Assembly (NCBI GenBank): GCA_964468985.1 | Contig: CAYXXE010000001.1 | Coordinates: 4,581 to 68,580 of the forward strand | Source: an uncultured Gaiellales bacterium | GTDB taxonomy: Bacteria; Actinomycetota; Thermoleophilia; Gaiellales; Gaiellaceae | Reading direction: 5' to 3' | Length of the DNA: 64,000 nt | Shown: positions 1 to 64,000 of the stretch, piece by piece | Numbering within the stretch: the first letter of the stretch is position 1 | How the letters are laid out: each line of letters starts with the position of its first letter | Position numbers and translations under genes: made by a program | Notes under the pieces: model-generated | Told to the model about the DNA's origin: nothing | What the model saw: only the letters and a program-made list of their open reading frames with translations | Databases searched by the model: none

Positions 1-1
1 C

Positions 2-709
2 GACGTCCACGTAATCGTGCTGTCTGGCGCCGGACCGCACTTTTCCGCTGGGCACGACATCGGGAGCCCGGAGGTTGATAGGGACCAGTCGTTTCCGCGC
101 ATCGGGCTGTGGTGGGATCACGTTGGCGCGTCGGGCGCGGAGGGCCGAATCGCGCGCGAGCACGAGGTGTACCTGGATCTCTGCCTTCGGTGGCGCGAGC
201 TTCCGAAGCCGACAATTGCGATGGTGCAGGGAGCCTGCATCGCAGGCGGTCTGGCGCTCGCCTGGGCGTGTGATCTGATCGTTTGCGCCGATGATGCGTT
301 CTTCGCCGATCCCGTGCTTCGGATGGGCGCTCCAGGCATCGAGTACTTCGCCCATCCTTGGGAGCTGGGGCCTCGTTTTGCCAAGGAGTTCCTGTTCGGC
401 GGAGCGCGGGTCGACGCTGGACGTGCACGGGAGCTGGGCATGGTCAACCGAGTGGTTCCGCTTGCGACCCTCGAGCAGGAAACCATGGCTTTGGCGCACA
501 AGATCGCCGCCATGCCGCGTATGGCGCTCGCGCTTGCGAAGCAAGCCGTGAACCGCGCCCAGGATGCGATGGGCTTTCGGCAGGGCATCGAGACGGCTTT
601 CGCGCTGCATCAGCTCGCCCACGCTCACGCGCAGGAGATCTCGGGCCACCATCTCCTCGGGGCAACCGCGACCTCCATGGCCGCGGTGACGGAGCAGGCG
701 AGCGAGTGA
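2..709 (+). CDS. enoyl-CoA hydratase/isomerase (crotonase) family protein, N-terminus cut by window edge
   Basis: Frame is open from base 2. DVHVIVLSGAGPHFSAGHDIG and MVQGACIAGGLALAWACDLIV are crotonase-fold signature segments. TGA at 707-709. Confidence 0.85.
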   Translation, partial: DVHVIVLSGAGPHFSAGHDIGSPEVDRDQSFPRIGLWWDHVGASGAEGRIAREHEVYLDLCLRWRELPKPTIAMVQGACIAGGLALAWACDLIVCADDAFFADPVLRMGAPGIEYFAHPWELGPRFAKEFLFGGARVDAGRARELGMVNRVVPLATLEQETMALAHKIAAMPRMALALAKQAVNRAQDAMGFRQGIETAFALHQLAHAHAQEISGHHLLGATATSMAAVTEQASE

Positions 710-718
710 CGGTTTTTA

Positions 719-734
719 CCAAACGGTTGCTTGA
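719..734. promoter_or_regulatory. operator-like palindrome CAAAC-N4-GTTTG, copy A
   Basis: CCAAAC GGTT GCTTGA lies in the 75-nt gap between the crotonase stop and the amidohydrolase start. One mismatch in the right half-site. Confidence 0.45.
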
Positions 735-784
735 TTATTTAACTTGGCCCTTGTACGCTCGGCCGAGCGGATAGGAGGATTGAG

Positions 785-1855
785 ATGTTGGATGGAATGA
801 TCCTTGCCGACGGTGTCGTGCACGGGTACAACTGGACGCCTGAGAACTGGGCCGTCCCTGAAGCTGCGCTCGGCGCGGCGGCCGGCGCAGGGTTCCACGG
901 GTTTCTGACCCCGGACGACGCATCGCGGCTGCGCCCTGACGACTTCCTGCGCGACTGGACGGCGGACGATCTCGAGGAGATCCTGTTCGCCGAGTCGGCG
1001 CTCGATCTCGTCGCTTACCACGGAACGCCGATCTGGGACTTCTTCAAGGACGGGCATTCCGATACCGAGAAGGGGTTCGAGCTCAAGAAGCGCAATCCCA
1101 ATCGTGTCCTGGTCTATGGAGCGGCCAATCCGTTCGAGGGCGACAAGGCTCTGCGCGACCTCGAGGAACTCGCTGATCGCGGAGTCGATGCGATCAAGGT
1201 CTACGCGGCCCGCTACCACGAAGGGCGCACCTACGAGCAGCGCCTCGACGACCCGGAGTTCGGATACCCCTTCATCCAGAAGGCACTCGACCTCGGTATC
1301 AAGGTGATCGCCACTCACAAGGCGATGCCGTTCGGGCCGGTACGGTCGGCGCCCTACGGCGTCCAAGACCTCCCCGAGGCATGCTCCATCTTCCCGAACA
1401 TGACGTTCGAGGTCGTGCACACGGGCTTCGCTTTCGTCGAGGACACCGCATTCCTTGCGGGGCTTCCGAACTGCTGGTTCAACCTCGAGGCGTCTGCCTC
1501 GCTGATCTATCCCGCACCGCGCCGCTTTGCGGAGTTCCTCGGCCTCTTTCTACAGTCAGGCGCCGGCGACCGGATTATCTTCGCGTCGGGATGCGCGCTC
1601 GTCCATCCCCGCCCGCTGATCGAGAAGCTGCTCGAGTTCGAGATGCCGCGCGATCTCGTTGAGGGTTTCGGCTACCCGGAGCTCACACCCGAACTGAAGC
1701 GAGGGATCCTGGGCGAGAACTACCTGCGGATGCACGGCCTCGACGCCGACGCTTTTCGGGCATCGATCGCCGACGACGAATGGTCGCGTCTCCAGGAGGC
1801 CGGCCTCGATGAGCCGTGGTCGCACTACCGGGGGCGGGCTCATGCCAATGCCTGA
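785..1855 (+). CDS. amidohydrolase-2 family (TIM-barrel metal-dependent hydrolase/decarboxylase-like) protein
   Basis: 356-aa ORF with GGAGG 6 nt upstream of the ATG. IKVIATHKAMPFG, EVVHTGFAF and DRIIFASGCALVHP resemble amidohydrolase_2 motifs. Confidence 0.75.
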   Translation: MLDGMILADGVVHGYNWTPENWAVPEAALGAAAGAGFHGFLTPDDASRLRPDDFLRDWTADDLEEILFAESALDLVAYHGTPIWDFFKDGHSDTEKGFELKKRNPNRVLVYGAANPFEGDKALRDLEELADRGVDAIKVYAARYHEGRTYEQRLDDPEFGYPFIQKALDLGIKVIATHKAMPFGPVRSAPYGVQDLPEACSIFPNMTFEVVHTGFAFVEDTAFLAGLPNCWFNLEASASLIYPAPRRFAEFLGLFLQSGAGDRIIFASGCALVHPRPLIEKLLEFEMPRDLVEGFGYPELTPELKRGILGENYLRMHGLDADAFRASIADDEWSRLQEAGLDEPWSHYRGRAHANA

Positions 1856-2240
1856 AGCGGAAGCGGCAGGACTGGCCGACCACGTCTGGAGCGCGCTCGA
1901 TCATGTTCTCGATCCATGCAGCCGTTTCAACGGGACGCGATTGAGCCTCGTCGCGCTCGGCATGGTGGACGAGATCACGGTCTCGGAGGATGGAGCAGCG
2001 CAGATCAGCCTGCTCCTCGATGACCCGACGTGCCTCTACCTCGTCGAGATCCACCGTGAAGTGATCGCAGCTGCGAACTCGGTTCCGGGGATCACCGCTG
2101 CGACGGTCTCCTTGCGCTCCGACATCCTTTGGGGAAGAGAGCGAATGACGGATGTTGCGCAGCGACAGCTCGAACACCGTCGCCCTGCTCGGGTTATTCC
2201 TGTGAGCTCCGTCCACCGCACGAATGGCGCCGCGGCATGA
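1842..2240 (+). CDS. DUF59/PaaD-like (MIP18 family) small protein
   Basis: HVWSALDHVLDPCSRFNGTRLSLVALGMVDEITV...LLLDDPTCLYLVEI fits the DUF59 pattern (DP...LG.V, T..C). I prefer the ATG at 1842, which overlaps the upstream stop by 14 nt. The ATG at 1809 is an alternative. Confidence 0.65.
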   Translation: MPMPEAEAAGLADHVWSALDHVLDPCSRFNGTRLSLVALGMVDEITVSEDGAAQISLLLDDPTCLYLVEIHREVIAAANSVPGITAATVSLRSDILWGRERMTDVAQRQLEHRRPARVIPVSSVHRTNGAAA

Positions 2241-2677
2241 GCGGGTCTGGGTCGCTGACAATGAACCGGCTATCCGTTTCGGCTTCAGCGGCCGAAGCGC
2301 TCGTTTCGGCCGCACAGGGACGCGCCCAGGAAATCGGAAATGCGGTCGTCATTGTCGTCTGCGACGTCGATGGCCTGCCAAAGGCGCTCTTGCGCATGGA
2401 TGGCGCTTCATCGATGTCGCTGCGGCTGGCCCACGACAAAGCGGCCACTGCTGCGTCGTTCGGTGTGAGCACGGAGCAGTGGTTCGACCTCATCAAAGAC
2501 GATGGTGCGTTGCTGAACGGTGTGCCGTCGTCCCCGGGCTTTTCGATCATCGGTGGTGGATATCCGCTTCGAAGCGGCGGCCAGCTCGTCGGTGCGATCG
2601 GAGTCAGCGGCGGAGCTCCGGCTGAGGATGTCGATTGCGCCCGGACCGCCGCTGCCGCGCTCGGCTTCGAGGCCTGA
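2237..2677 (+). CDS. GlcG/HbpS-like (DUF336) putative cofactor-binding protein
   Basis: ATGA overlap with the DUF59 stop. VVIVVCDVDGLPKALLRMDGA, AHDKAATAASFG and GGGYPLRSGGQLVGAIGVSGGAPAEDVDCA are classic DUF336 motifs. Confidence 0.8.
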   Translation: MSGSGSLTMNRLSVSASAAEALVSAAQGRAQEIGNAVVIVVCDVDGLPKALLRMDGASSMSLRLAHDKAATAASFGVSTEQWFDLIKDDGALLNGVPSSPGFSIIGGGYPLRSGGQLVGAIGVSGGAPAEDVDCARTAAAALGFEA

Positions 2678-2684
2678 CGCCAGC

Positions 2685-3839
2685 TTGTTCGACTTCAGCC
2701 TGACCGCGGAGCAAATCCAGCTCCGAGAGACTGTGCGCGCCATGATGGCTCGCCACGCGCCGCCTGCTGTTCTCAGGCAACTCGACGAGGCGCACGACTA
2801 TCCGTACGAGCTCTACGCTCAATGGGCCGAACTCGGGCTCTTGACCCTGCCGTTTCCGTCTGAGGTTGGTGGCTCCGACGGCGGGGTTGTCGATCTGGTG
2901 CTGCTCGGAGAGGAACTCGGTCGATCGGGCTACGACCTGACGGGAATCTATGGGACGCCGCTCTTCACAGGCCTGAATGTTCTCCATCACGGGACGGCCG
3001 AGCAGCGCGAGCAGTACCTTCCGCCGCTGCTCGAAGGCAAGATCAGGCTGAGCGTCGCGATGACCGAGGCCGGCGCGGGCTCAGACGTCGGTGCCATGCG
3101 GATGCGGGCCGAGCCGTTCGGCGACGGGTTTGTTCTCAACGGCGAAAAGGTGTTCGCGAGCGGCGCCGGAGTCGAAGACACGTTCATCTGTGTCTACGCA
3201 CGTACGCGCCGAGACGGCCCGCACCAGAGCGCGATCAGCGCGTTTCTGGTCGACAACCGTTCACCAGGCCTGACGATCGTGAACATACCGACCCTCGGTC
3301 GGCACCTTTTCCCGACGACCCAACTCGTCTTCGACAACGTCGAGGTTCCCGCCGACGCCTTGCTCGGACCGCTTCATGGTGGCTGGGACGTCCTGCTAGC
3401 TGGCCTACGCCTCGAACGGCTGGTGACGTCGGCTGCGTATGTTGGCAACGCGCAGGCGGTCGTGGACGAGGCGCTCGAATACGCGAAGCAGCGCGAACAA
3501 TTCGGCCGCCGCATCGGCGACTTCCAGGCGATCGCGCACCTACTCGCAGACATGGCCACCGATGTTGAGGCCGCGCGCTGGCTGACGTACCGCGCTGCCT
3601 GGCTCCTCGACACGGGTCAGGATGCCCTCCTCGAGATCTGCATGGCCAAGCTCTTCGGCTCGGAGCGCTTCGTCCAGATCGCCCGAAACGGTCTCCAGAT
3701 CCTCGGAGGATACGGCTATTCGATGGAGTTCCCGATGCAGCGGCACATGCGCGCGGCGCTCGGCTCCACGATCACCGCGGGCACTTCACAGATGCAACGG
3801 GACATCATTGCGCGCCAGCTCGGCTTGCGGCCTCGCTGA
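2685..3839 (+). CDS. acyl-CoA dehydrogenase
   Basis: The in-frame TTG at 2685 gives (M)FDFSLTAEQIQLRETVR, a typical ACAD N-terminus, and 384 aa. MTEAGAGSDVGAM and the C-terminal QILGGYGYSMEFPMQRHMRAA are ACAD motifs. The tracked ORF start at 2520 would overlap the GlcG-like gene. Confidence 0.9.
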   Translation: MFDFSLTAEQIQLRETVRAMMARHAPPAVLRQLDEAHDYPYELYAQWAELGLLTLPFPSEVGGSDGGVVDLVLLGEELGRSGYDLTGIYGTPLFTGLNVLHHGTAEQREQYLPPLLEGKIRLSVAMTEAGAGSDVGAMRMRAEPFGDGFVLNGEKVFASGAGVEDTFICVYARTRRDGPHQSAISAFLVDNRSPGLTIVNIPTLGRHLFPTTQLVFDNVEVPADALLGPLHGGWDVLLAGLRLERLVTSAAYVGNAQAVVDEALEYAKQREQFGRRIGDFQAIAHLLADMATDVEAARWLTYRAAWLLDTGQDALLEICMAKLFGSERFVQIARNGLQILGGYGYSMEFPMQRHMRAALGSTITAGTSQMQRDIIARQLGLRPR

Positions 3840-3850
3840 CGCCGGATCGA

Positions 3851-4498
3851 CTACGTTCTCGCGCTCCTCAGCCCATTGAGCGCGAGGTCGGCAGCCAGTT
3901 TGCCGAGCTTGCGAGGCGAGACTCGTCCCTCGGGGCGATACCACGTATACGCCCAGTTCATCGACCCAAGAATCAGATAGGCGGCGATCTTGGCGTCGAC
4001 CTCCTCCGCCACTTCGCCCGCTCTTTGGGCTTGCGTGATGAGCTCCGTGATGTACCGCTCGAACTGCTTGCGCTGCTCGATCAAGCGCGGTTTTCGCTCC
4101 TCACCGACCAGCTCGAAGTCGCTGTAGTAGATCGCGATCTTGGTCGTGTGCTCGGCGATGAAGTTGACGTGCGCTTCGATGTACTCCGCGAGTTTTTCGA
4201 GCGGCCCGAGCCCCTCGAGCGCCTCGACCCGATCGATCTGCGCGCGGGCGAGGTCGTAGGTCTCGCTCAGCACGGCGAAAAGGAGGTCCTCCTTGGAATC
4301 GATGTAGTAGTAGAGACTGCCCTTCAGCAGCCCGACCTCGTCGGCGATCTCCTGGATCGAGGCCGCGGAGTAGCCTCGGCGGCGAAAGACTTCCGTCGCT
4401 GCCTCGACGATCTCCTGCCGGCGGGCTCCGAACTTCTGTCCCTTACGCCTGCCCGCGGGCGCCCGCGCGACGACGCCATCGTCTTCGGCCGCCGTCAT
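3851..4498 (-). CDS. TetR family transcriptional regulator
   Basis: RRQEIVEAATEVFRRRGYSAASIQEIADEVGLLKGSLYYYIDSKEDLL is the TetR N-terminal HTH. It is divergent from the SDR gene and operator copy B lies in the shared promoter. Confidence 0.9.
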   Translation of the reverse strand: MTAAEDDGVVARAPAGRRKGQKFGARRQEIVEAATEVFRRRGYSAASIQEIADEVGLLKGSLYYYIDSKEDLLFAVLSETYDLARAQIDRVEALEGLGPLEKLAEYIEAHVNFIAEHTTKIAIYYSDFELVGEERKPRLIEQRKQFERYITELITQAQRAGEVAEEVDAKIAAYLILGSMNWAYTWYRPEGRVSPRKLGKLAADLALNGLRSART

Positions 4499-4560
4499 AG
4501 CCGAGAGCGAAGAGATCGGAATTGGTTACGAGGCGCCTTCAGGTGGCGGATAGTACACTC

Positions 4561-4576
4561 TCAATCGAACGTTTGA
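4561..4576. promoter_or_regulatory. operator-like palindrome CAAAC-N4-GTTTG, copy B (TetR/SDR divergent promoter)
   Basis: TCAATC GAAC GTTTGA, one mismatch in the left half-site. It overlaps a second near-palindrome, TGATAGATATCA, at 4574-4585. Confidence 0.55.
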
Positions 4577-4600
4577 TAGATATCAACCGGAGACAATTCC

Positions 4601-5401
4601 TTGGACGATTCTACGCTGAGCAGGGGACGGAATGCCATTTCTGGTCCGGCGGACATCTTCCGAGTCGACGGGAAGGTGGCGATCATCACCGGAGCGAGCG
4701 CCGGGCTTGGCGCCCGGTTCGCCGAGGTTCTGAACGTCGCGGGGGCGTCCACGGTTCTAGTCGCCCGTCGCTACGACCGGATCAGTGCGCTCGCCGATCG
4801 ACTCGGTCGCTCGGTCGCCTTCGAGGCAGACCTGTCCGATCCCGGCGTCGCCGCAGGCATCGTCGACGCGGCGGTCTCCGCCTTCGGTCGCGTCGACATC
4901 GTTGTCAACAACGCCGGGATTACGAACATCGCGCCGGCGGTCGACGAGACTATCCAAGACTTCCAACGCCTTGTGACGGTCAACCTCGTCTCCGCCTTTG
5001 CTCTTTCGCAGAGCGCCGCTCGTGTCATGGTCGCCTCGGGCGGCGGGAGCATAGTCAACGTCGCATCGATCGTTGGCCTCTTCGGCATCGGGCAGATGCC
5101 TCAGGCCGCGTATGCGTCGTCAAAGGGTGGGCTCGTCAACCTCACCCGTGAGCTCGGCGCTCAGTGGGCGCGTCAGGGGATCCGTGTCAACGCGCTCGCG
5201 CCCGGGTTCTTCGAAAGCGAAATGACAGAAGGTCTCTTCGCCAGCGAACGCGGTCTGGACTGGGTTTCCAAGCGAACGCCGATGGGCCGTGCTGGTGCGG
5301 CCGGCGAACTCGACGGAGCCCTCCTCTTCCTCTGTAGTGAGGCTTCGAGTTATGTCACCGGCCACATCCTCGCCGTCGATGGCGGCTGGACGGCAATCTG
5401 A
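4601..5401 (+). CDS. short-chain dehydrogenase/reductase (SDR)
   Basis: TTG start with GGAGA 7 nt upstream. Motifs: GKVAIITGASAGLG (TGxxxGxG), NNAG, and YASSKGG (YxxxK). Confidence 0.9.
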   Translation: MDDSTLSRGRNAISGPADIFRVDGKVAIITGASAGLGARFAEVLNVAGASTVLVARRYDRISALADRLGRSVAFEADLSDPGVAAGIVDAAVSAFGRVDIVVNNAGITNIAPAVDETIQDFQRLVTVNLVSAFALSQSAARVMVASGGGSIVNVASIVGLFGIGQMPQAAYASSKGGLVNLTRELGAQWARQGIRVNALAPGFFESEMTEGLFASERGLDWVSKRTPMGRAGAAGELDGALLFLCSEASSYVTGHILAVDGGWTAI

Positions 5402-5416
5402 GGGGACGGTTCGACG

Positions 5417-6922
5417 CTACGTCGCGAGGTTGATGAAGACCGACTTCGTCTCCGTGTACTCGTCGAGTGCGTCGATTCCGAGCTCTCGCCCGACGCCGCT
5501 CTGCTTGAAGCCGCCGAAGGGACGCCGGTACTCGAGGGCGCGATAGGTGTTCACCCAGACGGTGCCGGCGCAGATTCGCGGAATCAGACGGTGCGCGCGG
5601 CGGATGCTCTCCGTCCAGATCGCACCGCCGAGGCCAAAGGTCGTCTCGTTGGCGAGACGCACTGCGTCGTCTTCATCCTTGAACGGGATCACCGCCCCGA
5701 CCGGACCGAAGATCTCCTCGCGCGCGACGCGATCGCTGTTTCTCACGCCGGTGAGGATGGTCGGCTCCACGAAGAAGCCGTCGCGGAGGACCCCTGTCGT
5801 CGGTCGCCCACCGCCGACCAGCGGACTCGCTCCGTCTGCCTCGGCAATCCGGAGATAGTGGAGCACCTTCTCGAGTTGCGCACGTGACGCGACCGGAGGA
5901 ATCTCGGTGCTGGCGGCAAGCGGGTCGCCGAGCCTGAGCTCCGCCGTTCGCCTCGCGAGTTCCGCATAGAACTCGTCGCCGACGGTCTCTTCGACGAGTA
6001 TCCGCGAGCCTGCGATACAGCTTTGACCTGCGGCGCTGAAGATCCCGCTCATCACGCCGCCTACTGCGAGGTCGAGGTCGGCGTCGGCGAAGATGATGTT
6101 CGGCGACTTACCGCCGAGTTCGAGAGACACACGTGCGCTACGCCCTGCGGCGGCCTGTGCGATCGCCTGTCCAGTGGCCGTCGATCCGGTAAAGGCGATG
6201 TGGGCTACGAGTGGATGGTCGACGAGCGCTCGTCCGGTCGGATCACCGAAGCCTGTGACGACGTTGACGACACCCGGCGGGAAGCCCGCCTGGACGCAGA
6301 GTTCGCCGAGACGGAGGGTCGAGTTCGGCGTGACTTCTGATGGCTTGACGACGACCGTGTTTCCCGCCGCTAGAGCGGGCATCAATTTGTATGCGAGCAG
6401 AAGGAGGGGGCTGTTCCAGGGTGTGATGGCGGCCACCACACCGACGGGCTCACGCAGCGTGTAGCTCACCATCTGGTCGAGGTTGGACTGCGAGGTGTAG
6501 CCGTGGACAGTCTCCGCCAGGCCCGCCATGAAGTAAGTGAGCTCGGCGATGTAGGGAACGACGGCCCGCATCTCGCTCGACAACTTGCCGTTCTCGTGGA
6601 CCTGCAGAAGTGCCAGGTTCTCCGCGTCGTCCGCGATGAGCTCTGCGAGGCGCCGAAGGAGCGCCGCACGCTCCTTCGGTTTCGCCTGCGACCACCCGCC
6701 GTCGAACGCAGACCGTGCCGCCCGCACCGCGCGGTCGACATCGCCGGGCGAGGCGACGGGCACTTGACCCCAGGTCTCGCCGGTGAACGGATACTCGCAG
6801 GTGAACGATTCACCGGTCTCGCCCTCGACGAACTCCCCGTCGATGAGCAGCTTGTAGGCCCGCCGCGGCGAGAGCTCGCCGTGCCAGGGATCGGCCGCGC
6901 TCTCTGTCAACTGCGTCCCCAC
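5417..6922 (-). CDS. NAD(P)-dependent aldehyde dehydrogenase
   Basis: 501 aa. Motifs: ITPWNSPLLL, VSLELGGKSPNIIF, GQSCIAGSRILV (catalytic Cys) and EEIFGPV. GTG start at 6922. Confidence 0.92.
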   Translation of the reverse strand: MGTQLTESAADPWHGELSPRRAYKLLIDGEFVEGETGESFTCEYPFTGETWGQVPVASPGDVDRAVRAARSAFDGGWSQAKPKERAALLRRLAELIADDAENLALLQVHENGKLSSEMRAVVPYIAELTYFMAGLAETVHGYTSQSNLDQMVSYTLREPVGVVAAITPWNSPLLLLAYKLMPALAAGNTVVVKPSEVTPNSTLRLGELCVQAGFPPGVVNVVTGFGDPTGRALVDHPLVAHIAFTGSTATGQAIAQAAAGRSARVSLELGGKSPNIIFADADLDLAVGGVMSGIFSAAGQSCIAGSRILVEETVGDEFYAELARRTAELRLGDPLAASTEIPPVASRAQLEKVLHYLRIAEADGASPLVGGGRPTTGVLRDGFFVEPTILTGVRNSDRVAREEIFGPVGAVIPFKDEDDAVRLANETTFGLGGAIWTESIRRAHRLIPRICAGTVWVNTYRALEYRRPFGGFKQSGVGRELGIDALDEYTETKSVFINLAT

Positions 6923-7119
6923 GTTCGCTCATGCATGAAATTGCCCGACTCGTGGTAGCGGTTCACCGTCGGCATGTAACCGGTGAGGCCATTCTCGAGA
7001 ACCATCGTCTCCGTCTCGAGGAATGTCGTAGGCGCCCTCCGCGGCAGCTCGTGAAGTTTGCCCGGAGCGAGCGGGAGAGTCTCCTGGGCCACGTCGCGTC
7101 TGCTCTCCTCTCGGTTCAT
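6907..7119 (-). CDS. hypothetical small protein (70 aa), candidate unannotated ORF coupled to the aldehyde dehydrogenase
   Basis: ATG at 7119, and the stop overlaps the ALDH start by 16 nt. Third-codon positions are mostly G/C like real genes here. It would shrink an atypical 314-nt gap to 117 nt. No clear Shine-Dalgarno and no recognisable family. Confidence 0.3.
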   Translation of the reverse strand: MNREESRRDVAQETLPLAPGKLHELPRRAPTTFLETETMVLENGLTGYMPTVNRYHESGNFMHERTWGRS

Positions 7120-7166
7120 CGGATCTGACGATTGACCACAGACTCTAACGCATCGCAAACCATGCG

Positions 7167-7188
7167 ACAAACAATCGTTTGGTGGTTT
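7167..7188. promoter_or_regulatory. operator-like palindrome CAAAC-N4-GTTTG, copy C (perfect half-sites)
   Basis: ACAAAC AATC GTTTGG followed by TGGTTT. The whole 22-mer is identical to 35510-35531. It lies between the ALDH/small ORF (minus strand) and the SDR (plus strand). Confidence 0.6.
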
Positions 7189-7236
7189 CAGCGAACGTTG
7201 GTACGGTGACTTTCATCATCCGGCAAGGAGGTTCGT

Positions 7237-8028
7237 GTGAACGCGACTGGCGCTTCGACATCAACACGCCGCCTTGACGGCCGCGTCGCGATCGTCGTCG
7301 GGAGTGCGACCGGCATCGGCGCGGCGTCGGCCGCCCGACTCGCCCAAGAGGGCGCCTCGGTCGTCCTCGCCGACCTGAACCTGGAGGAGGCCGAGCGGAC
7401 GGCGGAGCGGATCGTCGCCGAGGGGGGCGACGCCGTCGCACTGCCGGCGGACGTTGGCGACGATGCCTCGATAGAGGCGATGATCGAAGCGACGATCGGT
7501 CGCTTTGGTCGGATCGATGCCGTTCATTCGAACGCCGCCGATACATCGAAGGCGACCTCCGATCGCGATCTGGATGTCGTCTCGATTGACTTAGACGTCT
7601 GGGATCACATCCTTCGCATCAACCTCCGCGGTCACGTGATCGTCCTGCGCCATGCCATTCCCCACATGGTGCGTCAGGGCGGCGGAGCGATCGTCTGCAC
7701 TTCGTCGGACGGCGCACTGCTCGGATTTCCCGTCTGGTCGGCGTACTGCGCCTCGAAGGCGGGTGTCAACGCCCTTGTCCATCACGTCGCAGCACGCTGG
7801 GGCAAGGAGGGGCTCCGCTGCAACGCTGTCTCACCTGGGGTGATCCTGAGCGATGCAGGGCAGGGGCTGTCGGAGGAATTCAGGGAAGCCGCGCTCGCGG
7901 GCAACAACAGCACACGACTCGGGAAGCCCTCGGACATCGCCGCTGCCGTCGCCTACCTCGTCTCCGACGACGGTGCCTGGGTAACCGGCCAGGTGATCTC
8001 TGTCAACGGAGGCGCGCTGCTCCGATGA
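7237..8028 (+). CDS. short-chain dehydrogenase/reductase (SDR)
   Basis: GTG start with AAGGAGG 5 nt upstream. Motifs: GRVAIVVGSATGIGAA, NAADT and YCASKAG. Confidence 0.9.
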   Translation: MNATGASTSTRRLDGRVAIVVGSATGIGAASAARLAQEGASVVLADLNLEEAERTAERIVAEGGDAVALPADVGDDASIEAMIEATIGRFGRIDAVHSNAADTSKATSDRDLDVVSIDLDVWDHILRINLRGHVIVLRHAIPHMVRQGGGAIVCTSSDGALLGFPVWSAYCASKAGVNALVHHVAARWGKEGLRCNAVSPGVILSDAGQGLSEEFREAALAGNNSTRLGKPSDIAAAVAYLVSDDGAWVTGQVISVNGGALLR

Positions 8029-8052
8029 TGCAAGATCGTCATCTTCCCGAAT

Positions 8053-8070
8053 ACCAAACTTCCGTTTGGT
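8053..8070. promoter_or_regulatory. operator-like palindrome, copy D (perfect 7+7), overlapping a -35 element
   Basis: ACCAAAC TTCC GTTTGGT. Its last T starts a perfect TTGACA (8070-8075), and TAGCCT (8094-8099) follows 18 nt later. It is upstream of the Liv-type importer operon. Confidence 0.65.
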
Positions 8071-8163
8071 TGACAAATGGGGATCGAACGGCATAGCCTT
8101 GGCGCCGGCTCTCGCACCGGCGGGCGCTCACGGTGGTATCCCCGAAGATTGGAGGCGTTCGAA

Positions 8164-9378
8164 TTGTCCCCTGTCCTACGAGCTCGATTCGGAAGTTGGC
8201 GTACGCGGGCGGCGATGCTGCTCGTCGGCGGAACGGTCGCGGCGTTGGCGTTCGGTGGAGCGGCGTCGTTCGCGAGCGCGGATACCACGAGCGCCAAGGT
8301 GATCAAGGTTGCCCTGATTGAGGACATCACCGGAGGCTTCTCCGCGATCAGCGGACCGCAGCCCTCGTATGCCTACATCAAGGATCTGAACGCGAATGGT
8401 GGGCTGAACGGCTACAAGGTCGTGACGTCGCTCTACGACGGCCAGTCAACCGATGCCGGCACGCTCCAGGCGGCCCGGCGAGCGGCACAGGTTCATCCAG
8501 CCGCCATCATCATGGGGTCGTGGAACGCGTCGTCGGCGAATGCGTTTCTCGCGACGACGGGCATTCCGGTTGTCGGCTTCGGCGCACTCGGAGGGTATGG
8601 CGGGTACAACAACATCTTCTCAGACATCGGAGAGGCCGCAGCGCACGCGAGTGACGTGTGGACTCGAATCCTGGCGCTCAAGGGAGCCACGAAGGTCGCC
8701 CTGCTCGACACGATCTACGAGGGCAAGTTCGACTCACTCCTGCAGCAGCTCGCTCCGGGTGTGGGTGTCACGATCGTGTACGACAACGCCACCCTTCCCT
8801 ACCCGGTCGATTCGCCGACGGCGCTCTCGCTCGCCCAGGCCGTCAAGGCGAGCGGCGCGACCGGGGTGTATGCGGCAGCCGGCGGCGACATCGTTCAGGC
8901 CGATCTCAACGAGCTCGGCTACAAAGCGACCGTCCTCGAAGTGTCAGCGTTCGGACCTGCTGTGATCAAACAGTGGGGGAGCAAGGTCAACGGCATGAGC
9001 TTCGGGTCGGCCTTCGCCTCGGCGTACGTCAAGAACGCGGCTGTCGCCAAGTATGTCGCGCTCATGAAGAAATACGGCTATTCGAACTACACGTACAACA
9101 ACCCGTACGCGATCGAGCACTACGCGGCCACGAAGATGTTGTTCGACGCAATGAAGGCGGGAGGCGCTCCGTACACTCCGAAGGGAACCGTCGCAGCGCT
9201 GAACAAGCTGCACAAGTACACGGGCGGCGGTCTACTACCGTTCGTCTCGTTCCCGGACTGGCACACGATCAGCAGTGACTGTGCGGCGACCGCCACCGTC
9301 GTCAACGGCCAGTGGGTCGCAGACAAGAACGGCACGGACCCGTTCGTTTGCAGTCTGACGGGCTCGAAGGCGCTGTAG
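8164..9378 (+). CDS. ABC transporter substrate-binding protein, LivJ/type-1 periplasmic-binding-protein family
   Basis: TTG at 8164 with GGAGG 8 nt upstream gives a signal-like N-terminus (LSPVLRARFGSWRTRAAMLLVGGTVAALAFGGAASFASA). ATG at 8215 or 8077 are alternatives. The body resembles branched-chain-amino-acid-type binding proteins. Confidence 0.85.
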   Translation: MSPVLRARFGSWRTRAAMLLVGGTVAALAFGGAASFASADTTSAKVIKVALIEDITGGFSAISGPQPSYAYIKDLNANGGLNGYKVVTSLYDGQSTDAGTLQAARRAAQVHPAAIIMGSWNASSANAFLATTGIPVVGFGALGGYGGYNNIFSDIGEAAAHASDVWTRILALKGATKVALLDTIYEGKFDSLLQQLAPGVGVTIVYDNATLPYPVDSPTALSLAQAVKASGATGVYAAAGGDIVQADLNELGYKATVLEVSAFGPAVIKQWGSKVNGMSFGSAFASAYVKNAAVAKYVALMKKYGYSNYTYNNPYAIEHYAATKMLFDAMKAGGAPYTPKGTVAALNKLHKYTGGGLLPFVSFPDWHTISSDCAATATVVNGQWVADKNGTDPFVCSLTGSKAL

Positions 9379-9397
9379 GAGCAACTCGCAATACCTC

Positions 9398-9450
9398 CGT
9401 CGGCCTTCTCCCATGACATATCCGAATCACGTCATGGGAGAAGGCCGACG
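9398..9450 (+). promoter_or_regulatory. perfect 20-bp stem / 13-nt loop hairpin between the binding-protein and permease genes
   Basis: CGTCGGCCTTCTCCCATGAC (9398-9417) is the exact reverse complement of 9431-9450. No T-tract follows. It starts 20 nt after the binding-protein stop codon. Confidence 0.6.
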
Positions 9451-9506
9451 CTGTCATCTCGACACGCGAACGGCGTTGTTGGGCTTCGTCCGGCCAGAGG
9501 CATGAC

Positions 9507-11432
9507 TTGATCGAATTCATCGATGCCAACGTCGTTTCCGGGCTCGTCGTCGGTTGCATCTATGCAATCGCAGCCTCCGGGCTCGTTGTCGCCTACAACA
9601 CGTCCGGCGTCGTAAACCTGGGCTACGGCGCAATCGCCTACACGATCGCGCTCATCTTCTTCGAGCTTCGAAGCGCGCATCACATCCTGAACGGGTGGGA
9701 AGCGCTCGCCCTGTGCGTCTTCGTGATCGGCCCACTCCTCGGGACGCTCCTCTGGCAGGGGCTCTTCCGATGGCTCGTAGGACTGGGCCTCTTACCGACG
9801 CTCATCGCCTCGATCGGCGTCGCGGTCGCGCTACCGGCTCTTTGTTTGATGGTCTTCGCGCCCGGCCAAGTCTTCTACGCAGCAGGCGTCCCGAACGGAG
9901 GCACCGACCTCCGCCGGATCGGGTCGATCTACTTCACCGTCGACCAGGCGTATGCGGTCGTCGCAGCAGCCGTCGTCGGTGCAGCGCTTGTGTATCTCCT
10001 TCGCTTCACGACGATCGGCCTCAAGATGCGAGCGGTTTGCGACAGCCGCTCGGTCGCCGGCCTCACCGGCACGAGCCCGGGGTTGATCAGCAATCTCAGC
10101 TGGGCGATCAGCGGAGCCCTCGCCGCCATCGGCGGGGTGTTCCTCGCACCGTTGCTCCAGTTGACGTCCTCGTCCTTCTTGACGCTCACCGTCGCAAGCC
10201 TCGCCGCCGCGCTTGTCGGCGGATTGCGGTCCATCGCGATCACATTCGCCGCCGCCTTGGCGATTGGCACTGCGTCAAGCTCGCTCGTCGGGCTTGATTC
10301 AACGAGCATTCTGATCCGGAACGGGATGCAGCCCTCGCTGCCGTTCCTCGTCATGGTCGCGGCCGTTCTCCTTCGCCGCAACCCGATCGACGTCGGCCAG
10401 TTGCCCCGACGGACCGTCGAGCTTGCCGAGCGCTTCGACAAAGCCCCAACCATCCTCATGAAGGTTGGCCCGGCGGCTGTAGCGCTACTCCTGGTTCCGG
10501 CCGTGCTCAACTCCTATTGGGTCGGCGTCGTCGGGCTCGGTCTCATCTACGCGATCATCTTCCTCGGGTTCACGCTCGCACTCGGGTACGGCGGGCTCCT
10601 CCCGCTCGGCCAGGCGGCGATCGTGGGCATCGCAGCGTTCGCCGGCGCCGACATCGCCGCGTCGACAGGCCTGGCGCTGCTGCTCGCAATCCTTGTCGGG
10701 GGGCTCATCGCGACCGGGATCTCGGTCGCTCTCGCAGTCGTCGGGGGGCGCCTGAGCGCGCTCGAGTTCGGATTGCTGACGATCGCGTTTGGTCTGTTCA
10801 CCGATAACTTCCTCTACAACTGGACGGCACTCGTGCCACTCGGCGGCCGAGCAATCGGGTCGCCGTCGCTGTTCGGCTTCGATCTCGCGAGCCCGAGTCG
10901 CCAGTACTACCTCTTCGCCACCGCGCTTGGCCTCGTACTGGCGGGTGTCAGCTGGTACCGACGCCGAATCGGTGCGTTCTTCATCGGCGCGGGGCGGATG
11001 AAGCCGACGCTCGCGGCGGCGACGGGCGTCGATCCACGAGTCGGGCGAATCGTTGCTTTTGCCCTCGCCGGGTTCGCAGCCGGTCTCGGCGGGGGTCTCC
11101 TCGGCATCTATCAGAAGTTCATCACTGCGACAGACCTGACGACGGCCACCGGCCTCACATGGCTCGCCGTCGTCGTCTTCATGGGCATCCGATCGCCCGC
11201 CGCAGCGGTCGTTGCGGGCCTCATCTATGCCGTGTTCCCGGCGCTCCTTTCCGAGTGGCTGCCGATCAAGTGGGGGCCGCTGGCAACCGTGATGTTCGGA
11301 CTCGGCGCGCTGTCACTCGCCCAGAATCCGCGCGGCGCCGTCGCCGCCCAGATCGACCAAGCACGCGCCGTCGCCAGGAAGGTGCGGCCGCTCCTCGCCC
11401 GCGTGACACCTGAACAGAGCGATCGAGCATGA
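9507..11432 (+). CDS. fused LivH-LivM type ABC permease (both membrane subunits in one 641-aa polypeptide)
   Basis: The N-terminal half (VVSGLVVGCIYAIAASGLVVAYNTSGVVNLGYGA) is LivH-like. The C-terminal half (LIYAIIFLGFTLALGYGGLLPLGQAAIVGIAAF) is LivM-like. TTG start. Confidence 0.85.
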   Translation: MIEFIDANVVSGLVVGCIYAIAASGLVVAYNTSGVVNLGYGAIAYTIALIFFELRSAHHILNGWEALALCVFVIGPLLGTLLWQGLFRWLVGLGLLPTLIASIGVAVALPALCLMVFAPGQVFYAAGVPNGGTDLRRIGSIYFTVDQAYAVVAAAVVGAALVYLLRFTTIGLKMRAVCDSRSVAGLTGTSPGLISNLSWAISGALAAIGGVFLAPLLQLTSSSFLTLTVASLAAALVGGLRSIAITFAAALAIGTASSSLVGLDSTSILIRNGMQPSLPFLVMVAAVLLRRNPIDVGQLPRRTVELAERFDKAPTILMKVGPAAVALLLVPAVLNSYWVGVVGLGLIYAIIFLGFTLALGYGGLLPLGQAAIVGIAAFAGADIAASTGLALLLAILVGGLIATGISVALAVVGGRLSALEFGLLTIAFGLFTDNFLYNWTALVPLGGRAIGSPSLFGFDLASPSRQYYLFATALGLVLAGVSWYRRRIGAFFIGAGRMKPTLAAATGVDPRVGRIVAFALAGFAAGLGGGLLGIYQKFITATDLTTATGLTWLAVVVFMGIRSPAAAVVAGLIYAVFPALLSEWLPIKWGPLATVMFGLGALSLAQNPRGAVAAQIDQARAVARKVRPLLARVTPEQSDRA

Positions 11433-12292
11433 GCCAAACGTCGACGCGCCCCACTCGTGAGGCGGCAGGCGATGTCCCGGCGGCGATCGCGCTCTCGGGC
11501 ATCACCGTGCGGTTCGGAGGGATCATTGCCGTCGACTCGGCGTCGATCGCAGTCGCGCCGGGGGAGAGCGTGGGGTTGATCGGGCCGAACGGGGCTGGCA
11601 AGACGACGCTTCTTGACGTAGCCGCGGGGGTCCGCCGGCCGCAACAGGGTGGCGTGTCGTTCTTCGGTGACGTGATCACTCGCGCTTCGGTCGTCCGCCG
11701 CGCTCGTCTTGGCGTGGCTCGCACGTTTCAACAGCTTGCGCTGTTTGACGGGATGACCGTTCGGGAGCACGTGCTGTTCGGCTATCTCGCCAGCCGAGGT
11801 TCCGAGCTGACCCTCGGCGGCTTTCTCGCGGCTCGGGCGGAGATCGAGCGTGTTGCGATGTCCGATGATTCACCACTCTCGCCCCCGGTGCTGCTGCGTC
11901 GACTCGGTCTCGAGGCCGTCGCCGATGAGCTTGCCGGCGAGCAGTCGGTCGGGATTGTCCGCATGGTCGATCTCGCTCGGGCGCTTGCGTCGCGTCCGCG
12001 CGTGCTGCTCCTTGACGAGCCGGTTTCGGGGCTTGCCGAGGCCGAGGCCGAAGAGGTCGGAAAGCTCCTGCTTTCGCTACGAGCGGAGCACAAGCTGTCG
12101 ATGCTCGTCGTGGAGCACAATCTCGAGTTTGCACGGCTCGTGTCCGACCGGCTGGTCGCGCTTGACTTCGGAAAGGTGATCGCCGAGGGAGCACCGACCG
12201 AGGTTCTGGCGTCGCCTGTCGTGCGCCGAGCCTACTTCGGAGCTGACGCTGCGGAACTCGACGCGCTGGGTACTCGGACGGAGTACCGGTGA
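11429..12292 (+). CDS. ABC transporter ATP-binding protein (LivG-like)
   Basis: ATGA overlap with the permease stop. Walker A GPNGAGKTT, signature-like segment, LLLDEP. Confidence 0.9.
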   Translation: MSQTSTRPTREAAGDVPAAIALSGITVRFGGIIAVDSASIAVAPGESVGLIGPNGAGKTTLLDVAAGVRRPQQGGVSFFGDVITRASVVRRARLGVARTFQQLALFDGMTVREHVLFGYLASRGSELTLGGFLAARAEIERVAMSDDSPLSPPVLLRRLGLEAVADELAGEQSVGIVRMVDLARALASRPRVLLLDEPVSGLAEAEAEEVGKLLLSLRAEHKLSMLVVEHNLEFARLVSDRLVALDFGKVIAEGAPTEVLASPVVRRAYFGADAAELDALGTRTEYR

Positions 12293-13044
12293 CTGGCGCC
12301 GCGTCGTCGCAGATGTCGGGAGCGGGTGTGCCGCCGGCCAAGTTGGCGGTGGACGGCCTCGAGGTGCGCTACGGCCACGTGACTGCGCTCCGGTCAGTGT
12401 CGTTCTCGCTCGAGCCGGGGACAATCCTCGCCCTACTAGGCCCGAACGGGGCCGGCAAGAGCTCTCTGGCGAACGCGATCAGCGGTGTGGTACGCGGCAC
12501 TGCCGGGTCGATCGTGCTCGACGATCGGGATATAGGAAAGGTTTCGACGCACGGCCGTGTCCATCTTGGAGTCGGTCATCTCCCGGACAGCCGCGCCATC
12601 TTCCCGTCCCTCACCGTTGCCGAGAACCTGCGGATGTTCTTTCGCGGCTCCCGGTCGTCCGTACGTCGCTCCGTCGCGAGCGCGTACGAGCAGTTCCCGA
12701 TCCTTGCCGAACGCAAGCGTCTCCCCGCCCGGAAGCTCTCGGGTGGCGAGCAACAGATGCTGGCCTTCTCCCGCTTGATCGTCGCCCCCCCGCGGCTACT
12801 GATCGTCGACGAGCTCTCGCACGGACTCGCGCCCGGGATCGTGGCGACCCTGTTCCAGACCCTGGAGCGCCTGCGCGGATCGTGCTCGATGATCGTTGTC
12901 GAGCAGTTCGTCTCACGCGCCGTCGGTCTTGCCGACACGGTGCTCGTCTTGTCCCACGGCGAAATACAGCACTACGGCACAGCCGACACTTTCACCTCAG
13001 CGATGGCGGCTGAGCTCTACGGGCTGGATTCCGGGGAGCGATAG
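12289..13044 (+). CDS. ABC transporter ATP-binding protein (LivF-like)
   Basis: GTGA overlap. Motifs: GPNGAGKSS, LSGGEQQML, LLIVDELS. Confidence 0.9.
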   Translation: MTGAASSQMSGAGVPPAKLAVDGLEVRYGHVTALRSVSFSLEPGTILALLGPNGAGKSSLANAISGVVRGTAGSIVLDDRDIGKVSTHGRVHLGVGHLPDSRAIFPSLTVAENLRMFFRGSRSSVRRSVASAYEQFPILAERKRLPARKLSGGEQQMLAFSRLIVAPPRLLIVDELSHGLAPGIVATLFQTLERLRGSCSMIVVEQFVSRAVGLADTVLVLSHGEIQHYGTADTFTSAMAAELYGLDSGER

Positions 13045-13045
13045 C

Positions 13046-13567
13046 TCACGACGCTGACTCCCGGCGTGTACCGAGAACCACGCATGCCATGACGCACCGC
13101 TCGCTAGAGCGGTTCTGCCACTCGTGCATCGCACCGTTCTGAATGAAGACGTCGCCACGTGTCAGGGTCACGTCCGGAGTTCCTCCCGGATGGCGGAGCA
13201 CGACTTCCCCTTCGAGCACGAACAAGAAGTCCACGCTGTTCGTCCTGTGCATGTTGGAGTCGGCGTGGGTGACGATCTCGGCTTCGCCCAGCTCGACGGG
13301 TTCGGGCACCTGGTTCGCGGGAGGGAAGACGACGAGATTGACGCTAGCGCCTCCGGCAAGCGGGAAGAGCTCACGGTCGACGTTCTCGGGACCGAGGTCA
13401 GAAGGCGCGAGCGGCAGGGACGGGAGGGTGTCCCAGCCCCACAGGACAGTCGCCGGGACGGCTGCATCGGTGTCGGGAATCACGTCGTCGATCCGCACGA
13501 GTACGTCTCCGTCCGGCTGCTCCGCCGTCACGAGTCTCCTGATCTTCACGATCTCGCTCCTCTTCAT
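13046..13567 (-). CDS. cupin domain protein
   Basis: 173 aa. The segment MHRTNSVDFLFVLEGEVVLRHPGG...LTRGDVFIQNGAMHEWQN is a cupin beta-barrel pattern. Its stop lies 1 nt from the convergent LivF-like stop. Confidence 0.7.
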   Translation of the reverse strand: MKRSEIVKIRRLVTAEQPDGDVLVRIDDVIPDTDAAVPATVLWGWDTLPSLPLAPSDLGPENVDRELFPLAGGASVNLVVFPPANQVPEPVELGEAEIVTHADSNMHRTNSVDFLFVLEGEVVLRHPGGTPDVTLTRGDVFIQNGAMHEWQNRSSERCVMACVVLGTRRESAS

Positions 13568-13610
13568 TCGGGGACGGGGTGGATCTTACCGCGATTGAAC
13601 TAGTATTCTT

Positions 13611-13626
13611 CCAAACGACCGTTTTA
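13611..13626. promoter_or_regulatory. operator-like palindrome CAAAC-N4-GTTTG, copy E
   Basis: CCAAAC GACC GTTTTA in the 81-nt divergent region between the cupin gene and the nine-gene operon. One mismatch. Confidence 0.55.
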
Positions 13627-13648
13627 ATCTCGGGACGACCACTCCGCC

Positions 13649-14872
13649 ATGCGCGACACGACAGACACCCCCTCCGACATCGTCGACGGCCTTCAGTCGT
13701 TCCTTGCGGCCGAGGTGAAGGCCCGGCACGAACGACACGTCGACGTGCTCGGAAATCCGCGTCACGTGTACGGCGAAGACGGTCGCTACAGCCGTGAAGT
13801 ACTCGACCTGAAGCGCGAGGTGAGGATGGCGTCTGCCGAGGCCGGGTATTACCTGATGCTTGCGCCGGAATCACTCGGAGGCTCGGGCCTCGGTTTCGTC
13901 GCCCTGTACGAGGTATGGGAGACGATCTTTCGGGTGTGCGGGGCGCGCTACTGGCTCGGCTGGGAAACGGTCGCCCACTGGACGAAGGGACCGAGTCCGA
14001 TCTTCGAGCATGTTGCCGCAAGTGTGCGCGACCGGATCCTCCCCGACCTGGCGTCCGGAGCTCGCACGACCTGCTTCGCGATGTCCGAGCCCGATGCGGG
14101 CTCCGATGCGTGGATGATGCGAACCCGCGCCGTGCAGACCGACGGCACTTGGCGGATCGACGGTGAGAAGCAATGGATCAGCGGGGCGGCAACCGCCGAG
14201 CTCGCGGTCGTTTTCGCGGTGACTGACGTGGAAGCGGCGTCCGCACGCCGCGGAGGCATCACCGCCTTCCTCGTACCGACCGCGACCCCCGGCTTCGCCG
14301 TGTATTCGGTGACGCCCATGTTTGGCCACGCAGGGAGCAACGAGGGAATCGTTCAACTCGCCGACGTGCATGTCCCGGCAGATCACGTCATCGGAGAAGT
14401 CGGTGACGGCTTCGGCCTAGCGCTCGCCGGCGTCTCGCTCGGCCGACTGTACAACGCCGCAAAGGCCGTGGGCCTGGCACGCTGGGCGCTCGACCAAGCG
14501 CTCGACTACGTCCAGGAACGACAAGCGTTCGGCAGCCCGATCTCAGCATTTCAGGGCGTGATGTTCCCACTCGCCGAAGCCGCGATGGAGGTACATGCGG
14601 CCCATCTAGTGGGTCTGAACTGCGCTCGCCTCCTCGATGCCGGTCGACCTGCGCGGAAAGAGCTCGCGATGGCGAAGGCCTACGCAACCGAGGTCGGGAC
14701 TCGCGCCGTCGATCGCGCCGTCCAGGCGCACGGAGCAATGGGCTTCACGAACGAACTCGGACTCGCCGAGGCGTGGCAACAGCTCCGACAGGTTTGGATC
14801 GCCGACGGCTCGTCTGAAATCCTGCGCCGGACGATCTCGCGCGAGCTGCTCAAAGGGGATCGCGCGCTGTGA
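13649..14872 (+). CDS. acyl-CoA dehydrogenase
   Basis: 407 aa. Motifs: CFAMSEPDAGSDAWMM, WISGA, and the C-terminal VQAHGAMGFTNELGLAEAWQQLR. Confidence 0.9.
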   Translation: MRDTTDTPSDIVDGLQSFLAAEVKARHERHVDVLGNPRHVYGEDGRYSREVLDLKREVRMASAEAGYYLMLAPESLGGSGLGFVALYEVWETIFRVCGARYWLGWETVAHWTKGPSPIFEHVAASVRDRILPDLASGARTTCFAMSEPDAGSDAWMMRTRAVQTDGTWRIDGEKQWISGAATAELAVVFAVTDVEAASARRGGITAFLVPTATPGFAVYSVTPMFGHAGSNEGIVQLADVHVPADHVIGEVGDGFGLALAGVSLGRLYNAAKAVGLARWALDQALDYVQERQAFGSPISAFQGVMFPLAEAAMEVHAAHLVGLNCARLLDAGRPARKELAMAKAYATEVGTRAVDRAVQAHGAMGFTNELGLAEAWQQLRQVWIADGSSEILRRTISRELLKGDRAL

Positions 14873-15648
14873 CCGGGTCGGACGTTTCATGGGACATCGA
14901 CGGACGAGTCGGCACGATCACCCTCGATCGCCCGCCGGTCAATGCGCTGCGTACCAAGACGTATACGGAGCTCGCCGAGGCGCTCGAAGCGCTCGTCGCG
15001 GAGCGGCGGCTGAGTGTCGCGATCCTCCGCTCCGGCTCTGCGCGCATTTTCTCGGCCGGAGCAGATGTGAAGGAGCTGCCGATGTCCCCGCAGCGCGACG
15101 AGGAACGCCAACGGCTTGCAAGGGCAGTGTTCGAACGCATTCTCCGGTTCCCGGTGCCCGTCATCTGCGCCGTACCGGGCCCCGCCCTCGGCGGCGGATG
15201 TGCGCTGGCGGCCGTGTCCGACATCCGCCTCGCGACACGTGACGCCTCGTTCGGCGTGCCGGAGATCAACGTTGGCCGTGCCGGGGGAGCGCGGTTCCTG
15301 ATGCGGCTCCTTCCCCAAGGAGTCGTACGCAGGGCGTATCTGACGGGCACGCCGATCTCAGCCGACGACGCCTTGCGGCTCGGGCTCGTAAACGAACTCT
15401 TCGACGATGCACAATCGCTCGACATCGGTGCGTATGAGCTGGCACGAGAGATTGCCGCGAAGAGCCCGACGGCAATACGCCTCGCCAAGCAATCCCTCGA
15501 TCTTGCCGAGCGGCTCCCGATCGAGTCGGGCTACGAGGTCGAACAACAATTCAGCCTGCGTCTTGCCAGCACCCCCGACGCGCTCGAGGCTGCGTCCGCA
15601 TTCCGTGAGAAGCGACAGCCGGTCTGGCCCGACGAGCCGTCGTCTTGA
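14869..15648 (+). CDS. enoyl-CoA hydratase (crotonase family)
   Basis: GTGA overlap. ITLDRPPVNAL, FSAGADVKEL and GPALGGGCALAAVSDIRLA are crotonase motifs. Confidence 0.9.
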   Translation: MTGSDVSWDIDGRVGTITLDRPPVNALRTKTYTELAEALEALVAERRLSVAILRSGSARIFSAGADVKELPMSPQRDEERQRLARAVFERILRFPVPVICAVPGPALGGGCALAAVSDIRLATRDASFGVPEINVGRAGGARFLMRLLPQGVVRRAYLTGTPISADDALRLGLVNELFDDAQSLDIGAYELAREIAAKSPTAIRLAKQSLDLAERLPIESGYEVEQQFSLRLASTPDALEAASAFREKRQPVWPDEPSS

Positions 15649-16844
15649 GCAATCCTCCCCTCGAAGGGTTCCGGGTCGTAGAGTTCGGGCAACTGCTCGC
15701 GGCGCCCAACGCCGCCATGATCCTGGCCGACCTCGGTGCCGATGTCGTCAAAGTCGAGCCTCCGTCGGGCGACCCGGGCCGCGAGCTGCAATCGGCGGCA
15801 TTCGCCGGCACGTCCACGAGCCCGTCGTTCGTCGCCTTCAACCGCGGCAAGCGTTCGATCGCGCTCGACTTGAAGGATCCCACAGGACGGCAGATCGCGC
15901 TCCGGTTGATCCAGCGGGCCGACGTCGTGATCGAGAGCCTTCGTCCCGGGGCGATGGAGCGGCTCGGGCTCGGCGTCGCTGCGGCGCAGGACCTCAATCC
16001 ACGGGTCGTCTACGCATCGGTCTCTGGGTTCGGGTTCGTGGGGCCGGAGCGCGAACGCCGCGGCGTCGATCTCGTGATCCAGGCCGAGAGCGGGATCATG
16101 TCGATCACCGGCGAGCCGGATGGGCGGCCGCTTAAGGTCGGGTTCACGGTCGTCGACGTAGCCGCCGGAAACGTGCTCGCCCAAGCGATCCTCGCCGCTC
16201 TGCTTCGGAGAGAGCGCACGGGCCGGGGCGACGTGGTGCAGGTCTCGTTGCTCGAAGTCGCGATGCACCTGCAGGCGCAGCCGCTGACCGAGTATCTGGC
16301 CACCGGGTCGGTGCCCCGCCGCAACGGCAACTCGGCGCCGATGACCGCACCGGCGGACATGGCGCGGACCAGTGACGGCCACATCGTCATCTCCGCCTAC
16401 CTCGACGACCACTGGCGCATCCTGTGCCACGAGCTCGGCCGGCAGGAGCTCATCGACGATCCACGTTTTGCCAGCAAGGTCGCCCGGGTCGAGAACCGTG
16501 CGCAACTGTTGGCGACGCTCGAGGAGACGCTCTCGGCGAGGACGAGTGCGGACTGGCTCGCCCTTCTCCAACGCTCGGGCCTCGTGGTCGGTGCGGTCAA
16601 GAGCTATGCCGACGTCGAATACTCACCTCAGGTTCGCGCGAATGGCTCGATCATCGAGCTCGACACCGACGATGGATCTCTGCTCCGAACCGTTCGCCTC
16701 CCGTTTCGATTCGCGGACTGGCAGCCGTCGTCATGGAGCCCGCCCCCCGAGCTCGGCCAGCACGGCCTCGAAGTCCTCGACGAACTCGGCTTCGCGCCGG
16801 AGGAGATCGAACTGGCGCTCTCCGCAGGAGCCGTGCGCACGTGA
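15645..16844 (+). CDS. family III CoA-transferase (CaiB/BaiF type)
   Basis: TTGA overlap. Motifs: LEGFRVVEFGQLLAAPNAAMILADLGADVVKVEPP, DLVIQAESGIMSITG. Confidence 0.9.
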   Translation: MSNPPLEGFRVVEFGQLLAAPNAAMILADLGADVVKVEPPSGDPGRELQSAAFAGTSTSPSFVAFNRGKRSIALDLKDPTGRQIALRLIQRADVVIESLRPGAMERLGLGVAAAQDLNPRVVYASVSGFGFVGPERERRGVDLVIQAESGIMSITGEPDGRPLKVGFTVVDVAAGNVLAQAILAALLRRERTGRGDVVQVSLLEVAMHLQAQPLTEYLATGSVPRRNGNSAPMTAPADMARTSDGHIVISAYLDDHWRILCHELGRQELIDDPRFASKVARVENRAQLLATLEETLSARTSADWLALLQRSGLVVGAVKSYADVEYSPQVRANGSIIELDTDDGSLLRTVRLPFRFADWQPSSWSPPPELGQHGLEVLDELGFAPEEIELALSAGAVRT

Positions 16845-18019
16845 TTCCGCGGACACTCTTCTCATCGGATCATCAACTTTTCCGCGAATCCGTCCGAAGC
16901 TTCGTCGCGACAGAGATCTTGCCGCATCACTCGGCCTGGGAGGACGCGGGCGTCGTACCGCGCTCGGTCTGGGAACAGGCGGGCGCAGCCGGGTTCCTCT
17001 GCACCGCCGTACCCGAGGAATACGGCGGGCAGGGCGGCGACTTTCTGTTCAGCCTGGTCGTAGCTGAGGAACTCGCGTCCGCGGGCGCGACCGGCCCGTT
17101 CTTCCATCTGCACTCGGACGTCGTCGCGCCGTACCTCCTTCGCTACGGCTCCGAACAGCAGAAGTCCGAGTGGCTCCCCGCGATGGCACGTGGCACTGCG
17201 ATCGGCGCGATCGCCATGTCCGAGCCGCGCGGCGGAAGCGATCTTCAGCGCATCGAAACCACCGCGACACGGAGCGGCAGCGACTGGGTCATCGACGGCC
17301 AGAAAGTCTTCATCTCGAACGGGCAGCTGGCGGATCTGGTCATCGTCGCCGCCCAGACCGAGCACGGCAGCGGGGCGAAGGGCGTCACACTCTTTCTCGT
17401 CGAAGGCGACCGTGAAGGCTTTACCCGGGGCCGGCCGCTCGACAAGATCGGTCTGCGGGCTCAGGACACGTCGGAGTTGTTCTTCACGAACGTTCGAGTC
17501 CCCGGCACAAACGTCCTCGGCGAGGTCGGTCGGGGCTTTGCGCACCTGATGACGGAGCTTGCCCAGGAGCGTCTTCTACAAGCGGCTCGTTCGATCTCGG
17601 CGTCCGAGGCGGCCATGGCCTGGACGATCGAGTACACGACAGACCGCGAAGCATTCGGCAGGCCCGTCGCGGCCTTCCAGAACACACAGTTCAAGCTCGC
17701 CGAACTGACAGCCCTGATCGCTGCGCAGCGTTGTTTCGTCGATCGCTGCGTCGAGTTGCACCTTGCGAACGAGCTCACCGCCGCCGATGCTGCGATGGCA
17801 AAGCTCAATGCCGCCGAGCTTCATTGCCGTGTGGTGGACGAGTGCCTTCAGTTCTTCGGCGGCTGGGGGTACATGCGCGAATATCCGATCGGTCGAGCGT
17901 ATGTGGACGCTCGTCAGACGAAGCTCGCGGGCGGCTCGATCGAGGTCATGAAGCTGATCATCGCGCGATCGATTCTGCCCCAGAGCGTCTGGCGTCGAGA
18001 GAAAGGCGGCGAGGAATGA
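16841..18019 (+). CDS. acyl-CoA dehydrogenase
   Basis: GTG at 16841 (GTGA overlap) gives (M)IPRTLFSSDHQLFRESVRSFV and 392 aa. Motifs: AMSEPRGGSDL, FISNG, QFFGGWGYMREYPIGRAYVDAR. Confidence 0.9.
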   Translation: MIPRTLFSSDHQLFRESVRSFVATEILPHHSAWEDAGVVPRSVWEQAGAAGFLCTAVPEEYGGQGGDFLFSLVVAEELASAGATGPFFHLHSDVVAPYLLRYGSEQQKSEWLPAMARGTAIGAIAMSEPRGGSDLQRIETTATRSGSDWVIDGQKVFISNGQLADLVIVAAQTEHGSGAKGVTLFLVEGDREGFTRGRPLDKIGLRAQDTSELFFTNVRVPGTNVLGEVGRGFAHLMTELAQERLLQAARSISASEAAMAWTIEYTTDREAFGRPVAAFQNTQFKLAELTALIAAQRCFVDRCVELHLANELTAADAAMAKLNAAELHCRVVDECLQFFGGWGYMREYPIGRAYVDARQTKLAGGSIEVMKLIIARSILPQSVWRREKGGEE

Positions 18020-18933
18020 CCGGCGGGAATCTTGCAGGGAAGGTGCTGATCGTGACCGGGGCCGGACGCGGCATCGGGAGGGAAATCGCCCTCCTCGCGG
18101 CCGCCGAGGGCGCAGGAGTCGTGGTCAACGATCTAGGGGGCGGTGCAGAAGGCAGTGGCAGCGATCCGGGCCCTGCGCACGCGGTCGTCGAGGAGATTCG
18201 CTCGGCCGGCGGCGATGCCGTCGCGAACGCCGAAAGCGTCGCATCGGAGGACGGAGCCCGGGGCATCGTCCAGGCGGCGATCGACGAGTTCGGGCAGGTT
18301 GATGTCGTTGTCAACAACGCCGGGATCCTTCGCGACAAGATCTTCCACCAGATGGCGAGCGACGATTTCGAAAAAGTCGTGCGCGTCCATCTCCACGGAA
18401 GCTTTTACATGGCTAACGCAGTGGCACCACTTTTTCGCAGCCAGGAGCGAGGCGCATTCGTCCACTTCACTTCCACATCGGGCTTGATCGGAAACCTCGG
18501 CCAAGCCAACTACGCGGCCGCCAAGCTCGGCATCGTCGGGCTCTCGAGATCGATCGCGCTCGACATGGCCCGATTCGGTGTTCGCTCCAATTGCATCGCA
18601 CCGTTCGCCTGGAGCCGCCTGATCGGCACGATCCCGACCGGCTCCGGGCAGGAGGAGGCACGCGTTGAGAAGTTCAAACGAATGGGTGCGGAGAAGATCG
18701 CTCCACTTGCGGTCTTTCTCGGCTCCGATCGGAGTGCGGAGATCACAGGGCAGATCTTCGGTGTCCGCATGAACGAGATCTTTCTGTTCAGCCAACCGCG
18801 GCCGATCCGTTCGATCCACCACTCGGACGGGTGGTCGGTCGATGCATTGGCCGAGCGACTCGCGCCTGCATTCCGAACCTCGTTCACACCGCTGGAGCGG
18901 TCCGCGGACGTCTTCAGCTGGGACCCGGTGTGA
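18016..18933 (+). CDS. long SDR of the MFE-2 / Hsd4A type ((3R)-hydroxyacyl-CoA dehydrogenase-like)
   Basis: ATGA overlap. GKVLIVTGAGRGIGREIALLAAAEGAGVVVNDLGG...VVNNAGILRDKIF...VHLHGSF...YAAAKLG matches the peroxisomal MFE-2 dehydrogenase-domain pattern. 305 aa. Confidence 0.85.
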   Translation: MTGGNLAGKVLIVTGAGRGIGREIALLAAAEGAGVVVNDLGGGAEGSGSDPGPAHAVVEEIRSAGGDAVANAESVASEDGARGIVQAAIDEFGQVDVVVNNAGILRDKIFHQMASDDFEKVVRVHLHGSFYMANAVAPLFRSQERGAFVHFTSTSGLIGNLGQANYAAAKLGIVGLSRSIALDMARFGVRSNCIAPFAWSRLIGTIPTGSGQEEARVEKFKRMGAEKIAPLAVFLGSDRSAEITGQIFGVRMNEIFLFSQPRPIRSIHHSDGWSVDALAERLAPAFRTSFTPLERSADVFSWDPV

Positions 18934-19787
18934 ACCGCGAAGCGCTGCTGCACTGGCCATTCGATGAGCTCGAGCAGTCGTATTCCGCGACCGACGCGAT
19001 CTTGTACGCGCTTGGCCTCGGGATCGGGGCGGACCCAACGGACCCGAACCAGTTGCGGTTCGTTTACGAGGAGGGGCTCGCAGCGCTACCGACCATGGCA
19101 GTCATCTTCGGTTACCCAGGCCTCTACCTTCGGGAACCAGCCGCCGACGTGAACTGGCAGCAGATGCTTCACGGCGAGCAGAGCCTCGTCTTGCACCGCC
19201 CGCTGCAGCCCGCCGGTCGCATCGTCAGCGTCAACCGAGTCGATGACGTCATCGACAAGGGCGCGGGCCGGGGCGCTCTGGTCTACGCGACCAGAGAGCA
19301 ACGGGATGCCGGCACTGGTGAGCTCATCGCCACATTGACATCAACGGCCTTCTGCCGCGCTGATGGCGGCTTCGGGGGGCCTTCCGGCCCGGTGAAGCCG
19401 GCGCATCCAGTGCCGACGGCAGAGCCGAGCTTGTCGCTTTCGACGTCGACGCTCCCGCAGGCCGCCTTGATCTATCGCTTGAGCGGAGACTTCAACCCGA
19501 TCCACGCCGACCCGCGGATCGCAGCTGAGGGAGGGTTCAGCCGGCCCGTTCTGCACGGCCTCTGCACCTTCGGGATCGCGGGGTACGCGTTGCTCGGCGC
19601 ACTCTGTCGCTACGAGCCAGAGCGTCTGCGAAGGCTGGAGGCCCGGTTTTCAGCGCCTGTCTATCCCGGTGACACGATCACAACCTCGATCTGGCAGGAG
19701 GCAGATGGTCGGGCGGCATATCGCTGCAGCGTCGCCGCGCGCGGCGTCGTCGTGATCGACAATGGCTACGTGGAGTTCGACGAGTGA
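18930..19787 (+). CDS. MaoC-like double-hotdog (R)-specific enoyl-CoA hydratase (hydratase-2 / Hsd4B-like)
   Basis: GTGA overlap, 285 aa. YRLSGDFNPIHADPRIAAEGGFSRPVLHGLCTFG is the MaoC dehydratase motif, in the C-terminal hotdog. Confidence 0.85.
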   Translation: MNREALLHWPFDELEQSYSATDAILYALGLGIGADPTDPNQLRFVYEEGLAALPTMAVIFGYPGLYLREPAADVNWQQMLHGEQSLVLHRPLQPAGRIVSVNRVDDVIDKGAGRGALVYATREQRDAGTGELIATLTSTAFCRADGGFGGPSGPVKPAHPVPTAEPSLSLSTSTLPQAALIYRLSGDFNPIHADPRIAAEGGFSRPVLHGLCTFGIAGYALLGALCRYEPERLRRLEARFSAPVYPGDTITTSIWQEADGRAAYRCSVAARGVVVIDNGYVEFDE

Positions 19788-21235
19788 CCGCCGCCGAGCT
19801 CGGAATCCACGCGTTCGGCGGCTACGTCCCGAGGCTTCGAGTGAGCCGGGAGGAGATTGCTGCGGCTCACGCCTGGGTCAACCCGGGCCTCAGCGCACTG
19901 GCTCGCTCGGAGCGCTCCCTCTGTAGCTGGGATGAGGATGCAGTCACGATGGCCGTTGATGCGGCGCGCAACTGCCTCGGACGCATCGACCGGCACCGCA
20001 TCACGGGCCTCTATCTCGGGTCGACGACAGCTCCGTACGCCGATCGGCTGAACGTCGGTCTCGTCGCCGGGGCGCTCGGGGTCGACGAAAGCACGCCAGC
20101 CTTCGACCTGGGCGGGTCACTGCGCGCCGGGACGAGCGCGATGCTCGCGGGACTCGACGCGGCCGCGGCCCGCGGCGGCGATGTCCTCTGCGTGGCGTCC
20201 GACCGGCGCGACGCCGGGCCGGCGACGATCCAGGAGCTTACGATCGGGCATGCTGCCGCCGCTGTCGTCGTCGGCCCAGGCGCGGGTCTTGCTCGGCTCG
20301 TCGGACGAAGCTCGCTCACCGTCGACTTCGTCGGGCACTTTCGGGCGTCCAACCGCGATGTCGACTACCACTGGGAAGAGCGCTGGGTGCGTGACGAGGG
20401 CTACGGGAAGCTCGTACCCAAGCTCGTGCAGCGCCTCCTCGAACAGACGTCGGTTGGCCCCGAGCGGATCGCGCATTTCTGCCTCCCAGCACCACTACGC
20501 CGTGTCGACGAAGCGGCCGCTGCTTCGATCGGGCTTCCACCGACGAGCATCCGCAACCAACTGAGCGCGGGATGCGGGGATAGCGGCGCCGCGCACCCCC
20601 TCCTGATGCTGGTCAGCGCACTCGAGGATGCAAAGCCGGGCGAGTTGATCCTCGTCGTCGGGTTCGGGCAGGGCGGCGATGCGCTCCTCTTCGAGGCCAC
20701 GGACGCGATACGTGACTTCCAACCGTCGCGTCCCTGGCTGCAGCCCGGCGCGTCCTGCTCGTACCCGCGATACCTCGCACTAACCGATCGACTCGAGCTC
20801 GACCGTGGGATGCGTGCCGAGGTAGACAAGGGAAGTGCGCTCACTGCCGCGTACCGTCACCGCGACCTCGTGCTCGCCTTGACAGGCGGCCGCTGTGAGG
20901 CATGCGGAACCCACCAGATCCCACGAGGTGAGATCTGTGTCCTGTGCGGCAGCAAAGGCTCGTTGCTCCCACACTCGTTCGCCGAATCCAAGGGCAAGGT
21001 CGCGTCGTGGTCGGCCGACAGTCTCACCTACACCCCCGATCCACCCGCCTTCTACGGGATGGTCGACTTCGTCGAGGGCGGCAGACTGCTGATGGACTTC
21101 ACCGACGTCTCCGTCGGCGAAGTGGAAGTAGGGACGCCAATGCGTATGGTCTTCCGGATCAAGGACCGGGACCGCGTACGCGGATTCGCGCGGTACTTCT
21201 GGAAGGCCGCACCCCTCATGGACAAGGAGGTCTAG
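19784..21235 (+). CDS. HMG-CoA-synthase/KAS-III-like thiolase-fold domain fused to a C-terminal DUF35 (zinc ribbon + OB fold); catalytic Cys and Glu apparently missing
   Basis: GTGA overlap. aa 1-345 align by eye to archaeal-type HMGCS (YLGSTTAPY, FDLGGSLRAGTSA, GHAAAAVVVG). aa 371-388, CEACGTHQIPRGEICVLC, is the four-Cys ribbon, followed by an OB-fold-like tail (YGMVDFVEGGRLLMDF). Confidence 0.8.
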   Translation: MTAAELGIHAFGGYVPRLRVSREEIAAAHAWVNPGLSALARSERSLCSWDEDAVTMAVDAARNCLGRIDRHRITGLYLGSTTAPYADRLNVGLVAGALGVDESTPAFDLGGSLRAGTSAMLAGLDAAAARGGDVLCVASDRRDAGPATIQELTIGHAAAAVVVGPGAGLARLVGRSSLTVDFVGHFRASNRDVDYHWEERWVRDEGYGKLVPKLVQRLLEQTSVGPERIAHFCLPAPLRRVDEAAAASIGLPPTSIRNQLSAGCGDSGAAHPLLMLVSALEDAKPGELILVVGFGQGGDALLFEATDAIRDFQPSRPWLQPGASCSYPRYLALTDRLELDRGMRAEVDKGSALTAAYRHRDLVLALTGGRCEACGTHQIPRGEICVLCGSKGSLLPHSFAESKGKVASWSADSLTYTPDPPAFYGMVDFVEGGRLLMDFTDVSVGEVEVGTPMRMVFRIKDRDRVRGFARYFWKAAPLMDKEV

Positions 21236-21239
21236 AGAG

Positions 21240-22445
21240 ATGGGGACGGGCATTCGCGATCGCGTCGTGATCCTCGGGATGGGCTGCTCGAAGTTCGGCG
21301 AGCGTTGGGATGCCGACGCCGAGGACCTCATGGTCGAGGCGTTCAGTGAGGCGCAGGCCGATGCGGGAATCGAAACCAAGGAGATCGATGCCGCCTGGTT
21401 CTCGACCTGCCAGGAAGAGATCAGCGTCGGAAAGTCGTCGATCCCGATGGCGACCGCGCTCAGGCTCGACTACATCCCCGTGACCCGGGTCGAGAACCAA
21501 TGCGCTTCCGGAACCGAGGCGTTCCGAGGCGCAGTCTACGCCGTGGCCTCGGGAGCGAGCGACATTGCGTTGGCGCTCGGCAGCGAAAAGCTGAAGGACA
21601 CCGGGTACGGCGGTCTGGCCCAGCGGGGACGGGGGAAGGTCAACGACCTGTATTGGGCGAACTACTCCGCTCCGGGCTCATTTGCCCAGCTTGCTGCCGC
21701 CTACCGGGCGAAACACAACGTCGCAGCGGACGACCTCAAGCGTGCGATGGCGCACATCTCAGTGAAGAGCCATGACAACGGCTTCTTGAACCCAAAGGCT
21801 CATCTACGGAAGAGGATCGACATCGAGACGGTTCTCGGTGCGCCGATGGTCGCCGAGCCGCTGGGCCTCTACGACTGCTGCGGGGTCAGCGATGGTGCTG
21901 CGGCGGCGATCGTAACGACCCCGGAGATCGCTCGGGGCCTCGGCAAGCGTGATCTCGTCAGCGTCAAGGCGCTGCAACTTTCGGTTTCGAATGGTCTCGA
22001 GGCCCAGCATCAGTCATGGGACGGCAGTTACTTCATGACGGCACGCCGGGCTGCAAAGCGTGCTTATGACGAGGCAGGGGTAACGAATCCGCGGAAGGAG
22101 TTGAGCCTGGTCGAGGCGCACGACTGTTTCTCGATCACCGAGCTGGTGACTCTCGAGGATCTCTTTATCTCGCCCGAGGGTGGCGCTGTCACGGATGTCC
22201 TCGACGGCTTTTATGACGCGGACGGTGCGCTTCCGTGCCAGATCGACGGTGGGCTGAAGTGTTTCGGCCACCCGATTGGCGCGTCGGGGTTGCGGATGCT
22301 GTACGAGCTCTACCTGCAGATGACGGAGCGTGCCGGCGATCGACAGCTAGCGCGGGAGCCGGTGTTGGGGTTGACACACAATCTGGGCGGGGCGCCGAGC
22401 GCGAACGTCTGCAGCGTCACCTTGCTCGGCAAGTACCCCGCTTGA
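21240..22445 (+). CDS. SCP-x / Ltp-type thiolase-fold protein
   Basis: AAGGAGG lies upstream. Motifs: RVVILGMGCSKFGERW, VENQCASGTEAFR (nucleophile Cys), EAHDCFSITEL, KCFGHPIGASG. Confidence 0.88.
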   Translation: MGTGIRDRVVILGMGCSKFGERWDADAEDLMVEAFSEAQADAGIETKEIDAAWFSTCQEEISVGKSSIPMATALRLDYIPVTRVENQCASGTEAFRGAVYAVASGASDIALALGSEKLKDTGYGGLAQRGRGKVNDLYWANYSAPGSFAQLAAAYRAKHNVAADDLKRAMAHISVKSHDNGFLNPKAHLRKRIDIETVLGAPMVAEPLGLYDCCGVSDGAAAAIVTTPEIARGLGKRDLVSVKALQLSVSNGLEAQHQSWDGSYFMTARRAAKRAYDEAGVTNPRKELSLVEAHDCFSITELVTLEDLFISPEGGAVTDVLDGFYDADGALPCQIDGGLKCFGHPIGASGLRMLYELYLQMTERAGDRQLAREPVLGLTHNLGGAPSANVCSVTLLGKYPA

Positions 22446-22447
22446 AG

Positions 22448-23575
22448 ATGGGCCCGCTCGAGGGTATCCGCGTCGTCGAGATGGGTGGGATTGGGCCGGT
22501 CCCTTTCGCGGCGATGGTGCTCGCGGGTCTCGGTGCTGACGTTGTTCGAGTCGAGCGTCCGGGGGCGGCCCCCGTAGTTGCCTCGGAGTCTCGATACAAC
22601 GTCGCGCTCCGCGACCGGACGGCGATTGTGCTCGACCTGAAGACGCCACTTGCGGTTGAGGCGGTTCTTCGGCTTGCCGCGCACTCCGACGCGTTCCTTG
22701 AAGGGTGGCGGCCCGGGGTGGCAGAACGTCTCGGCATCGGGCCGTCGGCCTGCGCCGAGCGTAACCCGCGACTGGTCTACGGGAGGATGACGGGCTGGGG
22801 CCAGGACGGCCCGCTGAGTGGCACGGCTGGACACGACATCAACTACATCGCGTTGACAGGCGTTCTCGATGCGATCGGACGGGTTGGTGAGCGACCTGTC
22901 CCTCCGCTCAACCTTGTTGGCGACTTCGGCGGCGGCGGCATGCTCCTCGCGCTCGGTGTTCTCGCGGGGATTCTCGAGGCCCGGACTTCGGGCGTCGGAC
23001 AGGTGATCGACGCCGCGATGGTCGATGGTGCGGCCCAGCTCGCCGCGGGGTTCTACGGCTACGTGGCCGACGGCACTTGGAGTCTCCAGCGTGGGACGAA
23101 TCTCCTCGACTCGGGCGCTCCGTTCTATGACGTCTACGAGACGTCGGATGGCCGTCACATGGCCGTCGGTGCAATCGAGTCTCGCTTCTACGCCGAGCTC
23201 CTTCGCGGCCTCGGAATCGATGGTGACTCGCTTCCACACCAGCTAGACCGAGCTGCGTGGCCGGAACTCAGGCGGGTCTTCAGCGAAGCGTTCCGAACCC
23301 GGTCTCGCGCCGAATGGGCCGAGGTGTTCGCGAACAGGGATGCCTGTGTCACGCCGGTCCTTTCATTCGGGGAAGCGCCACGGCATGAGCACAGTCGCTT
23401 CAGGGATAGCTATGTCGAGGTGGACGGCATCCGCCAGCCTGCGCCCGCGCCACGCTTCTCGCGCACTCCGGCGAGCACGACTCGACCTCCACGGGCCGCC
23501 GGTGCGGACACCCCGGAGATCCTCAACAAGCTCGGCTTCGACGAGCAGGATATCCGGCGTCTGCGAGTCAACTGA
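22448..23575 (+). CDS. mcr: alpha-methylacyl-CoA racemase-like family III CoA-transferase
   Basis: The ATG at 22448 is 2 nt after the thiolase stop. MGPLEGIRVVEMGGIGPVPFAAMVLAGLGADVVRVERP closely resembles my recollection of the M. tuberculosis Mcr N-terminus. GHDINYIALTG is also present. 375 aa. Confidence 0.8.
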   Translation: MGPLEGIRVVEMGGIGPVPFAAMVLAGLGADVVRVERPGAAPVVASESRYNVALRDRTAIVLDLKTPLAVEAVLRLAAHSDAFLEGWRPGVAERLGIGPSACAERNPRLVYGRMTGWGQDGPLSGTAGHDINYIALTGVLDAIGRVGERPVPPLNLVGDFGGGGMLLALGVLAGILEARTSGVGQVIDAAMVDGAAQLAAGFYGYVADGTWSLQRGTNLLDSGAPFYDVYETSDGRHMAVGAIESRFYAELLRGLGIDGDSLPHQLDRAAWPELRRVFSEAFRTRSRAEWAEVFANRDACVTPVLSFGEAPRHEHSRFRDSYVEVDGIRQPAPAPRFSRTPASTTRPPRAAGADTPEILNKLGFDEQDIRRLRVN

Positions 23576-25199
23576 CCGTCTCAACGGCGATCGAGCCGTG
23601 GTCGATCCCGGCCACGAGCTCGTGCTTCCTGATCTTTCCTGTCGAGGTCATCGGCAGCGCGTCGATTCGCGCCAGGGCCTGGGGCAGCTTGAACGTCGCG
23701 ACTCCCTGCGCACGCAGTCCAGCAGTGACGTCGTCAAGGCTGAGAGTCGCGGTCCCATGCAGCACGACGCACGCGCAGACGATCTCTCCAAGTCGCGCGT
23801 GAGGCAGACCGACGACGGCTACGCCAGCCACGCCGGGAAGCTCAACGATCATCTCTTCGAGCTCACGCGGCGCGATGTTGATCCCGCCCCGGATGATGAT
23901 CTCCTTCTTCCGGCCGACGATCGTCAGGTAGCCGTCGTCATCGATCACTCCGATGTCGCCCGTCCTGACCCAGCCGTCGGGGTCGAAACTCGCCGTTGTG
24001 CGCTCGGGATCAGCGAAGAATCCGACACACGCATTTGGGCTGCGCCCGAATATCTCGCCTGGCACGTTGCATGCCGGCTCGCCGTCGTCGCCTCGAACCT
24101 CGATCTCGACGCCGTCCAGGGCTCGACCATCCGTCCAGATCTGCTTCTCGAGCGGACTCTCCGGGCGGTTCCAGGTGGCGCAGAGCAACTCGGTCGAGCC
24201 GTAAAGCCGCAAGACCTGAATGCCGGTCGCGCGCGCTGCCTCGACGAGCGGCGGGGGCACGGGCGCGCCACCTGATCCGAAATGGCGCAGTGACGAAGCA
24301 TCGACGTCATTCCGCGATGCGTACTCCACGATGTCGGCCAGGAACGTGGTCGCTGCCAGCGTGTACGAGCAACGAAAGCGGCTGACCAATCGCACCGCCT
24401 CGTCGGCACTCCAGCGATCCTGCAAGACGAGCGGAAGGCCGTAATAGACGGCGGGGCGAACGCCGTAGTTGAGGCCCGTCGAATGACCGATCGGTGACGG
24501 CATCCAGACGATCTCATCGTCGCCGAGCCCGAGGGAACTCCAAAGCGACCGCACTCCGTGGTTCGTCGTTTGCTCGGTGTGCATGATCGCCTTCGGCGCC
24601 GCCTCCGTCCCCGACGTGAAGATCAGTTCAGAGACGGCAGCAGCGTCGCGCTCTGCGACGTCAGGTCCATCCTCGAAAGACTCGATCCAATCGGCGAAGG
24701 CGCCGGGCGCGTCGAGCGGCCCCGGCACCTCGACCGCGTCGAGAAGCGTTGGAACATGCGGACGCAGCGATTCGATCATCGCCGAGAAGTCATGGTCGCG
24801 ATAGACGGTCGGTGTGAAGATCAGCTTCGAACCGCTCGCCGAGAGCATGTGTCGCAACTCTCGGTCGCGGTAGAGCGGAAGCAGCGGGTTGAGCACCGCT
24901 CCGACACTGAGCACGGCAAGGTCTACAGCAACCGTCTCATACCAGTTCGGAAGCTGGACGGAGACCACGTCACCCGCGGCGATGCCACGGCTGCGCAGGT
25001 GGCCAGCGAGTCGCCGCACGTCGGCGGCGAGCTGGTGCCAAGTCACGATCCGGTCTCCGCCGCAGTCGATCACGGCTGCGGCACCCGGCCGCTCTTTAGC
25101 GTGGCGTCGCAGGCGGCCGGGCAAGGTCGAACCGTCCCAGGCGCCCGAACGCTCGTAGGCGGCTCGACGTTCGCTCGAGGTGACGACGTCCGTGAGCAT
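23568..25199 (-). CDS. AMP-forming acyl-CoA synthetase/ligase
   Basis: 543 aa. Motifs: LIFTSGTEAAPKAIMH (AMP-binding motif), WVRTGDIG, GRKKEIIIRGGINI, TSTGKIRK. Confidence 0.9.
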   Translation of the reverse strand: MLTDVVTSSERRAAYERSGAWDGSTLPGRLRRHAKERPGAAAVIDCGGDRIVTWHQLAADVRRLAGHLRSRGIAAGDVVSVQLPNWYETVAVDLAVLSVGAVLNPLLPLYRDRELRHMLSASGSKLIFTPTVYRDHDFSAMIESLRPHVPTLLDAVEVPGPLDAPGAFADWIESFEDGPDVAERDAAAVSELIFTSGTEAAPKAIMHTEQTTNHGVRSLWSSLGLGDDEIVWMPSPIGHSTGLNYGVRPAVYYGLPLVLQDRWSADEAVRLVSRFRCSYTLAATTFLADIVEYASRNDVDASSLRHFGSGGAPVPPPLVEAARATGIQVLRLYGSTELLCATWNRPESPLEKQIWTDGRALDGVEIEVRGDDGEPACNVPGEIFGRSPNACVGFFADPERTTASFDPDGWVRTGDIGVIDDDGYLTIVGRKKEIIIRGGINIAPRELEEMIVELPGVAGVAVVGLPHARLGEIVCACVVLHGTATLSLDDVTAGLRAQGVATFKLPQALARIDALPMTSTGKIRKHELVAGIDHGSIAVETVS

Positions 25200-26254
25200 C
25201 AGACTCGTAGCTCCTCTGGAAGCGGCACTGACTGGAAACCGTCCTCGAGGATCTGCATTCCGTCCACGAGCAAGCCGTGGATGGTGTTCAGCAGGCTTTC
25301 ATAGATCGGGTCGACTCGCCTTCCGGCGCGATGAAGATGAAGGTTGTAGCCGAGAATCGCCGCGTACTTCAGACAGCCGAGCGCGGTATACCAGTTGATC
25401 TCGTCCTCGGTCGCTGCTGCGAACGCAGCGATCTCACCGGGAGAGATACCAAGGTTGCCAGAGGGGTTCGGGTCCGGTGCGTAGCGTGCGCGCAAAGCAG
25501 TTACCGTCAGGGACGCGACATCCATGAGCGGCTGGCCGATCTCTGCGATTTCCCAGTCGACGACCGCGACGACGGCGCCCTCCGCGAACAGGAGGTTCGC
25601 GTAGTGGTAGTCACCGTGAACGAGGGTCGGCTGGCAAGCCCGCATCGTCCGGGCGCGCAGGTGCCTGCTCAGAGCTCGGCCCGGCCCATGCTCGTCCTCT
25701 GGCGCTCGTTCAAGGAGTTGTGACCAGCGGTCGATCTCCGCGATCGGCTCGATCGGCGACTCCGAGCCGATCCCCGTTGCGGGAACTGGGATTGCCTGCA
25801 GGGCGGCCAGCGCTTCGGCAGCCGCACGCGCAACGGTCGCACCACCGTGCTCCGCGACTGCCTCGGGCCACTCGAGTCCGTCGACCCGCTCCATCAGGAC
25901 GAACGAGCGGCCGTCGATCGCCGGCTCCGACGAGAAGGCGAGCACACGCGGAACAACGAACCCGGCCGCGTGCAGCGCCGACATGATCCGCCCCTGCCGG
26001 CCAATGTCGGCCGGTCCGGCGATCCGGGCGGCGGGAGGCGAGAGCCGGAGGACCAGCGACTCAGATCCGGTCTCGACGGAGTAGGTGAACCCGGAGTGGC
26101 CAGAGCCGAACGGCGCGACCTCCTCGACGCGGACCTTCTGCCCCGCAACCCGCCGGAGGACCGAGCCGATGTCCTGCCGGATGCGATCGAGCTGGCTGTC
26201 GTCGGAGCTGTCGATGGTGTCCTGAAGTCTAATCCGAACTTTCGCTATTATCAA
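25199..26254 (-). CDS. APH-fold phosphotransferase (acyl-CoA-dehydrogenase-associated kinase type)
   Basis: Only the C-terminal 351 codons of the 702-aa ORF look like protein. Motifs: FGSGHSGFTYSV, TLVHGDYHYANLLF (HxDxxxxN), VVDWEIAEIG. I prefer the TTG at 26254; ATG 26296 and GTG 26293 are alternatives. Its stop shares one base with the ligase ATG (TGATG). Confidence 0.8.
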   Translation of the reverse strand: MIIAKVRIRLQDTIDSSDDSQLDRIRQDIGSVLRRVAGQKVRVEEVAPFGSGHSGFTYSVETGSESLVLRLSPPAARIAGPADIGRQGRIMSALHAAGFVVPRVLAFSSEPAIDGRSFVLMERVDGLEWPEAVAEHGGATVARAAAEALAALQAIPVPATGIGSESPIEPIAEIDRWSQLLERAPEDEHGPGRALSRHLRARTMRACQPTLVHGDYHYANLLFAEGAVVAVVDWEIAEIGQPLMDVASLTVTALRARYAPDPNPSGNLGISPGEIAAFAAATEDEINWYTALGCLKYAAILGYNLHLHRAGRRVDPIYESLLNTIHGLLVDGMQILEDGFQSVPLPEELRV

Positions 26255-26266
26255 ACAATCGGTTGG
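26251..26266. promoter_or_regulatory. operator-like palindrome CAAAC-N4-GTTTG, copy F
   Basis: TCAAAC AATC GGTTGG is preceded by TATTAT. The same TATTATCAAAC string recurs at copy G. It sits in the kinase/thioesterase divergent region and overlaps the candidate kinase start. Confidence 0.5.
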
Positions 26267-26281
26267 CAGAAAGCAGGAGAA

Positions 26282-26674
26282 ATCGGAGCGCACCATACAA
26301 CCCCTTCCCGCGTCTCGTGGCACGACACGGATGCGAGTGGTCGAATCCACTTCACGGCGGCGTTTCGCTGGGCCGAGGCTGCCGAGGCGGGGTTGATGCG
26401 CGCGGCCGGAGTGGATCCCTCGACGTCGATCGACTATCCACGCCGGAAAGTGGAAGCCGAGTACCTGATTCCATTGCGTTTCGACGACGCCGTCGAGACG
26501 AAGATCACGGTCGATCGGATCGGCCGGACGTCGCTCACGCTCGCCTGGGATGTCACCTCCCGCGGGCGCGTCGCCATCCGGGGCTTGCACACGATCGTTC
26601 GAGTCGATGGCGCCGGCCGGCCGAAGGAGCTGGATGCAGAGATCGGAATCGCGCTTGGGGGCGCTGGGAGGTAA
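26282..26674 (+). CDS. 4HBT/YbgC-type hotdog acyl-CoA thioesterase, start codon unresolved
   Basis: RVSWHDTDASGRIHFTAAFRWAEAAE...YLIPLRFDDAVE...VDRIGRTSLTLAWDV is a hotdog thioesterase pattern. No ATG/GTG/TTG lies just upstream, so the coordinate given is the ATC at 26282. See the finding at 26096-26674. Confidence 0.55.
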   Translation: MGAHHTTPSRVSWHDTDASGRIHFTAAFRWAEAAEAGLMRAAGVDPSTSIDYPRRKVEAEYLIPLRFDDAVETKITVDRIGRTSLTLAWDVTSRGRVAIRGLHTIVRVDGAGRPKELDAEIGIALGGAGR

Positions 26675-26683
26675 GGGGAGGGG

Positions 26684-27907
26684 ATGCCCGAAGCCGTTGT
26701 CGTTTCCGCCGTGCGCACGCCGATTGGCCGCGCCCGCAAGGGGTCGCTCGCTGGGATGCGGCCCGATGACCTCGCCGTCGCGGCGATCGAGGCAGCGCTT
26801 GCTCGAGTGCCCACGCTCGACCGGGACTCGATCGAGGATCTTCTGCTCGGCTGCGCAGAGCCTCACGACGAGCATGGCGCAAATCTCGCCCGCCGCGTCG
26901 CCGTGCAGCTCGGCCTCGACGGGCTGCCGGGAACGACGGTCAATCGCTTCTGCGCGTCGAGCGTCCAGACGACACGGATGGCGTTTCATGCGATCAAGAG
27001 TGGTGAAGGGGACGTCTTTGTCAGCGCGGGCGTCGAGTGTGTCTCGCGATACGACCCCGAGTTGGGCATGGGGACGGGCAAGGTGGGCTCGGCACATCCC
27101 GCGTTCGCGGCCGCGCAGGCGCGAAGTGCCAGGATGGCTGAAACGGGGGACGTTTGGGTCGACCCGCGTACGCGCGGCCTGCTCCCGGACGTGTTCATCG
27201 CGATGGGCCAAACGGCCGAGAATGTGGCGAGCCTGAGGGGCGTCAGTCGCGAGGACCAGGATGCGTTCGCGGTGTTGAGTCAGAACCGCGCCGAAGCTGC
27301 GATTCACGATGGGTTCTTCGACCGCGAGATTGTTCCTGTCAAGACGCCCGACGGCGTGATCGTCGCCCGGGATGATGGACCGCGTAGCGGCACCACGATC
27401 GAACAGGTCGCAGAGTTGCAGCCCGTCTTCCGAGCAGCCGGCACCGTGACAGCCGGAAACTGCTGTTCCCTGAACGACGGCGCGGCTGCGCTTGTCGTCA
27501 TGAGCGATGTCAGGGCGAATGAGCTCGACTGCCGCCCGCTCGCACGGATCGTTGCGACAGGCGTCTCGGCGCTCTCACCGGAGATCATGGGACTCGGCCC
27601 GGTCGCCGCCTCGCAGCAGGCGCTGGCCAGGGCCGGGATGACGATCGATGACATCGACTTGGTGGAGATCAACGAGGCGTTCGCCGCCCAGGTTCTCCCT
27701 TCAGCCGAGGATCTCGGTGTTGACGTCGACAAGCTCAATGTGCACGGCGGTGCAATCGCGCTCGGTCATCCGTTCGGGATGAGCGGTGCCCGTATCACCG
27801 CGACGCTTCTGAATGGGCTGCAGACGCTCGACAAGCAGTTTGGACTGGAGACGATGTGCATCGGTGGCGGTCAGGGAATGGCGATCATCTTCGAGCGGCT
27901 GAGATGA
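26684..27907 (+). CDS. acetyl-CoA C-acyltransferase (classical thiolase, FadA-like)
   Basis: Motifs: MPEAVVVSAVRTPIGRARKGSL, VNRFCASSVQT (Cys nucleophile), NEAFAAQ, NVHGGAIALGHPFGMSGAR, CIGGGQGMA. Confidence 0.92.
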   Translation: MPEAVVVSAVRTPIGRARKGSLAGMRPDDLAVAAIEAALARVPTLDRDSIEDLLLGCAEPHDEHGANLARRVAVQLGLDGLPGTTVNRFCASSVQTTRMAFHAIKSGEGDVFVSAGVECVSRYDPELGMGTGKVGSAHPAFAAAQARSARMAETGDVWVDPRTRGLLPDVFIAMGQTAENVASLRGVSREDQDAFAVLSQNRAEAAIHDGFFDREIVPVKTPDGVIVARDDGPRSGTTIEQVAELQPVFRAAGTVTAGNCCSLNDGAAALVVMSDVRANELDCRPLARIVATGVSALSPEIMGLGPVAASQQALARAGMTIDDIDLVEINEAFAAQVLPSAEDLGVDVDKLNVHGGAIALGHPFGMSGARITATLLNGLQTLDKQFGLETMCIGGGQGMAIIFERLR

Positions 27908-29115
27908 GCGCGGTCGCAGAGCGCAAGGAACGGGTGCGCACGTTCATGCAGGAACACATCTTCCCGAACGAGCGTCTGCTCCTGGACGAGGACACGGCAT
28001 CCGACCGGCTCATCCGCGACCTCCAGCAGCGTGCGAAGGATGCGGGCCTCTGGGCTCCGCATTTGCCTCCGGAGGCCGGCGGGTCGGGTGGGGGGTTTCT
28101 CGAGTACGCCCATTTGAACGAGGAGATCGGCCGCAGCGTGGTAGCGCAGCTCGTCTTCGGCTGCCAGGCGCCCGATGCCGGAAACGGCGAATTGCTCCAC
28201 CTATTCGGCACGCAGGAACAGCGCTCGCGCTTCCTCGATCCGCTCGTCGCCGGCGAGATCCGCTCGTTCTTCGGGATGACCGAACCCGACGCTGCCGGCT
28301 CTGACCCGACACTTCTGCAAGGCCACGCCGAACGGGTAGGCGACGAATGGGTGATCAACGCCCACAAGTGGTTCTCTACGGGCGCCGACGGCGCTGCGTT
28401 CGGCATCCTGATGGTGGTCACCGACCCGGACGCGGAGCCGCACAGGCGAGCGTCGCTCATCATCGTTCCCACCGACGTCGCGGGCTACGAACTCGTTCGG
28501 CGTGTCCCGGTCATGGGTCATGAGGGCCGAGGTTGGGGAACCCACTGCGAGACGCGCTTCACCGACGTCCGCGTACCGTTCGCGAACACGCTCGGCGACC
28601 CCGGAGACGGCTTCCGGCTCGCGCAAAAGCGGCTCGGGCCGGGCCGGATCCACCACGTCATGCGCTGGTTGGGTCAGATGCAGCGTGCGTTCGAGCTGAT
28701 GTGCTCGTACGCTCTCGAACGAGAGGCATTCGGCAGCCGACTCTCCGAGAAGCAGACCATCCAGAACTGGATCGCCGAATCCGCCGCGGAGATCCATGCC
28801 TGCCGCTTGATGACGCTCGCAACAGCACGCCGACTCGATGAGGGCGACGAGGCCCGTGTCGAGATATCGCTGATCAAGTTCGCCGCGGCCCGCGTTCTCG
28901 TCGACGTCATCGATCGCGCGATCCAGGTGCACGGTGGGCTCGGCCTCACCGAGGACACCCCGCTGGCACTGATGTGGCGGACGGCACGCGGTGGCCGCAT
29001 CTACGACGGAGCTGACGAGGTCCATAAGCTCGTGGTTGCCCGGCGGATACTGCGCTCGTTCGAAGAGGGCGGCGCAGAGCTCTTCCAACGAGAGGTGGCA
29101 CCTTGGCGGACCTGA
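27904..29115 (+). CDS. acyl-CoA dehydrogenase, ACAD10/11-FadE2-like N-terminus
   Basis: ATGA overlap. Motifs: MSAVAERKERVRTFMQEHIFPNERLL, FGMTEPDAAGSDP, WFSTGA, IQVHGGLGLTEDTPLA. 403 aa. Confidence 0.88.
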   Translation: MSAVAERKERVRTFMQEHIFPNERLLLDEDTASDRLIRDLQQRAKDAGLWAPHLPPEAGGSGGGFLEYAHLNEEIGRSVVAQLVFGCQAPDAGNGELLHLFGTQEQRSRFLDPLVAGEIRSFFGMTEPDAAGSDPTLLQGHAERVGDEWVINAHKWFSTGADGAAFGILMVVTDPDAEPHRRASLIIVPTDVAGYELVRRVPVMGHEGRGWGTHCETRFTDVRVPFANTLGDPGDGFRLAQKRLGPGRIHHVMRWLGQMQRAFELMCSYALEREAFGSRLSEKQTIQNWIAESAAEIHACRLMTLATARRLDEGDEARVEISLIKFAAARVLVDVIDRAIQVHGGLGLTEDTPLALMWRTARGGRIYDGADEVHKLVVARRILRSFEEGGAELFQREVAPWRT

Positions 29116-30038
29116 GCGGAAAGGTCGCGATCGTCACCGGGGCAGGACGCGGCATCGGCCGCTCACACGCGCTTGCCCTCGCCGAGGCAGGCGCACGGCT
29201 CGTCGTCAACGATCTCGGGGTGGAGCTGTCCGGTGATGGTGCGGACATCACGCCGGCCGAGCAGGTCGCAGCACAGATTCGTGCAGCCGGCGGCGAGGCC
29301 ATCACCGACGGCGAAGACGTAGCGGATTTCACAGGCGCCGCACGGCTCGTACGTCGCGCAATTGACTCCTACGGTGACCTCGACATCGTCGTCAACAACG
29401 CAGGCATCCTCCGCGATCGCATGCTCGTGAACATGACCGAGCCCGAGTGGGACGCCGTCATGGCGGTCCACCTCAAGGGCCATTTCGCGGTTACCCGACA
29501 CGCCGCCGACTACTGGCGCCAGCGCGCAAAGGCGGGCGACGACGTGCGGGGACGCGTGATCAACACGTCGAGCCCGTCCGGGGTCTTCGGCAACGTCGGC
29601 CAGGCGAACTACGGTGCCGCAAAGGCCGGGATCGCGGCGTTTACCGTCATCACGGCGCTTGAGCTGGCGCGCTACGGGATCACGGTGAACTGCCTCGCGC
29701 CGAACGCGCGAACCCGGATGACCGAGGAGACGTTCGACGTTGCGGCGCCCGACGGGGATTGGGATCCGTTCGACCCGGCGAACACCTCCGTCGTCGTCGT
29801 CGCGCTGTGCGCGGACGCCGCCCAGGAGATCACGGGCCAGGTCTTCCACGTCTGGGGAGGAGCAGTGAACGCTCTCCAAGGGTGGGCTCCGGGCGAGCTC
29901 TTCGACGCTCCGGGCGGCTGGCAGGCGCCGGCGTTGCTCGCGGCGATGTTGGAGCGGTTTCCGGCCGGCGTCGCGCCAAGCGGACTAATGGCAGGCATCG
30001 AGGCTGCGGGCGGACGGGCCTTCGGAAAGGCGAGTTAG
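29103..30038 (+). CDS. long SDR of the MFE-2 / Hsd4A type (paralogue of 18016-18933)
   Basis: The TTG start overlaps the ACAD stop by 13 nt. Pattern: GKVAIVTGAGRGIGRSHALALAEAGARLVVNDLG...VVNNAGILRDRML...VHLKGHF...YGAAKAG. Confidence 0.85.
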   Translation: MADLSGKVAIVTGAGRGIGRSHALALAEAGARLVVNDLGVELSGDGADITPAEQVAAQIRAAGGEAITDGEDVADFTGAARLVRRAIDSYGDLDIVVNNAGILRDRMLVNMTEPEWDAVMAVHLKGHFAVTRHAADYWRQRAKAGDDVRGRVINTSSPSGVFGNVGQANYGAAKAGIAAFTVITALELARYGITVNCLAPNARTRMTEETFDVAAPDGDWDPFDPANTSVVVVALCADAAQEITGQVFHVWGGAVNALQGWAPGELFDAPGGWQAPALLAAMLERFPAGVAPSGLMAGIEAAGGRAFGKAS

Positions 30039-31201
30039 CTGCTGACCTGCGGCCGGGGGTCGCCGAGTCCCAGCGAACGCCCGATGATCTCTTTCATGAT
30101 CTCGTTCGACCCGGCCCAGATCTTCGTGACGCGCGCGTCTGCCCAGGCGCGAGCGACTGCGTATTCCTCCATGTAGCCGTACCCACCGTGGAGCTGGACG
30201 CAGGTGTCGATGATCCGGTTCTGCACGTCGGAGGCCCACCATTTCGCCTTGGCGCTGTCGACGTTGGAGAGCTCGCTACGCCTGGCTTCGTCGATGCACC
30301 GATCGACGTGCGTTCGCGCCACGTCGAGGAGCGTAGACGCCTCGGCAAGGGCGAAGCGGCTGTTTTGGAAGGTGCCGATCGGCCTGCCGAAGGCATGGCG
30401 GGTCTTGACGTAGTCGATGGTGAGCTCGAGGACCGCTTCGGCGTGGGCGAGGTTGACGTACGCGGTGTGAAGGCGCTCTCGCGGCAGGTTCGCCAGCATG
30501 TGCTCGAAGCCGCGATCGATCTCGCCGATGACATTCTCGTCGGTCAACTCGATCTCGCTGAACCAGATCTCTGCCGTGTCGACCTCGTGCTGGCCCACCT
30601 TCGCGAGCTTCTGGCCGACCGCGTAGCCGGGGCTGCCCGTTTCGACGGCGAACAACGTGATCGCCTGGCGGTCGCCACCCGTTCGGGCCGCGAGGACGAC
30701 CAGGTCCGCGCTGGCGCCGTTCGTGATGAAGGTCTTGCTCCCGTTGAGCACCCAACCCGAGCCTCGACGCTCTGCCCGGGTCTTGAGCGCGGCAAGGTCA
30801 GAGCCGGCGTCAGGCTCCGTCATCCCGATGGCCGTCACGAGCTCGCCCGAGCAGAAACCCGGGAGCCAGCGTTCTCTTTGCTGCTCGGTCGCGAGGCTGG
30901 TCAGATACGGCGCGACTACATCGACCTGGATCCCGATCGACGAAGCGAAGCCGAGTCCCGCGCGTGCGAGTTCCTCGCAGAGCACCACGTTGAAGCGCAG
31001 ATCCTCGACACCTGCGCCTCCGTAGCGCTCGGGCACGTCCAGACCGAGCAGGCCCTCGGCGCCCGCAGCGATCCAGACGCTCCGGGGTATGCGTCGCTGA
31101 CTTCGGAACTCTTCGGCGCATGGAACGAGTTCCCGAGACACGAACGCCCGGACGCTCTCGCGAAACAGGTCGTGCTCATCCTCGAAGATCCTCCGGCGCA
31201 T
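30035..31201 (-). CDS. acyl-CoA dehydrogenase
   Basis: ATG at 31201, 1 nt after the DUF35 stop, gives MRRRIFEDEHDLFRESVRAF and 388 aa. Motifs: GMTEPDAGSDL, FITNG, QLHGGYGYMEEYAVARAWADAR. Confidence 0.9.
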   Translation of the reverse strand: MRRRIFEDEHDLFRESVRAFVSRELVPCAEEFRSQRRIPRSVWIAAGAEGLLGLDVPERYGGAGVEDLRFNVVLCEELARAGLGFASSIGIQVDVVAPYLTSLATEQQRERWLPGFCSGELVTAIGMTEPDAGSDLAALKTRAERRGSGWVLNGSKTFITNGASADLVVLAARTGGDRQAITLFAVETGSPGYAVGQKLAKVGQHEVDTAEIWFSEIELTDENVIGEIDRGFEHMLANLPRERLHTAYVNLAHAEAVLELTIDYVKTRHAFGRPIGTFQNSRFALAEASTLLDVARTHVDRCIDEARRSELSNVDSAKAKWWASDVQNRIIDTCVQLHGGYGYMEEYAVARAWADARVTKIWAGSNEIMKEIIGRSLGLGDPRPQVSS

Positions 31202-31202
31202 C

Positions 31203-31613
31203 TCAGGAGCTCGGCTCGAACCCGAGCAGCGTTTTGTCGCCGACCTCATAGAAGATCGACGTCATGCGCATTCCGGCGGCCAGCGCAGTCTCTTGTCTAA
31301 GCCGGCCGAGCAGCCGAACCCCTTCGTCCAACTCGACCGCGACGATCGTGTACGGGGTGTCGTCGACGAACGCCGGATTGAGCGGGACATGAATGACAAC
31401 CCACGAATAGACGTGGCCCACGCCGGCGGACTCGACCCGCCGCCACTCGATGGAGCCGCAGTACGGGCATGTCGGCTGTGGAGGGAAAAAGAACCGGCGG
31501 CAGCCGTCACAGCATGGAAGCAAGAGCTTCTGATTGGCCAACGCCGTCCACCACCACTCGCTGTCGATGTCAGCCGGCACGTCGACGAAGCCGTGCTTGA
31601 GTGGGTCCGTCAC
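31203..31613 (-). CDS. DUF35 protein (zinc ribbon + OB fold), stand-alone
   Basis: CCDGCRRFFFPPQPTCPYCGS is the four-Cys ribbon, followed by an OB-fold-like tail. The GTG start overlaps the upstream thiolase stop (GTGA). Confidence 0.85.
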   Translation of the reverse strand: MTDPLKHGFVDVPADIDSEWWWTALANQKLLLPCCDGCRRFFFPPQPTCPYCGSIEWRRVESAGVGHVYSWVVIHVPLNPAFVDDTPYTIVAVELDEGVRLLGRLRQETALAAGMRMTSIFYEVGDKTLLGFEPSS

Positions 31614-32779
31614 TCGTCCACCGAGAGGACGAGCGCCGAGCCGTCCTGTAGCGCTGCAGAGGTAACGACGCAGCGGTGTGCGTCCGTGACCTGCCGATCG
31701 CCGCCCCTCCGTTGCAGTTGGAGGACAGCTTCTGTGACCGTGTTCATCCCGTGGAGGTAGCCCTCACAGAGAAGTCCTCCGTGCGTGTTGACTGGCAGTG
31801 ATCCGCTGAGGCTTGTCTCGCCCGCCGAGACAAAGGCGCCCGATTCTCCACGATCGACCAGGCCAAGGCCCTCAAGTCCGAAAAGCACGACGCTGCTGAA
31901 GCAGTCGTAGATCTCGGCGAAGTCGACGTCCCGCGGACCGATTCCTGCGGACGCCCAGAGCCGGTCCGCAAGGTAGCTGTGGCAATTCCGCGACCAGTCG
32001 TCCCAACTGAAGAAGTCGCCCATGTCGAGCCCCGAGCCTGAGGGTGTGACCCAGGCTGCTCCCTGGATTACCGCCGGCGGTCGCGCGAGAGTGCGCGCGT
32101 GCTCGAGCGACGTCACCAGCACCGCGCAGGCACCGTCGACCTCGGTCGTGCAGTCGTGCGAACGGAACGGGTCGACGACGAACGGGGTCGCAAGATACTC
32201 GTCCATCGTCAAAGCTGTCCGTCGGATCGCGCGCTCGTTCTGCTCAGCGTAGGCGCGCTGTGCAAGGACGACCGCGCCGAGTTGCTCATGGGTAGTTCCG
32301 GTTTCGATCATGAATCGGCGAGCCCACAACGCGATCAATTGCGAGAAGGCTGTGAGTCCAATCGGATAGCGGTACTGGGCGGTGGATGAGCGGAACGGCT
32401 GTGAGCCGATGCGCACGCCGCTCCGTCCGTTGAGGGCCCGGAAGACGAGGACGTTCTTCGCGACGCCCGACGCGACGGCGAGCGCGGCGAGGGCGACCGC
32501 GTAGCAGGGCGCCTGACCGCCGAGGTTCAGGTCGATTGCGTACCGCAACTCGCGACGGCCGAGTGCGGTCGCGACGCTCTGAACGGGCACGGAGTCGTCG
32601 AACAGGCTGTAACTGACGATGCCGTCAACATCCGCTGCATCAACGCCGGCATCGTCGAGGGCTGCTCTGCAGGCGGTGGCGGCGAGGTTGAGGACGCTGA
32701 GGCCCGAGGCCTTGGTCAACTCCGTATAGCCGACCCCGACGACCGCGGTAGTGCCGAGAAATGAAGGCCGCTCGCGCAC
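31610..32779 (-). CDS. SCP-x / Ltp-type thiolase-fold protein
   Basis: 389 aa. TAVVGVGYTELTK, LNLGGQAPCYAV and NTHGGLLCEGYLHGMN form a thiolase-like fold pattern. It is paired with DUF35, as in Ltp/BbsAB-type systems. Confidence 0.85.
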   Translation of the reverse strand: MRERPSFLGTTAVVGVGYTELTKASGLSVLNLAATACRAALDDAGVDAADVDGIVSYSLFDDSVPVQSVATALGRRELRYAIDLNLGGQAPCYAVALAALAVASGVAKNVLVFRALNGRSGVRIGSQPFRSSTAQYRYPIGLTAFSQLIALWARRFMIETGTTHEQLGAVVLAQRAYAEQNERAIRRTALTMDEYLATPFVVDPFRSHDCTTEVDGACAVLVTSLEHARTLARPPAVIQGAAWVTPSGSGLDMGDFFSWDDWSRNCHSYLADRLWASAGIGPRDVDFAEIYDCFSSVVLFGLEGLGLVDRGESGAFVSAGETSLSGSLPVNTHGGLLCEGYLHGMNTVTEAVLQLQRRGGDRQVTDAHRCVVTSAALQDGSALVLSVDE

Positions 32780-32793
32780 CTGGACGCTCTCGG

Positions 32794-33618
32794 CTAGCCG
32801 AAATCCGGCCGGCGCTTCTCCGCGAACGCGTTCAAGCCTTCGAGCGAATCGCTATGTGTCAAGCAATACGAGACGGCGCGCTCACGCTCAAGACGGAGCG
32901 CATCATCGACCCCCGTCCCAGATGCGAGCCCGGCGTTGATGACGTACTTGATGTTCTCGACGCCGATTCGACTCTTCGCGGCAATAGCCTCGGCAAACGC
33001 CAGACCCTCGGTCAGGAGCGCGTCGTCGGGCACGACGCGGGTGACAAGACCCCAGTCCAAGGCTTCCCGCGAGCTCAGGAGACGTCCGGAGAGGATGAGG
33101 TCGCGGGCCCGGAACGGCCCGATGACCCGCGGCAGCAAGGCAAGTGACCCGGCGCCGCCCATCTGGCCGTAGTTCAGGTGGGCGTCGCCGATCTGGGCCG
33201 ACTCCGCGGCCCATGCGAAGTCGCAGCCGAGGAGGATCTCGAGTCCGCCGGCCGCCGTAAGGCCGTTCACGAGTGCGATCACCGGCTTGCGGACGTACCT
33301 CAAGCAGGCGACGAAGTCGGAGTACTCGTCGAGGAAGCGTGGGAAACGGACGGGGTCGCGCTGGAGCTCCAGGTAGCCCTTGAGATCGCCGCCGGCGCTG
33401 AACGCTCTGCCTCGGCCCGTCAGGAGGATCGCTCGCACGTCGTCGTCGTCGCTGAGGGCGTCGATCGCTGCCCGGAGTCCGCGGAGCATCTCCCAGTTCA
33501 CGGCGTTGAGCTGCTCCGGCCGATTCATCGAGACGATCGCCGCACAGCCCCGAGCGTCGCTCGACTCAGCCCACTCGACACGCTCGGTCTCGACATACGG
33601 CGTCCCCGTCTCGATCAC
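32794..33618 (-). CDS. enoyl-CoA hydratase (crotonase family)
   Basis: Motifs: IVSMNRPEQLNAV, GRGRAFSAGGDLK, NGLTAAGGLEILLGCDFAWA. I prefer the GTG at 33618 (274 aa). The tracked TTG at 33741 lies inside operator copy G and adds a low-complexity extension. Confidence 0.8.
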   Translation of the reverse strand: MIETGTPYVETERVEWAESSDARGCAAIVSMNRPEQLNAVNWEMLRGLRAAIDALSDDDDVRAILLTGRGRAFSAGGDLKGYLELQRDPVRFPRFLDEYSDFVACLRYVRKPVIALVNGLTAAGGLEILLGCDFAWAAESAQIGDAHLNYGQMGGAGSLALLPRVIGPFRARDLILSGRLLSSREALDWGLVTRVVPDDALLTEGLAFAEAIAAKSRIGVENIKYVINAGLASGTGVDDALRLERERAVSYCLTHSDSLEGLNAFAEKRRPDFG

Positions 33619-33736
33619 GCCGTCTCCTCCGTCCCATGCGCCGTCGAGCCGTAGCCGACTCCGACCCGGTTCTGAGAGGACGAGGCTGGGGCTCGATGCT
33701 TTGCCGGACGAACGATCATCATTCGCTCCTGATATT

Positions 33737-33754
33737 ATCAAACGACCATTTGAT
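33737..33754. promoter_or_regulatory. operator-like palindrome CAAAC-N4-GTTTG, copy G
   Basis: ATCAAAC GACC ATTTGAT is preceded by TATTAT. It lies in the divergent region between the crotonase operon and the LLM oxidoreductase. Confidence 0.55.
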
Positions 33755-33809
33755 TGCTAAGTCTGATTTTCAACTTAGCGTCGACGTTTCAGTCCTGCGG
33801 GAGCATCGC

Positions 33810-34808
33810 ATGCAGATCGGCTTTTCAATGGGACATGCGCAAGCGGGGACGAGTCCGCGTGATCTGATCGACCTTGCCTGCGAGGCGGACCGGCTCGGCT
33901 TCCACTCGGCGTGGACGGCGGAGGCCTGGGGTACTGATGCGGTGACGCCACTCGCCTGGCTTGGGGCGCTCACCGAGCGCATCCGACTGGGAACTGCGGT
34001 TATGCAGATCCCGGCGCGCACGCCCGCCAACGCGGCGATGACCGCTGCGACCCTCGATCTGCTCTCCGGCGGGCGATTCATCCTCGGCCTCGGCAACTCC
34101 GGCCCGCAAGTGGTTGAGGGCTGGCACGGCCAAGAGTGGGGCAAGCCGCTCGAAAAGCTCAGGGAGTACGTAGCGATCGTCCGGGCGGCGATTCGCAGCG
34201 AGCGCCTCGAGCACCACGGCACTCACTTCGACATTCCGCTCACGGGTGGAACCGGTCTCGGGAAGCCACTGCAGTTGATGGTCCGGCCGGTCAGAGCAGA
34301 CCTTCCGATCTATCTCGCGGCGATCTCGCCGAGGGCGGTCGAGCTCGCGTTTGAAATCGGTGACGGCTGGCTGCCGATCTTCTGGTCGCCCGAGCGAGCG
34401 CACGAGGTATTTCCGCTCGACCGACGCCGCCCCGGATTCGAGATCGCACCGTCCGTGCGGGTTGCGCTCGGGGACAACATCGCGGCGCAGCGCGAATCGC
34501 TCAAGGAGTACTTCGCGTTCTACATCGGTGGAATGGGCGCCAAGTCGCAGAACTTCTACAACGACCTCGCCGTTCGGTACGGGTACGAGGCGGCAGCGCG
34601 GACGATCCAAGATCTCTTCCTGGAGGGAAAGCGAGACCAGGCGGCTGCGGCGGTACCGGACACGCTCGTCGATGAGTTCGCCCTCGTCGGGCCGCGAGAA
34701 AGGATTCGTGACCGATTGTCGGCCTGGCGTGAGTCGGGCGTCACAACGCTGCTCGTCGCGACCCGAGACTCCGAAACCTTGCGCGCTGTAGCCGAGATCG
34801 GCCTCTGA
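33810..34808 (+). CDS. luciferase-like monooxygenase (LLM) class, probably F420-dependent oxidoreductase
   Basis: ATG at 33810 gives MQIGFSMGH. LGFHSAWTAEAWGTDAVTPLAWLGALTERIRLGTAVMQIPARTP and GRFILGLGNSGPQVVEGWHG are the LLM pattern. 332 aa. Confidence 0.85.
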   Translation: MQIGFSMGHAQAGTSPRDLIDLACEADRLGFHSAWTAEAWGTDAVTPLAWLGALTERIRLGTAVMQIPARTPANAAMTAATLDLLSGGRFILGLGNSGPQVVEGWHGQEWGKPLEKLREYVAIVRAAIRSERLEHHGTHFDIPLTGGTGLGKPLQLMVRPVRADLPIYLAAISPRAVELAFEIGDGWLPIFWSPERAHEVFPLDRRRPGFEIAPSVRVALGDNIAAQRESLKEYFAFYIGGMGAKSQNFYNDLAVRYGYEAAARTIQDLFLEGKRDQAAAAVPDTLVDEFALVGPRERIRDRLSAWRESGVTTLLVATRDSETLRAVAEIGL

Positions 34809-34880
34809 CCTCCGTTTGGAAAAGGTCAGGGCGCGGAAAGTAGACGTCCGCCCTGTGCGGCCTTGGGGCTGTAGGCCAAC

Positions 34881-34912
34881 GTGGCCCACGCGGCAAGCAC
34901 CGCGTGGGCCAC
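34881..34912. terminator. bidirectional terminator-like hairpin between convergent genes
   Basis: GTGGCCCACGCGG caagca CCGCGTGGGCCAC: a perfect 13-bp GC-rich stem with a 6-nt loop. A weaker 7-bp hairpin, CTGACCT...AGGTCAG, sits at 34805-34829. Confidence 0.55.
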
Positions 34913-35025
34913 TGCGAAGCGCTGTGTCGAGTTCGTCGACGGACAGCCTCGGAGCGCCCGCGCCCCGGGTGCCGCCTCTCGCCGTTCAGGCGCCGCAGGG
35001 TCGCCAGCGAGCTACCTGTTCGCCG

Positions 35026-35448
35026 CTACTCGCCGTCTTTCTCTTCAAGCTCCTCGTACCAGATGTCGAACGATCCGTTGGTGATCTCCATCACCGTCCA
35101 GCCGTTCTCGCTGTACGCAGGGCCGTGAAAGACGCCGGCGGGGATCATCCGGTACGAACCGGCCGTGAGCGTGATCGGGTCCGTGAGGTAGTCGGTGACG
35201 ACCTCGCCCTCGAGGATGATGCCCTGCTGGTCGAACGAATGCGCCTCGCGACGCTCACTGCGGTAGCCAGCAGGTATCCGCGCGACGTACGTCATTGCGC
35301 CGGTCTCCGGATCGTGAGCGAGGATGCAGCCCACGGCGCCGCTCGCGTGCTCGGCGGCGTCGTCGCCGCCGCCGAGGAGCCTCTCGATCGGCTGCCAGTC
35401 GAGTTTGTCGAGGTCAAGGCGAGTATGAAGGTTGGTGGAATACGCCAC
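35026..35448 (-). CDS. cupin domain protein
   Basis: 140 aa. GYRSERREAHSFDQQGIILEGEVV...GSYRMIPAGVFHGP is a cupin-like barrel. Operator copy H lies upstream. Confidence 0.65.
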   Translation of the reverse strand: MAYSTNLHTRLDLDKLDWQPIERLLGGGDDAAEHASGAVGCILAHDPETGAMTYVARIPAGYRSERREAHSFDQQGIILEGEVVTDYLTDPITLTAGSYRMIPAGVFHGPAYSENGWTVMEITNGSFDIWYEELEEKDGE

Positions 35449-35509
35449 GGGAGCCTCCTGGGTCGGTTACGAAAGGCGGAAGCCAGCCTAGCGCAGGCCA
35501 GGCTTGTTT

Positions 35510-35531
35510 ACAAACAATCGTTTGGTGGTTT
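35510..35531. promoter_or_regulatory. operator-like palindrome CAAAC-N4-GTTTG, copy H (perfect half-sites)
   Basis: ACAAACAATCGTTTGGTGGTTT is identical to 7167-7188. On the minus strand, TTGTAA, a 17-nt spacer and TAGGCT form a plausible promoter for the cupin gene that overlaps the site. Confidence 0.6.
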
Positions 35532-35713
35532 TGACAAAACCCTGGCGGCGGTGCCGAGCCCGTCAGTCGCGGTCGTGCTGACGAGGTGGCGTCGCAGCGG
35601 CCGGGTCGGTGGGCGGCGGAGCACTCATCCAACCGCGACCTCCGGCCGCAGGAGGGAGTCACCTCTCAGTTGTGTGCGAGTTGGGTGCTCAACTTCGTGC
35701 GCATACGGGCTGT

Positions 35714-36859
35714 TCAGGCGCCGAGTTCGAATGACGTGCGGAGATTTTCGGTTGTTCCAGTCTCGGCGGCGCGGTAGCCAGATTCGATGATCTCGATCAC
35801 ATGCCGGGCGTGTTCGGCGGTGACTCGGGTCGGGGCGTCGTCCCTAACCCAGTCCACGAGTTGCATGACGTCTTCGTAGACGTGGGATTCAGGAATCGTT
35901 CGATGTTGGCCGACGACGTGGGGGAGAACCCGCATCTGGGCGTCCCAGTCTGTCACCGGGAACGCTGTTGTTTCCTCGTCGCCGGGGAATTCGAATCGTT
36001 CGCCGTTGAGGAGGACTCCATCGATCGTGCCGCGCGTACCAAAGTAGACTGCTGCGCCGAACTGTTCGGAGATCGAGCCGGCCGCGGTGCCGTGCACAAC
36101 TGCAAAGCGGCTGTCTCCGAAGTCGACGAGGAGGATCGTGTTGTCGTCGGCTTCGGTCGCGATGGCAACGCCTTCGAAGAGGTGCTCTCGGATCCGGACC
36201 CCGGACATCGCTGAGACGCGGAGCGCCGGGCCGAGGACACTCGTGAGTTGGTGGAGGGCATAGACGGTCATGTCGTACATCGGTCCTCCGCCGGGCGTTT
36301 GGAAGTACCACGCCGGATTGATCGTCGCGCCGCCCGGCGCGTTCAAGCGTTCCGGCTCGTCTTGCTCGTGGTAGTTCTCGAACGCGCCTCCACAGATCGC
36401 CCAGGCGAGGTCGCCGATCGCTCCCTGCTCGATGAGTTCGCGCGCCCGTCGAAGTTGGGGGCGAAGGATCTCGCCAGGGGATGCGACGAGCCGAAGACCA
36501 TTTGCGGCCGCCAGGTTGATCAGCTTGTCGGCTTCCTCGACGGTAGTACAGAGCGTCTTATTGACGTGCACGTGCTTTCCGTGTTCGAGCGCGAGTCGGC
36601 AGTGCTCATAGTGCAGCCCGATCGGTGAGGCGATCGTCACCGCGTCGATCGTCGGGTCACTGAGAAGTTGCTCGACATCGGGATACGCACCGGGTATCCC
36701 GTACTGAGTGGCTGTCGCACGGAGGCGATCTGTGACCGGGTCGCAGATCGCTCGTAGACGAATCTTGTCGTGCGTATCGGGCTGGCTGAGGTGCGGGAGG
36801 AGGCCACGCAGCGCGAGCGCTCCAACTCCGACAATGCCGAGACCTAGCGGCTGTGCCAT
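35714..36859 (-). CDS. Gfo/Idh/MocA family NAD(P)-dependent oxidoreductase
   Basis: LGLGIVGVGALALRGLLPHL is a Rossmann N-terminus, with EHCRLALEHGKHVHVNKTL. AAGGAG lies 11 nt upstream of the ATG. 381 aa. Confidence 0.88.
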   Translation of the reverse strand: MAQPLGLGIVGVGALALRGLLPHLSQPDTHDKIRLRAICDPVTDRLRATATQYGIPGAYPDVEQLLSDPTIDAVTIASPIGLHYEHCRLALEHGKHVHVNKTLCTTVEEADKLINLAAANGLRLVASPGEILRPQLRRARELIEQGAIGDLAWAICGGAFENYHEQDEPERLNAPGGATINPAWYFQTPGGGPMYDMTVYALHQLTSVLGPALRVSAMSGVRIREHLFEGVAIATEADDNTILLVDFGDSRFAVVHGTAAGSISEQFGAAVYFGTRGTIDGVLLNGERFEFPGDEETTAFPVTDWDAQMRVLPHVVGQHRTIPESHVYEDVMQLVDWVRDDAPTRVTAEHARHVIEIIESGYRAAETGTTENLRTSFELGA

Positions 36860-36909
36860 CTACGGACGGGCTCCTTCTGATCGATGATGGAAGGACTCAA
36901 CGGTCGGGC

Positions 36910-37686
36910 TCACGCACCGGCGAGGCCGCCACCGTCGACAATCAATGGTGCGCCTGTCATGAAGCTCGCCTCGTCCGAGACGAGGAACAGGACACAGTTC
37001 GCAATCTCGCGCGGGTCGGCGATCCGGCCGAGCGGATTCGACTTCGCGTACTCAGCACGCATCGCCACCGGGTCTGCTTCCCGGGCGAGGAAGGTGTCGG
37101 TGAGCGCTGTGTCGACGACCCCAGGGCAAACACAATTGACTCGGATGTGTCGCGGTGCGAGTTCGAGCGCGAGTGAGCGGGTGAGCTGAAGCAGCGCGGC
37201 CTTCGACGCGCTATAGGCCGCCGCATTGATCCGCGGCAGAATCCCGTTCCCGGAGCCCATGTTGACGATCGCACCGCCGTCGTTCATCAGCGGGATAGCC
37301 GCGCGACAGAGCTGGAAGACCCCCGTCACGTTGACCTGGAACGCCGCGTTCCAGACGTCATCAGACGTTTCGACGACAGGCGGCTCGCTGGGTTCGTCGA
37401 CCCCTGCGTTGTTTGAGAGTGCGTCGATCGGGCCTAGCGCGTCGTGGGCTGCGCGTAGTCCGTCGGTGATCTGATCGGGTTTCGTCTGGTCGAGTTGAAG
37501 CGTCAGCGGGGTGATACCTGTTACTTCGCGGACGAGGGCGGCGGTGTTCTCGGCGTGCGACCGCGTCCGTGAGCTGACTGCGAGGGTGGCTCCTTCTTCG
37601 GCGAGTCGGACGGCGACCGCACGTCCGATACCCGATCCGGCTCCCGTGACGAACGCGACCTTGCCCTCAAGGCGTCCCATTGTCAC
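36910..37686 (-). CDS. short-chain dehydrogenase/reductase (SDR)
   Basis: Motifs: GKVAFVTGAGSGIGRA, NNAG, YSASKAA. The GTG start overlaps the GntR stop (GTGA). Confidence 0.9.
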   Translation of the reverse strand: MTMGRLEGKVAFVTGAGSGIGRAVAVRLAEEGATLAVSSRTRSHAENTAALVREVTGITPLTLQLDQTKPDQITDGLRAAHDALGPIDALSNNAGVDEPSEPPVVETSDDVWNAAFQVNVTGVFQLCRAAIPLMNDGGAIVNMGSGNGILPRINAAAYSASKAALLQLTRSLALELAPRHIRVNCVCPGVVDTALTDTFLAREADPVAMRAEYAKSNPLGRIADPREIANCVLFLVSDEASFMTGAPLIVDGGGLAGA

Positions 37687-38474
37687 CCGCTCCTCGCGCG
37701 ATGTGCTGTCTGTTCGTCGCCGGCACGCGTCAGCGTCGCGCGGAACTGGTAGCGATCCGCACGGTAGGTGATCTCCCCGATCTCGACCAGACGGCCGCGG
37801 GCGTCGTATGACATGGTGGTACAGACGATCAGTGGCGCGCCGACCGCGACGGCGAGCCTTTCGCTGGCTGTTTCTCCTGCTGAGATCGCACTGACGACGA
37901 CGTCGGCAACCACCGGAGCAGCGTCGGCCTCGGCGAGCGCGGCATAGATCGAGCCGTCCGCGAAGTTCATCTTCGTCAGGCTCGGTGCGAGGGAGATCGG
38001 TATTCGCGTCCGATCCACCGCTACAGGGTTCGAGTCGAGCAGGCGTAGGCGCTCGAGTTCGAAGACGAGATCCTCGAAGTCCGTTGCGAACACGCCCGCC
38101 TCCTCGGCTGTCGGCAGGCGGAGTCCCTCGTTGAGCACCTGCGCGGACGCGGTGAGTCCTCTGGCCGCGGCGAGCTCGGTGAAGCTCATCAAGGCGTTGG
38201 GCGGTTCAGCTAACGGCCCATCGCTGACGAACGATCCGAGTCCGACCGTCGATTCGACGACGCCTTCGGTGACGAGGCGCCGCATCGCGCGCCGGACCGT
38301 CGCGCGGCTTACGCCGAGCTGTTCGCAGAAGCTCCGCTCGGTCGGTAGGCGGTCGCCAGGTTTGAGGCGCCCGCTCTTGATCGCATCGGAGATGGCGTCA
38401 TAGACCTGGAGGTAGAGGGGGTCGGGCGCAGCAGCGATTTGGGCGGTGGTAGCGAGACGCGGGCCGCTATTCAT
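37683..38474 (-). CDS. GntR family (HutC/UTRA subfamily) transcriptional regulator
   Basis: LYLQVYDAISDAIKSGRLKPGDRLPTERSFCEQLGVSRATVRRAMRRLVTEGVV is the GntR winged helix, and the C-terminus is UTRA-like. Its start shares one base with the upstream stop (TGATG). Confidence 0.9.
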   Translation of the reverse strand: MNSGPRLATTAQIAAAPDPLYLQVYDAISDAIKSGRLKPGDRLPTERSFCEQLGVSRATVRRAMRRLVTEGVVESTVGLGSFVSDGPLAEPPNALMSFTELAAARGLTASAQVLNEGLRLPTAEEAGVFATDFEDLVFELERLRLLDSNPVAVDRTRIPISLAPSLTKMNFADGSIYAALAEADAAPVVADVVVSAISAGETASERLAVAVGAPLIVCTTMSYDARGRLVEIGEITYRADRYQFRATLTRAGDEQTAHRARSG

Positions 38475-39331
38475 CAGGCCGCCTCCGCGAAGGAACTGGA
38501 GGCGGTGAGCGCTGCTCCAACGACACCCGCTCGGCTTCCGAAGGAGCTTCGAAGGAACGGCAGCTGGCAGGTGTCCGAAGCCCAGATGTGTGACCTCGCT
38601 GAATTCTCGAGTTCTGCCCAGTACGACTCGGCATTGAGCGCTAGTCCGCCTCCGACTACGACCGCTTGCGGGTCAAGCAGGTTGACTGCGAACGCGATTG
38701 CCGCGCCCGCCGCTCGCCCGCCACGTTCGATTGATTGCCGTGAGTGGGTGTCACCGGCGAGGGCCGAACGTGCCACGGCAGCCGCAGACGGCGCGCCCAG
38801 TTGGAGGGCGATTCCTGTTCCGCCGGCGATCTGTTCGCTGGCGGGTGGTCCGGCGCCGATCAGGATGGCGTTTCCGCGCGCACCGGCATAAGGGACTCCG
38901 TCCAGCACGAGGCATGAGCTGAGGCCGCTGCCGGCGTTGACATACAGGAAGCTCGCAAGGCCCTGGCCAGCGCCATGGAGCGCCTCTGCGCGTGCCGCGG
39001 CGCGGACGTCCGACTCGATCTGGGTTGGGCCGATGTGGGCGAACGCTCCCGGAATGTCGAGGTTGCGCCAGTCGATCGAGACGTGACTGGTGATCTCTCC
39101 CTCGAGGTTGACGAGTTCGCAGACGCCGATACCGACAGCTGCGACTTCGTGATCCGATGCCAGACGATCGGCCTCTCGCACGCAGTCAGCAAGTATGGCG
39201 TCCCCGCCGCGCTCGGCCGCAGTCTCGACCGTGCTCGCTGAGAGCACGAGAGCGTTCTCGGGGTCGACGATTGCGAATGCGAGCTTCGTCGCGCCGACGT
39301 CGACCCCGAGAACTGGCCTCAAGCTCTCCAC
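38474..39331 (-). CDS. ROK-like / ASKHA-fold sugar kinase family protein
   Basis: LGVDVGATKLAFAIVD is the phosphate-1 motif, with IGVCELV and YVNAGSGLSS. I did not see the ROK zinc CxCGxxGC motif. The GTG at 39331 overlaps the upstream gene by 13 nt; the TTG at 39322 is an alternative. Confidence 0.75.
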   Translation of the reverse strand: MESLRPVLGVDVGATKLAFAIVDPENALVLSASTVETAAERGGDAILADCVREADRLASDHEVAAVGIGVCELVNLEGEITSHVSIDWRNLDIPGAFAHIGPTQIESDVRAAARAEALHGAGQGLASFLYVNAGSGLSSCLVLDGVPYAGARGNAILIGAGPPASEQIAGGTGIALQLGAPSAAAVARSALAGDTHSRQSIERGGRAAGAAIAFAVNLLDPQAVVVGGGLALNAESYWAELENSARSHIWASDTCQLPFLRSSFGSRAGVVGAALTASSSFAEAA

Positions 39332-40197
39332 GCAGGTGCGACGCCGAAGATCGCTTTCACGATTCCGTCGCTGATGTTGTGGTACTCGTGCTCTGTCCCT
39401 TGCGGACAGTAGAAGCCATCGCCCGGGTTCAGTTCGAGCCACTCGAGTGACCCGTGGTGTGAGGTGCGCACGTTGAGCACACCTTCGAGAACGTAGAGGC
39501 ATTCGTCGCCGCCGTGGCTCTCAGGTGCGCTTCGCTTGCCGGGTAGCAGGCTCAGGGTGCCGACGGTGAGATGCTCAGTACTGACAACGATCCCGACGAG
39601 AGCGTCACCGTCTCGGCGCCAAAGAAAGTCGCTGACGCGGCGATGGTGAAGCGTCGCATCGGGCAGCGGCTTCGACCACGTCCCGAGCAGGCTGTCGTCC
39701 CCGTAGCGTGATTCCTCGAGCAGGGGAAGTGTTTGCGCGTATTTGCGGGACGTTCCGGTTGAGGGTGGAGGGGCGAAGAATTCGAGAACGCGTAGCTGCG
39801 TCAGGCTGTCCGAGAAGATGTGATGCCAGGTGTCGCGACGGAACAGCACGGCTTCCCCGGGCTCGACGACACGGACCTCGCCGACCTCGGGGTTTGCGAG
39901 CACGAGCCTTCCCTGGAGGACGTAGTACGTCACGTCCGCTCCGAAGACAGTTCGGTGCGCGTTTGAGTGGAGACACTTTCCGCCCGGTGGGAGCGCGTAT
40001 ACCAGCATGTGGAGCTTGTCTGTGGAGGCGTAGATCCAGTCGGCCACCTCGCCCGATCCGTCGTCACCCCAGAGGTACCTCGTCACGTCCGCATATGGAA
40101 TCGCAGCCGGGCCGTCGAAGGTCGGCCGCGGCGATCCTGTCGCGACTACGTCGGCAAGCGGCGGGTCGGGTTGCTGAGGCTCGGCTCGGATGGTCAT
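39319..40197 (-). CDS. bicupin protein (two cupin barrels)
   Basis: 292 aa with two repeats of the cupin pattern: YYVLQGRLVLANPE...GEAVLFRRDTWHH and LYVLEGVLNV...GDGFYCPQGTEHEYHN. Confidence 0.7.
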   Translation of the reverse strand: MTIRAEPQQPDPPLADVVATGSPRPTFDGPAAIPYADVTRYLWGDDGSGEVADWIYASTDKLHMLVYALPPGGKCLHSNAHRTVFGADVTYYVLQGRLVLANPEVGEVRVVEPGEAVLFRRDTWHHIFSDSLTQLRVLEFFAPPPSTGTSRKYAQTLPLLEESRYGDDSLLGTWSKPLPDATLHHRRVSDFLWRRDGDALVGIVVSTEHLTVGTLSLLPGKRSAPESHGGDECLYVLEGVLNVRTSHHGSLEWLELNPGDGFYCPQGTEHEYHNISDGIVKAIFGVAPAWRA

Positions 40198-40252
40198 TGG
40201 GCCGACAGTGAACCGACTTTTCTCGTGCTCGTCAAGCCCAATCAGATACCAA

Positions 40253-40268
40253 AGTGCTCTAGACAGAG
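40253..40268. promoter_or_regulatory. candidate HutC/GntR-type operator
   Basis: AGTGCTCTAGACAGAG has the central TCTAGA core of dre-like GntR/HutC boxes. It is flanked by direct CCAATCAG repeats at 40238-40245 and 40271-40278, in the divergent bicupin/binding-protein promoter region. Confidence 0.3.
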
Positions 40269-40354
40269 ATCCAATCAGGCGTTATGCTCGCCACTTCTCG
40301 GAGGGCCGCTAGTCCCCGACGAGCGTTCTTACCCCCAAAAGGAGGGTTGTCGGA

Positions 40355-41962
40355 ATGTCGAACGATGAGTGGCAGCGAGGGTTCACGCGGCGCGAAGTAC
40401 TTGCGCGTGGCGCGGCTCTCGGCCTAGCCGCGGGCGCAGCCGGTGCAATGTCCGGGCCGGCAGGGGCCGCACTTCGCGCTGCCGGCGCTACGCCGAAGCC
40501 GAAGCTGGGCGGGACGCTTCGGGTTGCGCTGCCGGGTGGGAGCGCCAGCACCGACAACCTCGACCCAAACAGCGCTGGCGGCTCGCCGGAGCTGTTCCAG
40601 TCGGCCCGTGAGCTTAGCTTCTCGAAGCTCACGGACATCCAGCCCGACGGCAGCTATGCGTTGCAACTGGCCGAGTCGCTCGAGCCGAACGCCAACGCCA
40701 CCGTGTGGCAGGTGAAGCTCAAGAAGGGAGTCGAGTTCCAGGACGGCCAACCCCTCACGGTCGACGATGTCATCTGGACGTTCAAGAAGATCCTCGCCGG
40801 CGCGAACGGCGCTTACGGCGCAGCCGCCGGCAACATCAGCATGGTCGACCCGACGGGCTTCAAGAAGATCGACAGCCATACGATGACGGTAAAGCTGATC
40901 CGGCCCTGGTCGGACATGGCCTCAGCATTCGGCCAGCGCTACCTGTCGATCGTCAAGAACGGTTCGCAAGCCCCCTACACGCTTCAGAACTTCATCGGCA
41001 CAGGCGCGTTCAAGCTGACGAGTTGGACGCCCGGCGCGCACTACACGTACAAGAAGAACCCCAACTACTTCGAGTCGGGCAAGCCGTACCTGAACGGCCT
41101 CGACATCGTCGGCATCCCCGATCCCGTCGCCCGGGTGAATGCCCTCGTCGCCGGCCAGGTCGACGCCATCGCCAGCGTTCCGGCACCGCAGGTCGCCGTC
41201 CTCAAAGGCGCGGGCCGCAACATCATCGTCAATCCCGGCGGCTCGTGGGACCCGCTGATCATGTTCACCGACACCGCGCCGTACAACGATCCGCGCGTCC
41301 GCAAGGCGATGAAGCTACTGATCGACCGCCAGCAGGCCGTCAAGTCGGCCGTATCAGGCTACGGAGAGATCGGCAACGATCTCTTCGCTCGGCACGACCC
41401 GCTCTACGACTCGTCGATCCCGCAACGGCAATACGACCCAGAGCAGGCCGCCTCGTTGTTGAAGGCCGCGGGCAAGAGTGGGCAGCAGTTCACGCTCTGG
41501 ACAACTGACGCCATCTCCGATGCGCAGTCACTGGCCCTGGTTTTCGCGCAGGGGGCGAAGAAGGCCGGCATCAAATTGAACCTCCAGACGGCGCCGGCGG
41601 CGACGTTCTGGGACACCACCTGGGGTGTGCAGCCCTTCACGTTCAGCTCCTGGGGCTACCGACCCTTCTACGCGCAGTGGTTGCAGTCGTATGTCTCGTA
41701 CAACGCGCAGGAGACGCGCTGGCACGACTCGAGCCAGGCCAGGGCGTCACGGATGGTCTACAAGGCCGCCGCCACCTCGGACACCGCGAAGCAGAGGCAG
41801 CTCACCGCGGATGCCCAGCAGTTGATGTGGGACGACGGCGGGTACATCATCCCGTACTTCATCCAGACGATCGACGCAACGACATCGCATGTACACGGGG
41901 TCGTGCCCCATGTCTTCCCGTTCCTCAGCTGGTATCAAATGTGGAACTTCTGGCTCGACTGA
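40355..41962 (+). CDS. ABC transporter substrate-binding protein, family 5 (Dpp/Opp type), Tat signal
   Basis: AAAGGAGGG lies upstream. The N-terminus FTRREVLARGAALGLAAGAAGA has a twin-arginine motif. 535 aa, typical family-5 size. Confidence 0.9.
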   Translation: MSNDEWQRGFTRREVLARGAALGLAAGAAGAMSGPAGAALRAAGATPKPKLGGTLRVALPGGSASTDNLDPNSAGGSPELFQSARELSFSKLTDIQPDGSYALQLAESLEPNANATVWQVKLKKGVEFQDGQPLTVDDVIWTFKKILAGANGAYGAAAGNISMVDPTGFKKIDSHTMTVKLIRPWSDMASAFGQRYLSIVKNGSQAPYTLQNFIGTGAFKLTSWTPGAHYTYKKNPNYFESGKPYLNGLDIVGIPDPVARVNALVAGQVDAIASVPAPQVAVLKGAGRNIIVNPGGSWDPLIMFTDTAPYNDPRVRKAMKLLIDRQQAVKSAVSGYGEIGNDLFARHDPLYDSSIPQRQYDPEQAASLLKAAGKSGQQFTLWTTDAISDAQSLALVFAQGAKKAGIKLNLQTAPAATFWDTTWGVQPFTFSSWGYRPFYAQWLQSYVSYNAQETRWHDSSQARASRMVYKAAATSDTAKQRQLTADAQQLMWDDGGYIIPYFIQTIDATTSHVHGVVPHVFPFLSWYQMWNFWLD

Positions 41963-42007
41963 GCCACAATCGGTGAGCATCGACGCAGCGCGCAAAGCAA
42001 ACGACTG

Positions 42008-42943
42008 ATGGCACGCCTGGTCGGGTTACGGCTCCTCGCGGGGCTGGCCACGCTTCTCGCTGCGTCGATACTCATCTTCGCTGTCATCCAACTCCTCCCC
42101 GGTGACGCCGCAACGGCGGTTCTTCAGCAGCAGGCGTCGAACAAGAAGGCACTTGCTGCACTACGGCACTCCTACGGCCTCGATCGTCCGGCGCCGATCC
42201 GTTACCTCAAGTGGATCGAAGGGGCTGTCCGGGGCGACTTCGGTAGGGCGCCCGCGAGCGGGGTTCCGGTCACGACGCTGATCGGAACCCCGCTCCGCAA
42301 CACCGGCATTCTGTTGGCGGTCACGCTGGTGCTAATGCTTCCGCTGGCGATCGTGATCGGCGCCGCCTCGGCCCTGCGACGCCAAGGCTGGCTGGACGGG
42401 GTCGTGCAGACGATCGTTCTGGTGTTGGCGTCGCTGCCATCGTTTGCTGTCGGCATCGTTCTGATCCTGACGTTCGCCTTCCTCTGGAAGGTTTTTCCGG
42501 CGGTGTCGTTGACGATCACACCGCGGAGCCTCGTCCTCCCCGTCGCTACGCTCGTGCTCGGCTGGGTGCCGCTGACGGCACGCATGGTGCGGGCGGGCGT
42601 CGTCGGGGTTCTCGACTCCGACTACGTACAGATGGCGCGGTTGAAGGGAATGCCGGAGCCGTCCGTGGTCAGGCGGCACGTCCTGCCGAACGCGCTGGTG
42701 CCGGCCGTCCAGGCGTTCGCTCTCACCGCGGCCTCGATGCCCGCCGGGATCGTGATCGTCGAGTATCTCTTCGCGTTCCAAGGGATCGGCTACACGCTCG
42801 TGCAGGCGGTCGAGAACCGCGACACGGCAACGGTCGAGGCGATCACGCTGATCTTGGTGGTCGTCTACATCGTTGCGAACCTCCTGTCCGATGTCGCGAC
42901 GGTAATGCTGACGCCCCGCCTCCGAACACAGACGTTGGGTTGA
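42008..42943 (+). CDS. ABC transporter permease (DppB-like)
   Basis: MARLVGLRLLAGLATLLAASILIFAVIQLLPGD is a typical DppB/OppB N-terminus. 311 aa. Confidence 0.9.
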   Translation: MARLVGLRLLAGLATLLAASILIFAVIQLLPGDAATAVLQQQASNKKALAALRHSYGLDRPAPIRYLKWIEGAVRGDFGRAPASGVPVTTLIGTPLRNTGILLAVTLVLMLPLAIVIGAASALRRQGWLDGVVQTIVLVLASLPSFAVGIVLILTFAFLWKVFPAVSLTITPRSLVLPVATLVLGWVPLTARMVRAGVVGVLDSDYVQMARLKGMPEPSVVRRHVLPNALVPAVQAFALTAASMPAGIVIVEYLFAFQGIGYTLVQAVENRDTATVEAITLILVVVYIVANLLSDVATVMLTPRLRTQTLG

Positions 42944-42944
42944 A

Positions 42945-43826
42945 GTGAGGATCTCGTTCAGGCGCATTGGCCGGGCAGTAGGTAGCTGGTGGTCCGACCT
43001 GACGGTGACCGCGCGTGTCGGGGTCGTCCTGCTCGCGCTGCCGCTCGCGGTCGCTGCCTTCGGGCCATTCTTCGCCCCGTATCCGCCCGATCAGATCAGC
43101 GGCTCAGCGTACGGAGCGCCTTCGTTGCACCATCCCCTTGGGCTCGACTTCGTCGGTAGGGATGTTCTGAGCCGGTTTCTGTGGGGCGGTCGCACGTCAA
43201 TTCTCATCGCCCTCGTCGGTACCTCCGTCGGCTATGCGATCGGGATCCTCGTCGGCGTCGTCTGCGCATACCGCAGCGGCTGGGTTGACGAGCTTGCGGG
43301 CCGCGTGACCGACCTCGTACTTGCGTTTCCCGCCCTGATCCTGGCACTCCTGCTCCTGGCCGCGTTCGGCACGAGTATCGAACTGGTGGTGGTCGCGATC
43401 ATCGTTACGACCGCGCCGGGAGCGATGCGGATCTCGAGAGCCGCCTCCCTCGAGATCGTCGACCTGCCTTACGTCGAAGCCGCGAAGGCACGAGGTGAGG
43501 CAATCTCGTACATCGGCCGGCGCGAAATCCTGCCGAACATCCGCCGCCCGCTGCTCGCTGACTTCGGTCTGCGGCTCACCGCCGCGATCCTGCTTGTCGC
43601 TGCCCTGAGCTTCCTCGGCCTCGGGCTCAAGCCGCCGGCTGCCGACTGGGGGCTGATGATCGGCGAGAACCGGGTGGCGCTGACAATCCAGCCGTGGCCA
43701 GTCGTCGTGCCCGTTCTGGCGATTGCGTTCATCACAATCGGGATCAACCTGACCCTCGACGGCTACCGTCGCCGCACCGGCATCTGGCGTTCCGGGGATT
43801 CGGCAGGGGAGGTCCGTGTTGTCTGA
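42945..43826 (+). CDS. ABC transporter permease (DppC-like)
   Basis: HHPLGLDFVGRDVLSRFLWGGRTS is a DppC/OppC motif. The GTG start is 1 nt after the upstream stop. Confidence 0.9.
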   Translation: MRISFRRIGRAVGSWWSDLTVTARVGVVLLALPLAVAAFGPFFAPYPPDQISGSAYGAPSLHHPLGLDFVGRDVLSRFLWGGRTSILIALVGTSVGYAIGILVGVVCAYRSGWVDELAGRVTDLVLAFPALILALLLLAAFGTSIELVVVAIIVTTAPGAMRISRAASLEIVDLPYVEAAKARGEAISYIGRREILPNIRRPLLADFGLRLTAAILLVAALSFLGLGLKPPAADWGLMIGENRVALTIQPWPVVVPVLAIAFITIGINLTLDGYRRRTGIWRSGDSAGEVRVV

Positions 43827-45696
43827 GCAGAACGGGCTCGATCAGCACGGCCTAGTAGTCGAGGGTCTTCGGGTCGACGCGATCGAAGCACACGTCGACA
43901 TCGTCTCCGAAGTCTCGTTCTCGGTGCCGCGCGGCGCGGCGCTAGGCATCGTCGGCGAGTCGGGAAGCGGTAAGACGACGGTCGCCATGGCCCTGCTCGG
44001 CTTCGCGCGCGCAGGGACGGAAATCGTCTCGGGCGAGGTGCAGGTCGGCCGCCACGACGTGCTCGGGCTCGAAAACGCGCCACTCCGGGACGTCCGTGGC
44101 CGCCTCATCTCGTACGTGCCCCAAAACCCGTCTCGCGCCCTCTCGCCCGCGATGCGCATCGGCGCACAGCTGACCGAGATGCTCAATGCGCACCGCCCCG
44201 ACCACACGGAACATCACGAGTTGCTCCGGCGTGCCTGGGCTGACGCCCAGCTGGAGGACGATCGTGAGCTCATGCGTCGCTATCCCCACCAGTTGAGTGG
44301 CGGCCAGCAGCAGCGGGTGGCGATCGCGATGGCGCTCGTCTGTGAGCCGTTAGTGGTCGTAATGGACGAGCCCACGACCGGGCTTGACGTGCTCACGCAG
44401 CAACGCCTGCTCAAGGTGATCAGCGGTCTGCGGGAACGGCGGCGGACGAGCATCGTCTACGTGAGCCACGACCTCGGAGTCGTGCGCAACCTCGTCGACC
44501 ATGTCGCGGTCATGTACGCCGGCAGGATTGTCGAGCACGCGCCCACCGACGCGCTGTTCCAGGACCCGCAGCACCCCTATACGCGGCGGCTGCTCGAAGC
44601 GATTCCGCGCGTCCGGCGCCGTACCGGGCGACTGCGCGGCATCGACGGCCACGCCGTGGAGCCGTGGAACCGCCCCGGGGGTTGCCCATTCGCGCCCCGC
44701 TGCGACTACCGGGTCGAGCGCTGCGATGTGGACATGCCACCCATCACTAGCGCCACCGGCATGCGCTCGGCGCGCTGCTGGCGCCTCCGCGAACTGCGAG
44801 CAGTCGAGCCAGCCACACCGACAGGGCGCAGACGCGCTGGGTCGGCTGGTGCGCCGTTGCTGAGCGTTCGCGGCCTCGTCGCCGGGTACGCCGTCGGCGG
44901 AGCGCGGTTCCGTGGCCGACGCGCCACGAAGATCGCCGTCGACGGGATTTCGTTCGATCTCGCACAGGGAAGCTGTCTGGCAGTCGTGGGGGAGAGCGGG
45001 AGCGGCAAGACGACCCTTGCCCGCTGTCTCGCCGGCCTGCACGAACCGACCGGCGGAGAGATCAACTTCGCCGGCGCGCGGCTCGAGCGAGCAGCGCGCC
45101 ATCGAGAGGCCGCTGTCAGGAGGCGCATCCAGATCGTCTTCCAGGACCCCGACGGCTCCCTCAACCCAAGCATGACCGTCGGTGAGATCGTCAGTCGTCC
45201 GCTGGATCAGTTCTTCCCGGGGGCGAAGGCCGACCAGCGAAGACGGGTCGGCGAGCTTCTGGAACGCGTCCGTCTCTCGCCGTCGATAGCCTCGCGGATG
45301 CCACGCGACCTGAGTGGTGGCGAGAAGCAGCGCGTAGCGATCGCCCGCGCGATCGCCCCACAGCCCGACCTCCTCATCTGCGACGAGGTCACGTCCGCAC
45401 TCGACGTAGCAGTGCAGGCCAGCATCCTCGAACTTCTCGATGATCTCCGGCTGTCGGCCGGCATGTCGCTCGTCTTCGTCACCCACGACCTCGCGGTCGT
45501 GCGCACGATCGCCGACTCTGTGCTCGTCATGAGCGGAGGCCGGCTCTGCGAGTTCCGCGAGAGCGAGGCGCTCTTTACAAACCCTTCGGACGACTACACC
45601 AGACAGCTCCTGAACGCCGCACCCGACCTCAACGACGGTGACTACCCCGGATGGGCAGCCGCCGGAAGTCACGAACTGGAAGGAACGCTCGCGTGA
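43816..45696 (+). CDS. fused double ABC ATPase (DppD-DppF in one 626-aa chain)
   Basis: Two Walker A sites (GESGSGKTT twice), two signatures (LSGGQQQR, LSGGEKQR), and the oligopeptide-type C-terminal segment PQHPYTRRLL. Confidence 0.9.
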   Translation: MLSEQNGLDQHGLVVEGLRVDAIEAHVDIVSEVSFSVPRGAALGIVGESGSGKTTVAMALLGFARAGTEIVSGEVQVGRHDVLGLENAPLRDVRGRLISYVPQNPSRALSPAMRIGAQLTEMLNAHRPDHTEHHELLRRAWADAQLEDDRELMRRYPHQLSGGQQQRVAIAMALVCEPLVVVMDEPTTGLDVLTQQRLLKVISGLRERRRTSIVYVSHDLGVVRNLVDHVAVMYAGRIVEHAPTDALFQDPQHPYTRRLLEAIPRVRRRTGRLRGIDGHAVEPWNRPGGCPFAPRCDYRVERCDVDMPPITSATGMRSARCWRLRELRAVEPATPTGRRRAGSAGAPLLSVRGLVAGYAVGGARFRGRRATKIAVDGISFDLAQGSCLAVVGESGSGKTTLARCLAGLHEPTGGEINFAGARLERAARHREAAVRRRIQIVFQDPDGSLNPSMTVGEIVSRPLDQFFPGAKADQRRRVGELLERVRLSPSIASRMPRDLSGGEKQRVAIARAIAPQPDLLICDEVTSALDVAVQASILELLDDLRLSAGMSLVFVTHDLAVVRTIADSVLVMSGGRLCEFRESEALFTNPSDDYTRQLLNAAPDLNDGDYPGWAAAGSHELEGTLA

Positions 45697-46883
45697 CAGA
45701 ACGCAACTTCAAGCACGAGCCCGCAACGAGCGGGCTGCGGATCAGCTCGGTCGAGACATTTCTCGTAGCGCCCCAGTGGCTCTTCGTTCGCATTCGCACC
45801 GACGCCGGCATCACCGGCTGGGGCGAAGCCGGGGTGCAGATGCGTGCACGCTCGGTGCAGGCCGCGATCGGGCATTTCGTCGATTACCTCGTCGGCAGCG
45901 ATCCGTTGCGCATCGAGGAGCATTGGCATGTCCTGCGTCGTTCGGGCTTCTATCGCGACGGGGCGATTCTCTCGAGCGCGCTCGCGGCAGTAGACGAGGC
46001 TCTCTGGGACATCGCGGGCAAGTACTACGGCGTGCCCATCCATCAACTTCTCGGAGGGCCTGTCCGCGACCGTGTCCGGGCGTACGCCTGGATCGGAGGC
46101 GACGACCTCTGCGACTTCAGCGAGGCTGAGATCGTTGAGGAGACGCAGCAGCGCATCGGCGAGGGCTTCTCCGCGTTCAAGCTCACGCCCGCGAAGGCAT
46201 TCGCGATCGACACCCCTGCAGCCGGGCACGAGGTCGTCTCCCGCATCGCGGCGCTCCGGGACGCCGTTGGGCCAGAACGAGATATCGCGCTCGACGTGCA
46301 CGGCCACTGGACGAACGCGAATGCGAAGCGGATGCTTCCCCTGCTCGAGCCCTACGAGCTGTTGTTTGTCGAGGAGCCGCTCCTGCCAGAGCATCTCCAC
46401 CTCCTGCGCGACCTGGCGGCATCGACGAGCCTACCGCTCGCGACGGGCGAACGGCTCTACAGCCGCTGGGACTTCCGCGAGGTTCTCACATCCGGCTTGG
46501 CCGTTGCTCAGCCAGATGTCTCGCAGGCCGGCGGCATATCCGAGACGCGGAGAATTGCGGCGATGGCCGAGGTCTACGACGTCACCGTCGCCCCCCATTG
46601 CCCGCTTGGCCCGATCGCGCTGGCCGCGTCGCTGCAGATCGACTTCGCGACACCGAATATCCTCATCCAGGAACAGTCGATCTCCCATTTCGGAGACGCA
46701 TTCCTCGACTACCTCGTCGACCGGTCCGTCTTCGAGCTGCGCGACGGCCATTTCCAACGCCCAACGGGACCAGGTCTCGGCATCGAGGTCGACGAACGAG
46801 CAGTCGAGGAGGCGGGCAGGCTCGGGCATGATCGCCAGAACCCGATTTGGCGTCACAGTGACGGCTCCTACGCCGAGTTCTAA
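45693..46883 (+). CDS. enolase-superfamily dehydratase, D-galactonate-dehydratase-like
   Basis: GTGA overlap with the ATPase stop. ISSVETFLVAPQWLFVRIRTDAGITGWGEAG resembles the DgoD N-terminus. Also ALDVHG, FVEEP and the ligand region around LATGERL. Confidence 0.82.
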   Translation: MTERNFKHEPATSGLRISSVETFLVAPQWLFVRIRTDAGITGWGEAGVQMRARSVQAAIGHFVDYLVGSDPLRIEEHWHVLRRSGFYRDGAILSSALAAVDEALWDIAGKYYGVPIHQLLGGPVRDRVRAYAWIGGDDLCDFSEAEIVEETQQRIGEGFSAFKLTPAKAFAIDTPAAGHEVVSRIAALRDAVGPERDIALDVHGHWTNANAKRMLPLLEPYELLFVEEPLLPEHLHLLRDLAASTSLPLATGERLYSRWDFREVLTSGLAVAQPDVSQAGGISETRRIAAMAEVYDVTVAPHCPLGPIALAASLQIDFATPNILIQEQSISHFGDAFLDYLVDRSVFELRDGHFQRPTGPGLGIEVDERAVEEAGRLGHDRQNPIWRHSDGSYAEF

Positions 46884-46945
46884 CGATCGTGAGCAACGCC
46901 CCCGGCGCCTGCCGGAATCGATGCGACCCCGTGTCGTTCACCTGA

Positions 46946-48181
46946 ATGACGGAACCTCTTGCCGACGATCGTCAGGATCGCGCCTCGGCGCGGCGCGGTC
47001 TGTTCGTCGTCGTTTCGGCATACGCGATCGTCTTCGCAGCGGAGCTGCCCTACCAGGCGGTGCTCCCGCTCCTACCGACGCTGGCTCACTCTCTTGTGCT
47101 TTCGAAGATCGAGACGAGTGCACTGGTAGCGGCGCCCCCGGCGGGCGTTCTCGCAGCGTCTCTGCCGATCGCCCGAGTCGCTGAACGCTGCGGTACAAGA
47201 CCAGTCGTCCTCGCCGCCGGCCTGGGAGTCGTCGTGACGTCCCTCGCCCAGGCGGCCGCGAGAGGATTTTGGGAGTTGCTTGCTGCACGAATCGTCCTTG
47301 GCTTCGCGCACGCGGGAGTTTGGATCGCAGCGCCGGTATTGATCGCAGGCGCGGCAAGCGATGCCCGTCGAGTCTCTGCGATCGCGGCGAACATGTCGGT
47401 AGGTGCGCTGGGCGCCATCGTTGGGCCGGCGATGGGAGGTTTTGTCGGGGAACGGTACGGCGTTCGGGCTCCCTTTGCGGTCGCGGCGGTTGTCGGCTTG
47501 GCCGCGTTAGCGGCCTTCGTCTTCGCCGTGCGTGGCGGCACAGGCGGACGCGGCGAAAGCTTGCCGGGTTCCGCGCCTCGCGCAACGTCGGCGTTCCGGC
47601 TGCTCGCCGTCCCACGCGTGCGTGCTGCGGTGGCTCTCACGCTCCTCGCAGCACTCGTCGGAAACGTGATCAGCTTCCTGGTCGCACTACGCCTCGGCTC
47701 AAACGGAGTCTCACCCTCCACCATCGGCGTCGTCTTTGCCTCCGCTTCAGCCGTCCTGCTGCTCGGCAGCGTTGGTGTCGTGATCCTGGGCTCGAAGGTT
47801 GTCGGAGTCGGGGTGGGCATAGCCACCGCGGCCGTCCTGGCAGGATCGATCATCGTCGTCATCGTCTCGCACGCGACCGGCCCTGTGATCGCGTTCACGA
47901 TTGCCAAGTCCCTCTTTGTCGCCATCGTCTACACGATCGCCTATCCGATCGCCGCAGGATCCGGGGGCCTAGGTGCGGCCGGGGCTCTCGGATTGGTTTC
48001 AGTTGCCTGGGGCGTTGGGGCGATCTGCGGCCCTCTTGCCGCAGGCGCACTCCTAGGCCCCTTCGGCGAACGTGCAACCTACGGGGTCTTCCTCGTCGTC
48101 GCGCTTGCGATTGTGGGTGCAACGATAGTCGACTGGCTCGGCGGTCCCAGATTCGGCGTTGGGCTAGGCGAGGAGAGTTGA
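46946..48181 (+). CDS. MFS transporter
   Basis: 411 aa and highly hydrophobic with about 12 predicted helices by eye. Loop-like segment LPIARVAERCGTRPVV. Confidence 0.82.
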   Translation: MTEPLADDRQDRASARRGLFVVVSAYAIVFAAELPYQAVLPLLPTLAHSLVLSKIETSALVAAPPAGVLAASLPIARVAERCGTRPVVLAAGLGVVVTSLAQAAARGFWELLAARIVLGFAHAGVWIAAPVLIAGAASDARRVSAIAANMSVGALGAIVGPAMGGFVGERYGVRAPFAVAAVVGLAALAAFVFAVRGGTGGRGESLPGSAPRATSAFRLLAVPRVRAAVALTLLAALVGNVISFLVALRLGSNGVSPSTIGVVFASASAVLLLGSVGVVILGSKVVGVGVGIATAAVLAGSIIVVIVSHATGPVIAFTIAKSLFVAIVYTIAYPIAAGSGGLGAAGALGLVSVAWGVGAICGPLAAGALLGPFGERATYGVFLVVALAIVGATIVDWLGGPRFGVGLGEES

Positions 48182-49125
48182 CTTCCTCGAACCCCCGCAG
48201 TATCGGCGCTCGCGCGGCGATCCGTGTATGGATTGAGGCAGGGCATCGGCGCCATTCCGCGATCGCAGCGGCGGTGCGGCTCGGAGGTGGCGAGGTTGTC
48301 TCTCTCGATCGGGCTGAAGCGATCATCTGGGCCGATGATCGTCCGGCGGATCTTCGGGCCGTGCTCCACCGGGGCATCAAGTGGGTGCAACTGTCCTCAG
48401 CGGGGATCGAAGACTGGCTTGCTGCCGGTGTCATCGACGATCGGCGCCGATGGACCGCCGCAACTGGCGTTTACGCGCGCCCGATCGCCGAGTACTTGAT
48501 CGCCGCCATTCTTGCTGCGGCAAGAAGGCTCCCGCTGCATGTCAACTCGCGGAACTGGAAGTCGCTCGAGGCCCAGACCCTTGACGGAGCGACAGTGGGG
48601 ATCATCGGCGCCGGGGGGATCGGCTCGGCGCTGATCAAGTTGCTCCAGCCATTCGACGCAAGGACGATCGCGGTGACGAGGACGGGCCGACGCGTTCCCG
48701 GCGCTGATACATCTCTCGGCCCGGACGACATCGACATCGTCGTCGCGGCAAGCGACTTCCTCGTTCTCGCTGCTCCCGACACCGGCGCAACCCGGGGCAT
48801 GCTTGGTGCAGCGCGCCTTGCCAAGATGCGCCCCGACGCGTGGCTCATCAATGTCGGGAGAGGAACCGCCGTCGATACCGCGGCCTTGGTGGCCGCGCTC
48901 GAGCGAGGGCAGATCGGCGGCGCCATCCTCGACGTGACCGATCCGGAACCACTTCCCGATGACCATCCGCTCTGGCGGCTCCCCAACGCCGTCATCACCG
49001 CGCACACAGCCAGCACCCCCGCCCTCGGCGCCAAGGCGCTCACCGACCGGGTCGAGGAGAACGTCCGACGCTTCCGGTCGGGTGAACCCCTTCTCGGTCA
49101 GATCGAACTCAGCCGTGGGTACTAG
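48178..49125 (+). CDS. D-isomer-specific 2-hydroxyacid dehydrogenase family protein
   Basis: The TTG at 48178 overlaps the MFS stop (TTGA). Motifs: TVGIIGAGGIGSAL (NAD fold), LINVGRGTAVD, ILDVTDPEPLP, AVITAHTAS. Confidence 0.85.
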   Translation: MTSSNPRSIGARAAIRVWIEAGHRRHSAIAAAVRLGGGEVVSLDRAEAIIWADDRPADLRAVLHRGIKWVQLSSAGIEDWLAAGVIDDRRRWTAATGVYARPIAEYLIAAILAAARRLPLHVNSRNWKSLEAQTLDGATVGIIGAGGIGSALIKLLQPFDARTIAVTRTGRRVPGADTSLGPDDIDIVVAASDFLVLAAPDTGATRGMLGAARLAKMRPDAWLINVGRGTAVDTAALVAALERGQIGGAILDVTDPEPLPDDHPLWRLPNAVITAHTASTPALGAKALTDRVEENVRRFRSGEPLLGQIELSRGY

Positions 49126-49139
49126 ACGCGTCGGCGCTG

Positions 49140-50009
49140 TTATCCGTTCGAGTGTGCGAGGCGCTCGAGCGGGACGCTCACCAAGATCAGGACCCCGCCG
49201 AGTATCTCGACTGCGGTCAGGTGTTCGGAGAGAAGGATCAGGGCGACAATGACGGCGAGAAAGGGTTCGAGGTTCGCGAATAGAGAGGCACGGGCCGGCC
49301 CCACCTTTCCGATCGCGCTGTACCAAAGGATGTTGGTCAGGAAGAGCGGGCCGACCACGGCGAAGCCGAGGATGACCCAGACGGCTGTCGGAAGCGTCCA
49401 GGATTGGTGTGAGACTTGTGTTGCGCTTGTTGCGATGAGGGGGATCGCGCCGACCGTGAGCACGAGCGCTGAGATGCGGTAGGGGGAGTAACGACGCATC
49501 AGCGGCGCTACGAGGACGGAGTACGCGGCCCAGGTCATCGCGCACGACAGCGCGAGGAGGTCACCTTCGAGGTTCGACGAGACGCCGCTGCTGGCGATGA
49601 GGGCGACGCCGCCCATCGACAGCGCCGCCGCCCCCCAGAAGGCAGGCGTTGGCCGGCCCAGCCCGATGGCGGCGGCGAGGATCCCCGTGAAGACGGGGGT
49701 CGATCCGAAGATCAGGGCCACAGTCGAGGCGCTCGTGAGATGGACCGAGCTTACGAATGCGACCTGGTTGAGATAGAGGATCAGTCCTGCGGCGATGACT
49801 GCGAACACGTCCCGCCCTCGTACTCGGAGCGATCTCTCGAGCCCGAACGCGAATGCTGCCGCCAGGAGGGCGGCGGCGGTGTAGCGAGTCGCGCCGTAGG
49901 CAAGCGGTCGAAAGCCGTGGGTGAGGACGTAGCGGGTGGCGGTGATGTTGAGTGCCCAGAGGAGAACGGTTCCCAGCAATTGAACATCGACGATCGCCGA
50001 CCGACCCAT
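49140..50009 (-). CDS. EamA/DMT family transporter
   Basis: The hydrophobic 289-aa core starts at ATG 50009 (LLGTVLLWALNITATRYVL). The tracked GTG at 50180 would add a 57-aa low-complexity extension, but it makes a GTGA overlap with the upstream ATPase stop, so it cannot be excluded. Confidence 0.78.
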   Translation of the reverse strand: MGRSAIVDVQLLGTVLLWALNITATRYVLTHGFRPLAYGATRYTAAALLAAAFAFGLERSLRVRGRDVFAVIAAGLILYLNQVAFVSSVHLTSASTVALIFGSTPVFTGILAAAIGLGRPTPAFWGAAALSMGGVALIASSGVSSNLEGDLLALSCAMTWAAYSVLVAPLMRRYSPYRISALVLTVGAIPLIATSATQVSHQSWTLPTAVWVILGFAVVGPLFLTNILWYSAIGKVGPARASLFANLEPFLAVIVALILLSEHLTAVEILGGVLILVSVPLERLAHSNG

Positions 50010-50176
50010 CCGTGGAGGTGGTCCAGGACGACCTCCGTTGCCGGAGTTCGCCGCGCCGTTCGGCGAGGCCTTGTTGCATGGGGGTTCGTCGCTGGGCTGC
50101 CCCACTCTGGAAGAGAGATGTGCGCGGGCAGTCGGAATGAGCCGTGCGTCGCCGGCGGGCTCCGGCCGCCGCTCCG

Positions 50177-52228
50177 TCACGCCGACGCTTTGTTCGTTTC
50201 GGAGATGACGTCGAGGTGGAAGTGGCAGGCGCTGGATCTCGTGGGCGAGACGTCATAGAGCGGCGGTGACTCAGCGAGGCATTTGTCCCTCGTGTAGGGA
50301 CAGCGGGATGCGAAGGAGCACCCGGCGATCCGGCCGGTGGCGGATGGGGGCTCGCCGGCGAGTGTGGGGGCGAGTTGGCCGGGTTCGGTTGTTGGGATGG
50401 CCGCGATCAGGCCCTGGGTGTATGGGTGGGCTGGGTTCGCGAAGATCTCGTCGACGGGGCCTTGCTCGACGATCCGTCCTCGGTACATGACTGCGACGTC
50501 GGTTGCGATGCGGCGCGCGACGGCGAGGTCGTGGGTGACGATGAGGAGTGCGACTCCGAGGTTCTCGCGGAGCGATTCGAGTAGTTCGAGGACACGGATG
50601 ACGAGGGATGCGTCGAGTGCGCTGACGGGCTCGTCGCAGATCAGGATGCTCGGCTCTGACGCCAGCGCCCGGGCGATGGCCGCCCGCTGGCGTTGACCGC
50701 CGGAAAGGTCCCGCGGCTTTGCCGATGCGGCGCGGGCGTCGAGGCCGACGAGTGCGAGGAGCTCGTTGATTCGGGTTCGCCGCTCGCTGCGTTGGATGCC
50801 GCGCTGTTGGAGGCGCTCTTCGATCTGGGAGCCGATCCGGAGCCAGGGCGTCAGGGAGCTTCCGGCGTCCTGGAAGACGAGTTGGGGGCGTCCGGCGCTC
50901 GCCATCGAGTGCACCGTTCCGGAATCGGGCCGGATGAGGCCTGCTGCGATCCGCAGCGTCGTCGTCTTGCCGCACCCGCTTTCGCCGACGAGTGCCACGG
51001 CGCCCCGCTCGGGAACGGTGAGCGAGACGTCGTCGACGGCGTGGAGCTCGCGGCGGCTGAGCCCGAACGTGCCTTCGCGTATCGCGAACGTCTTCGACAC
51101 GTGACGAAGTTCGAGTACCGGCTCGGGTGCCTGACCCTCTGGATCACGCGCCCGCGCGCTTGGCGGGACAATCGCCGGCCGGACGCTGGAAGCCTCGACT
51201 GGGTGGAAGCAGGCGACGCCACCCGATGCGGGGAGGGCAGAGCGGGGCGTCAACTTCGGGTGCCGGGCGGCACAGTCGTCCGTTGCGTTCGAGCAGCGCG
51301 TGAGGTAGGCGCAACCTTCTCGTTGCTCGCGCGGGTCGGGTGGGTCGCCGGTGATCGATTTGGCATAGATGTCGTTGATCGAGAGCCGGGCATTCAGGAG
51401 GTCGCGGGTGTAGGGGTGCCGTGGATGCTTGAGGACGTCAGCAGCAGGGCCGATTTCTCGAATCCGTCCCGCGTAGAAGACGGCGATCCGATCGGCGATC
51501 GAGGCTGCGACTCCGAGGTCGTGGGTGATCAGCACGACAGAGCAGCCGACGTCCTGGCGGATTCGGTCGAAGAGCAGAACGACCTGAGCCTGGACGCTGA
51601 CGTCGAGGGCGGTGGTCGGTTCGTCGGCGACGATCAGCCGCGGGCTCCCACGTTCGCCCGCGAAGACCGCGTCGACATGCAGCTGCGTCGGATCGGCCTG
51701 GGCGGAGGGGACACCGATCGCCATCGAGATCATCGCGCGCTGCCTGAGTCCGCCTGAGAGCTCGTGTGGAAATTGGTGGAACCGCCGTTCCGGCTCGGGG
51801 ATGCCGGCTTCACCGAGGTTCGCCTGAGCCGTAGCTTCCGAGATTCCACGCTCCATGAGCTGGTCTCCGATTCGCATTGTCGGATTCAGCGACGTGAGCG
51901 GGTCCTGAAAGACGGCCCCGAGCCAGCGGCGGCGTACCTCGCGTTCCCGTCGAGCTTCGCCGCCGAGCATGTCGACGCCGGCGACGAGGACTGATCCGCT
52001 GACGGCGGGCGCCGGCGTCTTCGGCAGGAGGCCGAGTAGGGAGAGGCCGAACATCGTCTTGCCTGATCCTGACTCGCCGACGATGGCGATGATCTCGCCC
52101 CGGGCGATGTCGAGCGAGACGCCGCGCAGCGCCTGGACGTCGCCGCCTGGTGTCGGAAACGAGATGTGCAGATCCTTGACCTGGGCGACGATTTCGTCGG
52201 CGGGATGTGTCTTGGCCGCGTCGCTCAT
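50177..52228 (-). CDS. fused double ABC ATPase (DppD-DppF type, 683 aa)
   Basis: ATG at 52228 makes an ATGA overlap with the permease stop. Motifs: two Walker A sites (GESGSGKTM, GESGCGKTT), LSGGLRQR and LSGGQRQR, and HPYTRDLL and HPYTQGLI tails. Confidence 0.9.
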   Translation of the reverse strand: MSDAAKTHPADEIVAQVKDLHISFPTPGGDVQALRGVSLDIARGEIIAIVGESGSGKTMFGLSLLGLLPKTPAPAVSGSVLVAGVDMLGGEARREREVRRRWLGAVFQDPLTSLNPTMRIGDQLMERGISEATAQANLGEAGIPEPERRFHQFPHELSGGLRQRAMISMAIGVPSAQADPTQLHVDAVFAGERGSPRLIVADEPTTALDVSVQAQVVLLFDRIRQDVGCSVVLITHDLGVAASIADRIAVFYAGRIREIGPAADVLKHPRHPYTRDLLNARLSINDIYAKSITGDPPDPREQREGCAYLTRCSNATDDCAARHPKLTPRSALPASGGVACFHPVEASSVRPAIVPPSARARDPEGQAPEPVLELRHVSKTFAIREGTFGLSRRELHAVDDVSLTVPERGAVALVGESGCGKTTTLRIAAGLIRPDSGTVHSMASAGRPQLVFQDAGSSLTPWLRIGSQIEERLQQRGIQRSERRTRINELLALVGLDARAASAKPRDLSGGQRQRAAIARALASEPSILICDEPVSALDASLVIRVLELLESLRENLGVALLIVTHDLAVARRIATDVAVMYRGRIVEQGPVDEIFANPAHPYTQGLIAAIPTTEPGQLAPTLAGEPPSATGRIAGCSFASRCPYTRDKCLAESPPLYDVSPTRSSACHFHLDVISETNKASA

Positions 52229-53226
52229 GTGTGATCCCTGAGTCGCGGGTCTGCGATCAATTGCAGGATGTCGACGACGGCGTTGACCACGACGTAGACG
52301 ACACCGAACACCAAGGTGACGCCCATGACGGCAGGGAAGTCGTCGAATTGCAGCGCGGATGCGGTGTAGCTGCCGAGGCCAGGCCAGGCGAACACCGTTT
52401 CGACGACGATGACGCCGGTGAGCAACAGCCCGACCTGGAGGCCGGTCATCGCGAGTACTGGGGTGAGCGTGTTGCGAAGCGCATGCTTGAGCAGGACGCG
52501 AACCTCTGCCAGCCCTTTTGAGCGTGCGGTGCGGATGTGGTCGAGCCGCATGGTGTCGATCAGCGCGCCGCGCATCACCCGTGCGATCGAGACTGCGGGG
52601 CCGAGCGCGATTACGAGGCTGGGCAGGATCAGGTGTGTGACGGCGTCCCAGGCGACATGCAGGTTCCCTCGCAGCAGGGCATCGACGAGGAGGAAGCCGG
52701 TGATCTTCTTGACCGGATCGAGGTTGGTGCTCTCGCTCGAAGCGGGTAGCCAGTGGAGGTGGCTGTAGAAGAGGAGGATGAAGAGGATCGCGAGGAAGAA
52801 CGACGGCGCAGAGGCGAGCGCCAGCATGAAGAGACGTGCAAAGCCGGACCCGTAGCGTCGCAGCGCCGACCAGACGCCGAGACCGAGTGAGAACATGAAG
52901 ATCCAGATTGCGCTCGCGAGAGCGAGCTCGGCGGTAGCCGGCGCGAAGTGCGCGATGTCGCCGGCGACCGAGCTGCGGGTGCGTAGTGAGGTGCCCAGGT
53001 TGCCATGGACAAGTCGCTGAAGGAAGCGTTCGTACTGGATCCACAGGGGCTTGTCGTAGCCGAGCTCGTGTCGCTTCTCGGCGATCAGCTGAGGGGTCGC
53101 CCCGCCGCCGAGGGTGACGGCTACGGGGTCTGCCGGAAGCTTCGCCTGGATCACGAAGACGGCGAGCGTCAGCAACAGGAGCACGACGAACATCCCGACG
53201 ATGCGAAAGCCGATCAGCCTGAGCAC
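52225..53226 (-). CDS. ABC transporter permease (DppB-like)
   Basis: MLRLIGFRIVGMFVVLLLLTLAVFVIQAKLPADP is a DppB-type N-terminus. 333 aa. Confidence 0.9.
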   Translation of the reverse strand: MLRLIGFRIVGMFVVLLLLTLAVFVIQAKLPADPVAVTLGGGATPQLIAEKRHELGYDKPLWIQYERFLQRLVHGNLGTSLRTRSSVAGDIAHFAPATAELALASAIWIFMFSLGLGVWSALRRYGSGFARLFMLALASAPSFFLAILFILLFYSHLHWLPASSESTNLDPVKKITGFLLVDALLRGNLHVAWDAVTHLILPSLVIALGPAVSIARVMRGALIDTMRLDHIRTARSKGLAEVRVLLKHALRNTLTPVLAMTGLQVGLLLTGVIVVETVFAWPGLGSYTASALQFDDFPAVMGVTLVFGVVYVVVNAVVDILQLIADPRLRDHT

Positions 53227-53227
53227 G

Positions 53228-54046
53228 TCAACCTCCGATCAGATCTCGGATTGCGTCCCCCGCGAGATTGCCGAGGAAGGCGAGTGCGAAGACTCCGGCG
53301 GCGGGGGCAACGGCGACCCACCAGCTCGTGAAGAGGTAGGTGAGTCCGAGCGCGGTCATCGCGCCGAGTTCCGGGGCCGGCTCGGGCGAGCCGAGGCCGA
53401 GGAAGGAGAGGGCCGCGAGGAGCAGGACGAGATTCCCCACGTCGAGTGACGCTCCGACCACGATGGGGCTCCATGCGCCGGGTAGTACATGGCGGAGCGC
53501 CACGCGGAGCCGTCCGGCTCCGCCGAGGCGAGCCGCCTCGACGTGTGGAAGAACCACGATGGCACGCACCTGGCCACGCACGATTCGCGCGTAGTAGGGC
53601 CACCAGATGACGCTGATCCCGATCAGCGTATTCGTGAGCCCGGGTCCGAGTGCTGCAACGATCGCGAGCACGAGGAGCGGGCCGGGTAGCGCAAGGAACA
53701 GATCCGTCAGGCGCATCAGGACGGCGTCGAGGAGACCGCCGGCGATGCCGGCGACGAGACCGATGACTCCGCCGACCAGGACGCCGGACGCGATTACTGC
53801 CGCGGCCGCCCAAAGACTGGTTCGCATTCCGTAGACGACCCGGGTGAAGACGTCGCGACCCTGCTCGTCGGTACCGAGCAGATGGGCACCGCTCGGGTGT
53901 TTCAGTGGGACATCGACGAGGTCGAGCGGACCGTGCTTGAGCAGCAGCGGTAGGACTGCGACGGTCGCCACCACGATGGCCGCGGCGATGATCGCTGCGA
54001 GCTCGAGCCGCCCGACGGTGTTCAGTCGTCCCGCGGCGCGACGCAC
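53228..54046 (-). CDS. ABC transporter permease (DppC-like)
   Basis: HLLGTDEQGRDVFTRVVYGMRTS is a DppC-type motif. 272 aa. It lies upstream of the DppB-like gene, which is an unusual order. Confidence 0.9.
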   Translation of the reverse strand: MRRAAGRLNTVGRLELAAIIAAAIVVATVAVLPLLLKHGPLDLVDVPLKHPSGAHLLGTDEQGRDVFTRVVYGMRTSLWAAAAVIASGVLVGGVIGLVAGIAGGLLDAVLMRLTDLFLALPGPLLVLAIVAALGPGLTNTLIGISVIWWPYYARIVRGQVRAIVVLPHVEAARLGGAGRLRVALRHVLPGAWSPIVVGASLDVGNLVLLLAALSFLGLGSPEPAPELGAMTALGLTYLFTSWWVAVAPAAGVFALAFLGNLAGDAIRDLIGG

Positions 54047-54095
54047 CCTGGACTCCGTGCGGAGTCCAGGGTGCGCGTTGTCGCTGACGAGCTGG

Positions 54096-55679
54096 CTAAT
54101 TCGCCGGCCCTCGGAGTGAGGCGAGGCTGATGCACGTCGTGCATTCGATCTGGTGCTCCCAGCCCGTGATGCCGGCCCGGGCCAGGAACGTGTCGGCGAC
54201 GTCTGCGATCGTCACGAAGGTGCCGTTCTTGACGAGCAGGTCGCCTGCCTTCGCGTAGTCGGAGAGGGCTTTCGCCGGATTGGTCGAGGCGAGACCGACG
54301 TTCATCAGGTTGTCGGCCGCCGGCAGGTCGCCGGCCAGGTAGTTCAGCCCGGCCTTGTGTGACGCGTACGGTCGCGCCCATGTGTCAGGACTCGCGGAGT
54401 CAGGGTTCTCGCTTCCGACGAACAGGTCGGGCACCTTGGCGCTCTTCGGATCCTCGCTCGGATAGGAGAACAGCTCTGACACGGTGATCTCGCGAACGCT
54501 GACCTTCAAGCCGGCGGCGGACAACTCGCTCTGGATCGCCTCCGAGATTCTCTGAATGTCCGCACCGTGGCCCGAGAGATAGGTGAGCTCGACGCTACGG
54601 TCGGAACTCGGCAACTTCGAGACGGCCGCCTTGAGCTTCGACGGGTCGTACGGCGCGTTGTCCTGCGCCAGCGAGGTGGGCAACTGGCCGGCCGGGTAGA
54701 ACTGTGTCGAGACCGTCCCGTAGTTGCCGAAGAACGTCTTCACGAGCAGGTTCTTGTTGATGGCTGCCGCGAGCGCTTGACGGACCGCCAGCGTCGCGAA
54801 CGGGCCTTTGTTCGGATTCACATGAATCCACGTCTTCAGCATCTGCGGGAAGACCTTCACCTGGTACCCGGCCTTGTTCACGAAGCTGTCGAGCGTCGTC
54901 GTCGGCTGCTGGTGCAGGATGTCCAGGTCGCCCGCCTGGAGCTTCAGCACCTGCGTTCCCGAGTCGGGCACGAGAAGGAACTGAACGATCTTGTAGTACG
55001 GCTTGGGGGCGCCCCACCAGCGGCTCCAACTTGCGAGGTCGTATTCCTGCCCGTAGACGAAGTGGGTGATCTCGTAGGGGCCGGTGCCGGCATCGTGGGT
55101 GTTCATCCACGCCTTGCCCCAGTCGTTGCCTTTCGCGTTCTTGCGGATCGCCGTCGGGCTGATCGCTTTCAACGAGTACGGCGACGCGAGGTAGTCGAGG
55201 AACGCCGAGACGGGGTGCTTCAGTGTGATGACGAGCACGTACGGGCTCGGCGTCGCGACGGACTTGATGTCCTGCACCTGGTAGAGGGTTCCCTGCTTCA
55301 TGGCGATCCGCCGCTGAATGTCGAACTTGAAGGCGGCCGAGTTGAAGGGCGTGCCGTCGTGGAAGAAGACGCCGTGGCGCAGGTTGAACGTGTAGACGGT
55401 CTTGTTGGGCGAGATCTTCCAGCTTGTGGCGAGCCACGGGGTGATCTTCGTGCTGTTGCCGAAGGGGTATCTCACAAGACCTTCGTAGACGTTGTTCACA
55501 AGCTCGAGGCCCGGGATGTCGTACTGGATGTCGGGGTCGGGGCTTTGAATGTCCTCGTAGTAGCCGAGGCGGAGTGTTGTTGTTCCTCCGGCTGCGTTTC
55601 CGACGCCGGCCGCGCCGGCGGCCAGCACCACGAGTGCGGTGGCGGCGGCGAGGGCGACGATCGAGATGGTCCTTCTCAT
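54096..55679 (-). CDS. ABC transporter substrate-binding protein, family 5 (Dpp/Opp type)
   Basis: Signal peptide MRRTISIVALAAATALVVLAAGAAG. 527 aa. LATSWKISPNKTVYTFNLRHGVFFHDGTPFN is the family-5 signature region. Confidence 0.9.
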   Translation of the reverse strand: MRRTISIVALAAATALVVLAAGAAGVGNAAGGTTTLRLGYYEDIQSPDPDIQYDIPGLELVNNVYEGLVRYPFGNSTKITPWLATSWKISPNKTVYTFNLRHGVFFHDGTPFNSAAFKFDIQRRIAMKQGTLYQVQDIKSVATPSPYVLVITLKHPVSAFLDYLASPYSLKAISPTAIRKNAKGNDWGKAWMNTHDAGTGPYEITHFVYGQEYDLASWSRWWGAPKPYYKIVQFLLVPDSGTQVLKLQAGDLDILHQQPTTTLDSFVNKAGYQVKVFPQMLKTWIHVNPNKGPFATLAVRQALAAAINKNLLVKTFFGNYGTVSTQFYPAGQLPTSLAQDNAPYDPSKLKAAVSKLPSSDRSVELTYLSGHGADIQRISEAIQSELSAAGLKVSVREITVSELFSYPSEDPKSAKVPDLFVGSENPDSASPDTWARPYASHKAGLNYLAGDLPAADNLMNVGLASTNPAKALSDYAKAGDLLVKNGTFVTIADVADTFLARAGITGWEHQIECTTCISLASLRGPAN

Positions 55680-55709
55680 TTGTGTGCTCCTCTTTCGTTG
55701 TCGCTTGGA

Positions 55710-56759
55710 TCAGTGTGTGATGCCGGCGGCACGGTCGTCGAGGTAGTCGGGGCCTTGAACTCCGGCTCGTCGCATTGCGATGCCGGTGAGCGCTTCTGAG
55801 ATGACGCGGTGGCCGAGTTGGGCGGTGATGTTGTTCGGGATGTCGTACGGGGGGCTCACCTCGACCATGTCCATCCCGACGACGTCGAGTTCGTGGGCGA
55901 TCCGTCGAACGGCCCAGAGAACCTCCCTGCTTGTGAATCCACCGGGTTCGAGCGAGCCCGTGCCCGGGGCATAGGCCGGGTCGGCGCTGTCGACGTCGAA
56001 GGTGAGGAAGATGTGGTCGGCGGTTTCGCGTGCTTCGGCGATCACGGTGTCGATCACGGCGGCGAACCCTCTGCGTTGCACTTCGGCCATGTAGTGGGTT
56101 CGAATGCCGTTCGCTTCCATCCAGGAGGTGATCTCGGGTGGAGGCCAGTACCCGCGGATGCCAAGCTGGATCAGCGCGTCGCCCGCGATGACGCCGTCCT
56201 CGATCAGTTGGCGCATCTGGGTTCCGTGGTTGCCGAGTCCGTCCTCGGGAAGCGGAGCGGTGTCGGTGTGGGCGTCGAACTGGATGATTCCGAGCCGCCC
56301 CTCGTTCTTTACGTCGGTGAGGCCGAGAACGTTGGGCAGCGTGATCCCGTGGTCGCCACCGATCAGGATCGGGATCGCGCCGCCGGTCGCAATGTCGCGG
56401 ACGAACGAGCGGATGTTCTCGTACGTCAGCTTCGGGTTGCCGACGATCACTTCGCAGTCGCCGTAGTCGGCGAGCTTGAGGTGTTGGAAGAGGTCGACGC
56501 GGGTGTGCAGATGCGGACGCCCGTACGGGGGCGCCCAGAGGTTGTCGCACCTGCGTACCGCTTGCGGCCCTAGGTGCGTGCCGGCGCGGGCGGTGTTTGT
56601 TCCGTCCCACGGGATGCCGCCGACGGCAACGTCGATTCCGCCAGCTCGAAGGTCCTCCGGCGTGAGACAGAGTGGGGCCTTCATGAACGTTTGGATCCCT
56701 GAGTAGGACGGCTCCCAGGCGTAGCGGGAGAGCGTCATCGGTCCTGGCTCGCGCTTCAT
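55710..56759 (-). CDS. ureohydrolase (agmatinase/arginase/guanidino-acid hydrolase family)
   Basis: ILIGGDHGITLP, IIQFDAHTDT and FLTFDVDSADPAYAPGTGS form the Mn-binding His/Asp motif set of the arginase fold. Confidence 0.88.
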   Translation of the reverse strand: MKREPGPMTLSRYAWEPSYSGIQTFMKAPLCLTPEDLRAGGIDVAVGGIPWDGTNTARAGTHLGPQAVRRCDNLWAPPYGRPHLHTRVDLFQHLKLADYGDCEVIVGNPKLTYENIRSFVRDIATGGAIPILIGGDHGITLPNVLGLTDVKNEGRLGIIQFDAHTDTAPLPEDGLGNHGTQMRQLIEDGVIAGDALIQLGIRGYWPPPEITSWMEANGIRTHYMAEVQRRGFAAVIDTVIAEARETADHIFLTFDVDSADPAYAPGTGSLEPGGFTSREVLWAVRRIAHELDVVGMDMVEVSPPYDIPNNITAQLGHRVISEALTGIAMRRAGVQGPDYLDDRAAGITH

Positions 56760-56792
56760 GGTCCTCCGTCTCCGACGCCCGATCCGGGGGCG

Positions 56793-57764
56793 TCATTCAT
56801 GGCTTTGGCCTACGGGAACATGCAGTGTGTGTTTGAGGCGATCGAGATCCGCGCCGCGAGGGAACGACGTCTGTGTTCCCTGTGCCTCGACGCTCTTCGA
56901 GGCACAGGCGCAGCCGAATGTGGCTGCGCTCGCCGGGCTTGCGCCAAGCGCAATCGCATAAGCAAATGCGCCGACGAATGCATCGCCAGCTCCTGTCGTG
57001 TCGACGGGGGTTGCCGCCGGAGCGCTCACTGCGGTGAGCATGGCGAGCGCGCGATCGTAGACGAGCGCTCCGTCTGCCCCGACAGTGACCACGAGATCCG
57101 TTCCGAGCGAGGCAGCGCACCCTGAGGTGAGTTCGCCCAGATCCGGATTCGGCTCGAGCGAAAGGAGATTGGCGATCGCGTCGAGCTCGGATCGATTCGG
57201 GATCAGCCACGACGCTAGGCCCAGAATCTCCTCGTCCACCGTTCTCATCGGGGCGGGGTTGAGGATCGACACGCTCCCGACGTCCTTCGCGGCACGAAGC
57301 GCTTGCGCGACGCACTGCTCGGGAAGCTCGAGCTGAGTCAAGACGACGTCTGCGCGCACCTCGCGCACTACTCTCTCGACGTCGTCGGGGTCGAGCAGGT
57401 TGTTCGCCCCGGGCACCACGATGATCCGGTTCTCCCCGGTCGCGTCGACCCAGATCGGCGCCGCGCCCGTCGCGGCCTCCTCCGTGAACGTGATGGCAGA
57501 CGTATCGATCCCGTACCCGTCGAGGTTCTCGAGGGTCATTTGCCCGAAGGTGTCTCGGCCGAGGCAGCCAACGAACTGGACCGACGCTCCGAGGAGAGCG
57601 CACATCACTGCTTGGTTCGCGCCTTTGCCTCCGAACCCGAGCGAGAACGTGTTGCCGACGATCGTCTCGCCCACGTCGGGAAGCCGATCGGCGTACACGA
57701 TCATGTCCGTCATCGTGCTGCCGACGACGAGGATCGTCGGCTCCTCCCGTCTAGCGGCCTGCAC
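56793..57764 (-). CDS. PfkB-family carbohydrate kinase, ribokinase-like
   Basis: The GTG at 57764 gives ...PTILVVGSTMTDMIV. GFGGKGANQAVM and VDTTGAGDAFVGAFAYA are the ribokinase signatures. 323 aa. Confidence 0.85.
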   Translation of the reverse strand: MQAARREEPTILVVGSTMTDMIVYADRLPDVGETIVGNTFSLGFGGKGANQAVMCALLGASVQFVGCLGRDTFGQMTLENLDGYGIDTSAITFTEEAATGAAPIWVDATGENRIIVVPGANNLLDPDDVERVVREVRADVVLTQLELPEQCVAQALRAAKDVGSVSILNPAPMRTVDEEILGLASWLIPNRSELDAIANLLSLEPNPDLGELTSGCAASLGTDLVVTVGADGALVYDRALAMLTAVSAPAATPVDTTGAGDAFVGAFAYAIALGASPASAATFGCACASKSVEAQGTQTSFPRGADLDRLKHTLHVPVGQSHE

Positions 57765-58497
57765 TGCCCAGCCACTCGACGAGCTGGCTCCAGAACGGCC
57801 CGTAGTAGGGCCACGCCAGGAACTCGGGGCTCCCCCAGTGGGGCGAGCAGTCGGACGCGAACGCGGCGACTCTGCCTTCTCCGGCTTCCCCAACTGCAAG
57901 GAACGGGTCGTCGCCGACCGTCAAGAGCACGCTCGCAGCCGGCTTGGCCAGGAGCCGGTTGTAGCCCAGGAAGTAGGGCCATTCGTTCGGGATTCCGGCC
58001 AGGATCTCATGGGCGGAGGCAACCGTCGGGTTGACCCCCTCGGGGGTCTCGATGCGGTCGTCTCCGACGAGCATCGTCACGGGAAGGACATCGGCGAGCG
58101 GGGTCGACTGGTAGTGGCCCTTACCTTCGATCCCGGAGAACGACATGTAGCCGCCGATCATCAGGACACCACCGCCGGCGCGGGCGTAGTCGGCCAGGAT
58201 CCGAAGGCGGTCGGGGACCCGCTCACCCCGGTCGAACCCGGCGGGGTGGAGTTGAAGCGAGTCTGCCGGGATGTCGCTCATCACGACAACATCGTGTGCT
58301 TGCAGCTCCTCGAGCTTCCAAGGGAACCGCTGGATGGCTTCGTGGTTGGTGATGTGGGTCACCTCGTGGCCGGCTGCCGTTAGCGCCTCTATCCACTCGG
58401 TATTGCCCACGTCGTAGGCGCCTGTCGTGTACGCGGCAAACCCCTTGATCTCGATCTTGTGGGTCGACCACGTCTCACCTGCGATCAAAACGCGCAT
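57751..58497 (-). CDS. GATase1-like fold protein of the DUF1355 (putative glutamine amidotransferase) type, function unknown
   Basis: MRVLIAGETWSTHKIEIKGFAAYTTGAY...DVVVMSDIPADSL...GGGVLMIGGYMSFSGIEGKG matches my recollection of that family. No catalytic-triad call is possible by eye. Confidence 0.6.
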   Translation of the reverse strand: MRVLIAGETWSTHKIEIKGFAAYTTGAYDVGNTEWIEALTAAGHEVTHITNHEAIQRFPWKLEELQAHDVVVMSDIPADSLQLHPAGFDRGERVPDRLRILADYARAGGGVLMIGGYMSFSGIEGKGHYQSTPLADVLPVTMLVGDDRIETPEGVNPTVASAHEILAGIPNEWPYFLGYNRLLAKPAASVLLTVGDDPFLAVGEAGEGRVAAFASDCSPHWGSPEFLAWPYYGPFWSQLVEWLGSAGR

Positions 58498-59518
58498 TCG
58501 AACCTCCTTCGTTGATGACGGACAGCGGCGGACAACACGACTCTCGAACCGACAACTGCGCTTCCAGGACGCAGCGGCGAACGGTCACGGGTGCTTCGCC
58601 GCGGAGCCGCTCCGAGAGCAAGCGCGCCGCCAGAGCGCCCTGCTCGACCGATCTACCGGAGACCGTGGTCAGCCGGGGTTCGAGCAGATCACCGATGTCC
58701 AGTTCGTCGAATGACACGAACGACATGTCCTCGGGAACCCGAACCTTCGATTCGCGCAGTGCCTTCAGCGCTCCGATGGCCATCAGGTTGTTCGCCACGA
58801 AGACCGCGGTCGGTGGCTCTGACAGGCTGACCAGCGACTTCGCCGCGACGTATCCGCTCAGTTCGCGGAAGTCGCCGACGTGGATGTACTCCGGCCGAAC
58901 GTCGACCTGTTCCTCTCGCAACGTACGAAGGAAGCTCTCGTGGCGGGTACGACCCGGCGTAGCCGTGAGCGGGCCGCTGATCAGTCCGATTCGCCGATGG
59001 CCCAACTGAACGAGATAACGACACGCCGCCTCCGCTCCCCCTTCGTTGTCGACCAGCACGCTGTCGAAGAGGTCGTGCTCTTCAAGCTCCCGGTCAAGCA
59101 GCACGACCGGCACCCCCATCGCGGCAAGGGCCCGTGGCACCGCCGCAGACTCGGTGGCCGGCACAAGGATCAGCGCGTCGACACGCCCGATAAGGCCGCC
59201 GAGAACCTCGTCCTGCCTTGCGGCGCTCTCGTCGGTGTTACAGAGGAAGATGTTGTAGCTCTCGTCCCGAGAACTCACCTCGATCCCGCGAACCGCCTGG
59301 GCGAAGAACGGGTTCGAGACGTCCGGAACGACAACCCCGATCGAACGCGTCTCGCCCGACTTCAGACTGCGTGCAGTGTGATTGAGACTGAAACCGGTCT
59401 CAGCAATGGCAGCCTCGATCGCGGCGCCTGCTCGAACGCGCCTCCCGTTGAGGAAACGAGAGACAGTCGCACGAGATACACCCGCAACCCGGGCTACATC
59501 ATCGATGGTTGTAGACAA
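58475..59518 (-). CDS. LacI family transcriptional regulator
   Basis: TIDDVARVAGVSRATVSRFLNG is the LacI HTH, followed by a periplasmic-binding-protein-like core. TTG start. Confidence 0.9.
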   Translation of the reverse strand: MSTTIDDVARVAGVSRATVSRFLNGRRVRAGAAIEAAIAETGFSLNHTARSLKSGETRSIGVVVPDVSNPFFAQAVRGIEVSSRDESYNIFLCNTDESAARQDEVLGGLIGRVDALILVPATESAAVPRALAAMGVPVVLLDRELEEHDLFDSVLVDNEGGAEAACRYLVQLGHRRIGLISGPLTATPGRTRHESFLRTLREEQVDVRPEYIHVGDFRELSGYVAAKSLVSLSEPPTAVFVANNLMAIGALKALRESKVRVPEDMSFVSFDELDIGDLLEPRLTTVSGRSVEQGALAARLLSERLRGEAPVTVRRCVLEAQLSVRESCCPPLSVINEGGSNARFDRR

Positions 59519-59534
59519 TCGTTTTTAGGGGTAA

Positions 59535-59550
59535 GTGAGAACGATCTCAC
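59535..59550. promoter_or_regulatory. candidate LacI-type operator
   Basis: GTGAGA ACGA TCTCAC has perfect 6-bp inverted arms. It lies 17 nt upstream of the LacI gene start, in an AT-richer stretch. Confidence 0.35.
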
Positions 59551-59584
59551 TACTCTAAAGGCGAGTTTGTGAAGAAGTCAAACC

Positions 59585-59626
59585 GGATCTCTAACGGACT
59601 CGAACCGTTGACCCTCTCCTCACCAT
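59585..59626 (-). other. tRNA 3-prime-half-like fragment (anticodon-loop-like, variable, T-arm, acceptor strand) without a 5-prime half
   Basis: The minus strand reads ATGGTGA GGAGA GGGTC AACGG TTCGAGT CCGTT AGAGATC C. This is a canonical T-arm (5-bp stem, TTCGAGT loop). I found no complementary GATCTCT acceptor strand, D-arm or pairing partner for GGAGA upstream. Confidence 0.35.
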
Positions 59627-59763
59627 GTTGCCCAGATGGCTAACGGAGGCAGCGAGTGGCGGCGGTTCACAGGTGGTCCTCCGCGCTTGTGCTTTCCGGG
59701 CTTGCGACAGGTTGCGCCCGGTCGCGACCGTGCGGCTCGACAAGTGCTCCGCTGCCTTGTCGG

Positions 59764-59783
59764 GCCGGCCCTGCAGGGCCGGC
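59764..59783. terminator. GC-rich palindromic hairpin
   Basis: GCCGGCCC TGCA GGGCCGGC: a perfect 8-bp stem. It lies immediately downstream (minus strand) of a short high-GC3 reading-frame remnant that ends with TAG at 59786-59788. Confidence 0.4.
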
Positions 59784-60206
59784 AACTACGCAGGGATCAG
59801 GTCAAAGGCTGTGGCTCGGACGGACGACGCCGAGGTGGCGTCGGTGCCGCCGAGAACGAGGTCGGCGTTTGTCTCGATCATTTCGGCGATCTGTCGAGCG
59901 TTCGTGGTGTGACTATTTCGATCTGGAGTTAGCCCGCGGCGCCGGACCGGAAGAACCCGGCTTCCGCTGCGGCCCCGACTTGGCGGCCGATCGGTAGGCG
60001 GTTGCGCGATGACGAGTGGGGTCGTCGCGAGCGGGCTTGCTTCTCTGATTGCTTCGACGCGCCGGGGGTGGTCGGGGTCTGCATTGTCCGCGGCGGCCAG
60101 CTACCACCGCGGTGAACATCTTCACCTCCACATGACCGGCACGGGCTCCGGGGCGCCGACGAGGCGTAGCGTCGGGCGGAGGTCGCAACAGCTCCTCGAG
60201 GTCTGC

Positions 60207-61928
60207 TCAGTTGTGAGCGAACTGTCCCGTGGCAGGGTCGTACCCGATGAACACGGATCGACGGCTGGTCGGATCGAGAACGACGATCTCCTGGCGCGTC
60301 TTGCTGTATGTGAACGAGTCGGCCCCTGCGGTGTCGGAGGCGAGGACAGTGATCGAGTCTGTTCCCTGGTCGTACGAGCCGTTCCGCCGCCGGCCCGTGA
60401 TCGGGTCCTCGATCGTGAGGCGACCGGTCTTGGCGTCGTAGACCAAGGCGTCCTGTCTTCCTGTTCTCGGGTCGCGGAGATCGAGCACGCCAAGGAGCCT
60501 GCCCGTCTTCGGGTCCTCGTACACGCGTATCCGCTTGCCGGTCTTCGGGTCCTTGATCGTGAGGTATCTGGTCGTCGCCGTAACCACATCGAGGTGGCCG
60601 CTGACGGCGAACGCGCGGCCGTTCCCGCCCGGCGCCGACGGATCGTCGAACAGCGCGAGTGCCTCGACCGCGTAGCTCCCATAGCCGTTCATCACGTCGA
60701 GCTGGGCTCTGGTGGTCTTCGAACCGCCGGACGAGATCGTGCCGAGCCGGATCGGCGCTGCGCCGGGCGGGAAGACGAGCTTCCGAAGCGCCTGCGCGTG
60801 GTTGACGGGGACGACCGTCAGCGAGAGGATCTGAACATTCTCGGCCGGGCCTCGCGAGGTGTTCCTCGCGGTGATCGTGACGGTTGCCCGGCTTCGACGC
60901 GACGGGCTTCCCCGCTCGAGGAAGAACGATGTCGGAGTGACGGAGACGGAGAGCGAGACCGCGGGCGCACCGACACGCAAGACGATCTGCGCCGAGCCTC
61001 GAACCGGGAGCCCGTTGGCTCGACCGGTCGCCTGGAGGGTGAGCCGAGACGTGTCTGGCTTGACGGCCTTGACGCTGAAGGAGAACGCCCGGGTCTGGCC
61101 GGTCCCCAGCGAGAAGCTGCGCACGGCAGGAGCGGAGATCACGGCCACCGAGCTGCTCGACGACGTGAGCCCCTGCCCGAGCGAGATCCCGCGGACGGGG
61201 CTGCCGACCGCGGTGACGCGGCCGGTGACCGTCGTCGTCGAGCCGGTCTTGATCCCGGCCGGTGAGACGGCGGCGGAAAGCGAGACTTCGAGCGACGCCT
61301 TCGCGGCCGGTGGCGCAGCTCCCCGGCGTGCCGCCACCTTCAGGGAAGCCCCGAACGCGAAGAGGGGTGACCAGCCGGACTTGCTTGCGGCGTAGGCCTG
61401 CCCGCGGACGACGAAGTCCAGGGTCAGGTGTGCCGGGAAGGCGCTAGTCCCCGCTTCGACGAAGAACGTCTGACTCGCCGTGCTGTGGCACTCGCTGCCG
61501 GAGCTCTCGCACCAGGCGCCGCCGCCCGCACCCGACGAGACGGAGACGAGCGTGCCCCACGACGCGAACCCGGCCGTCGTGTACGAGGCGACCTGCGCGA
61601 TCACCAGGCAGGTGCCCGATGTCGATTGCGGCGAGCTCGAGCAGTTCGACGCTCCGGGGACGGCAAGGGTGAACGAGAACGGCTGCGAGCAGAGGTCACC
61701 GCGCAGGCTTGCTCCGGAGCAGGGCGAGAACGAGAGTGACGAGGGGCCGTGCAGGGTCGCACCGCAGTCCTTCCCCTGCGCGACGAACCGCGTGTTGTAT
61801 TGCTCCGGCGTGCACGGGACGCCGCGGGTCACGGTTGCTACGGCACGCCCCTGCCCGGCGTGACCGCCGCCGAGGGCGACGGCGACGAGGGCGGCGACGG
61901 TGACGGTCGAGAGGACGCGACCGGGCAT
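60207..61928 (-). CDS. secreted protein of unknown function: signal peptide, Cys-rich N-domain, two Ig/CARDB-like beta-sandwich segments, C-terminal YD-like repeats
   Basis: 573 aa. Signal-like MPGRVLSTVTVAALVAVALGGGHAG, 8 Cys in aa 30-170, CARDB-like ATVTITARNTSRGPAENVQILSLTVVPV, and repeats YEDPKTGRLLGVLD / VYDAKTGRLTIED / YDPATGQ. An in-frame TAG sits directly upstream of the ATG. Confidence 0.8.
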   Translation of the reverse strand: MPGRVLSTVTVAALVAVALGGGHAGQGRAVATVTRGVPCTPEQYNTRFVAQGKDCGATLHGPSSLSFSPCSGASLRGDLCSQPFSFTLAVPGASNCSSSPQSTSGTCLVIAQVASYTTAGFASWGTLVSVSSGAGGGAWCESSGSECHSTASQTFFVEAGTSAFPAHLTLDFVVRGQAYAASKSGWSPLFAFGASLKVAARRGAAPPAAKASLEVSLSAAVSPAGIKTGSTTTVTGRVTAVGSPVRGISLGQGLTSSSSSVAVISAPAVRSFSLGTGQTRAFSFSVKAVKPDTSRLTLQATGRANGLPVRGSAQIVLRVGAPAVSLSVSVTPTSFFLERGSPSRRSRATVTITARNTSRGPAENVQILSLTVVPVNHAQALRKLVFPPGAAPIRLGTISSGGSKTTRAQLDVMNGYGSYAVEALALFDDPSAPGGNGRAFAVSGHLDVVTATTRYLTIKDPKTGKRIRVYEDPKTGRLLGVLDLRDPRTGRQDALVYDAKTGRLTIEDPITGRRRNGSYDQGTDSITVLASDTAGADSFTYSKTRQEIVVLDPTSRRSVFIGYDPATGQFAHN

Positions 61929-62097
61929 CTAGGGGGCGCTCTGGGCAGCGTTCAGATCGCCCGAGCCGCCGCGCACGGGGGCCGGGACACGAGTGCGTGG
62001 GCCGAGCCGTGGGTCGGCTTCCAGGTTCCTGACCGTCGGGGAGTGCAGCCGCACGCCGAATCAGCGTATCGCCCGCGTCTGCGGCGGGTCGTGATGA

Positions 62098-63152
62098 CAT
62101 GCCGGGAGTGTCGCGTCGACAGCTTGTGGTCGTCACGAAGTACAGGCTGTGGAGGGCGCCAAGCCGATCCTGGTCGATGAGTGGCAACGGCTGCCATCGT
62201 CGTGGAATGTGATCCGGCGGGCCGTCGACGATCCTCGCACCCCCGGGCGGTTCGTTCCTGCTGACCGGCTCGGCGTCTGCGCGGGCGGGGGCCGGTCTGC
62301 TTTCCGGGGCCGGCCGGATCGTTTCGGTGAGGATGCGTCCGCTGACGCTGTCCGAACGCGGTGTCACGACCCCCTCGGTCAGCCTCGCCGCCCTTCTTTG
62401 CTGCGGCAGGACGGCGATCACCTGTGAGACGTCGGTGCGTCTCGACGGCTACGTCGACAAGATCCTGGCGTCGGGGTTCCCTGGCCTGCGCAGGCTCGCC
62501 CGCCGGCCGCTGCGGGCACAACTCGACGGCTACATCGACCGGATCGTCGAGCGGGAGTTCCCGCAGTTCGGCGTGAAACATCCGCAACCCGGCCGCGCTC
62601 CGGCGCTGGCTCACCGCCTACGCCGCCGCCGTCTCGACGACGACGTCGTACGAGAAGATCCGGGATGCTGCGAGCGGCGGCGAGAACGAGAAGCCGACAA
62701 AGGACACCGCCGGTGTCTATCGGGACGCGCTCGAACGACTGTGGATCCTCGACCCGGTGCCGGCCTGGGCGCGCACTCACAGCCACCTGCGACGCTTGTC
62801 GTCCCCGCCGAAGCACCAACTCGCCGACCCGGCGCTCGCAGCCAGACTGCTCGGCATCGGCGCCGGCGCGCTGCTCCAACAGGAGAACGTCCCGGTCGGG
62901 CCCGCCGTTCCGTGCGACGGCACCCTCCTCGGCGGTCTCTTCGAGTCGCTCGTCACTCTTGACGTTCGCGTCTACGCGCAGGCTGCCGAGGCTCGCGTCG
63001 GCCATCTACGCACCGCCGCCGGCGAACACGAGATCGACCTGATCGTCGAACGCGGCGACGTCATCGACGTGGTCGTGATCGGCACCGACCCCTACGCGTA
63101 CCGACGCGAAGACGGCATCGCCGTGGTGCCGGCAGCCCTGCTCGGCCCATAG
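62098..63152 (+). pseudogene. degraded AAA (AAA_14) + DUF4143 ATPase gene: 5-prime truncated, at least two frameshifts, shortened C-terminus
   Basis: Family-typical segments lie in three frames. Frame 1: ILVDEWQRLPSSWNVIRRAVDDPRTPGRF. Frame 2: FLLTGSAS...GRIVSVRMRPLTLSERGV...DGYIDRIVEREF. Frame 0: RNPAALRRWLTAYAAAV...HQLADPALAARLLG...GEHEIDLIVERGD. No Walker A part is recognisable upstream. Confidence 0.7.
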
Positions 63153-63381
63153 AACTCGATCCTTATACCCGTGGCGGCTGAGGTTATGGATCATGATTTA
63201 TGGGCGAATCACCCGGTCGACCCTCTCCTTCACAGAGACTGGGGTCAACATGCGGGCGCTCAGCGTCTCCCTGCGGAACAAACGCACACACAGACGGACT
63301 GCCAGTGCGCGGTGCAGCCGTCGGCGGAGCACCACTGGAGCATGTCCCACCCAGATAGCTCGCGGCGGCAGAGGCCGCAGT

Positions 63382-64000
63382 TCAGCCGCGCGAGGCGACG
63401 ATCCGAAGGCGGTCGATCCCGGGAAAGATGCTCGAAGAGAGGCGGTGGACGTCCCGCACCTCGACCGGCCGGATCGCCGGCAAGAGCTCCTCGAACATGA
63501 CGCGAGCCTCGAGCCGGGCCAGCGGTGCTCCGATGCAGAAGTGCCGGCCGAAGCCGAAGCCGAGGTGCGGATTCGGTGAGCGTCCGATATCGAAATGGCC
63601 CGGGTTTGCGAAGGCCTGTTCGTCGCGATTTGCCGATACGAAGAAGAGCGCAACCTTGCTTCGTGCGGGTATCGCTGTGCCCTCGATGGTCACGTCGAGG
63701 CGTGCCCGACGGGCGAGGTACATGACCTGTGGAACGTACCGGATCATCTCCTCGATGGCGGTGGGGAGCAGGTCGGGGTTGCCGTGCAGAGCCGTCCAGG
63801 CAGCCGGGTGCCGGACGAGCTCGAGTAGGCCGCCGGAGATCAGGTTGCTCGTCGTGTCCTGGCCGCCGGTCATCAGGGTGCGCAGGTTGCCGAAGAACTC
63901 GACGTCGTCCAGCGGTTCGCCGTCGATCCGCGCGTGCGCGAGGCGTGTGACGATGTCGTCCTGCGGCTCCTCGAGGCGGCGGGCGCGGAGCCAGGAGAAG
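63382..64000 (-). CDS. cytochrome P450, C-terminal ~205 codons (gene continues beyond the right edge)
   Basis: FGFGRHFCIGAPLA is the heme-thiolate loop, and LMTGGQDTTSN is the I-helix (A/G)GxxTT motif. The frame stays open to the window end. Confidence 0.88.
   Translation of the reverse strand, partial: FSWLRARRLEEPQDDIVTRLAHARIDGEPLDDVEFFGNLRTLMTGGQDTTSNLISGGLLELVRHPAAWTALHGNPDLLPTAIEEMIRYVPQVMYLARRARLDVTIEGTAIPARSKVALFFVSANRDEQAFANPGHFDIGRSPNPHLGFGFGRHFCIGAPLARLEARVMFEELLPAIRPVEVRDVHRLSSSIFPGIDRLRIVASRG

Follow-up and report, generated by a model that had tools for sequence, protein, structure and literature searches.

PsrA of Pseudomonas is a fatty-acid-responsive protein of the TetR family that regulates fadBA5, rpoS and other genes. 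The effectors of the TetR-family proteins KstR2, FadR and AibR are CoA thioesters, and that of DarR is of the same or of a lipid-related kind. The PsrA box is C/GAAAC-N2-4-GTTTG/C, with the P. putida rpoS site reading TTCAAAC-N4-GTTTGAA (PMC13104628), and a lipid-catabolism motif of Shewanella is AAtTtAAACgNNcGTTTaAaTT (PMC2532739). PaaR (TTHA0973) of Thermus thermophilus has the operator CNAACGNNCGTTNG and the own-promoter site AACAAACGACCGTT (PMC6651687), while the motifs of KstR and KstR2 are TnnAACnnGTTnnA (AAC-N2-GTT, spacer 2; PMC1995591) and AnCAAGnnCTTGnT (PMC3068626), respectively. The effector of MbdR is 3-methylbenzoyl-CoA (PMC4424350). Here, we describe a palindrome of related type, CAAAC-N4-GTTTG, in the lipid half of a 64,000-nucleotide stretch of DNA (the whole of which is called the window) from an uncultured Gaiellales bacterium.

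Palindromes and genes of the lipid half

An earlier note had listed eight copies of the palindrome, three perfect (C, D and H) and five with one mismatch (A, B, E, F and G), and all eight are present where it placed them and with the sequences it gave. The boxes, with the -10-like hexamers beside them, are as follows:

Box A, 720..733, CAAACGGTTGCTTG, one mismatch; between an ECH gene (end 709) and an Amidohydro_2-type 356-aa gene (start 785); TACGCT at 754-759
Box B, 4562..4575, CAATCGAACGTTTG, one mismatch; divergent promoter of TetR (start 4498, minus) and SDR1 (start 4601, plus); TACTAT on the minus strand at 4550-4555, 6 nt off the box
Box C, 7168..7181, CAAACAATCGTTTG, perfect; between the aldehyde dehydrogenase (start 6922, minus) and SDR2 (start 7237, plus); hexamers 20 nt out both ways, at 7142-7147 (minus) and 7202-7207 (plus)
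Box D, 8055..8068, CAAACTTCCGTTTG, perfect; between the end of SDR2 (8028) and the operon of the Liv-type importer; TTGACA next (8070-8075), then TAGCCT (8094-8099) after an 18-nt spacer
Box E, 13612..13625, CAAACGACCGTTTT, one mismatch; between a cupin gene (start 13567, minus) and the nine-gene acyl-CoA operon (start 13649, plus); TAATCT at 13625-13630 (plus), TAAGAT at 13583-13588 (minus)
Box F, 26252..26265, CAAACAATCGGTTG, one mismatch; between the APH-kinase/acyl-CoA-synthetase unit (minus) and the 4HBT-thiolase-ACAD-SDR unit (plus); minus-strand promoter-like site, TTGATA at 26254-26249 and TAGACT at 26231-26226
Box G, 33739..33752, CAAACGACCATTTG, one mismatch; between the ECH-thiolase-like-DUF35-ACAD unit (start 33618, minus) and the F420-type LLM gene (start 33810, plus); TAGCGT at 33776-33781 (plus), TAATAT at 33732-33737 (minus)
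Box H, 35511..35524, CAAACAATCGTTTG, perfect, duplicate of box C; upstream of the cupin gene 35026-35448 (minus); TAGGCT at 35485-35490 (minus)

The genes of the lipid half are:

785..3839, plus: unit A, with Amidohydro_2-type 356-aa protein, FeS_assembly_P/DUF59, HbpS-like protein and acyl-CoA dehydrogenase
3851..4498, minus: TetR-family regulator, 215 aa, TetR_N (PF00440) and TetR_C_24 (PF17932)
4601-5401, plus: SDR1, single-gene unit
5417-6922, minus: aldehyde dehydrogenase, single-gene unit
7237-8028, plus: SDR2, single-gene unit
8164..13044, plus: unit D, Liv-type importer, with Peripla_BP_6 binding protein, fused LivH/M permease and two ABC ATPases
13046-13567, minus: cupin
13649-23575, plus: nine-gene unit, with ACAD, ECH, CoA-transferase III, ACAD, SDR, MaoC hydratase, DUF35/thiolase-like, thiolase and CoA-transferase III
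23568..35448, remaining units: APH kinase and AMP-binding synthetase (minus); 4HBT-thiolase-ACAD-SDR (plus); ECH-thiolase-like-DUF35-ACAD (minus); F420 LLM of the Rv3520c subfamily (plus); cupin (minus)

Perfect matches to CAAAC-N4-GTTTG number three in the whole window (7168, 8055 and 35511) against 0.04 expected from dinucleotide shuffles, and matches with at most one mismatch number nine against 0.45; neither count was reached in any of 100 shuffles. The ninth match (12118, CAATCTCGAGTTTG), missing from the earlier list, lies within a LivG-type ATPase gene and has a poor extended-matrix score, in agreement with chance expectation. Boxes C and H have 22 identical nt in common, indicating a duplication, so that the eight copies, although all real, represent seven independent sites. 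On a gene map built from Pfam and NCBIfam matches all eight are intergenic, and intergenic DNA makes up 2264 bp, or 3.8%, of positions 1-59600 (binomial P = 4e-11 for at least 8 of the 9 matches with at most one mismatch falling there). Among all 5+5 palindromes (1024 five-nt arms, spacers 0-10), CAAAC-N4 ranks first in intergenic DNA, and the next-ranked are the same motif in shifted register. The extended consensus of the boxes is yTAyCAAAC-rAyC-GTTTGrTAr, a palindrome of 14-22 bp.

Boxes stand before all 13 transcription units (34 genes) of the lipid half, from 0.7 to 35.5 kb, and each promoter-bearing gap between 0.7 and 35.7 kb holds one box, with the intra-operon gap between the SBP and permease genes as the sole exception. 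An extended-matrix scan of the window found no intergenic match above background beyond 35.6 kb, leaving the other 28 kb (the sugar/peptide half) without a box, and the restriction to lipid-half promoter regions claimed in the earlier note therefore holds. A further conserved box lies about 1.9 kb to the left of the window, for a total of nine operators in the predicted regulon. No genes of the paaABCE type (PaaA/B/C/E families) were detected among the ORFs scanned in the window. As an in-silico regulon, the 13-unit, 34-gene lipid/acyl-CoA cluster is well supported, and all points of the earlier interpretation that sequence analysis can address hold up.

The TetR-family protein and conservation in relatives

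The window contains a single TetR gene, at 3851-4498, and box B lies in its divergent promoter, as had been noted; the other regulators (GntR/UTRA, ROK and LacI) are all in the sugar half. The HTH of the protein aligns with those of TetR proteins in the PDB, where its relatives are 3DCF, 3VPR, AibR, KstR2, FadR, DarR and MbdR (E = 1e-21 to 4e-13 for the five named proteins). The second-best of these is 3VPR (E = 2e-22), which we take to be PfmR. No NCBIfam equivalog reaches its own cut-off for this protein, and some JGI entries label close homologues 'cholesterol catabolism regulator'. Judged by sequence similarity, it is closest to acyl-CoA-sensing repressors (KstR2, FadR, AibR, MbdR and probably PfmR). 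It has features of a FadR/KstR2-like TetR_C_24 repressor: a TetR_N HTH, a TetR_C_24 domain with its nearest relatives among CoA-thioester sensors, and operators predicted in silico at target promoters and its own.

Conservation at orthologous loci, a check proposed in the earlier note, was examined in five related contigs (L086, L087, L164, L165 and L166) that are syntenic with the window and encode TetR proteins 74-88% identical to the one at 3851-4498. In all five, boxes are kept at matching intergenic positions as conserved islands amid diverged DNA. At site A, 22 nt (TTTACCAAACGGTTGCTTGATT) are invariant in the window, L086, L165 and L166 between diverged flanks, and TANNNT at offset 20 is kept in the orthologues. 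The core of box B, AYCRAACGTTYGR, is kept upstream of the TetR orthologues in L086, L087, L165 and L166, and L164 lacks a box immediately before its TetR gene; in the window and the orthologues alike, one half-site of this own-promoter box is always degenerate. Box C is kept as ACAAACRAYCGTTTG in L086, L087, L164 and L165. In L165, the gap orthologous to that of box D holds two boxes (6157 and 6176), and the place of box E holds a weaker match at 661 (score 12.5) that falls in the ACAD2 orthologue, within its 5' end as called, the only match in the related contigs that is not between called genes. For box G, a box in L164 (478) lies upstream of the ECH3 orthologue, and the cupin gene of box H adjoins box C in orthologous contigs.

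Of the regulators, this TetR alone stays syntenic with the boxes in the five contigs, and orthologues that retain boxes share its HTH segment 40-70 without change. Among 142 homologues from several phyla, 37% have upstream regions that score above the 95th percentile of random 300-bp windows, and at the 137 non-redundant loci of this set the density of exact-type boxes in the upstream 300 bp is 8-fold that of other DNA. Three Chloroflexota homologues (L037, L045 and L049) have perfect CAAACGATCGTTTG boxes upstream. We propose that the eight palindromes are probably the operators of one TetR-family repressor, the protein encoded at 3851-4498, which would bind them, repress the adjoining units and respond to an acyl-CoA effector.

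The boxes could instead be genuine operators of a factor encoded elsewhere, such as a TetR_C_24 paralogue or a global lipid regulator, with the local TetR gene as one of its targets. About 69 kb of the genome is visible, and TetR_C_24 paralogues with similar helices may exist; one contig of a Gaiellaceae relative encodes two paralogues 61-64% identical to the window protein, and there the palindrome is different and longer. The recognition helix GLLKGSLYYYI is common to many homologues whose upstream palindromes differ, so specificity is not readable from the helix alone, and HTH residues do not discriminate between homologues with and without the box. Against these points stand the exclusive synteny of this TetR with the boxes in all five contigs, the box in its own promoter in four of them and the enrichment of motif-like sites upstream of homologues across phyla, and we regard an outside regulator as rather unlikely.

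Promoter geometry and proposed mechanism

Assignments of -10 elements use the looser actinobacterial pattern TANNNT. This pattern occurs exactly 20 nt beyond the outer half-site at 5 of 16 flanks in the window (P = 9e-9) and 10 of 54 flanks across six genomes (P = 9e-14), against an intergenic background of 0.0046 per position. With TANNNT at this distance the half-site doubles as a -35 hexamer, which fits promoter occlusion, the mode of action suggested in the earlier note. An independent consensus scan finds a promoter, TTGATA-17-TAGACT, that overlaps box F; a generic sigma-70 scan finds no promoter at most box sites. The TTGACA said to overlap copy D is present at 8070-8075, where it abuts the 14-nt core and overlaps the previously given 18-mer by one base only. 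Overall, a half-site coincides with the -35 hexamer at at least five promoters, and the box lies over the spacer or the -10 at three others.

At box D, the cupin side of box E and the LLM side of box G, a -10-like hexamer lies 23-25 nt from the box, which puts the centre of the box at about -42 to -45, so that it barely reaches the -35 or lies upstream of it; this position is also compatible with activation. The TetR protein might thus bind the boxes yet activate, or both activate and repress, at some promoters, in the manner of PsrA, which has the same operator core and activates rpoS while repressing other genes (PMC13104628). The boxes that coincide with a -35 or cover the spacer or -10, however, are in repressor positions, and the nearest characterised relatives, KstR2, FadR, PfmR and PaaR, are repressors (PMC3068626, PMC7022988, PMC6651687), making an activating role improbable. 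The palindrome could also be a shared promoter design of back-to-back divergent -35 hexamers (outward TTGnnn) with no dedicated regulator, since the outer TTG serves as a -35 with a 17-nt spacer at several promoters, and in both directions at box C. Yet boxes A, D and H can drive only one flanking gene and keep both half-sites, four genomes keep the non-promoter half of A unchanged, conservation extends beyond the hexamer (CAAAC/GTTTG, the rAyC spacer and the TA flanks) and sugar-half promoters lack the motif, all of which makes such a design very unlikely. That the copies are chance matches or a dispersed repeat, as the identity of C and H and the coding copy at 12118 might suggest, is effectively refuted by the shuffles, the unbiased palindrome enumeration, the unrelated flanks of the other copies and their retention at orthologous positions.

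Under the single-repressor reading, every yTAyCAAAC-N4-GTTTGrTAr site would be occupied by a TetR homodimer. In most promoters the outer half-site, as TTG with 3 further nt, would itself form the -35 hexamer, a TANNNT -10 following after 17 nt, and at others the box would abut the -35 or span the -35/-10 spacer. The bound repressor would keep RNA polymerase off the 13 transcription units, which encode the Liv-type importer, acyl-CoA synthetase, dehydrogenases, beta-oxidation-type operons, F420 oxidoreductase, two cupins and the repressor itself. Import and activation of the substrate would yield a CoA thioester that binds the TetR_C_24 domain, and the ligand-bound TetR would leave the DNA, derepressing the whole cluster.

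The prediction defines a concrete, testable regulon, with one regulator and nine operators for 13 units and 34 genes, in an uncultured actinobacterium of Gaiellales/Thermoleophilia-like type. Genes of obscure role (two cupins, Amidohydro_2, DUF59, HbpS-like, APH-type kinase and Rv3520c-type F420 oxidoreductase) would be tied to one catabolic pathway and joined with the Liv-type importer and beta-oxidation-like operons. It also provides a candidate operator/repressor pair ready for an inducer search, and would extend the PsrA/PaaR-type operator to Actinobacteria. The general understanding of TetR regulons is unchanged, and the regulon appears sound but of an ordinary kind.

Comparison with known systems

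FadR (YsiA, Bacillus), AibR, MbdR and DarR have the domain architecture of the window TetR and significant similarity to it (NCBIfam FadR of Bacillus, 60.9 bits against a cut-off of 200); to our knowledge, their operators are unrelated in sequence. The closest published operator is that of PsrA, since the window boxes fit C/GAAAC-N2-4-GTTTG/C with the same core. Both regulators have targets in fatty-acid/acyl-CoA degradation and a box in their own promoter. The window TetR was rejected as a PsrA orthologue, with 25% identity over 137 aa to PDB 2FBQ and 19.5 bits against a cut-off of 300 for the NCBIfam PsrA model, and PsrA is missing from its best 60 PDB relatives. The recognition helices also differ (GLLKGSLYYYI in the window TetR, GVNLAAVNYHF in PsrA), and PsrA senses free long-chain fatty acids and activates genes as well, unlike the proposed repressor. 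The earlier note's contrast with the KstR box (AAC-N2-GTT) and its likening to Thermus PaaR agree with the published operators (CNAACGNNCGTTNG for PaaR; PMC1995591, PMC6651687), and the nearer PsrA box went unmentioned there.

PaaR and PfmR (TTHB023), the phenylacetate and fatty-acid TetR repressors of Thermus, share the AAC-N4-GTT architecture with the window boxes, and the PaaR own-promoter site AACAAACGACCGTT resembles boxes E and G. The PaaR consensus is exact in none of the eight boxes; box E is one base off, and the others miss it at the spacer-flanking G/C or at a half-site base. For PfmR, 14 of the 16 positions of cCAAACGatCGTTTGg agree with the consensus (a/c)Y(g/t)A(A/C)YGryCR(g/t)T(c/a)R(g/t) (PMC7022988), and four window boxes hold an overlapping N0 variant resembling the REPSA PaaR consensus AACnAACGTTnGTT. 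Exact matches to either Thermus consensus are few among the eight boxes, and the Thermus systems belong to another phylum and have another target set, with far fewer targets than in the window.

CAAAC-N4-GTTTG may be an old operator code for lipid/acyl-CoA catabolism, kept across phyla by TetR proteins that are about 25% identical, with PsrA (Proteobacteria), PaaR/PfmR (Thermus), the Thermoleophilia-like window protein and the Chloroflexota homologues as possible carriers. In the lineage of the window, the box may also be fused to the -35 hexamer as a compact promoter-operator cassette whose duplication recruits genes, as in the copying of C to H together with a cupin gene. If true, the 34-gene regulon would represent an uncharacterised pathway by which uncultured soil actinobacteria break down a steroid-like or branched lipid. 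We put forward the combination of cross-phylum code, duplicating -35-fused cassette and uncharacterised lipid pathway only tentatively.

Membership of the KstR regulon was rejected, the window spacer being 4 rather than 2 and the NCBIfam KstR model scoring 31.8 bits against a cut-off of 280. The KstR2 motif AnCAAGnnCTTGnT was likewise rejected, the window boxes being CAAAC-N4-GTTTG; a CAAG-N2-CTTG core was found only in two Gaiellaceae relatives (L004 and L005). KstR2 is nevertheless a clear homologue of the window TetR (E = 3e-19), and the mycobacterial cholesterol/lipid regulons of KstR and KstR2 likewise join one TetR repressor and a short palindrome to many promoters of a supercluster (PMC1995591, PMC3068626). 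Their targets share with the window Rv3520c-type F420 LLM proteins, ChsH2-type DUF35/thiolase-like pairs and many proteins of the FadE/EchA type.

Occurrence of the box and the genes it precedes

The window has a G+C content of 65.6% and holds three perfect copies of the palindrome CAAAC-N4-GTTTG (the box; 7168, 8055 and 35511) and nine copies with at most one mismatch, against 0.04 and 0.45 expected from dinucleotide-preserving shuffles, none of which equalled either count. Eight of the nine are the copies read by eye in the earlier note (boxes A to H, at 720, 4562, 7168, 8055, 13612, 26252, 33739 and 35511), all found with sequences exactly as quoted there. The ninth (12118-12131, CAATCTCGAGTTTG) lies within the LivG-type ATPase gene, scores low on the extended matrix and is probably a chance match, its number agreeing with the chance prediction. 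Intergenic DNA makes up 3.8% of positions 1-59600 and contains eight of the nine matches (P = 4e-11). Unbiased enumeration of palindromes (all 1024 five-nt arms with spacers of 0-10) placed CAAAC-N4 at rank 1 in intergenic DNA, the runners-up being shifted forms of the same motif. The extended consensus is yTAyCAAAC-rAyC-GTTTGrTAr, and the extended matrix, trained on the eight boxes, scores these at 23-30 and the best unrelated position at 12, with shifted registers overlapping boxes reaching 14.

The gene map combines genes called on L001, a 14-kb metagenome contig of identical sequence, with Pfam and NCBIfam scans and start-codon inspection.

Gene map of the lipid half (0.7-35.5 kb), with the box upstream of each unit
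to 709, plus strand: ECH; outer box, left of the window
785-3839, plus strand: Amidohydro_2-type, DUF59, HbpS-like, acyl-CoA dehydrogenase (ACAD); box A
3851-4498, minus strand: TetR; box B
4601-5401, plus strand: SDR1; box B
5417-6922, minus strand: Aldedh; box C
7237-8028, plus strand: SDR2; box C
8164-13044, plus strand: Liv-type importer; box D
13046-13567, minus strand: cupin; box E
13649-23575, plus strand: nine-gene acyl-CoA operon; box E
23568-26254, minus strand: APH kinase and acyl-CoA synthetase; box F
to 30038, plus strand: 4HBT-thiolase-ACAD-SDR; box F
30035-33618, minus strand: ECH-thiolase-like-DUF35-ACAD; box G
33810-34808, plus strand: F420 LLM; box G
35026-35448, minus strand: cupin; box H

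The earlier note had placed the boxes upstream of operons and in the lipid half only, and exactly one is indeed found in every promoter-bearing gap throughout these 35 kb; the sole boxless gap, between binding protein and permease, is intra-operon. The box-preceded set comprises 13 transcription units and 34 genes. Intergenic scores on the extended matrix reach at most 6.2 across the other 28 kb, so that sugar-half promoters are free of boxes, as had been claimed; this part codes for sugar/peptide ABC systems, GntR, ROK, LacI and other functions. At 59600-62700 lie long ORFs that are G+C-rich at third positions and match no Pfam family (for example 60207-61928, minus strand, 573 aa).

For the APH-type kinase, the only in-frame ATG/GTG/TTG is TTG at 26254-26252, which falls within box F, ahead of the predicted -10. 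In 26255-26340 the 4HBT thioesterase ORF lacks a canonical start codon, and an ATC at 26282 is preceded by AGGAG. For the solute-binding protein, the longest ORF begins with ATG 8077, within the predicted TTGACA/TAGCCT promoter; translation more probably starts at TTG 8164, which has GGAGG 8 nt before it.

Position of the box in promoters

A generic sigma-70 consensus scan with TATAAT-based criteria called one promoter only, TTGATA-17-TAGACT at box F, independently of the offset count below. Because such criteria are too strict for 66% GC actinobacterial DNA, TANNNT was used with an explicit intergenic background (0.0046 per position). Of the 16 window flanks, five have a TANNNT that starts exactly 20 nt past the outer half-site (at A, on both sides of C, on the kinase side of F, and at H). 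Over six genomes the same offset is seen in 10 of 54 flanks, and an offset of 21 nt in another three; the resulting P values of 9e-9 (window) and 9e-14 (six genomes) are optimistic, since boxes C and H are homologous and orthologous sites likewise. The 20-nt offset is retained although spacers diverge. It makes a -35 hexamer (TTGATT, TTGATA, TTGGTG and similar) out of the final TTG of the box and the three bases that follow, 17 nt from the -10.

At box D, said earlier to overlap a perfect TTGACA, the hexamer is present but is placed after the box, and an 18-nt spacer separates it from TAGCCT. A -10-like hexamer starts 6 nt from box B on the TetR side, 1 nt from box G on the ECH side and at -1 nt from box E on the operon side, where it overlaps the last base of the box; these boxes therefore cover the -35/spacer region there. 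All these predicted positions would agree with steric hindrance of RNA polymerase. At D, E (cupin side) and G (LLM side) the box is centred near -42 to -45, where activation is also conceivable. A role as RNA hairpin or terminator was ruled out, as the 5-bp A/T-rich stem is too weak; the box lies upstream of the -10 in most cases and would mostly be untranscribed, which counts against such a role, and a generic scan gave no terminator-like site coincident with any box.

Conservation and the candidate regulator

The 3851-4498 product (TetR; 215 aa, domains TetR_N and TetR_C_24), proposed earlier as the binder, is encoded by the only TetR gene in the window, as had been stated. Three short metagenome contigs encode an identical (100%) protein, and longer contigs (L086, L087, L164, L165 and L166/L167), syntenic to the window by tblastn, encode homologues with 74-88% identity. 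Among named genomes the closest proteins are those of Gaiellaceae and Solirubrobacterales MAGs (at most 64% identity), which makes the source a Thermoleophilia-like actinobacterium. At orthologous loci, where the earlier note had proposed looking for conserved sites, the matrix finds boxes at matching intergenic places: in the TetR/SDR1 gap, in the gap separating SDR2 from cupin-Aldedh, ahead of the importer (two boxes in L165) and ahead of the ECH3 operon (L164). At the Amidohydro_2 gene, four genomes share an unchanged upstream stretch of 22 nt (TTTACCAAACGGTTGCTTGATT), the "mismatched" GCTTG half included, between flanks that have diverged. All matches in related contigs lie between called genes, except a weak one at L165 661 (score 12.5) within the called 5' end of the ACAD2 orthologue. 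The regulon would reach past the window because a further box (CAAACGTTCGATTG, L001 11392-11405, ~1.9 kb left of window position 1) separates a FAD_binding_2-cupin-ECH operon, which it fronts, from an isocitrate-lyase-like gene and is kept in L086 (16290), L165 (15090) and L166 (7513).

The boxes were ruled out as a repeat element, their flanks being unrelated save for C and H (7146-7189 and 35489-35532), which are identical over 22 nt (ACAAACAATCGTTTGGTGGTTT). Four related contigs have the orthologue of the 35026-35448 cupin between box C and the aldehyde dehydrogenase gene, and the cupin with its operator-promoter was therefore moved or duplicated ~28 kb away in the source genome; tblastn gave no cupin remnant between Aldedh and box C (6923-7167).

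TetR is the sole regulator retained alongside boxes in related contigs, and its HTH segment is identical among orthologues that keep boxes. Boxes with at most one mismatch are 8-fold denser within 300 bp upstream of homologues than elsewhere (137 non-redundant loci), and in a set of 142 loci (Actinomycetota, Chloroflexota, Proteobacteria and others) 37% of homologue upstream regions score higher than 95% of random windows. In Chloroflexota, homologues with only 34-36% identity have perfect TTACCAAACGATCGTTTGATAA-type boxes ~120-140 nt upstream, and many homologues have other upstream palindromes, such as ACCAAACGTTTGGT or CTACC...GGTAG. A Gaiellaceae MAG with two TetR paralogues (61-64% identical) carries a 22-bp perfect palindrome, GTCAAACAAGCGCTTGTTTGAC (L005 1136, 3733 and 9923; L004 18280), made of two CAAAC-N4-type boxes offset by 4 nt with a KstR2-like CAAG-N2-CTTG core, which may bind two dimers. 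No HTH residue discriminated homologues with and without boxes among the 142, because the helix is nearly invariant owing to how the loci were found. A locus with a 58% identical TetR (P0014; L168 1-10934) was uninformative, with a contig end beside contractile-injection-system genes (Pvc16_N, Phage_T4_gp19) and lipid genes absent from view.

The best solved relatives of TetR are 3DCF (Thermobifida, uncharacterised) and 3VPR (Thermus), which we take to be PfmR, followed by AibR, KstR2, Bacillus and B. halodurans FadR, DarR and MbdR. Where known, the effectors of those other than MbdR are CoA thioesters or lipid-related. That of MbdR is 3-methylbenzoyl-CoA (PMC4424350). All NCBIfam equivalogs stayed below their cut-offs, among them FadR (60.9 vs 200), KstR (31.8 vs 280) and PsrA (19.5 vs 300). 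The proposed link between TetR and the box is well supported by these sequence comparisons but not proven.

Pathway content and comparison with known systems

TetR binding to the boxes is inferred, and so are the direction of its effect at individual promoters, its effector and the pathway substrate. The luciferase-like oxidoreductase (33810-34808) is assigned by TIGR03559 (401.9 bits, cut-off 335) to the F420-dependent Rv3520c subfamily and, with the ChsH2-type DUF35/thiolase-like pairs (19784-22445 and 31203-32779), recalls mycobacterial steroid side-chain catabolism. Together with CoA-transferases, many ACADs, a kinase, cupins and an Amidohydro_2 protein, these hint at a branched or steroid-like lipid without identifying it.

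The box core equals that of the Pseudomonas PsrA operator (C/GAAAC-N2-4-GTTTG/C; rpoS site TTCAAAC-N4-GTTTGAA; PMC13104628), although TetR is not a PsrA orthologue (25% identity over 137 aa to 2FBQ), and is similar to the Shewanella lipid-catabolism motif AAACgNNcGTTT (PMC2532739). The likeness to Thermus PaaR suggested earlier is borne out: the AAC-N4-GTT architecture is common to the box and PaaR CNAACGNNCGTTNG, whose own-promoter site AACAAACGACCGTT is near to boxes E and G (PMC6651687), and also to PfmR (PMC7022988). A CAAAC-N0-GTTTG variant with one mismatch overlaps four boxes (720, 4566, 7172 and 35515; 0.69 expected), recalling the REPSA-derived PaaR consensus AACnAACGTTnGTT; the contacts may be in the N4 or the N0 register. 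The box differs from the KstR motif TnnAACnnGTTnnA (PMC1995591), as had been noted, and from the KstR2 motif AnCAAGnnCTTGnT (PMC3068626). Judged from sequence, the system would be of the KstR/PsrA/PaaR kind, in which one TetR repressor acts through a short palindrome in many promoters of a lipid or aromatic-acid CoA pathway; the mechanism is already known, and what is new is a further such case in a poorly studied lineage.

Follow-up and report, generated by a model that had tools for sequence, protein, structure and literature searches.

The locus described here raises the question of what an HMG-CoA synthase (HMGS)-like protein contributes to a neighbouring thiolase when its own catalytic residues seem to be missing. 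In the window, which is the whole 64,000-nucleotide stretch of DNA analysed from an uncultured Gaiellales bacterium, a gene at positions 19784-21235 encodes a 483-aa protein with an HMGS-like domain fused to DUF35, and the next gene encodes a thiolase; all genes of this operon lie on the + strand. We consider it likely that the 483-aa protein is a non-catalytic structural subunit of the neighbouring thiolase, and that the two serve the thiolytic step of branched-chain beta-oxidation.

The ORF call and translation give GTG as the start codon, and the gene call has the identical size on ENA metagenome contigs. As judged from the translation, Pfam, PDB matches, the AF2 model and Foldseek, the protein is composed of a dead HMGS/PhlA-like domain, a linker and a DUF35 domain with a zinc ribbon and an OB fold. 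The HMGS-like domain has a thiolase fold and spans aa 5-317 (19796-20734), where the archaeal HMGS model PRK04262 (NCBIfam) matched with E=1.3e-48 and 166 bits, far under the family cut-off of 244 bits; Pfam placed ACP_syn_III_C at aa 219-297. In the PDB sequence search, the best solved relative of this domain was PhlA (5m3k_A, 1.9e-28), archaeal HMGS was also matched (6esq_I, 1.4e-21), and archaeal DUF35 6esq_E matched aa 356-479 (5.7e-8). These E-values are well past the chance level. The AF2 model showed a pLDDT of 85.6 and a pTM of 0.89, and its Foldseek matches were led by PhlA, archaeal HMGS and MucA with target-normalised TM values of 0.85-0.88. The sole segment with a pLDDT below 50 was the low-confidence linker between the HMGS-like body and DUF35 (aa 339-351, 20798-20836). 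The four-Cys zinc ribbon CEACGTHQIPRGEICVLC (20894-20947; C371, C374, C385 and C388) is covered by a Pfam match to zf-ChsH2 at aa 366-391, which at 21.9 bits is slightly below the cut-off of 23.2, and the four Cys residues are invariant across 29 close homologs (alignment A1) and kept at 88-94% among 120 diverse full-length representatives. The OB fold (aa 394-477, 20963-21214) shows beta strands in the AF2 model, contains a Pfam OB_ChsH2_C match at aa 403-458 (35.5 bits, above the cut-off), and was aligned with 6esq_E, PhlB and ChsH2-DUF35. The 483-aa protein is an archaeal-type HMGS/PhlA-like fold fused to DUF35, as the original prediction had proposed for its N-terminal part and its C-terminus.

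When we mapped the residues through the 6esq_I alignment, using the published numbering E82, C114, H238 and N270 (PMC12960953), the Glu-Cys-His-Asn tetrad of HMGS was replaced by T81, L113, P235 and D266. T81 (20024-20026) lies in GSTT (20018-20029), L113 (20120-20122) is preceded by S112 in the motif at 20111-20131, P235 is encoded at 20486-20488, and D266 (20579-20581) belongs to GDSGAA at the GN..AA position. The alignment agrees with the original prediction, which had read GSTT, the Leu with its neighbouring Ser and GDSGAA at these positions and had suspected the loss of the Glu/Cys/His triad. Family-wide residue counts gave the same picture. Among the 120 representatives, which span 31-52% identity, Cys was found at the nucleophile position in none, and Glu and His at their catalytic positions in one each; the tetrad-less state is fixed both here and in the 29 close homologs. 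The HMGS-like body lacks all four catalytic residues and this loss is fixed across the family. As to how widespread the fused, Cys-less form is, the tetrad-less fusion was found in at least 588 species genomes from several phyla.

The architecture had been presumed to be uncharacterised, but a fused, tetrad-less HMGS-DUF35/ACAT complex of Pseudomonas fluorescens has been purified (Liao et al., Nat Commun, Jan 2026, PMC12960953), and our case is a fresh example of a complex kind described biochemically in 2026, not a new kind. The P. fluorescens complex cleaved acetoacetyl-CoA thiolytically and did not condense acetyl-CoA, and H294Y in HDxF nearly abolished its activity (PMC12960953). The same study counted 1,001 bacterial loci in which the three domains occur together and no secondary-metabolite genes are adjacent; its domain-based mining looked for PF08541, PF00108 and PF01796 within 10 genes, and the window locus has this combination as well. 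The window pair resembles PfACAT/HMGS-DUF35 in the fusion to DUF35, in the absence of E-C-H-N according to the published residue pattern, in the adjacent ACAT-type thiolase with Cys, HDxF and GHx, and in the absence of PKS/NRPS neighbours. It differs in that the P. fluorescens complex was assayed with acetoacetyl-CoA only and assigned to no pathway, whereas the window pair is located in an MFE-2-type operon with a racemase.

Earlier cases of dead HMGS-like subunits are PhlA and MucA, which are tetrad-less, non-catalytic and needed for the assembly of PhlACB (5M3K/5MG5) and MucABC (9VBO/9VBT). Unlike the window pair, these Friedel-Crafts acyltransferases are made of three unfused proteins from PKS or NRPS clusters, and their thiolase-like subunit, which has lost HDxF, transfers acetyl groups to small aromatic or tetramic acceptors. 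The archaeal thiolase/HMGS/DUF35 complex (6esq) contains the same three modules (thiolase, 1.8e-50; HMGS fold, target-normalised TM 0.88; DUF35, 5.7e-8) and likely works on the same principle, in which an HMGS-fold partner is held to the thiolase by DUF35. However, it consists of three separate proteins whose active HMGS pulls the unfavourable condensation toward mevalonate synthesis, whereas in the window a dead HMGS is joined covalently to DUF35 in a catabolic setting, and the thiolysis direction is expected.

It should also be considered that the HMGS-like domain was neofunctionalised, with a remodelled pocket (D108, S112, R114 and H271) that binds or catalyses something new, for example as a hydrolase, a decarboxylase or an acyl-chain-holding site, and that would make the protein an enzyme in its own right. 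In and around the old active site, polar residues are indeed kept among the 120 representatives (D108 in 94%, S112 in about 82% and R114 in 87%), H271 is invariant in the alignment of the 29 close homologs, and maintenance of the scaffold in at least 588 species indicates that it is under selection. However, the replacements differ across the family (Thr for Glu; Leu, Gln or Arg for Cys; Pro, Tyr or Ala for His), a pattern unlike a new fixed active site, and the conservation of R114 is ancestral because R114 is the counterpart of K115 in active archaeal HMGS. Moreover, thiolysis dependent on the thiolase was the only activity of the P. fluorescens complex, and the thiolase mutation H294Y nearly abolished it (PMC12960953); for PhlA and MucA, no catalytic role is known. 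A second catalytic or ligand-binding site is unlikely in our view, and we favour the non-catalytic subunit.

The partner is an SCP2/archaeal-type thiolase of 401 aa (21240-22445), which matched NCBIfam NF004810 with 660 bits (cut-off 403), and 7yvy_A (1.3e-52), archaeal ACAT 6esq_A (1.8e-50) and, at only 1.2e-13, PhlC in the PDB. Its ATG start is located 4 nt past the stop of the fused gene, with AAGGAGG upstream of that ATG, and, as predicted, the Cys is retained. By motif reading, the catalytic set is intact with Cys88 (NQC88ASG, 21501-21503), H294-D-C-F (22119-22130) and G343-H-P (22266-22274), and pairing with such a thiolase fits a scaffold role of the 483-aa protein.

The nine-gene operon is translationally coupled and of beta-oxidation type, with 4-nt overlaps at several junctions. 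Its first two genes, assigned by Pfam, encode an acyl-CoA dehydrogenase (13649-14872) and a crotonase-type enoyl-CoA hydratase (14869-15648), and keep their synteny in L001, the closest genome locus. They are followed by an Rv3272-like family III CoA-transferase (15645-16844; Pfam CoA_transf_3, 432 bits; 5yit_A (Rv3272), 3.7e-85), the stop of which overlaps as GTGA the start of a further acyl-CoA dehydrogenase (16841-18019; Pfam Acyl-CoA_dh_N, _M and _1). An ATGA overlap then leads to an SDR of 305 aa (18016-18933), an MFE-2-type (3R)-hydroxyacyl-CoA dehydrogenase by its PDB matches (2et6_A, a (3R)-hydroxyacyl-CoA dehydrogenase, 7.8e-97; next 1zbq_A and 1gz6_A, 17beta-HSD4). The MFE-2-type (R)-specific enoyl-CoA hydratase 2 (MaoC; 18930-19787, a 285-aa gene call) was recognised by Pfam MFE-2_hydrat-2_N and MaoC_dehydratas and by human MFE-2 hydratase 1s9c_A (5e-53). 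The MaoC stop and the GTG codon that starts the fused gene share the sequence GTGA, and the MaoC hydratase is directly upstream as predicted. Downstream, 2 nt past the thiolase stop, starts an alpha-methylacyl-CoA racemase of 375 aa (22448-23575), which matched M. tuberculosis MCR (1x74_A) with E=2.6e-127; its GHD and LVGD align with MCR His126/Asp127 and Asp156.

The position of the MaoC gene, with overlapping stop and start, and the well documented DUF35-mediated hydratase-aldolase complexes would suit an Ltp2/Sal-type retro-aldolase as the partner, docked by DUF35 to the MaoC hydratase. In ChsH1-ChsH2-Ltp2 and Shy-Sal of steroid degraders, DUF35 likewise links an enzyme of thiolase fold to the one that acts at the neighbouring pathway step. 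There, however, DUF35 is fused to the MaoC hydratase, and the partner is a retro-aldolase without the nucleophilic Cys, carrying YDHF in Ltp2, and YDCY with Gly at the nucleophile position in Sal, whereas the window partner has Cys88, HDCF and GHP. In addition, the operon includes a dedicated 3-hydroxyacyl-CoA dehydrogenase, which should supply a 3-keto intermediate for thiolysis. The retro-aldolase is extremely improbable, and we rejected it on these residues. Of the original prediction, a pseudoenzyme scaffold for an assembly of a hydratase with a thiolase or retro-aldolase, the thiolase part is supported by the dead site and the intact partner, and the retro-aldolase part fell.

We also asked whether the complex could run in the biosynthetic direction, as a Claisen-condensing thiolase or a Friedel-Crafts C-acyltransferase like PhlACB and MucABC. 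The HMGS-like domain has PhlA as its best solved sequence relative, PhlA and MucA are among the top Foldseek matches, and an archaeal thiolase/DUF35 complex is biased to condensation (bioRxiv 10.1101/2024.07.05.601840). Nevertheless, the window thiolase retains HDCF where PhlC and MucB lost HDxF, it is distant from PhlC compared with archaeal ACAT, and the P. fluorescens complex did not condense acetyl-CoA (PMC12960953). By Pfam and PDB matches in the window, the fused gene has no PKS/NRPS genes nearby, and its neighbours are dehydrogenases, hydratases, CoA-transferases and a racemase. A biosynthetic direction is very unlikely.

In the thiolytic model that we prefer, the 483-aa protein would assemble with the thiolase, which would be the only catalytic member; as in the archaeal and Phl/Muc complexes, HMGS-DUF35 would hold the thiolase in a soluble, assembled state and supply the missing part of a CoA-binding chamber where the two proteins meet. 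That they form a complex is most likely by analogy with the characterised homolog and from gene order, and a restriction to thiolysis is most likely by the same analogy. The pair would catalyse the final step of a D-specific beta-oxidation cycle from one tightly coupled operon, comprising the CoA-transferase, acyl-CoA dehydrogenase, hydratase 2, (3R)-hydroxyacyl-CoA dehydrogenase, thiolase complex and racemase. Given this enzyme set, the substrates would likely be 2-methyl-branched acyl-CoAs, such as those of isoprenoid acids or sterol side chains, and propionyl-CoA or acetyl-CoA would be released on thiolysis.

By homology, the enzyme set corresponds to that of peroxisomal 2-methyl-branched beta-oxidation, in which AMACR, DBP/MFE-2 and SCPx act on pristanic acid and bile-acid side chains (PMC4920857); racemase, hydratase 2, (3R)-hydroxyacyl-CoA dehydrogenase and SCP2-type thiolase are common to both, and SCP2 domains are also attached in Desulfobacterota relatives. 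In contrast, the bacterial genes are split, acyl-CoA dehydrogenase takes the place of the oxidase, and the thiolase has a dead HMGS-DUF35 partner that is absent in eukaryotes. The MFE-2-type operon with its racemase suggests a real catabolic role with bulkier 2-methyl-branched substrates. We infer this substrate class, and also a possible docking of the dehydrogenase. There is an archaeal thiolase/DUF35 pair to which an SDR and a MaoC protein bind directly (bioRxiv 10.1101/2024.07.05.601840), the types encoded immediately upstream here, although this S. acidocaldarius fatty-acid synthase complex is archaeal, has no HMGS-like domain and was proposed to work in the synthetic direction.

Our analysis adds the species spread, the thiolase pairing counts, the beta-oxidation operon setting and the Desulfobacterota SDR/SCP2 fusions. 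Downstream sequence was long enough to judge in 65 loci; in 60 of them a thiolase of 60% identity or more followed on the same strand, and in 54 it was at most 400 bp away. In the 35 loci flanked on both sides by 6 kb or more, an SDR ortholog was nearby in 16 and a MaoC ortholog in 12. The racemase is a direct neighbour at few of the related loci (L001, L021, L048, L056 and L058), so the 2-methyl-branched substrate is proposed for this operon type and not for the family as a whole. Other members are found in different catabolic clusters, for example beside a ring-hydroxylating dioxygenase in Variovorax SRS16, and catabolic plasmids of degraders carry the fused gene.

To the authors of PMC12960953, the P. 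fluorescens complex represents an evolutionary intermediate that lacks a defined pathway, and the window pair could similarly be a leftover of a former mevalonate-pathway complex that lost its HMGS activity. The faster evolution of the HMGS-like part agrees with this reading, identity across phyla being 45-65% for the scaffold and 65-86% for the thiolase. Several observations make it quite unlikely. First, the fused gene is kept beside the thiolase across the species genomes and phyla counted above. Second, the fused protein has many invariant residues. Third, it is embedded here in the translationally coupled nine-gene operon. Finally, it occurs on the catabolic plasmids and was repeatedly fused to the beta-oxidation domains SDR and SCP2.

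These fusions, which come from Desulfobacterota and are about 910 aa long, make up at least 120 protein clusters and combine the dead HMGS-DUF35 with both an SCP2 domain and an SDR of the MFE-2 type. The window SDR is 42% identical to the SDR domain attached to the scaffold in one of them (P0138). At locus L083, an HMGS-DUF35/SDR/SCP2 fusion is flanked by an MFE-2-like hydratase-SDR-SCP2 protein and by a thiolase that is 66% identical to the window thiolase with the same motifs. The fusions point to SDR and SCP2, and not the MaoC hydratase, as the attached partners.

Separately, Pfam identified an unfused Ltp and DUF35 pair in the window at 31203-32779, where the original prediction had placed it.

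The ORF at 19784-21235 on the plus strand, in a region of 65% G+C, starts with GTG and encodes a 483-amino-acid protein in which an HMG-CoA synthase (HMGS)-like domain and a DUF35 domain share a single polypeptide, as judged from Pfam, PDB matches, an AlphaFold2 model and Foldseek; we call it the scaffold after its proposed role. Pfam placed ACP_syn_III_C at residues 219-297, a ChsH2-type zinc ribbon (zf-ChsH2) at residues 366-391 with 21.9 bits, slightly under the cut-off of 23.2, and a ChsH2-type OB fold (OB_ChsH2_C) at residues 403-458 with 35.5 bits, which exceeds the cut-off. When the sequence was compared with PDB entries, residues 3-316 matched PhlA of the Pseudomonas PhlACB acyltransferase best (5m3k_A, 1.9e-28), with further matches to a second PhlA-type protein (9skh_A) and the Methanothermococcus HMGS (6esq_I, 1.4e-21), and residues 356-479 matched the archaeal DUF35 protein 6esq_E (5.7e-8) as well as PhlB and ChsH2-DUF35. 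The AlphaFold2 model built from 29 homologs was confident (pLDDT 85.6, pTM 0.89), the linker at residues 339-351 being its sole poorly defined part, and Foldseek ranked PhlA, archaeal HMGS and MucA at the top with target-normalised TM values of 0.85-0.88. The archaeal HMGS equivalog PRK04262 aligned with residues 5-317 (E=1.3e-48), but its score of 165.9 bits lies below the NCBIfam cut-off of 244, so the protein cannot be named an HMGS by the NCBI rule; TIGR00748 gave 108.1 bits against a cut-off of 353.

Mutation of E82, C114, H238 and N270 in archaeal HMGS abolishes HMG-CoA formation (PMC12960953). When we counted these positions on a HMMER alignment to 6esq_I, the tetrad reads T81, L113, P235 and D266 in the scaffold. 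The original prediction had proposed a dead HMGS-like domain from the motifs GSTT, GGSLRAGTS and GDSGAA; exactly these motifs were found in the alignment, and the loss of the catalytic residues was borne out. HMGS identity was rejected, as the scores fall under the family cut-offs and the catalytic Glu, Cys and His are absent. T81, S112, R114 and P235 are invariant in all 29 scaffold homologs of 52-72% identity. Among 120 diverse full-length cluster representatives with 31-52% identity to the scaffold, 101 have Thr and one has Glu at the Glu position; the Cys position (113) is occupied by Leu, Gln, Arg, Ala, Met or Pro and by Cys in none; the His position holds Pro, Tyr, Ala, Ser, Asn or Gln, with His in one. 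Tetrad loss is a family-wide state and is not private to the window sequence; this catalytic-residue census, covering 149 diverse homologs, is new here. Each of the zinc-ribbon cysteines is kept by 88-94% of the 120 representatives. Three of these four cysteines are lost in the relative at 8977-10467 of locus L081 on Variovorax sp. SRS16 plasmid 3 (GRCEVTGSVHFPPSRLSYDQ).

Two other readings of this site were weighed. The main rival holds that the remodelled HMGS-like pocket has a new function, which the conservation of D108, S112 and R114 would favour; R114, however, is the counterpart of K115 in active HMGS, the residues replacing the catalytic ones vary across the family, and we regard this reading as improbable. 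S112 as a substitute nucleophile was set aside as the leading explanation, given that Glu, His and Asn are lost too and position 113 is variable family-wide; it is retained as a minor rival of low probability.

We then turn from this apparently non-catalytic protein to its neighbor, the thiolase gene at 21240-22445 on the plus strand, which begins 4 nt past the scaffold stop codon and is preceded by AAGGAGG. Its product scored 660 bits against NF004810 (cut-off 403). The nearest PDB entries are archaeal-type acetoacetyl-CoA thiolases (7yvy_A, 1.3e-52; 6esq_A, 1.8e-50), SCP2-type thiolases (6hsj_A, 1.6e-41) and BbsB rank next, and PhlC is remote (1.2e-13). The motifs C88-A-S, H294-D-C-F and G343-H-P are present and align with the same motifs of 6esq_A, and CxS, HDxF and GHx have been described as the motifs separating working thiolases from PhlC and MucB (PMC12960953). 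Retro-aldolases of the Ltp2/Sal type carry YDHF or YDCY, with Gly in place of the nucleophile in Sal (PMC12329534); since the window thiolase keeps C88-A-S, HDCF and GHP, the retro-aldolase alternative of the original prediction does not fit. In addition, DUF35 in the Ltp2/Sal complexes sits on a MaoC hydratase and the nucleophilic Cys is missing, whereas in the window DUF35 is carried by an HMGS-like protein whose partner has Cys88. The window also contains an unfused Ltp and DUF35 pair at 31203-32779 on the minus strand, within an operon at 30035-33741 that comprises enoyl-CoA hydratase, Ltp, DUF35 and acyl-CoA dehydrogenase genes. This Ltp has YDCF and GY-L where the thiolase has HDCF and GHP, and Ltp2/Sal retro-aldolases and trypanosomal SLP are characterised by YDxF/YDCY (PMC12329534); judging from these motifs, this seemingly ordinary pair is probably not a thiolase.

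DUF35 fusions to thiolase-superfamily domains were noted in 2010, when PhlA was already stated to be an inactive member of the superfamily (PMC2954200). In a Nat Commun study of January 2026, 1,030 bacterial loci with co-located HMGS-like, acetoacetyl-CoA thiolase (ACAT) and DUF35 domains were mined, of which 1,001 had no secondary-metabolite genes nearby, and a fused HMGS-DUF35 complex of P. fluorescens was expressed (PMC12960953). In that complex the E-C-H-N tetrad is absent and the ACAT keeps its Cys, HDxF and GHx; neither HMG-CoA nor acetoacetyl-CoA was made, acetoacetyl-CoA was cleaved, and the H294Y mutation nearly abolished the cleavage (PMC12960953). It is the sole biochemical study of the HMGS-DUF35/ACAT type and leaves the physiological role open. 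Set beside the P. fluorescens complex by its published description, the window pair carries all sequence-level features of this class, with the HMGS-like and DUF35 domains in one chain, the tetrad absent, and an adjacent ACAT-type thiolase that keeps the CxS Cys, HDxF and GHx. It is a new example of a type described in 2026. The earlier idea of a pseudoenzyme partner of a thiolase is supported, while the accompanying views that the architecture is uncharacterised and that the assembly might be a retro-aldolase are not. By analogy with the characterised homolog, the two window proteins would form a complex that acts in thiolysis only.

Comparison with other systems revealed clear differences. 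The archaeal thiolase/HMGCS/DUF35 complex (6ESQ) has two active sites and one shared CoA site and channels acetoacetyl-CoA into HMG-CoA, whereas the HMGS site of the window protein is dead; no mevalonate-pathway genes were found among the scanned window ORFs. The thiolase-like subunit of the PhlACB/MucABC Friedel-Crafts acyltransferases lacks HDxF, has an acceptor-binding pocket and is encoded in a PKS/NRPS cluster, in contrast to the window thiolase, which has HDCF, only weakly matches PhlC and lies in a catabolic context. When 34 window ORFs between 5.4 and 42 kb were scanned, including all operon-flanking genes, no PKS/NRPS machinery was found adjacent to the operon, and the families present were those of beta-oxidation, CoA-transferase, ligase, transporter, regulator and redox proteins. 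Biosynthetic, Friedel-Crafts, retro-aldolase and vestige readings of the pair are each disfavoured by specific tests.

The scaffold and the thiolase are the seventh and eighth of nine plus-strand genes at 13649-23575. Upstream lie an acyl-CoA dehydrogenase (13649-14872), a crotonase-type enoyl-CoA hydratase (14869-15648) and a second acyl-CoA dehydrogenase (16841-18019), all assigned by Pfam, and an Rv3272-like family III CoA-transferase (15645-16844) assigned by PDB match. These are followed by an SDR (18016-18933) matching the (3R)-hydroxyacyl-CoA dehydrogenase of yeast MFE-2 (2et6_A, 7.8e-97) and human/rat 17beta-HSD4, and by a MaoC protein (18930-19787) whose top match is the hydratase 2 of human MFE-2 (1s9c_A, 5e-53). 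The last gene encodes an alpha-methylacyl-CoA racemase (22448-23575) matching M. tuberculosis MCR (1x74_A, 2.6e-127); its GHD and LVGD motifs align to His126/Asp127 and Asp156 of MCR, which we take to be the catalytic residues. Neighbouring genes among the nine either overlap by 4 nt at their start and stop codons (GTGA or ATGA at 14869, 15645, 16841, 18016, 18930 and 19784) or are separated by 2-4 nt, indicating one translationally coupled operon. By homology, an MFE-2/SCPx-type set is encoded together, namely hydratase 2, (3R)-hydroxyacyl-CoA dehydrogenase, SCP2-type thiolase and 2-methylacyl-CoA racemase. From these assignments we infer that the operon is a split bacterial counterpart acting on 2-methyl-branched acyl-CoAs, in which the scaffold/thiolase pair would perform the thiolytic step. 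The racemase adjoins the pair in only 5 of 80 related loci, so the branched-substrate inference is limited to the operon type of the window and does not extend to the whole family. A Liv-type ABC transporter, an acyl-CoA synthetase, more acyl-CoA dehydrogenases and the second Ltp/DUF35 operon surround the operon.

The fused, Cys-less form proved to be widespread. A word-indexed protein search with the scaffold returned 2,870 relatives, nearly all of about 480-490 amino acids with both domains; when representatives at 50% identity were searched exhaustively, 2,834 clusters passed E<=1e-3 and 477 passed E<=1e-30. At least 588 genomes carry relatives in a scan of one genome per species, with Actinomycetota, Acidobacteriota, Alpha-, Beta- and Gammaproteobacteria and Rokubacteria among the groups represented. 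The closest species-representative genome among the matches listed, an Actinomycetota MAG with a scaffold of 65% identity, keeps the whole window operon in the same gene order, and identical genes occur on the short ENA metagenome contigs ERZ27245389, ERZ27245396 and ERZ27245402. Of the 65 loci with at least 1.5 kb of downstream DNA, 60 encode, downstream and in the same orientation, a thiolase at least 60% identical to that of the window, and in 54 it is found within 400 bp. Across phyla, identity to the window is 65-86% for the thiolase and 45-65% for the scaffold. In 35 loci that extend at least 6 kb to each side, orthologs of the SDR (16), the MaoC protein (12) and the acyl-CoA dehydrogenase (9) lie near the scaffold, and SDR-(MaoC)-scaffold-thiolase is a frequent order. 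The pair also resides on large plasmids of cultured degraders (Variovorax SRS16, Azoarcus KH32C, Novosphingobium pentaromativorans US6-1, Sphingobium, and Rhodococcus DK17 and PD630). An "acetyl-CoA acetyltransferase" directly follows the scaffold in the three plasmid loci whose annotation was inspected (Variovorax SRS16, N. pentaromativorans US6-1 and Streptomyces cathayae), and catabolic clusters surround the pair in the first two. The Variovorax SRS16 cluster contains a Rieske ring-hydroxylating dioxygenase, an alpha/beta hydrolase and several hydratases; therefore, the catabolic use of the scaffold family is not confined to branched-chain beta-oxidation.

Based on the fold, the dead site, the intact partner, the conserved pairing and the operon content, all directly observed, we consider it likely that a thiolytic thiolase complex serves the beta-oxidation operon of the window and contains the 483-amino-acid protein as a subunit for assembly, not catalysis. 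The operon, the conserved neighbourhood and the SDR/SCP2 fusions described below point to a role in D-specific beta-oxidation, at its thiolytic step, with methyl-branched compounds as the probable substrates. This testable physiological role bears on how bacteria of soils and sediments break down isoprenoid, hydrocarbon and sterol side chains, and on the retention of pseudoenzymes as assembly subunits. In the literature searched, no link of HMGS-DUF35 to beta-oxidation, racemase, MFE-2 or anaerobic degraders was found beyond PMC12960953.

Natural fusions extend the scaffold further. Cluster representatives P0138 (911 amino acids), P0159 (800) and P0133 (722) join it to an SDR and an SCP2 domain, to an SDR, and to two SCP2 domains, respectively, and the SDR part of P0138 is 42% identical to the free-standing SDR of the window. 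The four-module form of about 910 amino acids (dead HMGS, DUF35, MFE-2-type SDR, SCP2) comprises at least 120 protein clusters that are 71-91% identical, all from Desulfobacterota where named (e.g. Desulfomonile, Desulfobacterales), and is not an assembly accident. Its consensus sequence also lacks the tetrad, and the literature searched contained no account of this form. At 5833-11962 of locus L083, on a 3.4-Mb contig, the fusion gene is flanked on one side by a hydratase2-SDR-SCP2 protein with the domain composition of MFE-2 and on the other by a thiolase that shares 66% identity and the CAS, HDCF and GHP motifs with that of the window; an OYE/dienoyl-CoA-reductase-like gene and biotin carboxylase subunits come next. 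The AlphaFold2 model of the 911-residue fusion, built to see whether the SDR packs on the scaffold, was poor (pLDDT 63, pTM 0.40). An archaeal thiolase/DUF35 pair binds an SDR and a MaoC protein directly (bioRxiv 10.1101/2024.07.05.601840). Together with the natural fusions, this finding makes it plausible by analogy that a larger beta-oxidation assembly forms around the scaffold.

More tentatively, the scaffold might go beyond a thiolase chaperone and act as the hub that organises a beta-oxidation metabolon in bacteria, an equivalent of peroxisomal MFE-2/SCPx. It would then dock the (3R)-hydroxyacyl-CoA dehydrogenase, perhaps also hydratase 2 and SCP2 lipid-binding domains, and bulky 2-methyl-branched 3-ketoacyl-CoA would be passed to the thiolase via the inherited shared CoA-binding chamber. 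If so, the widespread bacterial "orphan" HMGS/ACAT/DUF35 loci would be functional catabolic machinery rather than evolutionary intermediates.

The fused family looks systematically misannotated. Thousands of such bacterial genes are currently named "HMG-CoA synthase", "KAS III C-terminal domain protein" or "OB-fold protein", and JGI also names many relatives hydroxymethylglutaryl-CoA synthase, a name that is misleading because scores are below the cut-offs and the catalytic residues are absent. For example, the RefSeq "hydroxymethylglutaryl-CoA synthase" at 4896-6281 of locus L087, on Streptomyces cathayae plasmid NZ_CP121683.1, is a fused family member without the catalytic Glu and Cys (LATTSAPY; DLRG-HRSGASA). 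Since the sampled family lacks the catalytic residues down to 31% identity, no mevalonate-pathway step can be credited from these names, a warning that is also new here.

Elsewhere in the window, an Rfam scan of positions 1-64000 gave no family at gathering score. The minus-strand gene at 25199-27307 encodes a 702-amino-acid protein with an APH phosphotransferase domain confined to residues 397-601, and its N-terminal part of about 390 residues had no Pfam match at E<=1e-4. The end of this gene coincides with the start of the acyl-CoA synthetase gene (23568-25199), so the two appear to be co-transcribed.

Follow-up and report, generated by a model that had tools for sequence, protein, structure and literature searches.

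Removal of a hydroxyl group by phosphorylation and subsequent elimination of the phosphate has precedents in Pseudomonas and in human ACAD10/11. The lva system of Pseudomonas putida KT2440 comprises the LvaA kinase, LvaB, the ACAD-type eliminase LvaC, the SDR LvaD and the LvaE ligase (PMC12440821, PMC11342911). In ACAD10/11 the kinase and ACAD are fused; mutagenesis of mouse ACAD11 showed that R626, R631, H634, R637 and D753 are needed for 4-phosphoacyl-CoA turnover, and ACAD10/11 are inactive on C6-C22 acyl-CoAs (PMC12440821). A split kinase/ACAD pair of Burkholderia pseudomallei replaces the ACAD10 domains in vitro (PMC11342911). Two related kinase types are described as acting on alcohols that are not CoA esters. 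The 25-hydroxysteroid kinase of Sterolibacterium denitrificans (9fsg), an APH-fold enzyme of ATP-activated dehydration, phosphorylates the free steroid alcohol before a lyase eliminates the phosphate (PMC8449060), and phosphorylation of 1-O-alkylglycerols, stimulated by acetyl-CoA, is reported for ACAD10/11 kinase domains as well as for several of their prokaryotic homologues (preprint 10.1101/2025.09.10.675409). What is unusual in the locus described here is the lineage of its kinase.

The window, the whole stretch of 64,000 nucleotides from an uncultured high-GC bacterium that was analyzed, contains six gene frames between positions 23568 and 30038 that are packed tightly around one palindromic operator, CAAAC-N4-GnTTG (26252-26265), located in the divergent promoter between two operons. 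The minus-strand operon encodes the APH-fold kinase K1 (25199 to ~26254; Pfam APH, 8.6e-32) followed by an AMP-forming acyl-CoA ligase of 543 residues (23568-25199; Pfam AMP-binding and AMP-binding_C). The kinase stop is joined to the ligase start in the sequence TGATG (25197-25201). The plus-strand operon comprises a hotdog (4HBT/YbgC-like) thioesterase frame (~26282-26674), a degradative thiolase of 407 residues (26684-27907; Thiolase_N and Thiolase_C), the ACAD-fold enzyme A1 (27904-29115) and an SDR (29103-30038). The thiolase end overlaps the ACAD start in ATGA (27904-27907), and the ACAD and SDR reading frames overlap by 13 nt. The gene set and coordinates of the original prediction, including the shared operator, the TGATG junction and the incorporation of a thiolase and a thioesterase, are thus borne out by Pfam and NCBIfam matches and by the junctions, and the motifs that it quoted (HGDYHYANLLF, VVDWEIAEIG and FMQEHIFPNE) are all present in the translations. 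The complete arrangement is kept in two syntenic metagenomic loci (L006 and L007), with 57-58% identity for the kinase and 70-80% for the other genes; the operator occupies the equivalent position in both, although its flanks have diverged.

By comparison with the published description of lva, four enzyme functions are likewise adjacent and the kinase is a separate protein. In contrast to lva, the genes are divided between two divergent operons with a shared TetR-type palindrome, leave no space for an LvaB-like small gene, have a thiolase and a thioesterase frame built in, and include an SDR of the MFE-2 type that is not evidently a 4-oxo reductase. Unlike the ACAD10/11 fusion, the kinase and ACAD are encoded by separate genes on opposite strands; split genes are also found in the B. 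pseudomallei pair.

Comparison with solved structures places A1 in the ACAD10/11/LvaC type. Its PDB matches are 8v3u (ACAD11; 1.5e-86, 294 bits), 2wbi (281 bits) and 4hr3 (272 bits), whereas the best ordinary ACAD scores 174 bits, some 120 bits below ACAD11. In aligned columns A1 keeps mouse ACAD11 (PDB 8v3u/8v3v; PMC12440821, PMC11342911) residues R626, R631, H634, R637 and the catalytic D753. A1 thus has Asp at the position of the catalytic Glu of ordinary ACADs, together with three basic pocket residues that are absent from conventional ACADs. The pocket, RLGPGRIHHVMR, is accompanied by YDGADEVH, and within the whole assembly both signatures occur only in A1 and in a paralogue on contig C25. 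The pocket motif reads HVMR in A1 and HCMR in ACAD11. The catalytic Asp and basic H-x-M-R pocket also agree with LvaC as known from its description, and A1 shares 47% identity with the ACAD of a Burkholderia cenocepacia relative. Taken together, these features mark A1 as a putative 4-phosphoacyl-CoA phosphate eliminase.

The kinase is more divergent. Its catalytic motifs, HGD..N and DWE, are intact. Unlike the ACAD11 kinase, K1 has a Gln (Q61) in place of the αC Glu and a Glu (E147) where ACAD11 has Gln; the residue aligned to ACAD11 R176, for which modelling predicts contact with CoA, is not conserved. When a profile of the K1 family was compared with solved structures, the top matches were 9o56, 3dxp and ACAD11 (2e-30 to 4e-29), followed by the next structure at 7e-11. 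By profile, then, the family lies nearest to the solved ACAD11 kinase domain and bacterial homologues of it, by a margin of about 19 orders of magnitude. Antibiotic kinases are distant (1e-7 or worse). With K1 alone as query, the match to the ACAD11 kinase drops to 1e-16 and covers the N-lobe and catalytic loops. The AlphaFold2 model of K1 (pLDDT 93) has 3dxp as its top Foldseek match, with a TM-score of 0.75. The same genome also holds a canonical kinase/ACAD pair on contig C25, the kinase of which is 23% identical to K1. A Burkholderia-type kinase is 33% identical to this canonical kinase (1.7e-40) and 27% identical to K1 over 219 residues (3e-15). Sequence comparison therefore assigns K1 to a separate, divergent kinase lineage. 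The predicted lva or ACAD10/11 type of the kinase stands insofar as its profile lies nearest to the ACAD11 kinase, but K1 is not the canonical orthologue, which resides on contig C25. A search of 24 congeneric genomes at E<=1e-20 found no K1 in 23 of them. Where the kinase starts is uncertain: ~26176 marks the beginning of the conserved core, canonical starts are limited to TTG 26254, GTG 26293 and ATG 26296, which overlap the operator or lie beyond it, and the GTG start of the closest relatives is GTC in this locus.

Linkage of the two enzymes recurs in other genomes. An ACAD10/11-type ACAD carrying RLGPGRIHHCMR and DG[PAV]DEVH lies directly downstream of the kinase, on the same strand and after a gap of 36-116 nt, in 60 of the 80 K1-family loci, and the kinase-then-ACAD order mirrors the arrangement of domains in the ACAD10/11 fusion. 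Several phyla are represented; as the 60 loci come mostly from one Dormibacterota-type lineage, the number of independent linkage events is small. In the Actinomycetota clade to which K1 belongs, just 6 of 15 loci have this type of ACAD within 10 kb. Trees of the two enzymes are discordant, with A1 clustering among ACADs that partner the canonical kinase type, so that an ACAD of this type can be paired with kinases of either type.

The ACAD11 matches, the pocket residues, the kinase profile and the linkage in 60 of 80 loci support the predicted pairing of K1 and A1 for 4-hydroxyacyl-CoA. It is fairly likely that the divergent operons constitute a by-pass through which 4-hydroxy acids enter β-oxidation, by phosphorylation of the 4-hydroxyl and elimination of the phosphate. 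The ligase, whose closest NCBIfam matches, below cut-off in both cases, are the models for medium-chain (FadK-type) and cyclohexanecarboxylate ligases, would form the 4-hydroxyacyl-CoA, and K1 would phosphorylate its 4-hydroxyl at the expense of ATP. A1 would then eliminate the phosphate in a redox-neutral, FAD-dependent reaction to give the 2-enoyl-CoA. Hydration of this product by an (R)-specific hydratase would be followed by oxidation by the SDR and cleavage by the thiolase, completing the turn. The module itself lacks the hydration step; a candidate supplier is the MaoC/MFE-2 hydratase-2 (18831-19787, plus strand; Pfam MaoC_dehydratas and MFE-2_hydrat-2_N), encoded in the adjacent operon of the same operator-controlled cluster. 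Because the genome also holds the canonical pair, the module probably serves as a second system that acts on another substrate. Judging from the branched-chain and sterol-side-chain-like genes in its surroundings, that substrate is perhaps a longer or methyl-branched 4-hydroxyacyl-CoA.

Alternatively, K1 may phosphorylate a lipid alcohol other than a CoA ester, for instance a 1-O-alkyl- or acylglycerol or the hydroxylated side chain of a sterol or isoprenoid, with A1 fed by the canonical kinase or otherwise employed. K1 belongs to the same kinase superfamily as the prokaryotic ACAD10-like 1-O-alkylglycerol kinases and shares their DWE motif, and 3dxp and 3ats, the nearest structures named for those kinases (10.1101/2025.09.10.675409), are also near K1. 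In the fold comparison the 25-hydroxysteroid kinase 9fsg ranks second for the K1 model (TM-score 0.70), and the dehydration logic proposed for K1 resembles that of this enzyme, although the proposed K1 substrate is a CoA ester. Sterol side-chain degradation-like genes are abundant around the locus, and no ACAD of the A1 type is present within 10 kb in 9 of the 15 Actinomycetota-clade loci. By profile, however, the 25-hydroxysteroid kinase (5e-10) lies about 20 orders of magnitude beyond the ACAD11-type kinases. The 1-O-alkylglycerol study deals with the canonical kinase type and ether-lipid salvage, whereas the gene for K1 is coupled to that of a CoA ligase and K1 is linked to an ACAD of the eliminase type. 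Of the 14 other loci of the clade, 12 carry a ligase homologue (49-76% identity) no more than 10 kb from the kinase, which, together with the translational coupling, favors a CoA-activated substrate. The tight kinase-ACAD operons are hard to explain unless the two enzymes share an intermediate. A lipid-alcohol substrate for K1 is thus considered unlikely.

Evidence from the SDR bears on a levulinate or 4-oxo-acid pathway in the strict lva sense (PMC12440821, PMC11342911), in which an LvaD-like SDR would reduce 4-oxoacyl-CoA before the kinase step. Co-location of the four functions of lvaA, C, D and E is in keeping with such a pathway, as is the order kinase-ACAD-SDR-ligase in a Solirubrobacteraceae locus (L010). 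The SDR, however, scores 382.6 bits against NCBIfam PRK07791 (cut-off 373), and its best PDB match is the (3R)-hydroxyacyl-CoA dehydrogenase 2et6 (2e-94), with rat and human HSD17B4 at ~1e-51. It is therefore a probable MFE-2-type (3R)-hydroxyacyl-CoA dehydrogenase, in agreement with the long MFE-2 type originally proposed, and this likeness leaves the predicted 4-oxo branch without support. The SDR is joined to the ACAD and to a degradative thiolase, which scores 692 bits against PRK07851 (cut-off 580) and is 79-80% identical to the same-position thiolases of L006 and L007. The SDR and the thiolase would thus finish a β-oxidation turn, a role that differs from reduction of a 4-oxo group.

The mode of regulation also differs from that of lva. 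The lva operon has its own dedicated activator, LvaR, whereas the palindrome found here is common to a broad acyl-CoA gene cluster and would repress both operons. Copies occur in the window at 720, 4562, 7168, 8055, 13613, 26252, 33738 and 35511, and 8 of the 10 near-perfect sites in the 2.62-Mb genome lie on the 72-kb contig that contains the window, a clustering that exceeds chance expectation. The copy at 4562 adjoins a TetR gene (3851-4498, minus strand; TetR_N and TetR_C_24), and the operator is probably bound by a TetR-family regulator. Considering both the SDR and the operator, a strict levulinate pathway appears quite improbable.

That A1 is a conventional FadE2-type α,β-dehydrogenase of ordinary β-oxidation and K1 an unrelated resistance or small-molecule kinase is very improbable: the family models are only generic ('acyl-CoA dehydrogenase' and 'phosphotransferase') and many ordinary β-oxidation genes surround the locus, but the Asp and basic pocket residues of A1, the inactivity of ACAD10/11 on C6-C22 acyl-CoAs (PMC12440821), the kinase-ACAD linkage in several phyla and the remoteness of antibiotic kinases from the K1 profile all argue against it.

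The thioesterase frame (Pfam 4HBT_2 and 4HBT; NCBIfam YbgC-type, below cut-off) was not found in L006, L007 or any of the 80 K1-family loci, and no ATG, GTG or TTG was found near the start of its domain. Its GC3 of 0.77 resembles that of its neighbors. The frame may encode an editing enzyme or be a dead gene. The surrounding cluster is rich in genes resembling those of sterol side-chain degradation, including Ltp-type thiolases, DUF35/ChsH2-like proteins, MaoC and family-III CoA-transferases.

Six closely spaced reading frames, all with GC3 of 0.77-0.82, occupy positions 23568-30038 of the window, the G+C content of which is 64-69%. The source genome is metagenome-assembled, 77% complete and in 265 contigs. 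The original prediction of a six-gene module, with a thiolase and a thioesterase built in, was borne out by the frames, the family matches and the junctions. The minus strand carries the APH-fold kinase, K1 (25199 to ~26254; Pfam APH, 8.6e-32), and an AMP-forming ligase of 543 amino acids (23568-25199); the two are coupled through TGATG at 25197-25201, where, as anticipated, one base belongs to both the kinase stop codon and the ATG of the ligase. Family matches on the plus strand place a hotdog thioesterase frame (26282-26674), the thiolase (26684-27907; NCBIfam PRK07851, 692 bits, above its cut-off), the acyl-CoA dehydrogenase (ACAD) A1 (27904-29115), which overlaps the thiolase by ATGA, and an SDR (29103-30038; NCBIfam PRK07791, above its cut-off), which overlaps A1 by 13 nt. 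Because the frames abut or overlap, no free coding space is left at 23568-30038, and the module probably has no LvaB-like small gene. At the outer borders of the module the convergent ends are superimposed (23568-23575 and 30035-30038), with no room for terminators; the ligase/CoA-transferase overlap is 8 nt and that between the SDR and the downstream ACAD is 4 nt.

Among all PDB sequences A1 is closest to mouse ACAD11 (8v3u, 1.5e-86, 294 bits) and the ACAD domain of human ACAD11 (2wbi, 281 bits), followed by a mycobacterial relative (4hr3, 272 bits); no conventional ACAD exceeds 174 bits. In mouse ACAD11, D753 is the catalytic residue, R631 the general one, and R626, H634 and R637 of the 'HCMR' region hold the 4-phosphate; turnover is lost when these residues are mutated (PMC12440821). 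The corresponding phosphate pocket of A1, RLGPGRIHHVMR (R-x4-R-x2-H-V-M-R), retains the four basic residues, the sole change being Cys to Val. The A1 motif YDGADEVH aligns with ADGPDEVH of ACAD11 and has the catalytic Asp where usual ACADs have Glu; the D-to-N mutant chain 8v3v differs from the wild-type-like chain at precisely this column. A six-frame scan of the whole assembly found both signatures together in two places only, A1 and a paralogue on another contig, C25. The bit-score margin over conventional ACADs and the retained counterparts of D753, R626, R631, H634 and R637 uphold the proposed link to ACAD10/11, and the assignment of A1 to the ACAD10/11/LvaC type is well supported by sequence. 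PMC12704764 was discarded as a 'FadE2' reference, its subject being FadE25.

As a single sequence, K1 matches the ACAD11 kinase domain (1e-16) and 9o56 (2e-18) over the N-lobe and the catalytic loops. A profile of the K1 family, built from 28 relatives, matches 9o56 at 2e-30, 3dxp at 5e-30 and ACAD11 at 4e-29; next in rank are Rv3168 (7e-11), 25-hydroxysteroid kinase (5e-10) and antibiotic kinases (1e-7 or worse). Matches of the last kind are distant only, and K1 was rejected as an antibiotic kinase. The AlphaFold2 model of K1 (pLDDT 93) has 3dxp as its best fold match, with a TM score of 0.75. A second kinase is encoded on C25 (8443-9507, minus strand), near the second ACAD (6233-7474, minus strand), which is 68% identical to A1. 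This kinase matches 9o56, 3dxp and ACAD11 over its full length at 2e-55 to 2e-40; the canonical pair therefore sits outside the module. The relationship originally proposed between the module kinase and ACAD10/11 thus held in part: the nearest solved relatives of the K1 profile are indeed the ACAD11 kinase domain and its bacterial homologues, but the canonical pair lies elsewhere and K1 is only 23% identical to its kinase. K1 matched at E<=1e-20 in one of 24 same-genus genomes, and weakly there; relatives at 45-59% identity occur in metagenomes, Rhodococcus, Nocardioides, Streptomyces, 'Chloroflexi' and Dormibacterota.

The catalytic residues H187, D189 and N194 (HGD..N) and D207, W208 and E209 (DWE) are invariant in the K1 family. 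The αC Glu that stands beside a conserved Arg in ACAD11 (R-E) is replaced by an invariant Gln (R-Q, GRQGRIM) in K1 and the whole family. Covariation was followed in an alignment of 115 rows, comprising 113 full-length representatives, drawn from the top 150 hits in 1.84 billion proteins, and both kinases of this genome, with K1 residues 61 and 147 counted from window position 26176. Q61 occurs with E/D147 in 75 rows and E61 with Q147 in 26, mixed states being very few, and the αC carboxylate thus looks as if it had been swapped between the two positions rather than lost. The notion of a dead kinase, raised by the missing αC Glu, was rejected, since the Gln is invariant and covaries with E147 and the catalytic-loop residues are intact. 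For ACAD11, modelling alone predicts CoA contacts through R86, which adjoins the αC Glu, and through R176 (PMC12440821). The K1 family invariably has an Arg (R60) next to the αC position; the R176 column is not conserved, and an invariant R150 lies three residues later. Fusions of a K1-type kinase to an ACAD were absent from the best 150 of 1.84 billion representatives, all of which are at most 459 amino acids long.

The strongest evidence that K1 and A1 may act together comes from comparative genomics. A scan for the K1 family, with one genome per species, returned 80 loci. Of these, 67 have an ACAD with 40% or more identity to A1 within 10 kb of the kinase, and both signature motifs are present in 64 of these 67 ACADs. 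In 60 of the 80 loci, mostly from one Dormibacterota-type lineage and hence representing few independent events, the kinase is followed immediately by the ACAD on its own strand, 36-116 nt away in these other genomes; in the window the K1-A1 distance is 1.65 kb, across the shared promoter. The kinase-then-ACAD order of the K1-family loci is the domain order of ACAD10/11. The linkage recurs in Solirubrobacteraceae, as kinase-ACAD-SDR-ligase (L010) and ligase-kinase-ACAD (L038), and one locus of Gaiellaceae (L014) has a thiolase-SDR-ACAD operon running divergently from the kinase. Two metagenomic loci, L006 and L007, repeat the whole arrangement, with the downstream ACAD, SDR, A1-type ACAD and thiolase on one side and, facing them, the kinase, ligase and a family-III CoA-transferase; most of their proteins are 70-80% identical to those of the window, the kinases 57-58%.

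In the kinase tree, K1 groups with its L006 and L007 counterparts (support 100) inside a 15-member Actinomycetota clade (support 98). A homologous ligase is the most constant neighbor in this clade (12 of the 14 other loci), and 6 of the 15 loci have an ACAD within 10 kb. The ACAD tree places A1 with the second ACAD of its own genome and with ACADs adjoining canonical-type kinases, apart from the ACADs linked to K1-type kinases. The two trees thus group K1 and A1 differently and partners have therefore been exchanged, which suggests that the two kinase types may be functionally interchangeable. Actinomycetota loci with K1 relatives, namely those of Rhodococcus sp. (L008) and Streptomyces sp. 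(L061) together with L013, L018 and L056, have the homologous ligase nearby and no ACAD10/11-type ACAD within 10 kb; the nearest such ACAD is ~16 kb off on the same contig in the Streptomyces genome and ~190 kb off in an Acidimicrobiales genome.

From these families, residues and linkages we infer a probable route in which a 4-hydroxy acid would be activated by the ligase, its 4-hydroxyl phosphorylated by K1 and the phosphate eliminated by A1 to yield a 2-enoyl-CoA, after which hydratase-2, SDR and thiolase would finish the cycle. A tentative reading, to which we give somewhat less than an even chance, is that K1 represents an uncharacterized second lineage of 4-hydroxyacyl-CoA kinases with the αC carboxylate at position 147 (Q61/E147 versus E61/Q147). 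Such kinases would be the standard operon partners for eliminases of the ACAD10/11 type among Dormibacterota-type soil bacteria and some Actinomycetota, and K1 would work here beside a canonical pair on another substrate, perhaps a branched or sterol-derived 4-hydroxyacyl-CoA. K1 might instead act on 1-O-alkylglycerols, which are reportedly phosphorylated by the ACAD10/11 kinase domains and several bacterial homologues (preprint 10.1101/2025.09.10.675409), but its translational coupling to a CoA ligase and its occurrence in operons with an eliminase-type ACAD in other genomes speak against such a substrate. The same coupling and operon structure argue against a free steroid alcohol. That alternative draws on 25-hydroxysteroid kinase, which has the same fold, acts on free steroid alcohols (PMC8449060) and is second among the fold matches of the K1 model (TM 0.70); against the K1-family profile, however, it reaches 5e-10 compared with ~1e-30 for ACAD11-type kinases, leaving the fold alone in common. 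Ordinary β-oxidation accompanied by an unrelated kinase is unlikely in view of the A1 residues and the kinase-ACAD linkage.

The later steps of the proposed 4-hydroxyacyl-CoA route bear on the SDR, which the original prediction had taken to be of the long MFE-2 type. Its best solved match is indeed the (3R)-hydroxyacyl-CoA dehydrogenase of yeast MFE-2 (2et6, 2e-94), followed by HSD17B4, in agreement with the PRK07791 assignment. This similarity points to a role in β-oxidation, where the SDR together with the thiolase should finish a turn, and lends no support to an LvaD-like 4-oxo reduction. The SDR route requires an (R)-specific hydratase, none of which is encoded within the module; a MaoC/hydratase-2 gene lies at 18831-19787 in a neighboring operon. 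The nearest models of the ligase are medium-chain and cyclohexanecarboxylate ligases, both below their cut-offs. The surrounding cluster contains more ACADs, crotonases, two family-III CoA-transferases, Ltp-type thiolases with DUF35 partners, an aldehyde dehydrogenase and a luciferase-like monooxygenase, a gene set typical of branched-chain or sterol-side-chain-like substrates.

A kinase-plus-eliminase route for 4-hydroxy acids was reportedly described for the lva operon in 2017 and was worked out for ACAD10/11 in 2024-2025; to our knowledge, its bacterial spread and substrate range are largely unexplored. Both protein families and their chemistry have precedents in P. putida lva, a B. pseudomallei pair and mammalian ACAD10/11 (PMC12440821, PMC11342911). 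In contrast to the canonical type, the kinase described here is of the Q61/E147 class, and a single small genome keeps its lineage alongside a canonical pair; this coexistence therefore points to substrate specialization of the two pairs. Also unlike the known systems, the genes are split over two divergent, operator-controlled operons and include an MFE-2 dehydrogenase and a thiolase. K1 would be less novel if LvaA also belonged to the Q/E class. Should the activities hold, a kinase lineage with 23% identity to the canonical type, and with an apparent swap of its active-site carboxylate, can supply an eliminase of this kind. The two-gene operon is widespread in abundant, uncultured soil phyla and offers concrete candidate enzymes for degrading 4-hydroxy acids that are lactone-derived, peroxidation-derived or branched. 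The natural E/Q swap would also provide a probe for the workings of this kinase family. If the module enzymes prove inactive, the ACAD10/11-type signature is a weaker predictor of function than now assumed.

The element between the divergent operons, 'operator copy F' of the original prediction, was located by pattern search as the palindrome CAAAC-N4-GnTTG at 26252-26265; a search of the promoter for inverted repeats with a 6-nt seed gave no result, the palindrome arms being 5 nt. All canonical starts of K1 (TTG 26254, GTG 26293 and ATG 26296) overlap the operator or lie upstream of it, and the GTG start of its closest relatives, ~75 nt further in, is GTC in the window. On the other side of the promoter, the thioesterase frame is coding-like (GC3 0.77) with a DTD catalytic region, and no ATG, GTG or TTG is present near its start. 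Neither L006 nor L007, syntenic in other respects, has the thioesterase, and none of the 80 K1-family loci does. The frame thus resembles an insertion into the divergent promoter that is specific to this lineage, and it either uses an unusual start or is dead.

Further related operator copies are found in the window at 720, 4562, 7168, 8055, 13613, 33738 and 35511, and a search of the whole 2.62-Mb assembly placed 8 of 10 near-perfect copies on the one 72-kb contig that holds the window. The operator is kept at the same spot in L006 and L007 despite differing flanks. A TetR-family gene (TetR_N and TetR_C_24) at 3851-4498, beside the copy at 4562 and diverging from an SDR gene, is a candidate for the repressor acting on the acyl-CoA gene cluster and its eight operators. 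Presumably, a TetR-type repressor bound at the shared operator would keep both operons off until an acyl-CoA-like ligand arrives. A -10-box-like TAGACT is conserved downstream of the operator in the window, L006 and L007.

Around the canonical pair on C25 (2500-10200) are a histidine-phosphatase-family gene, a ligase, an SDR and a zinc-type alcohol dehydrogenase, and a luciferase-like monooxygenase (7233-8453) lies between the ACAD and the kinase on the opposite strand. Luciferase-like flavin monooxygenases occur near this kinase superfamily at four unrelated loci, at 33636-34808 in the window, in the C25 gene just described, at 1789-2868 in L008 and at 1920-3017 in L090. These enzymes might be the source of the hydroxy acid or lactone entering the pathway.
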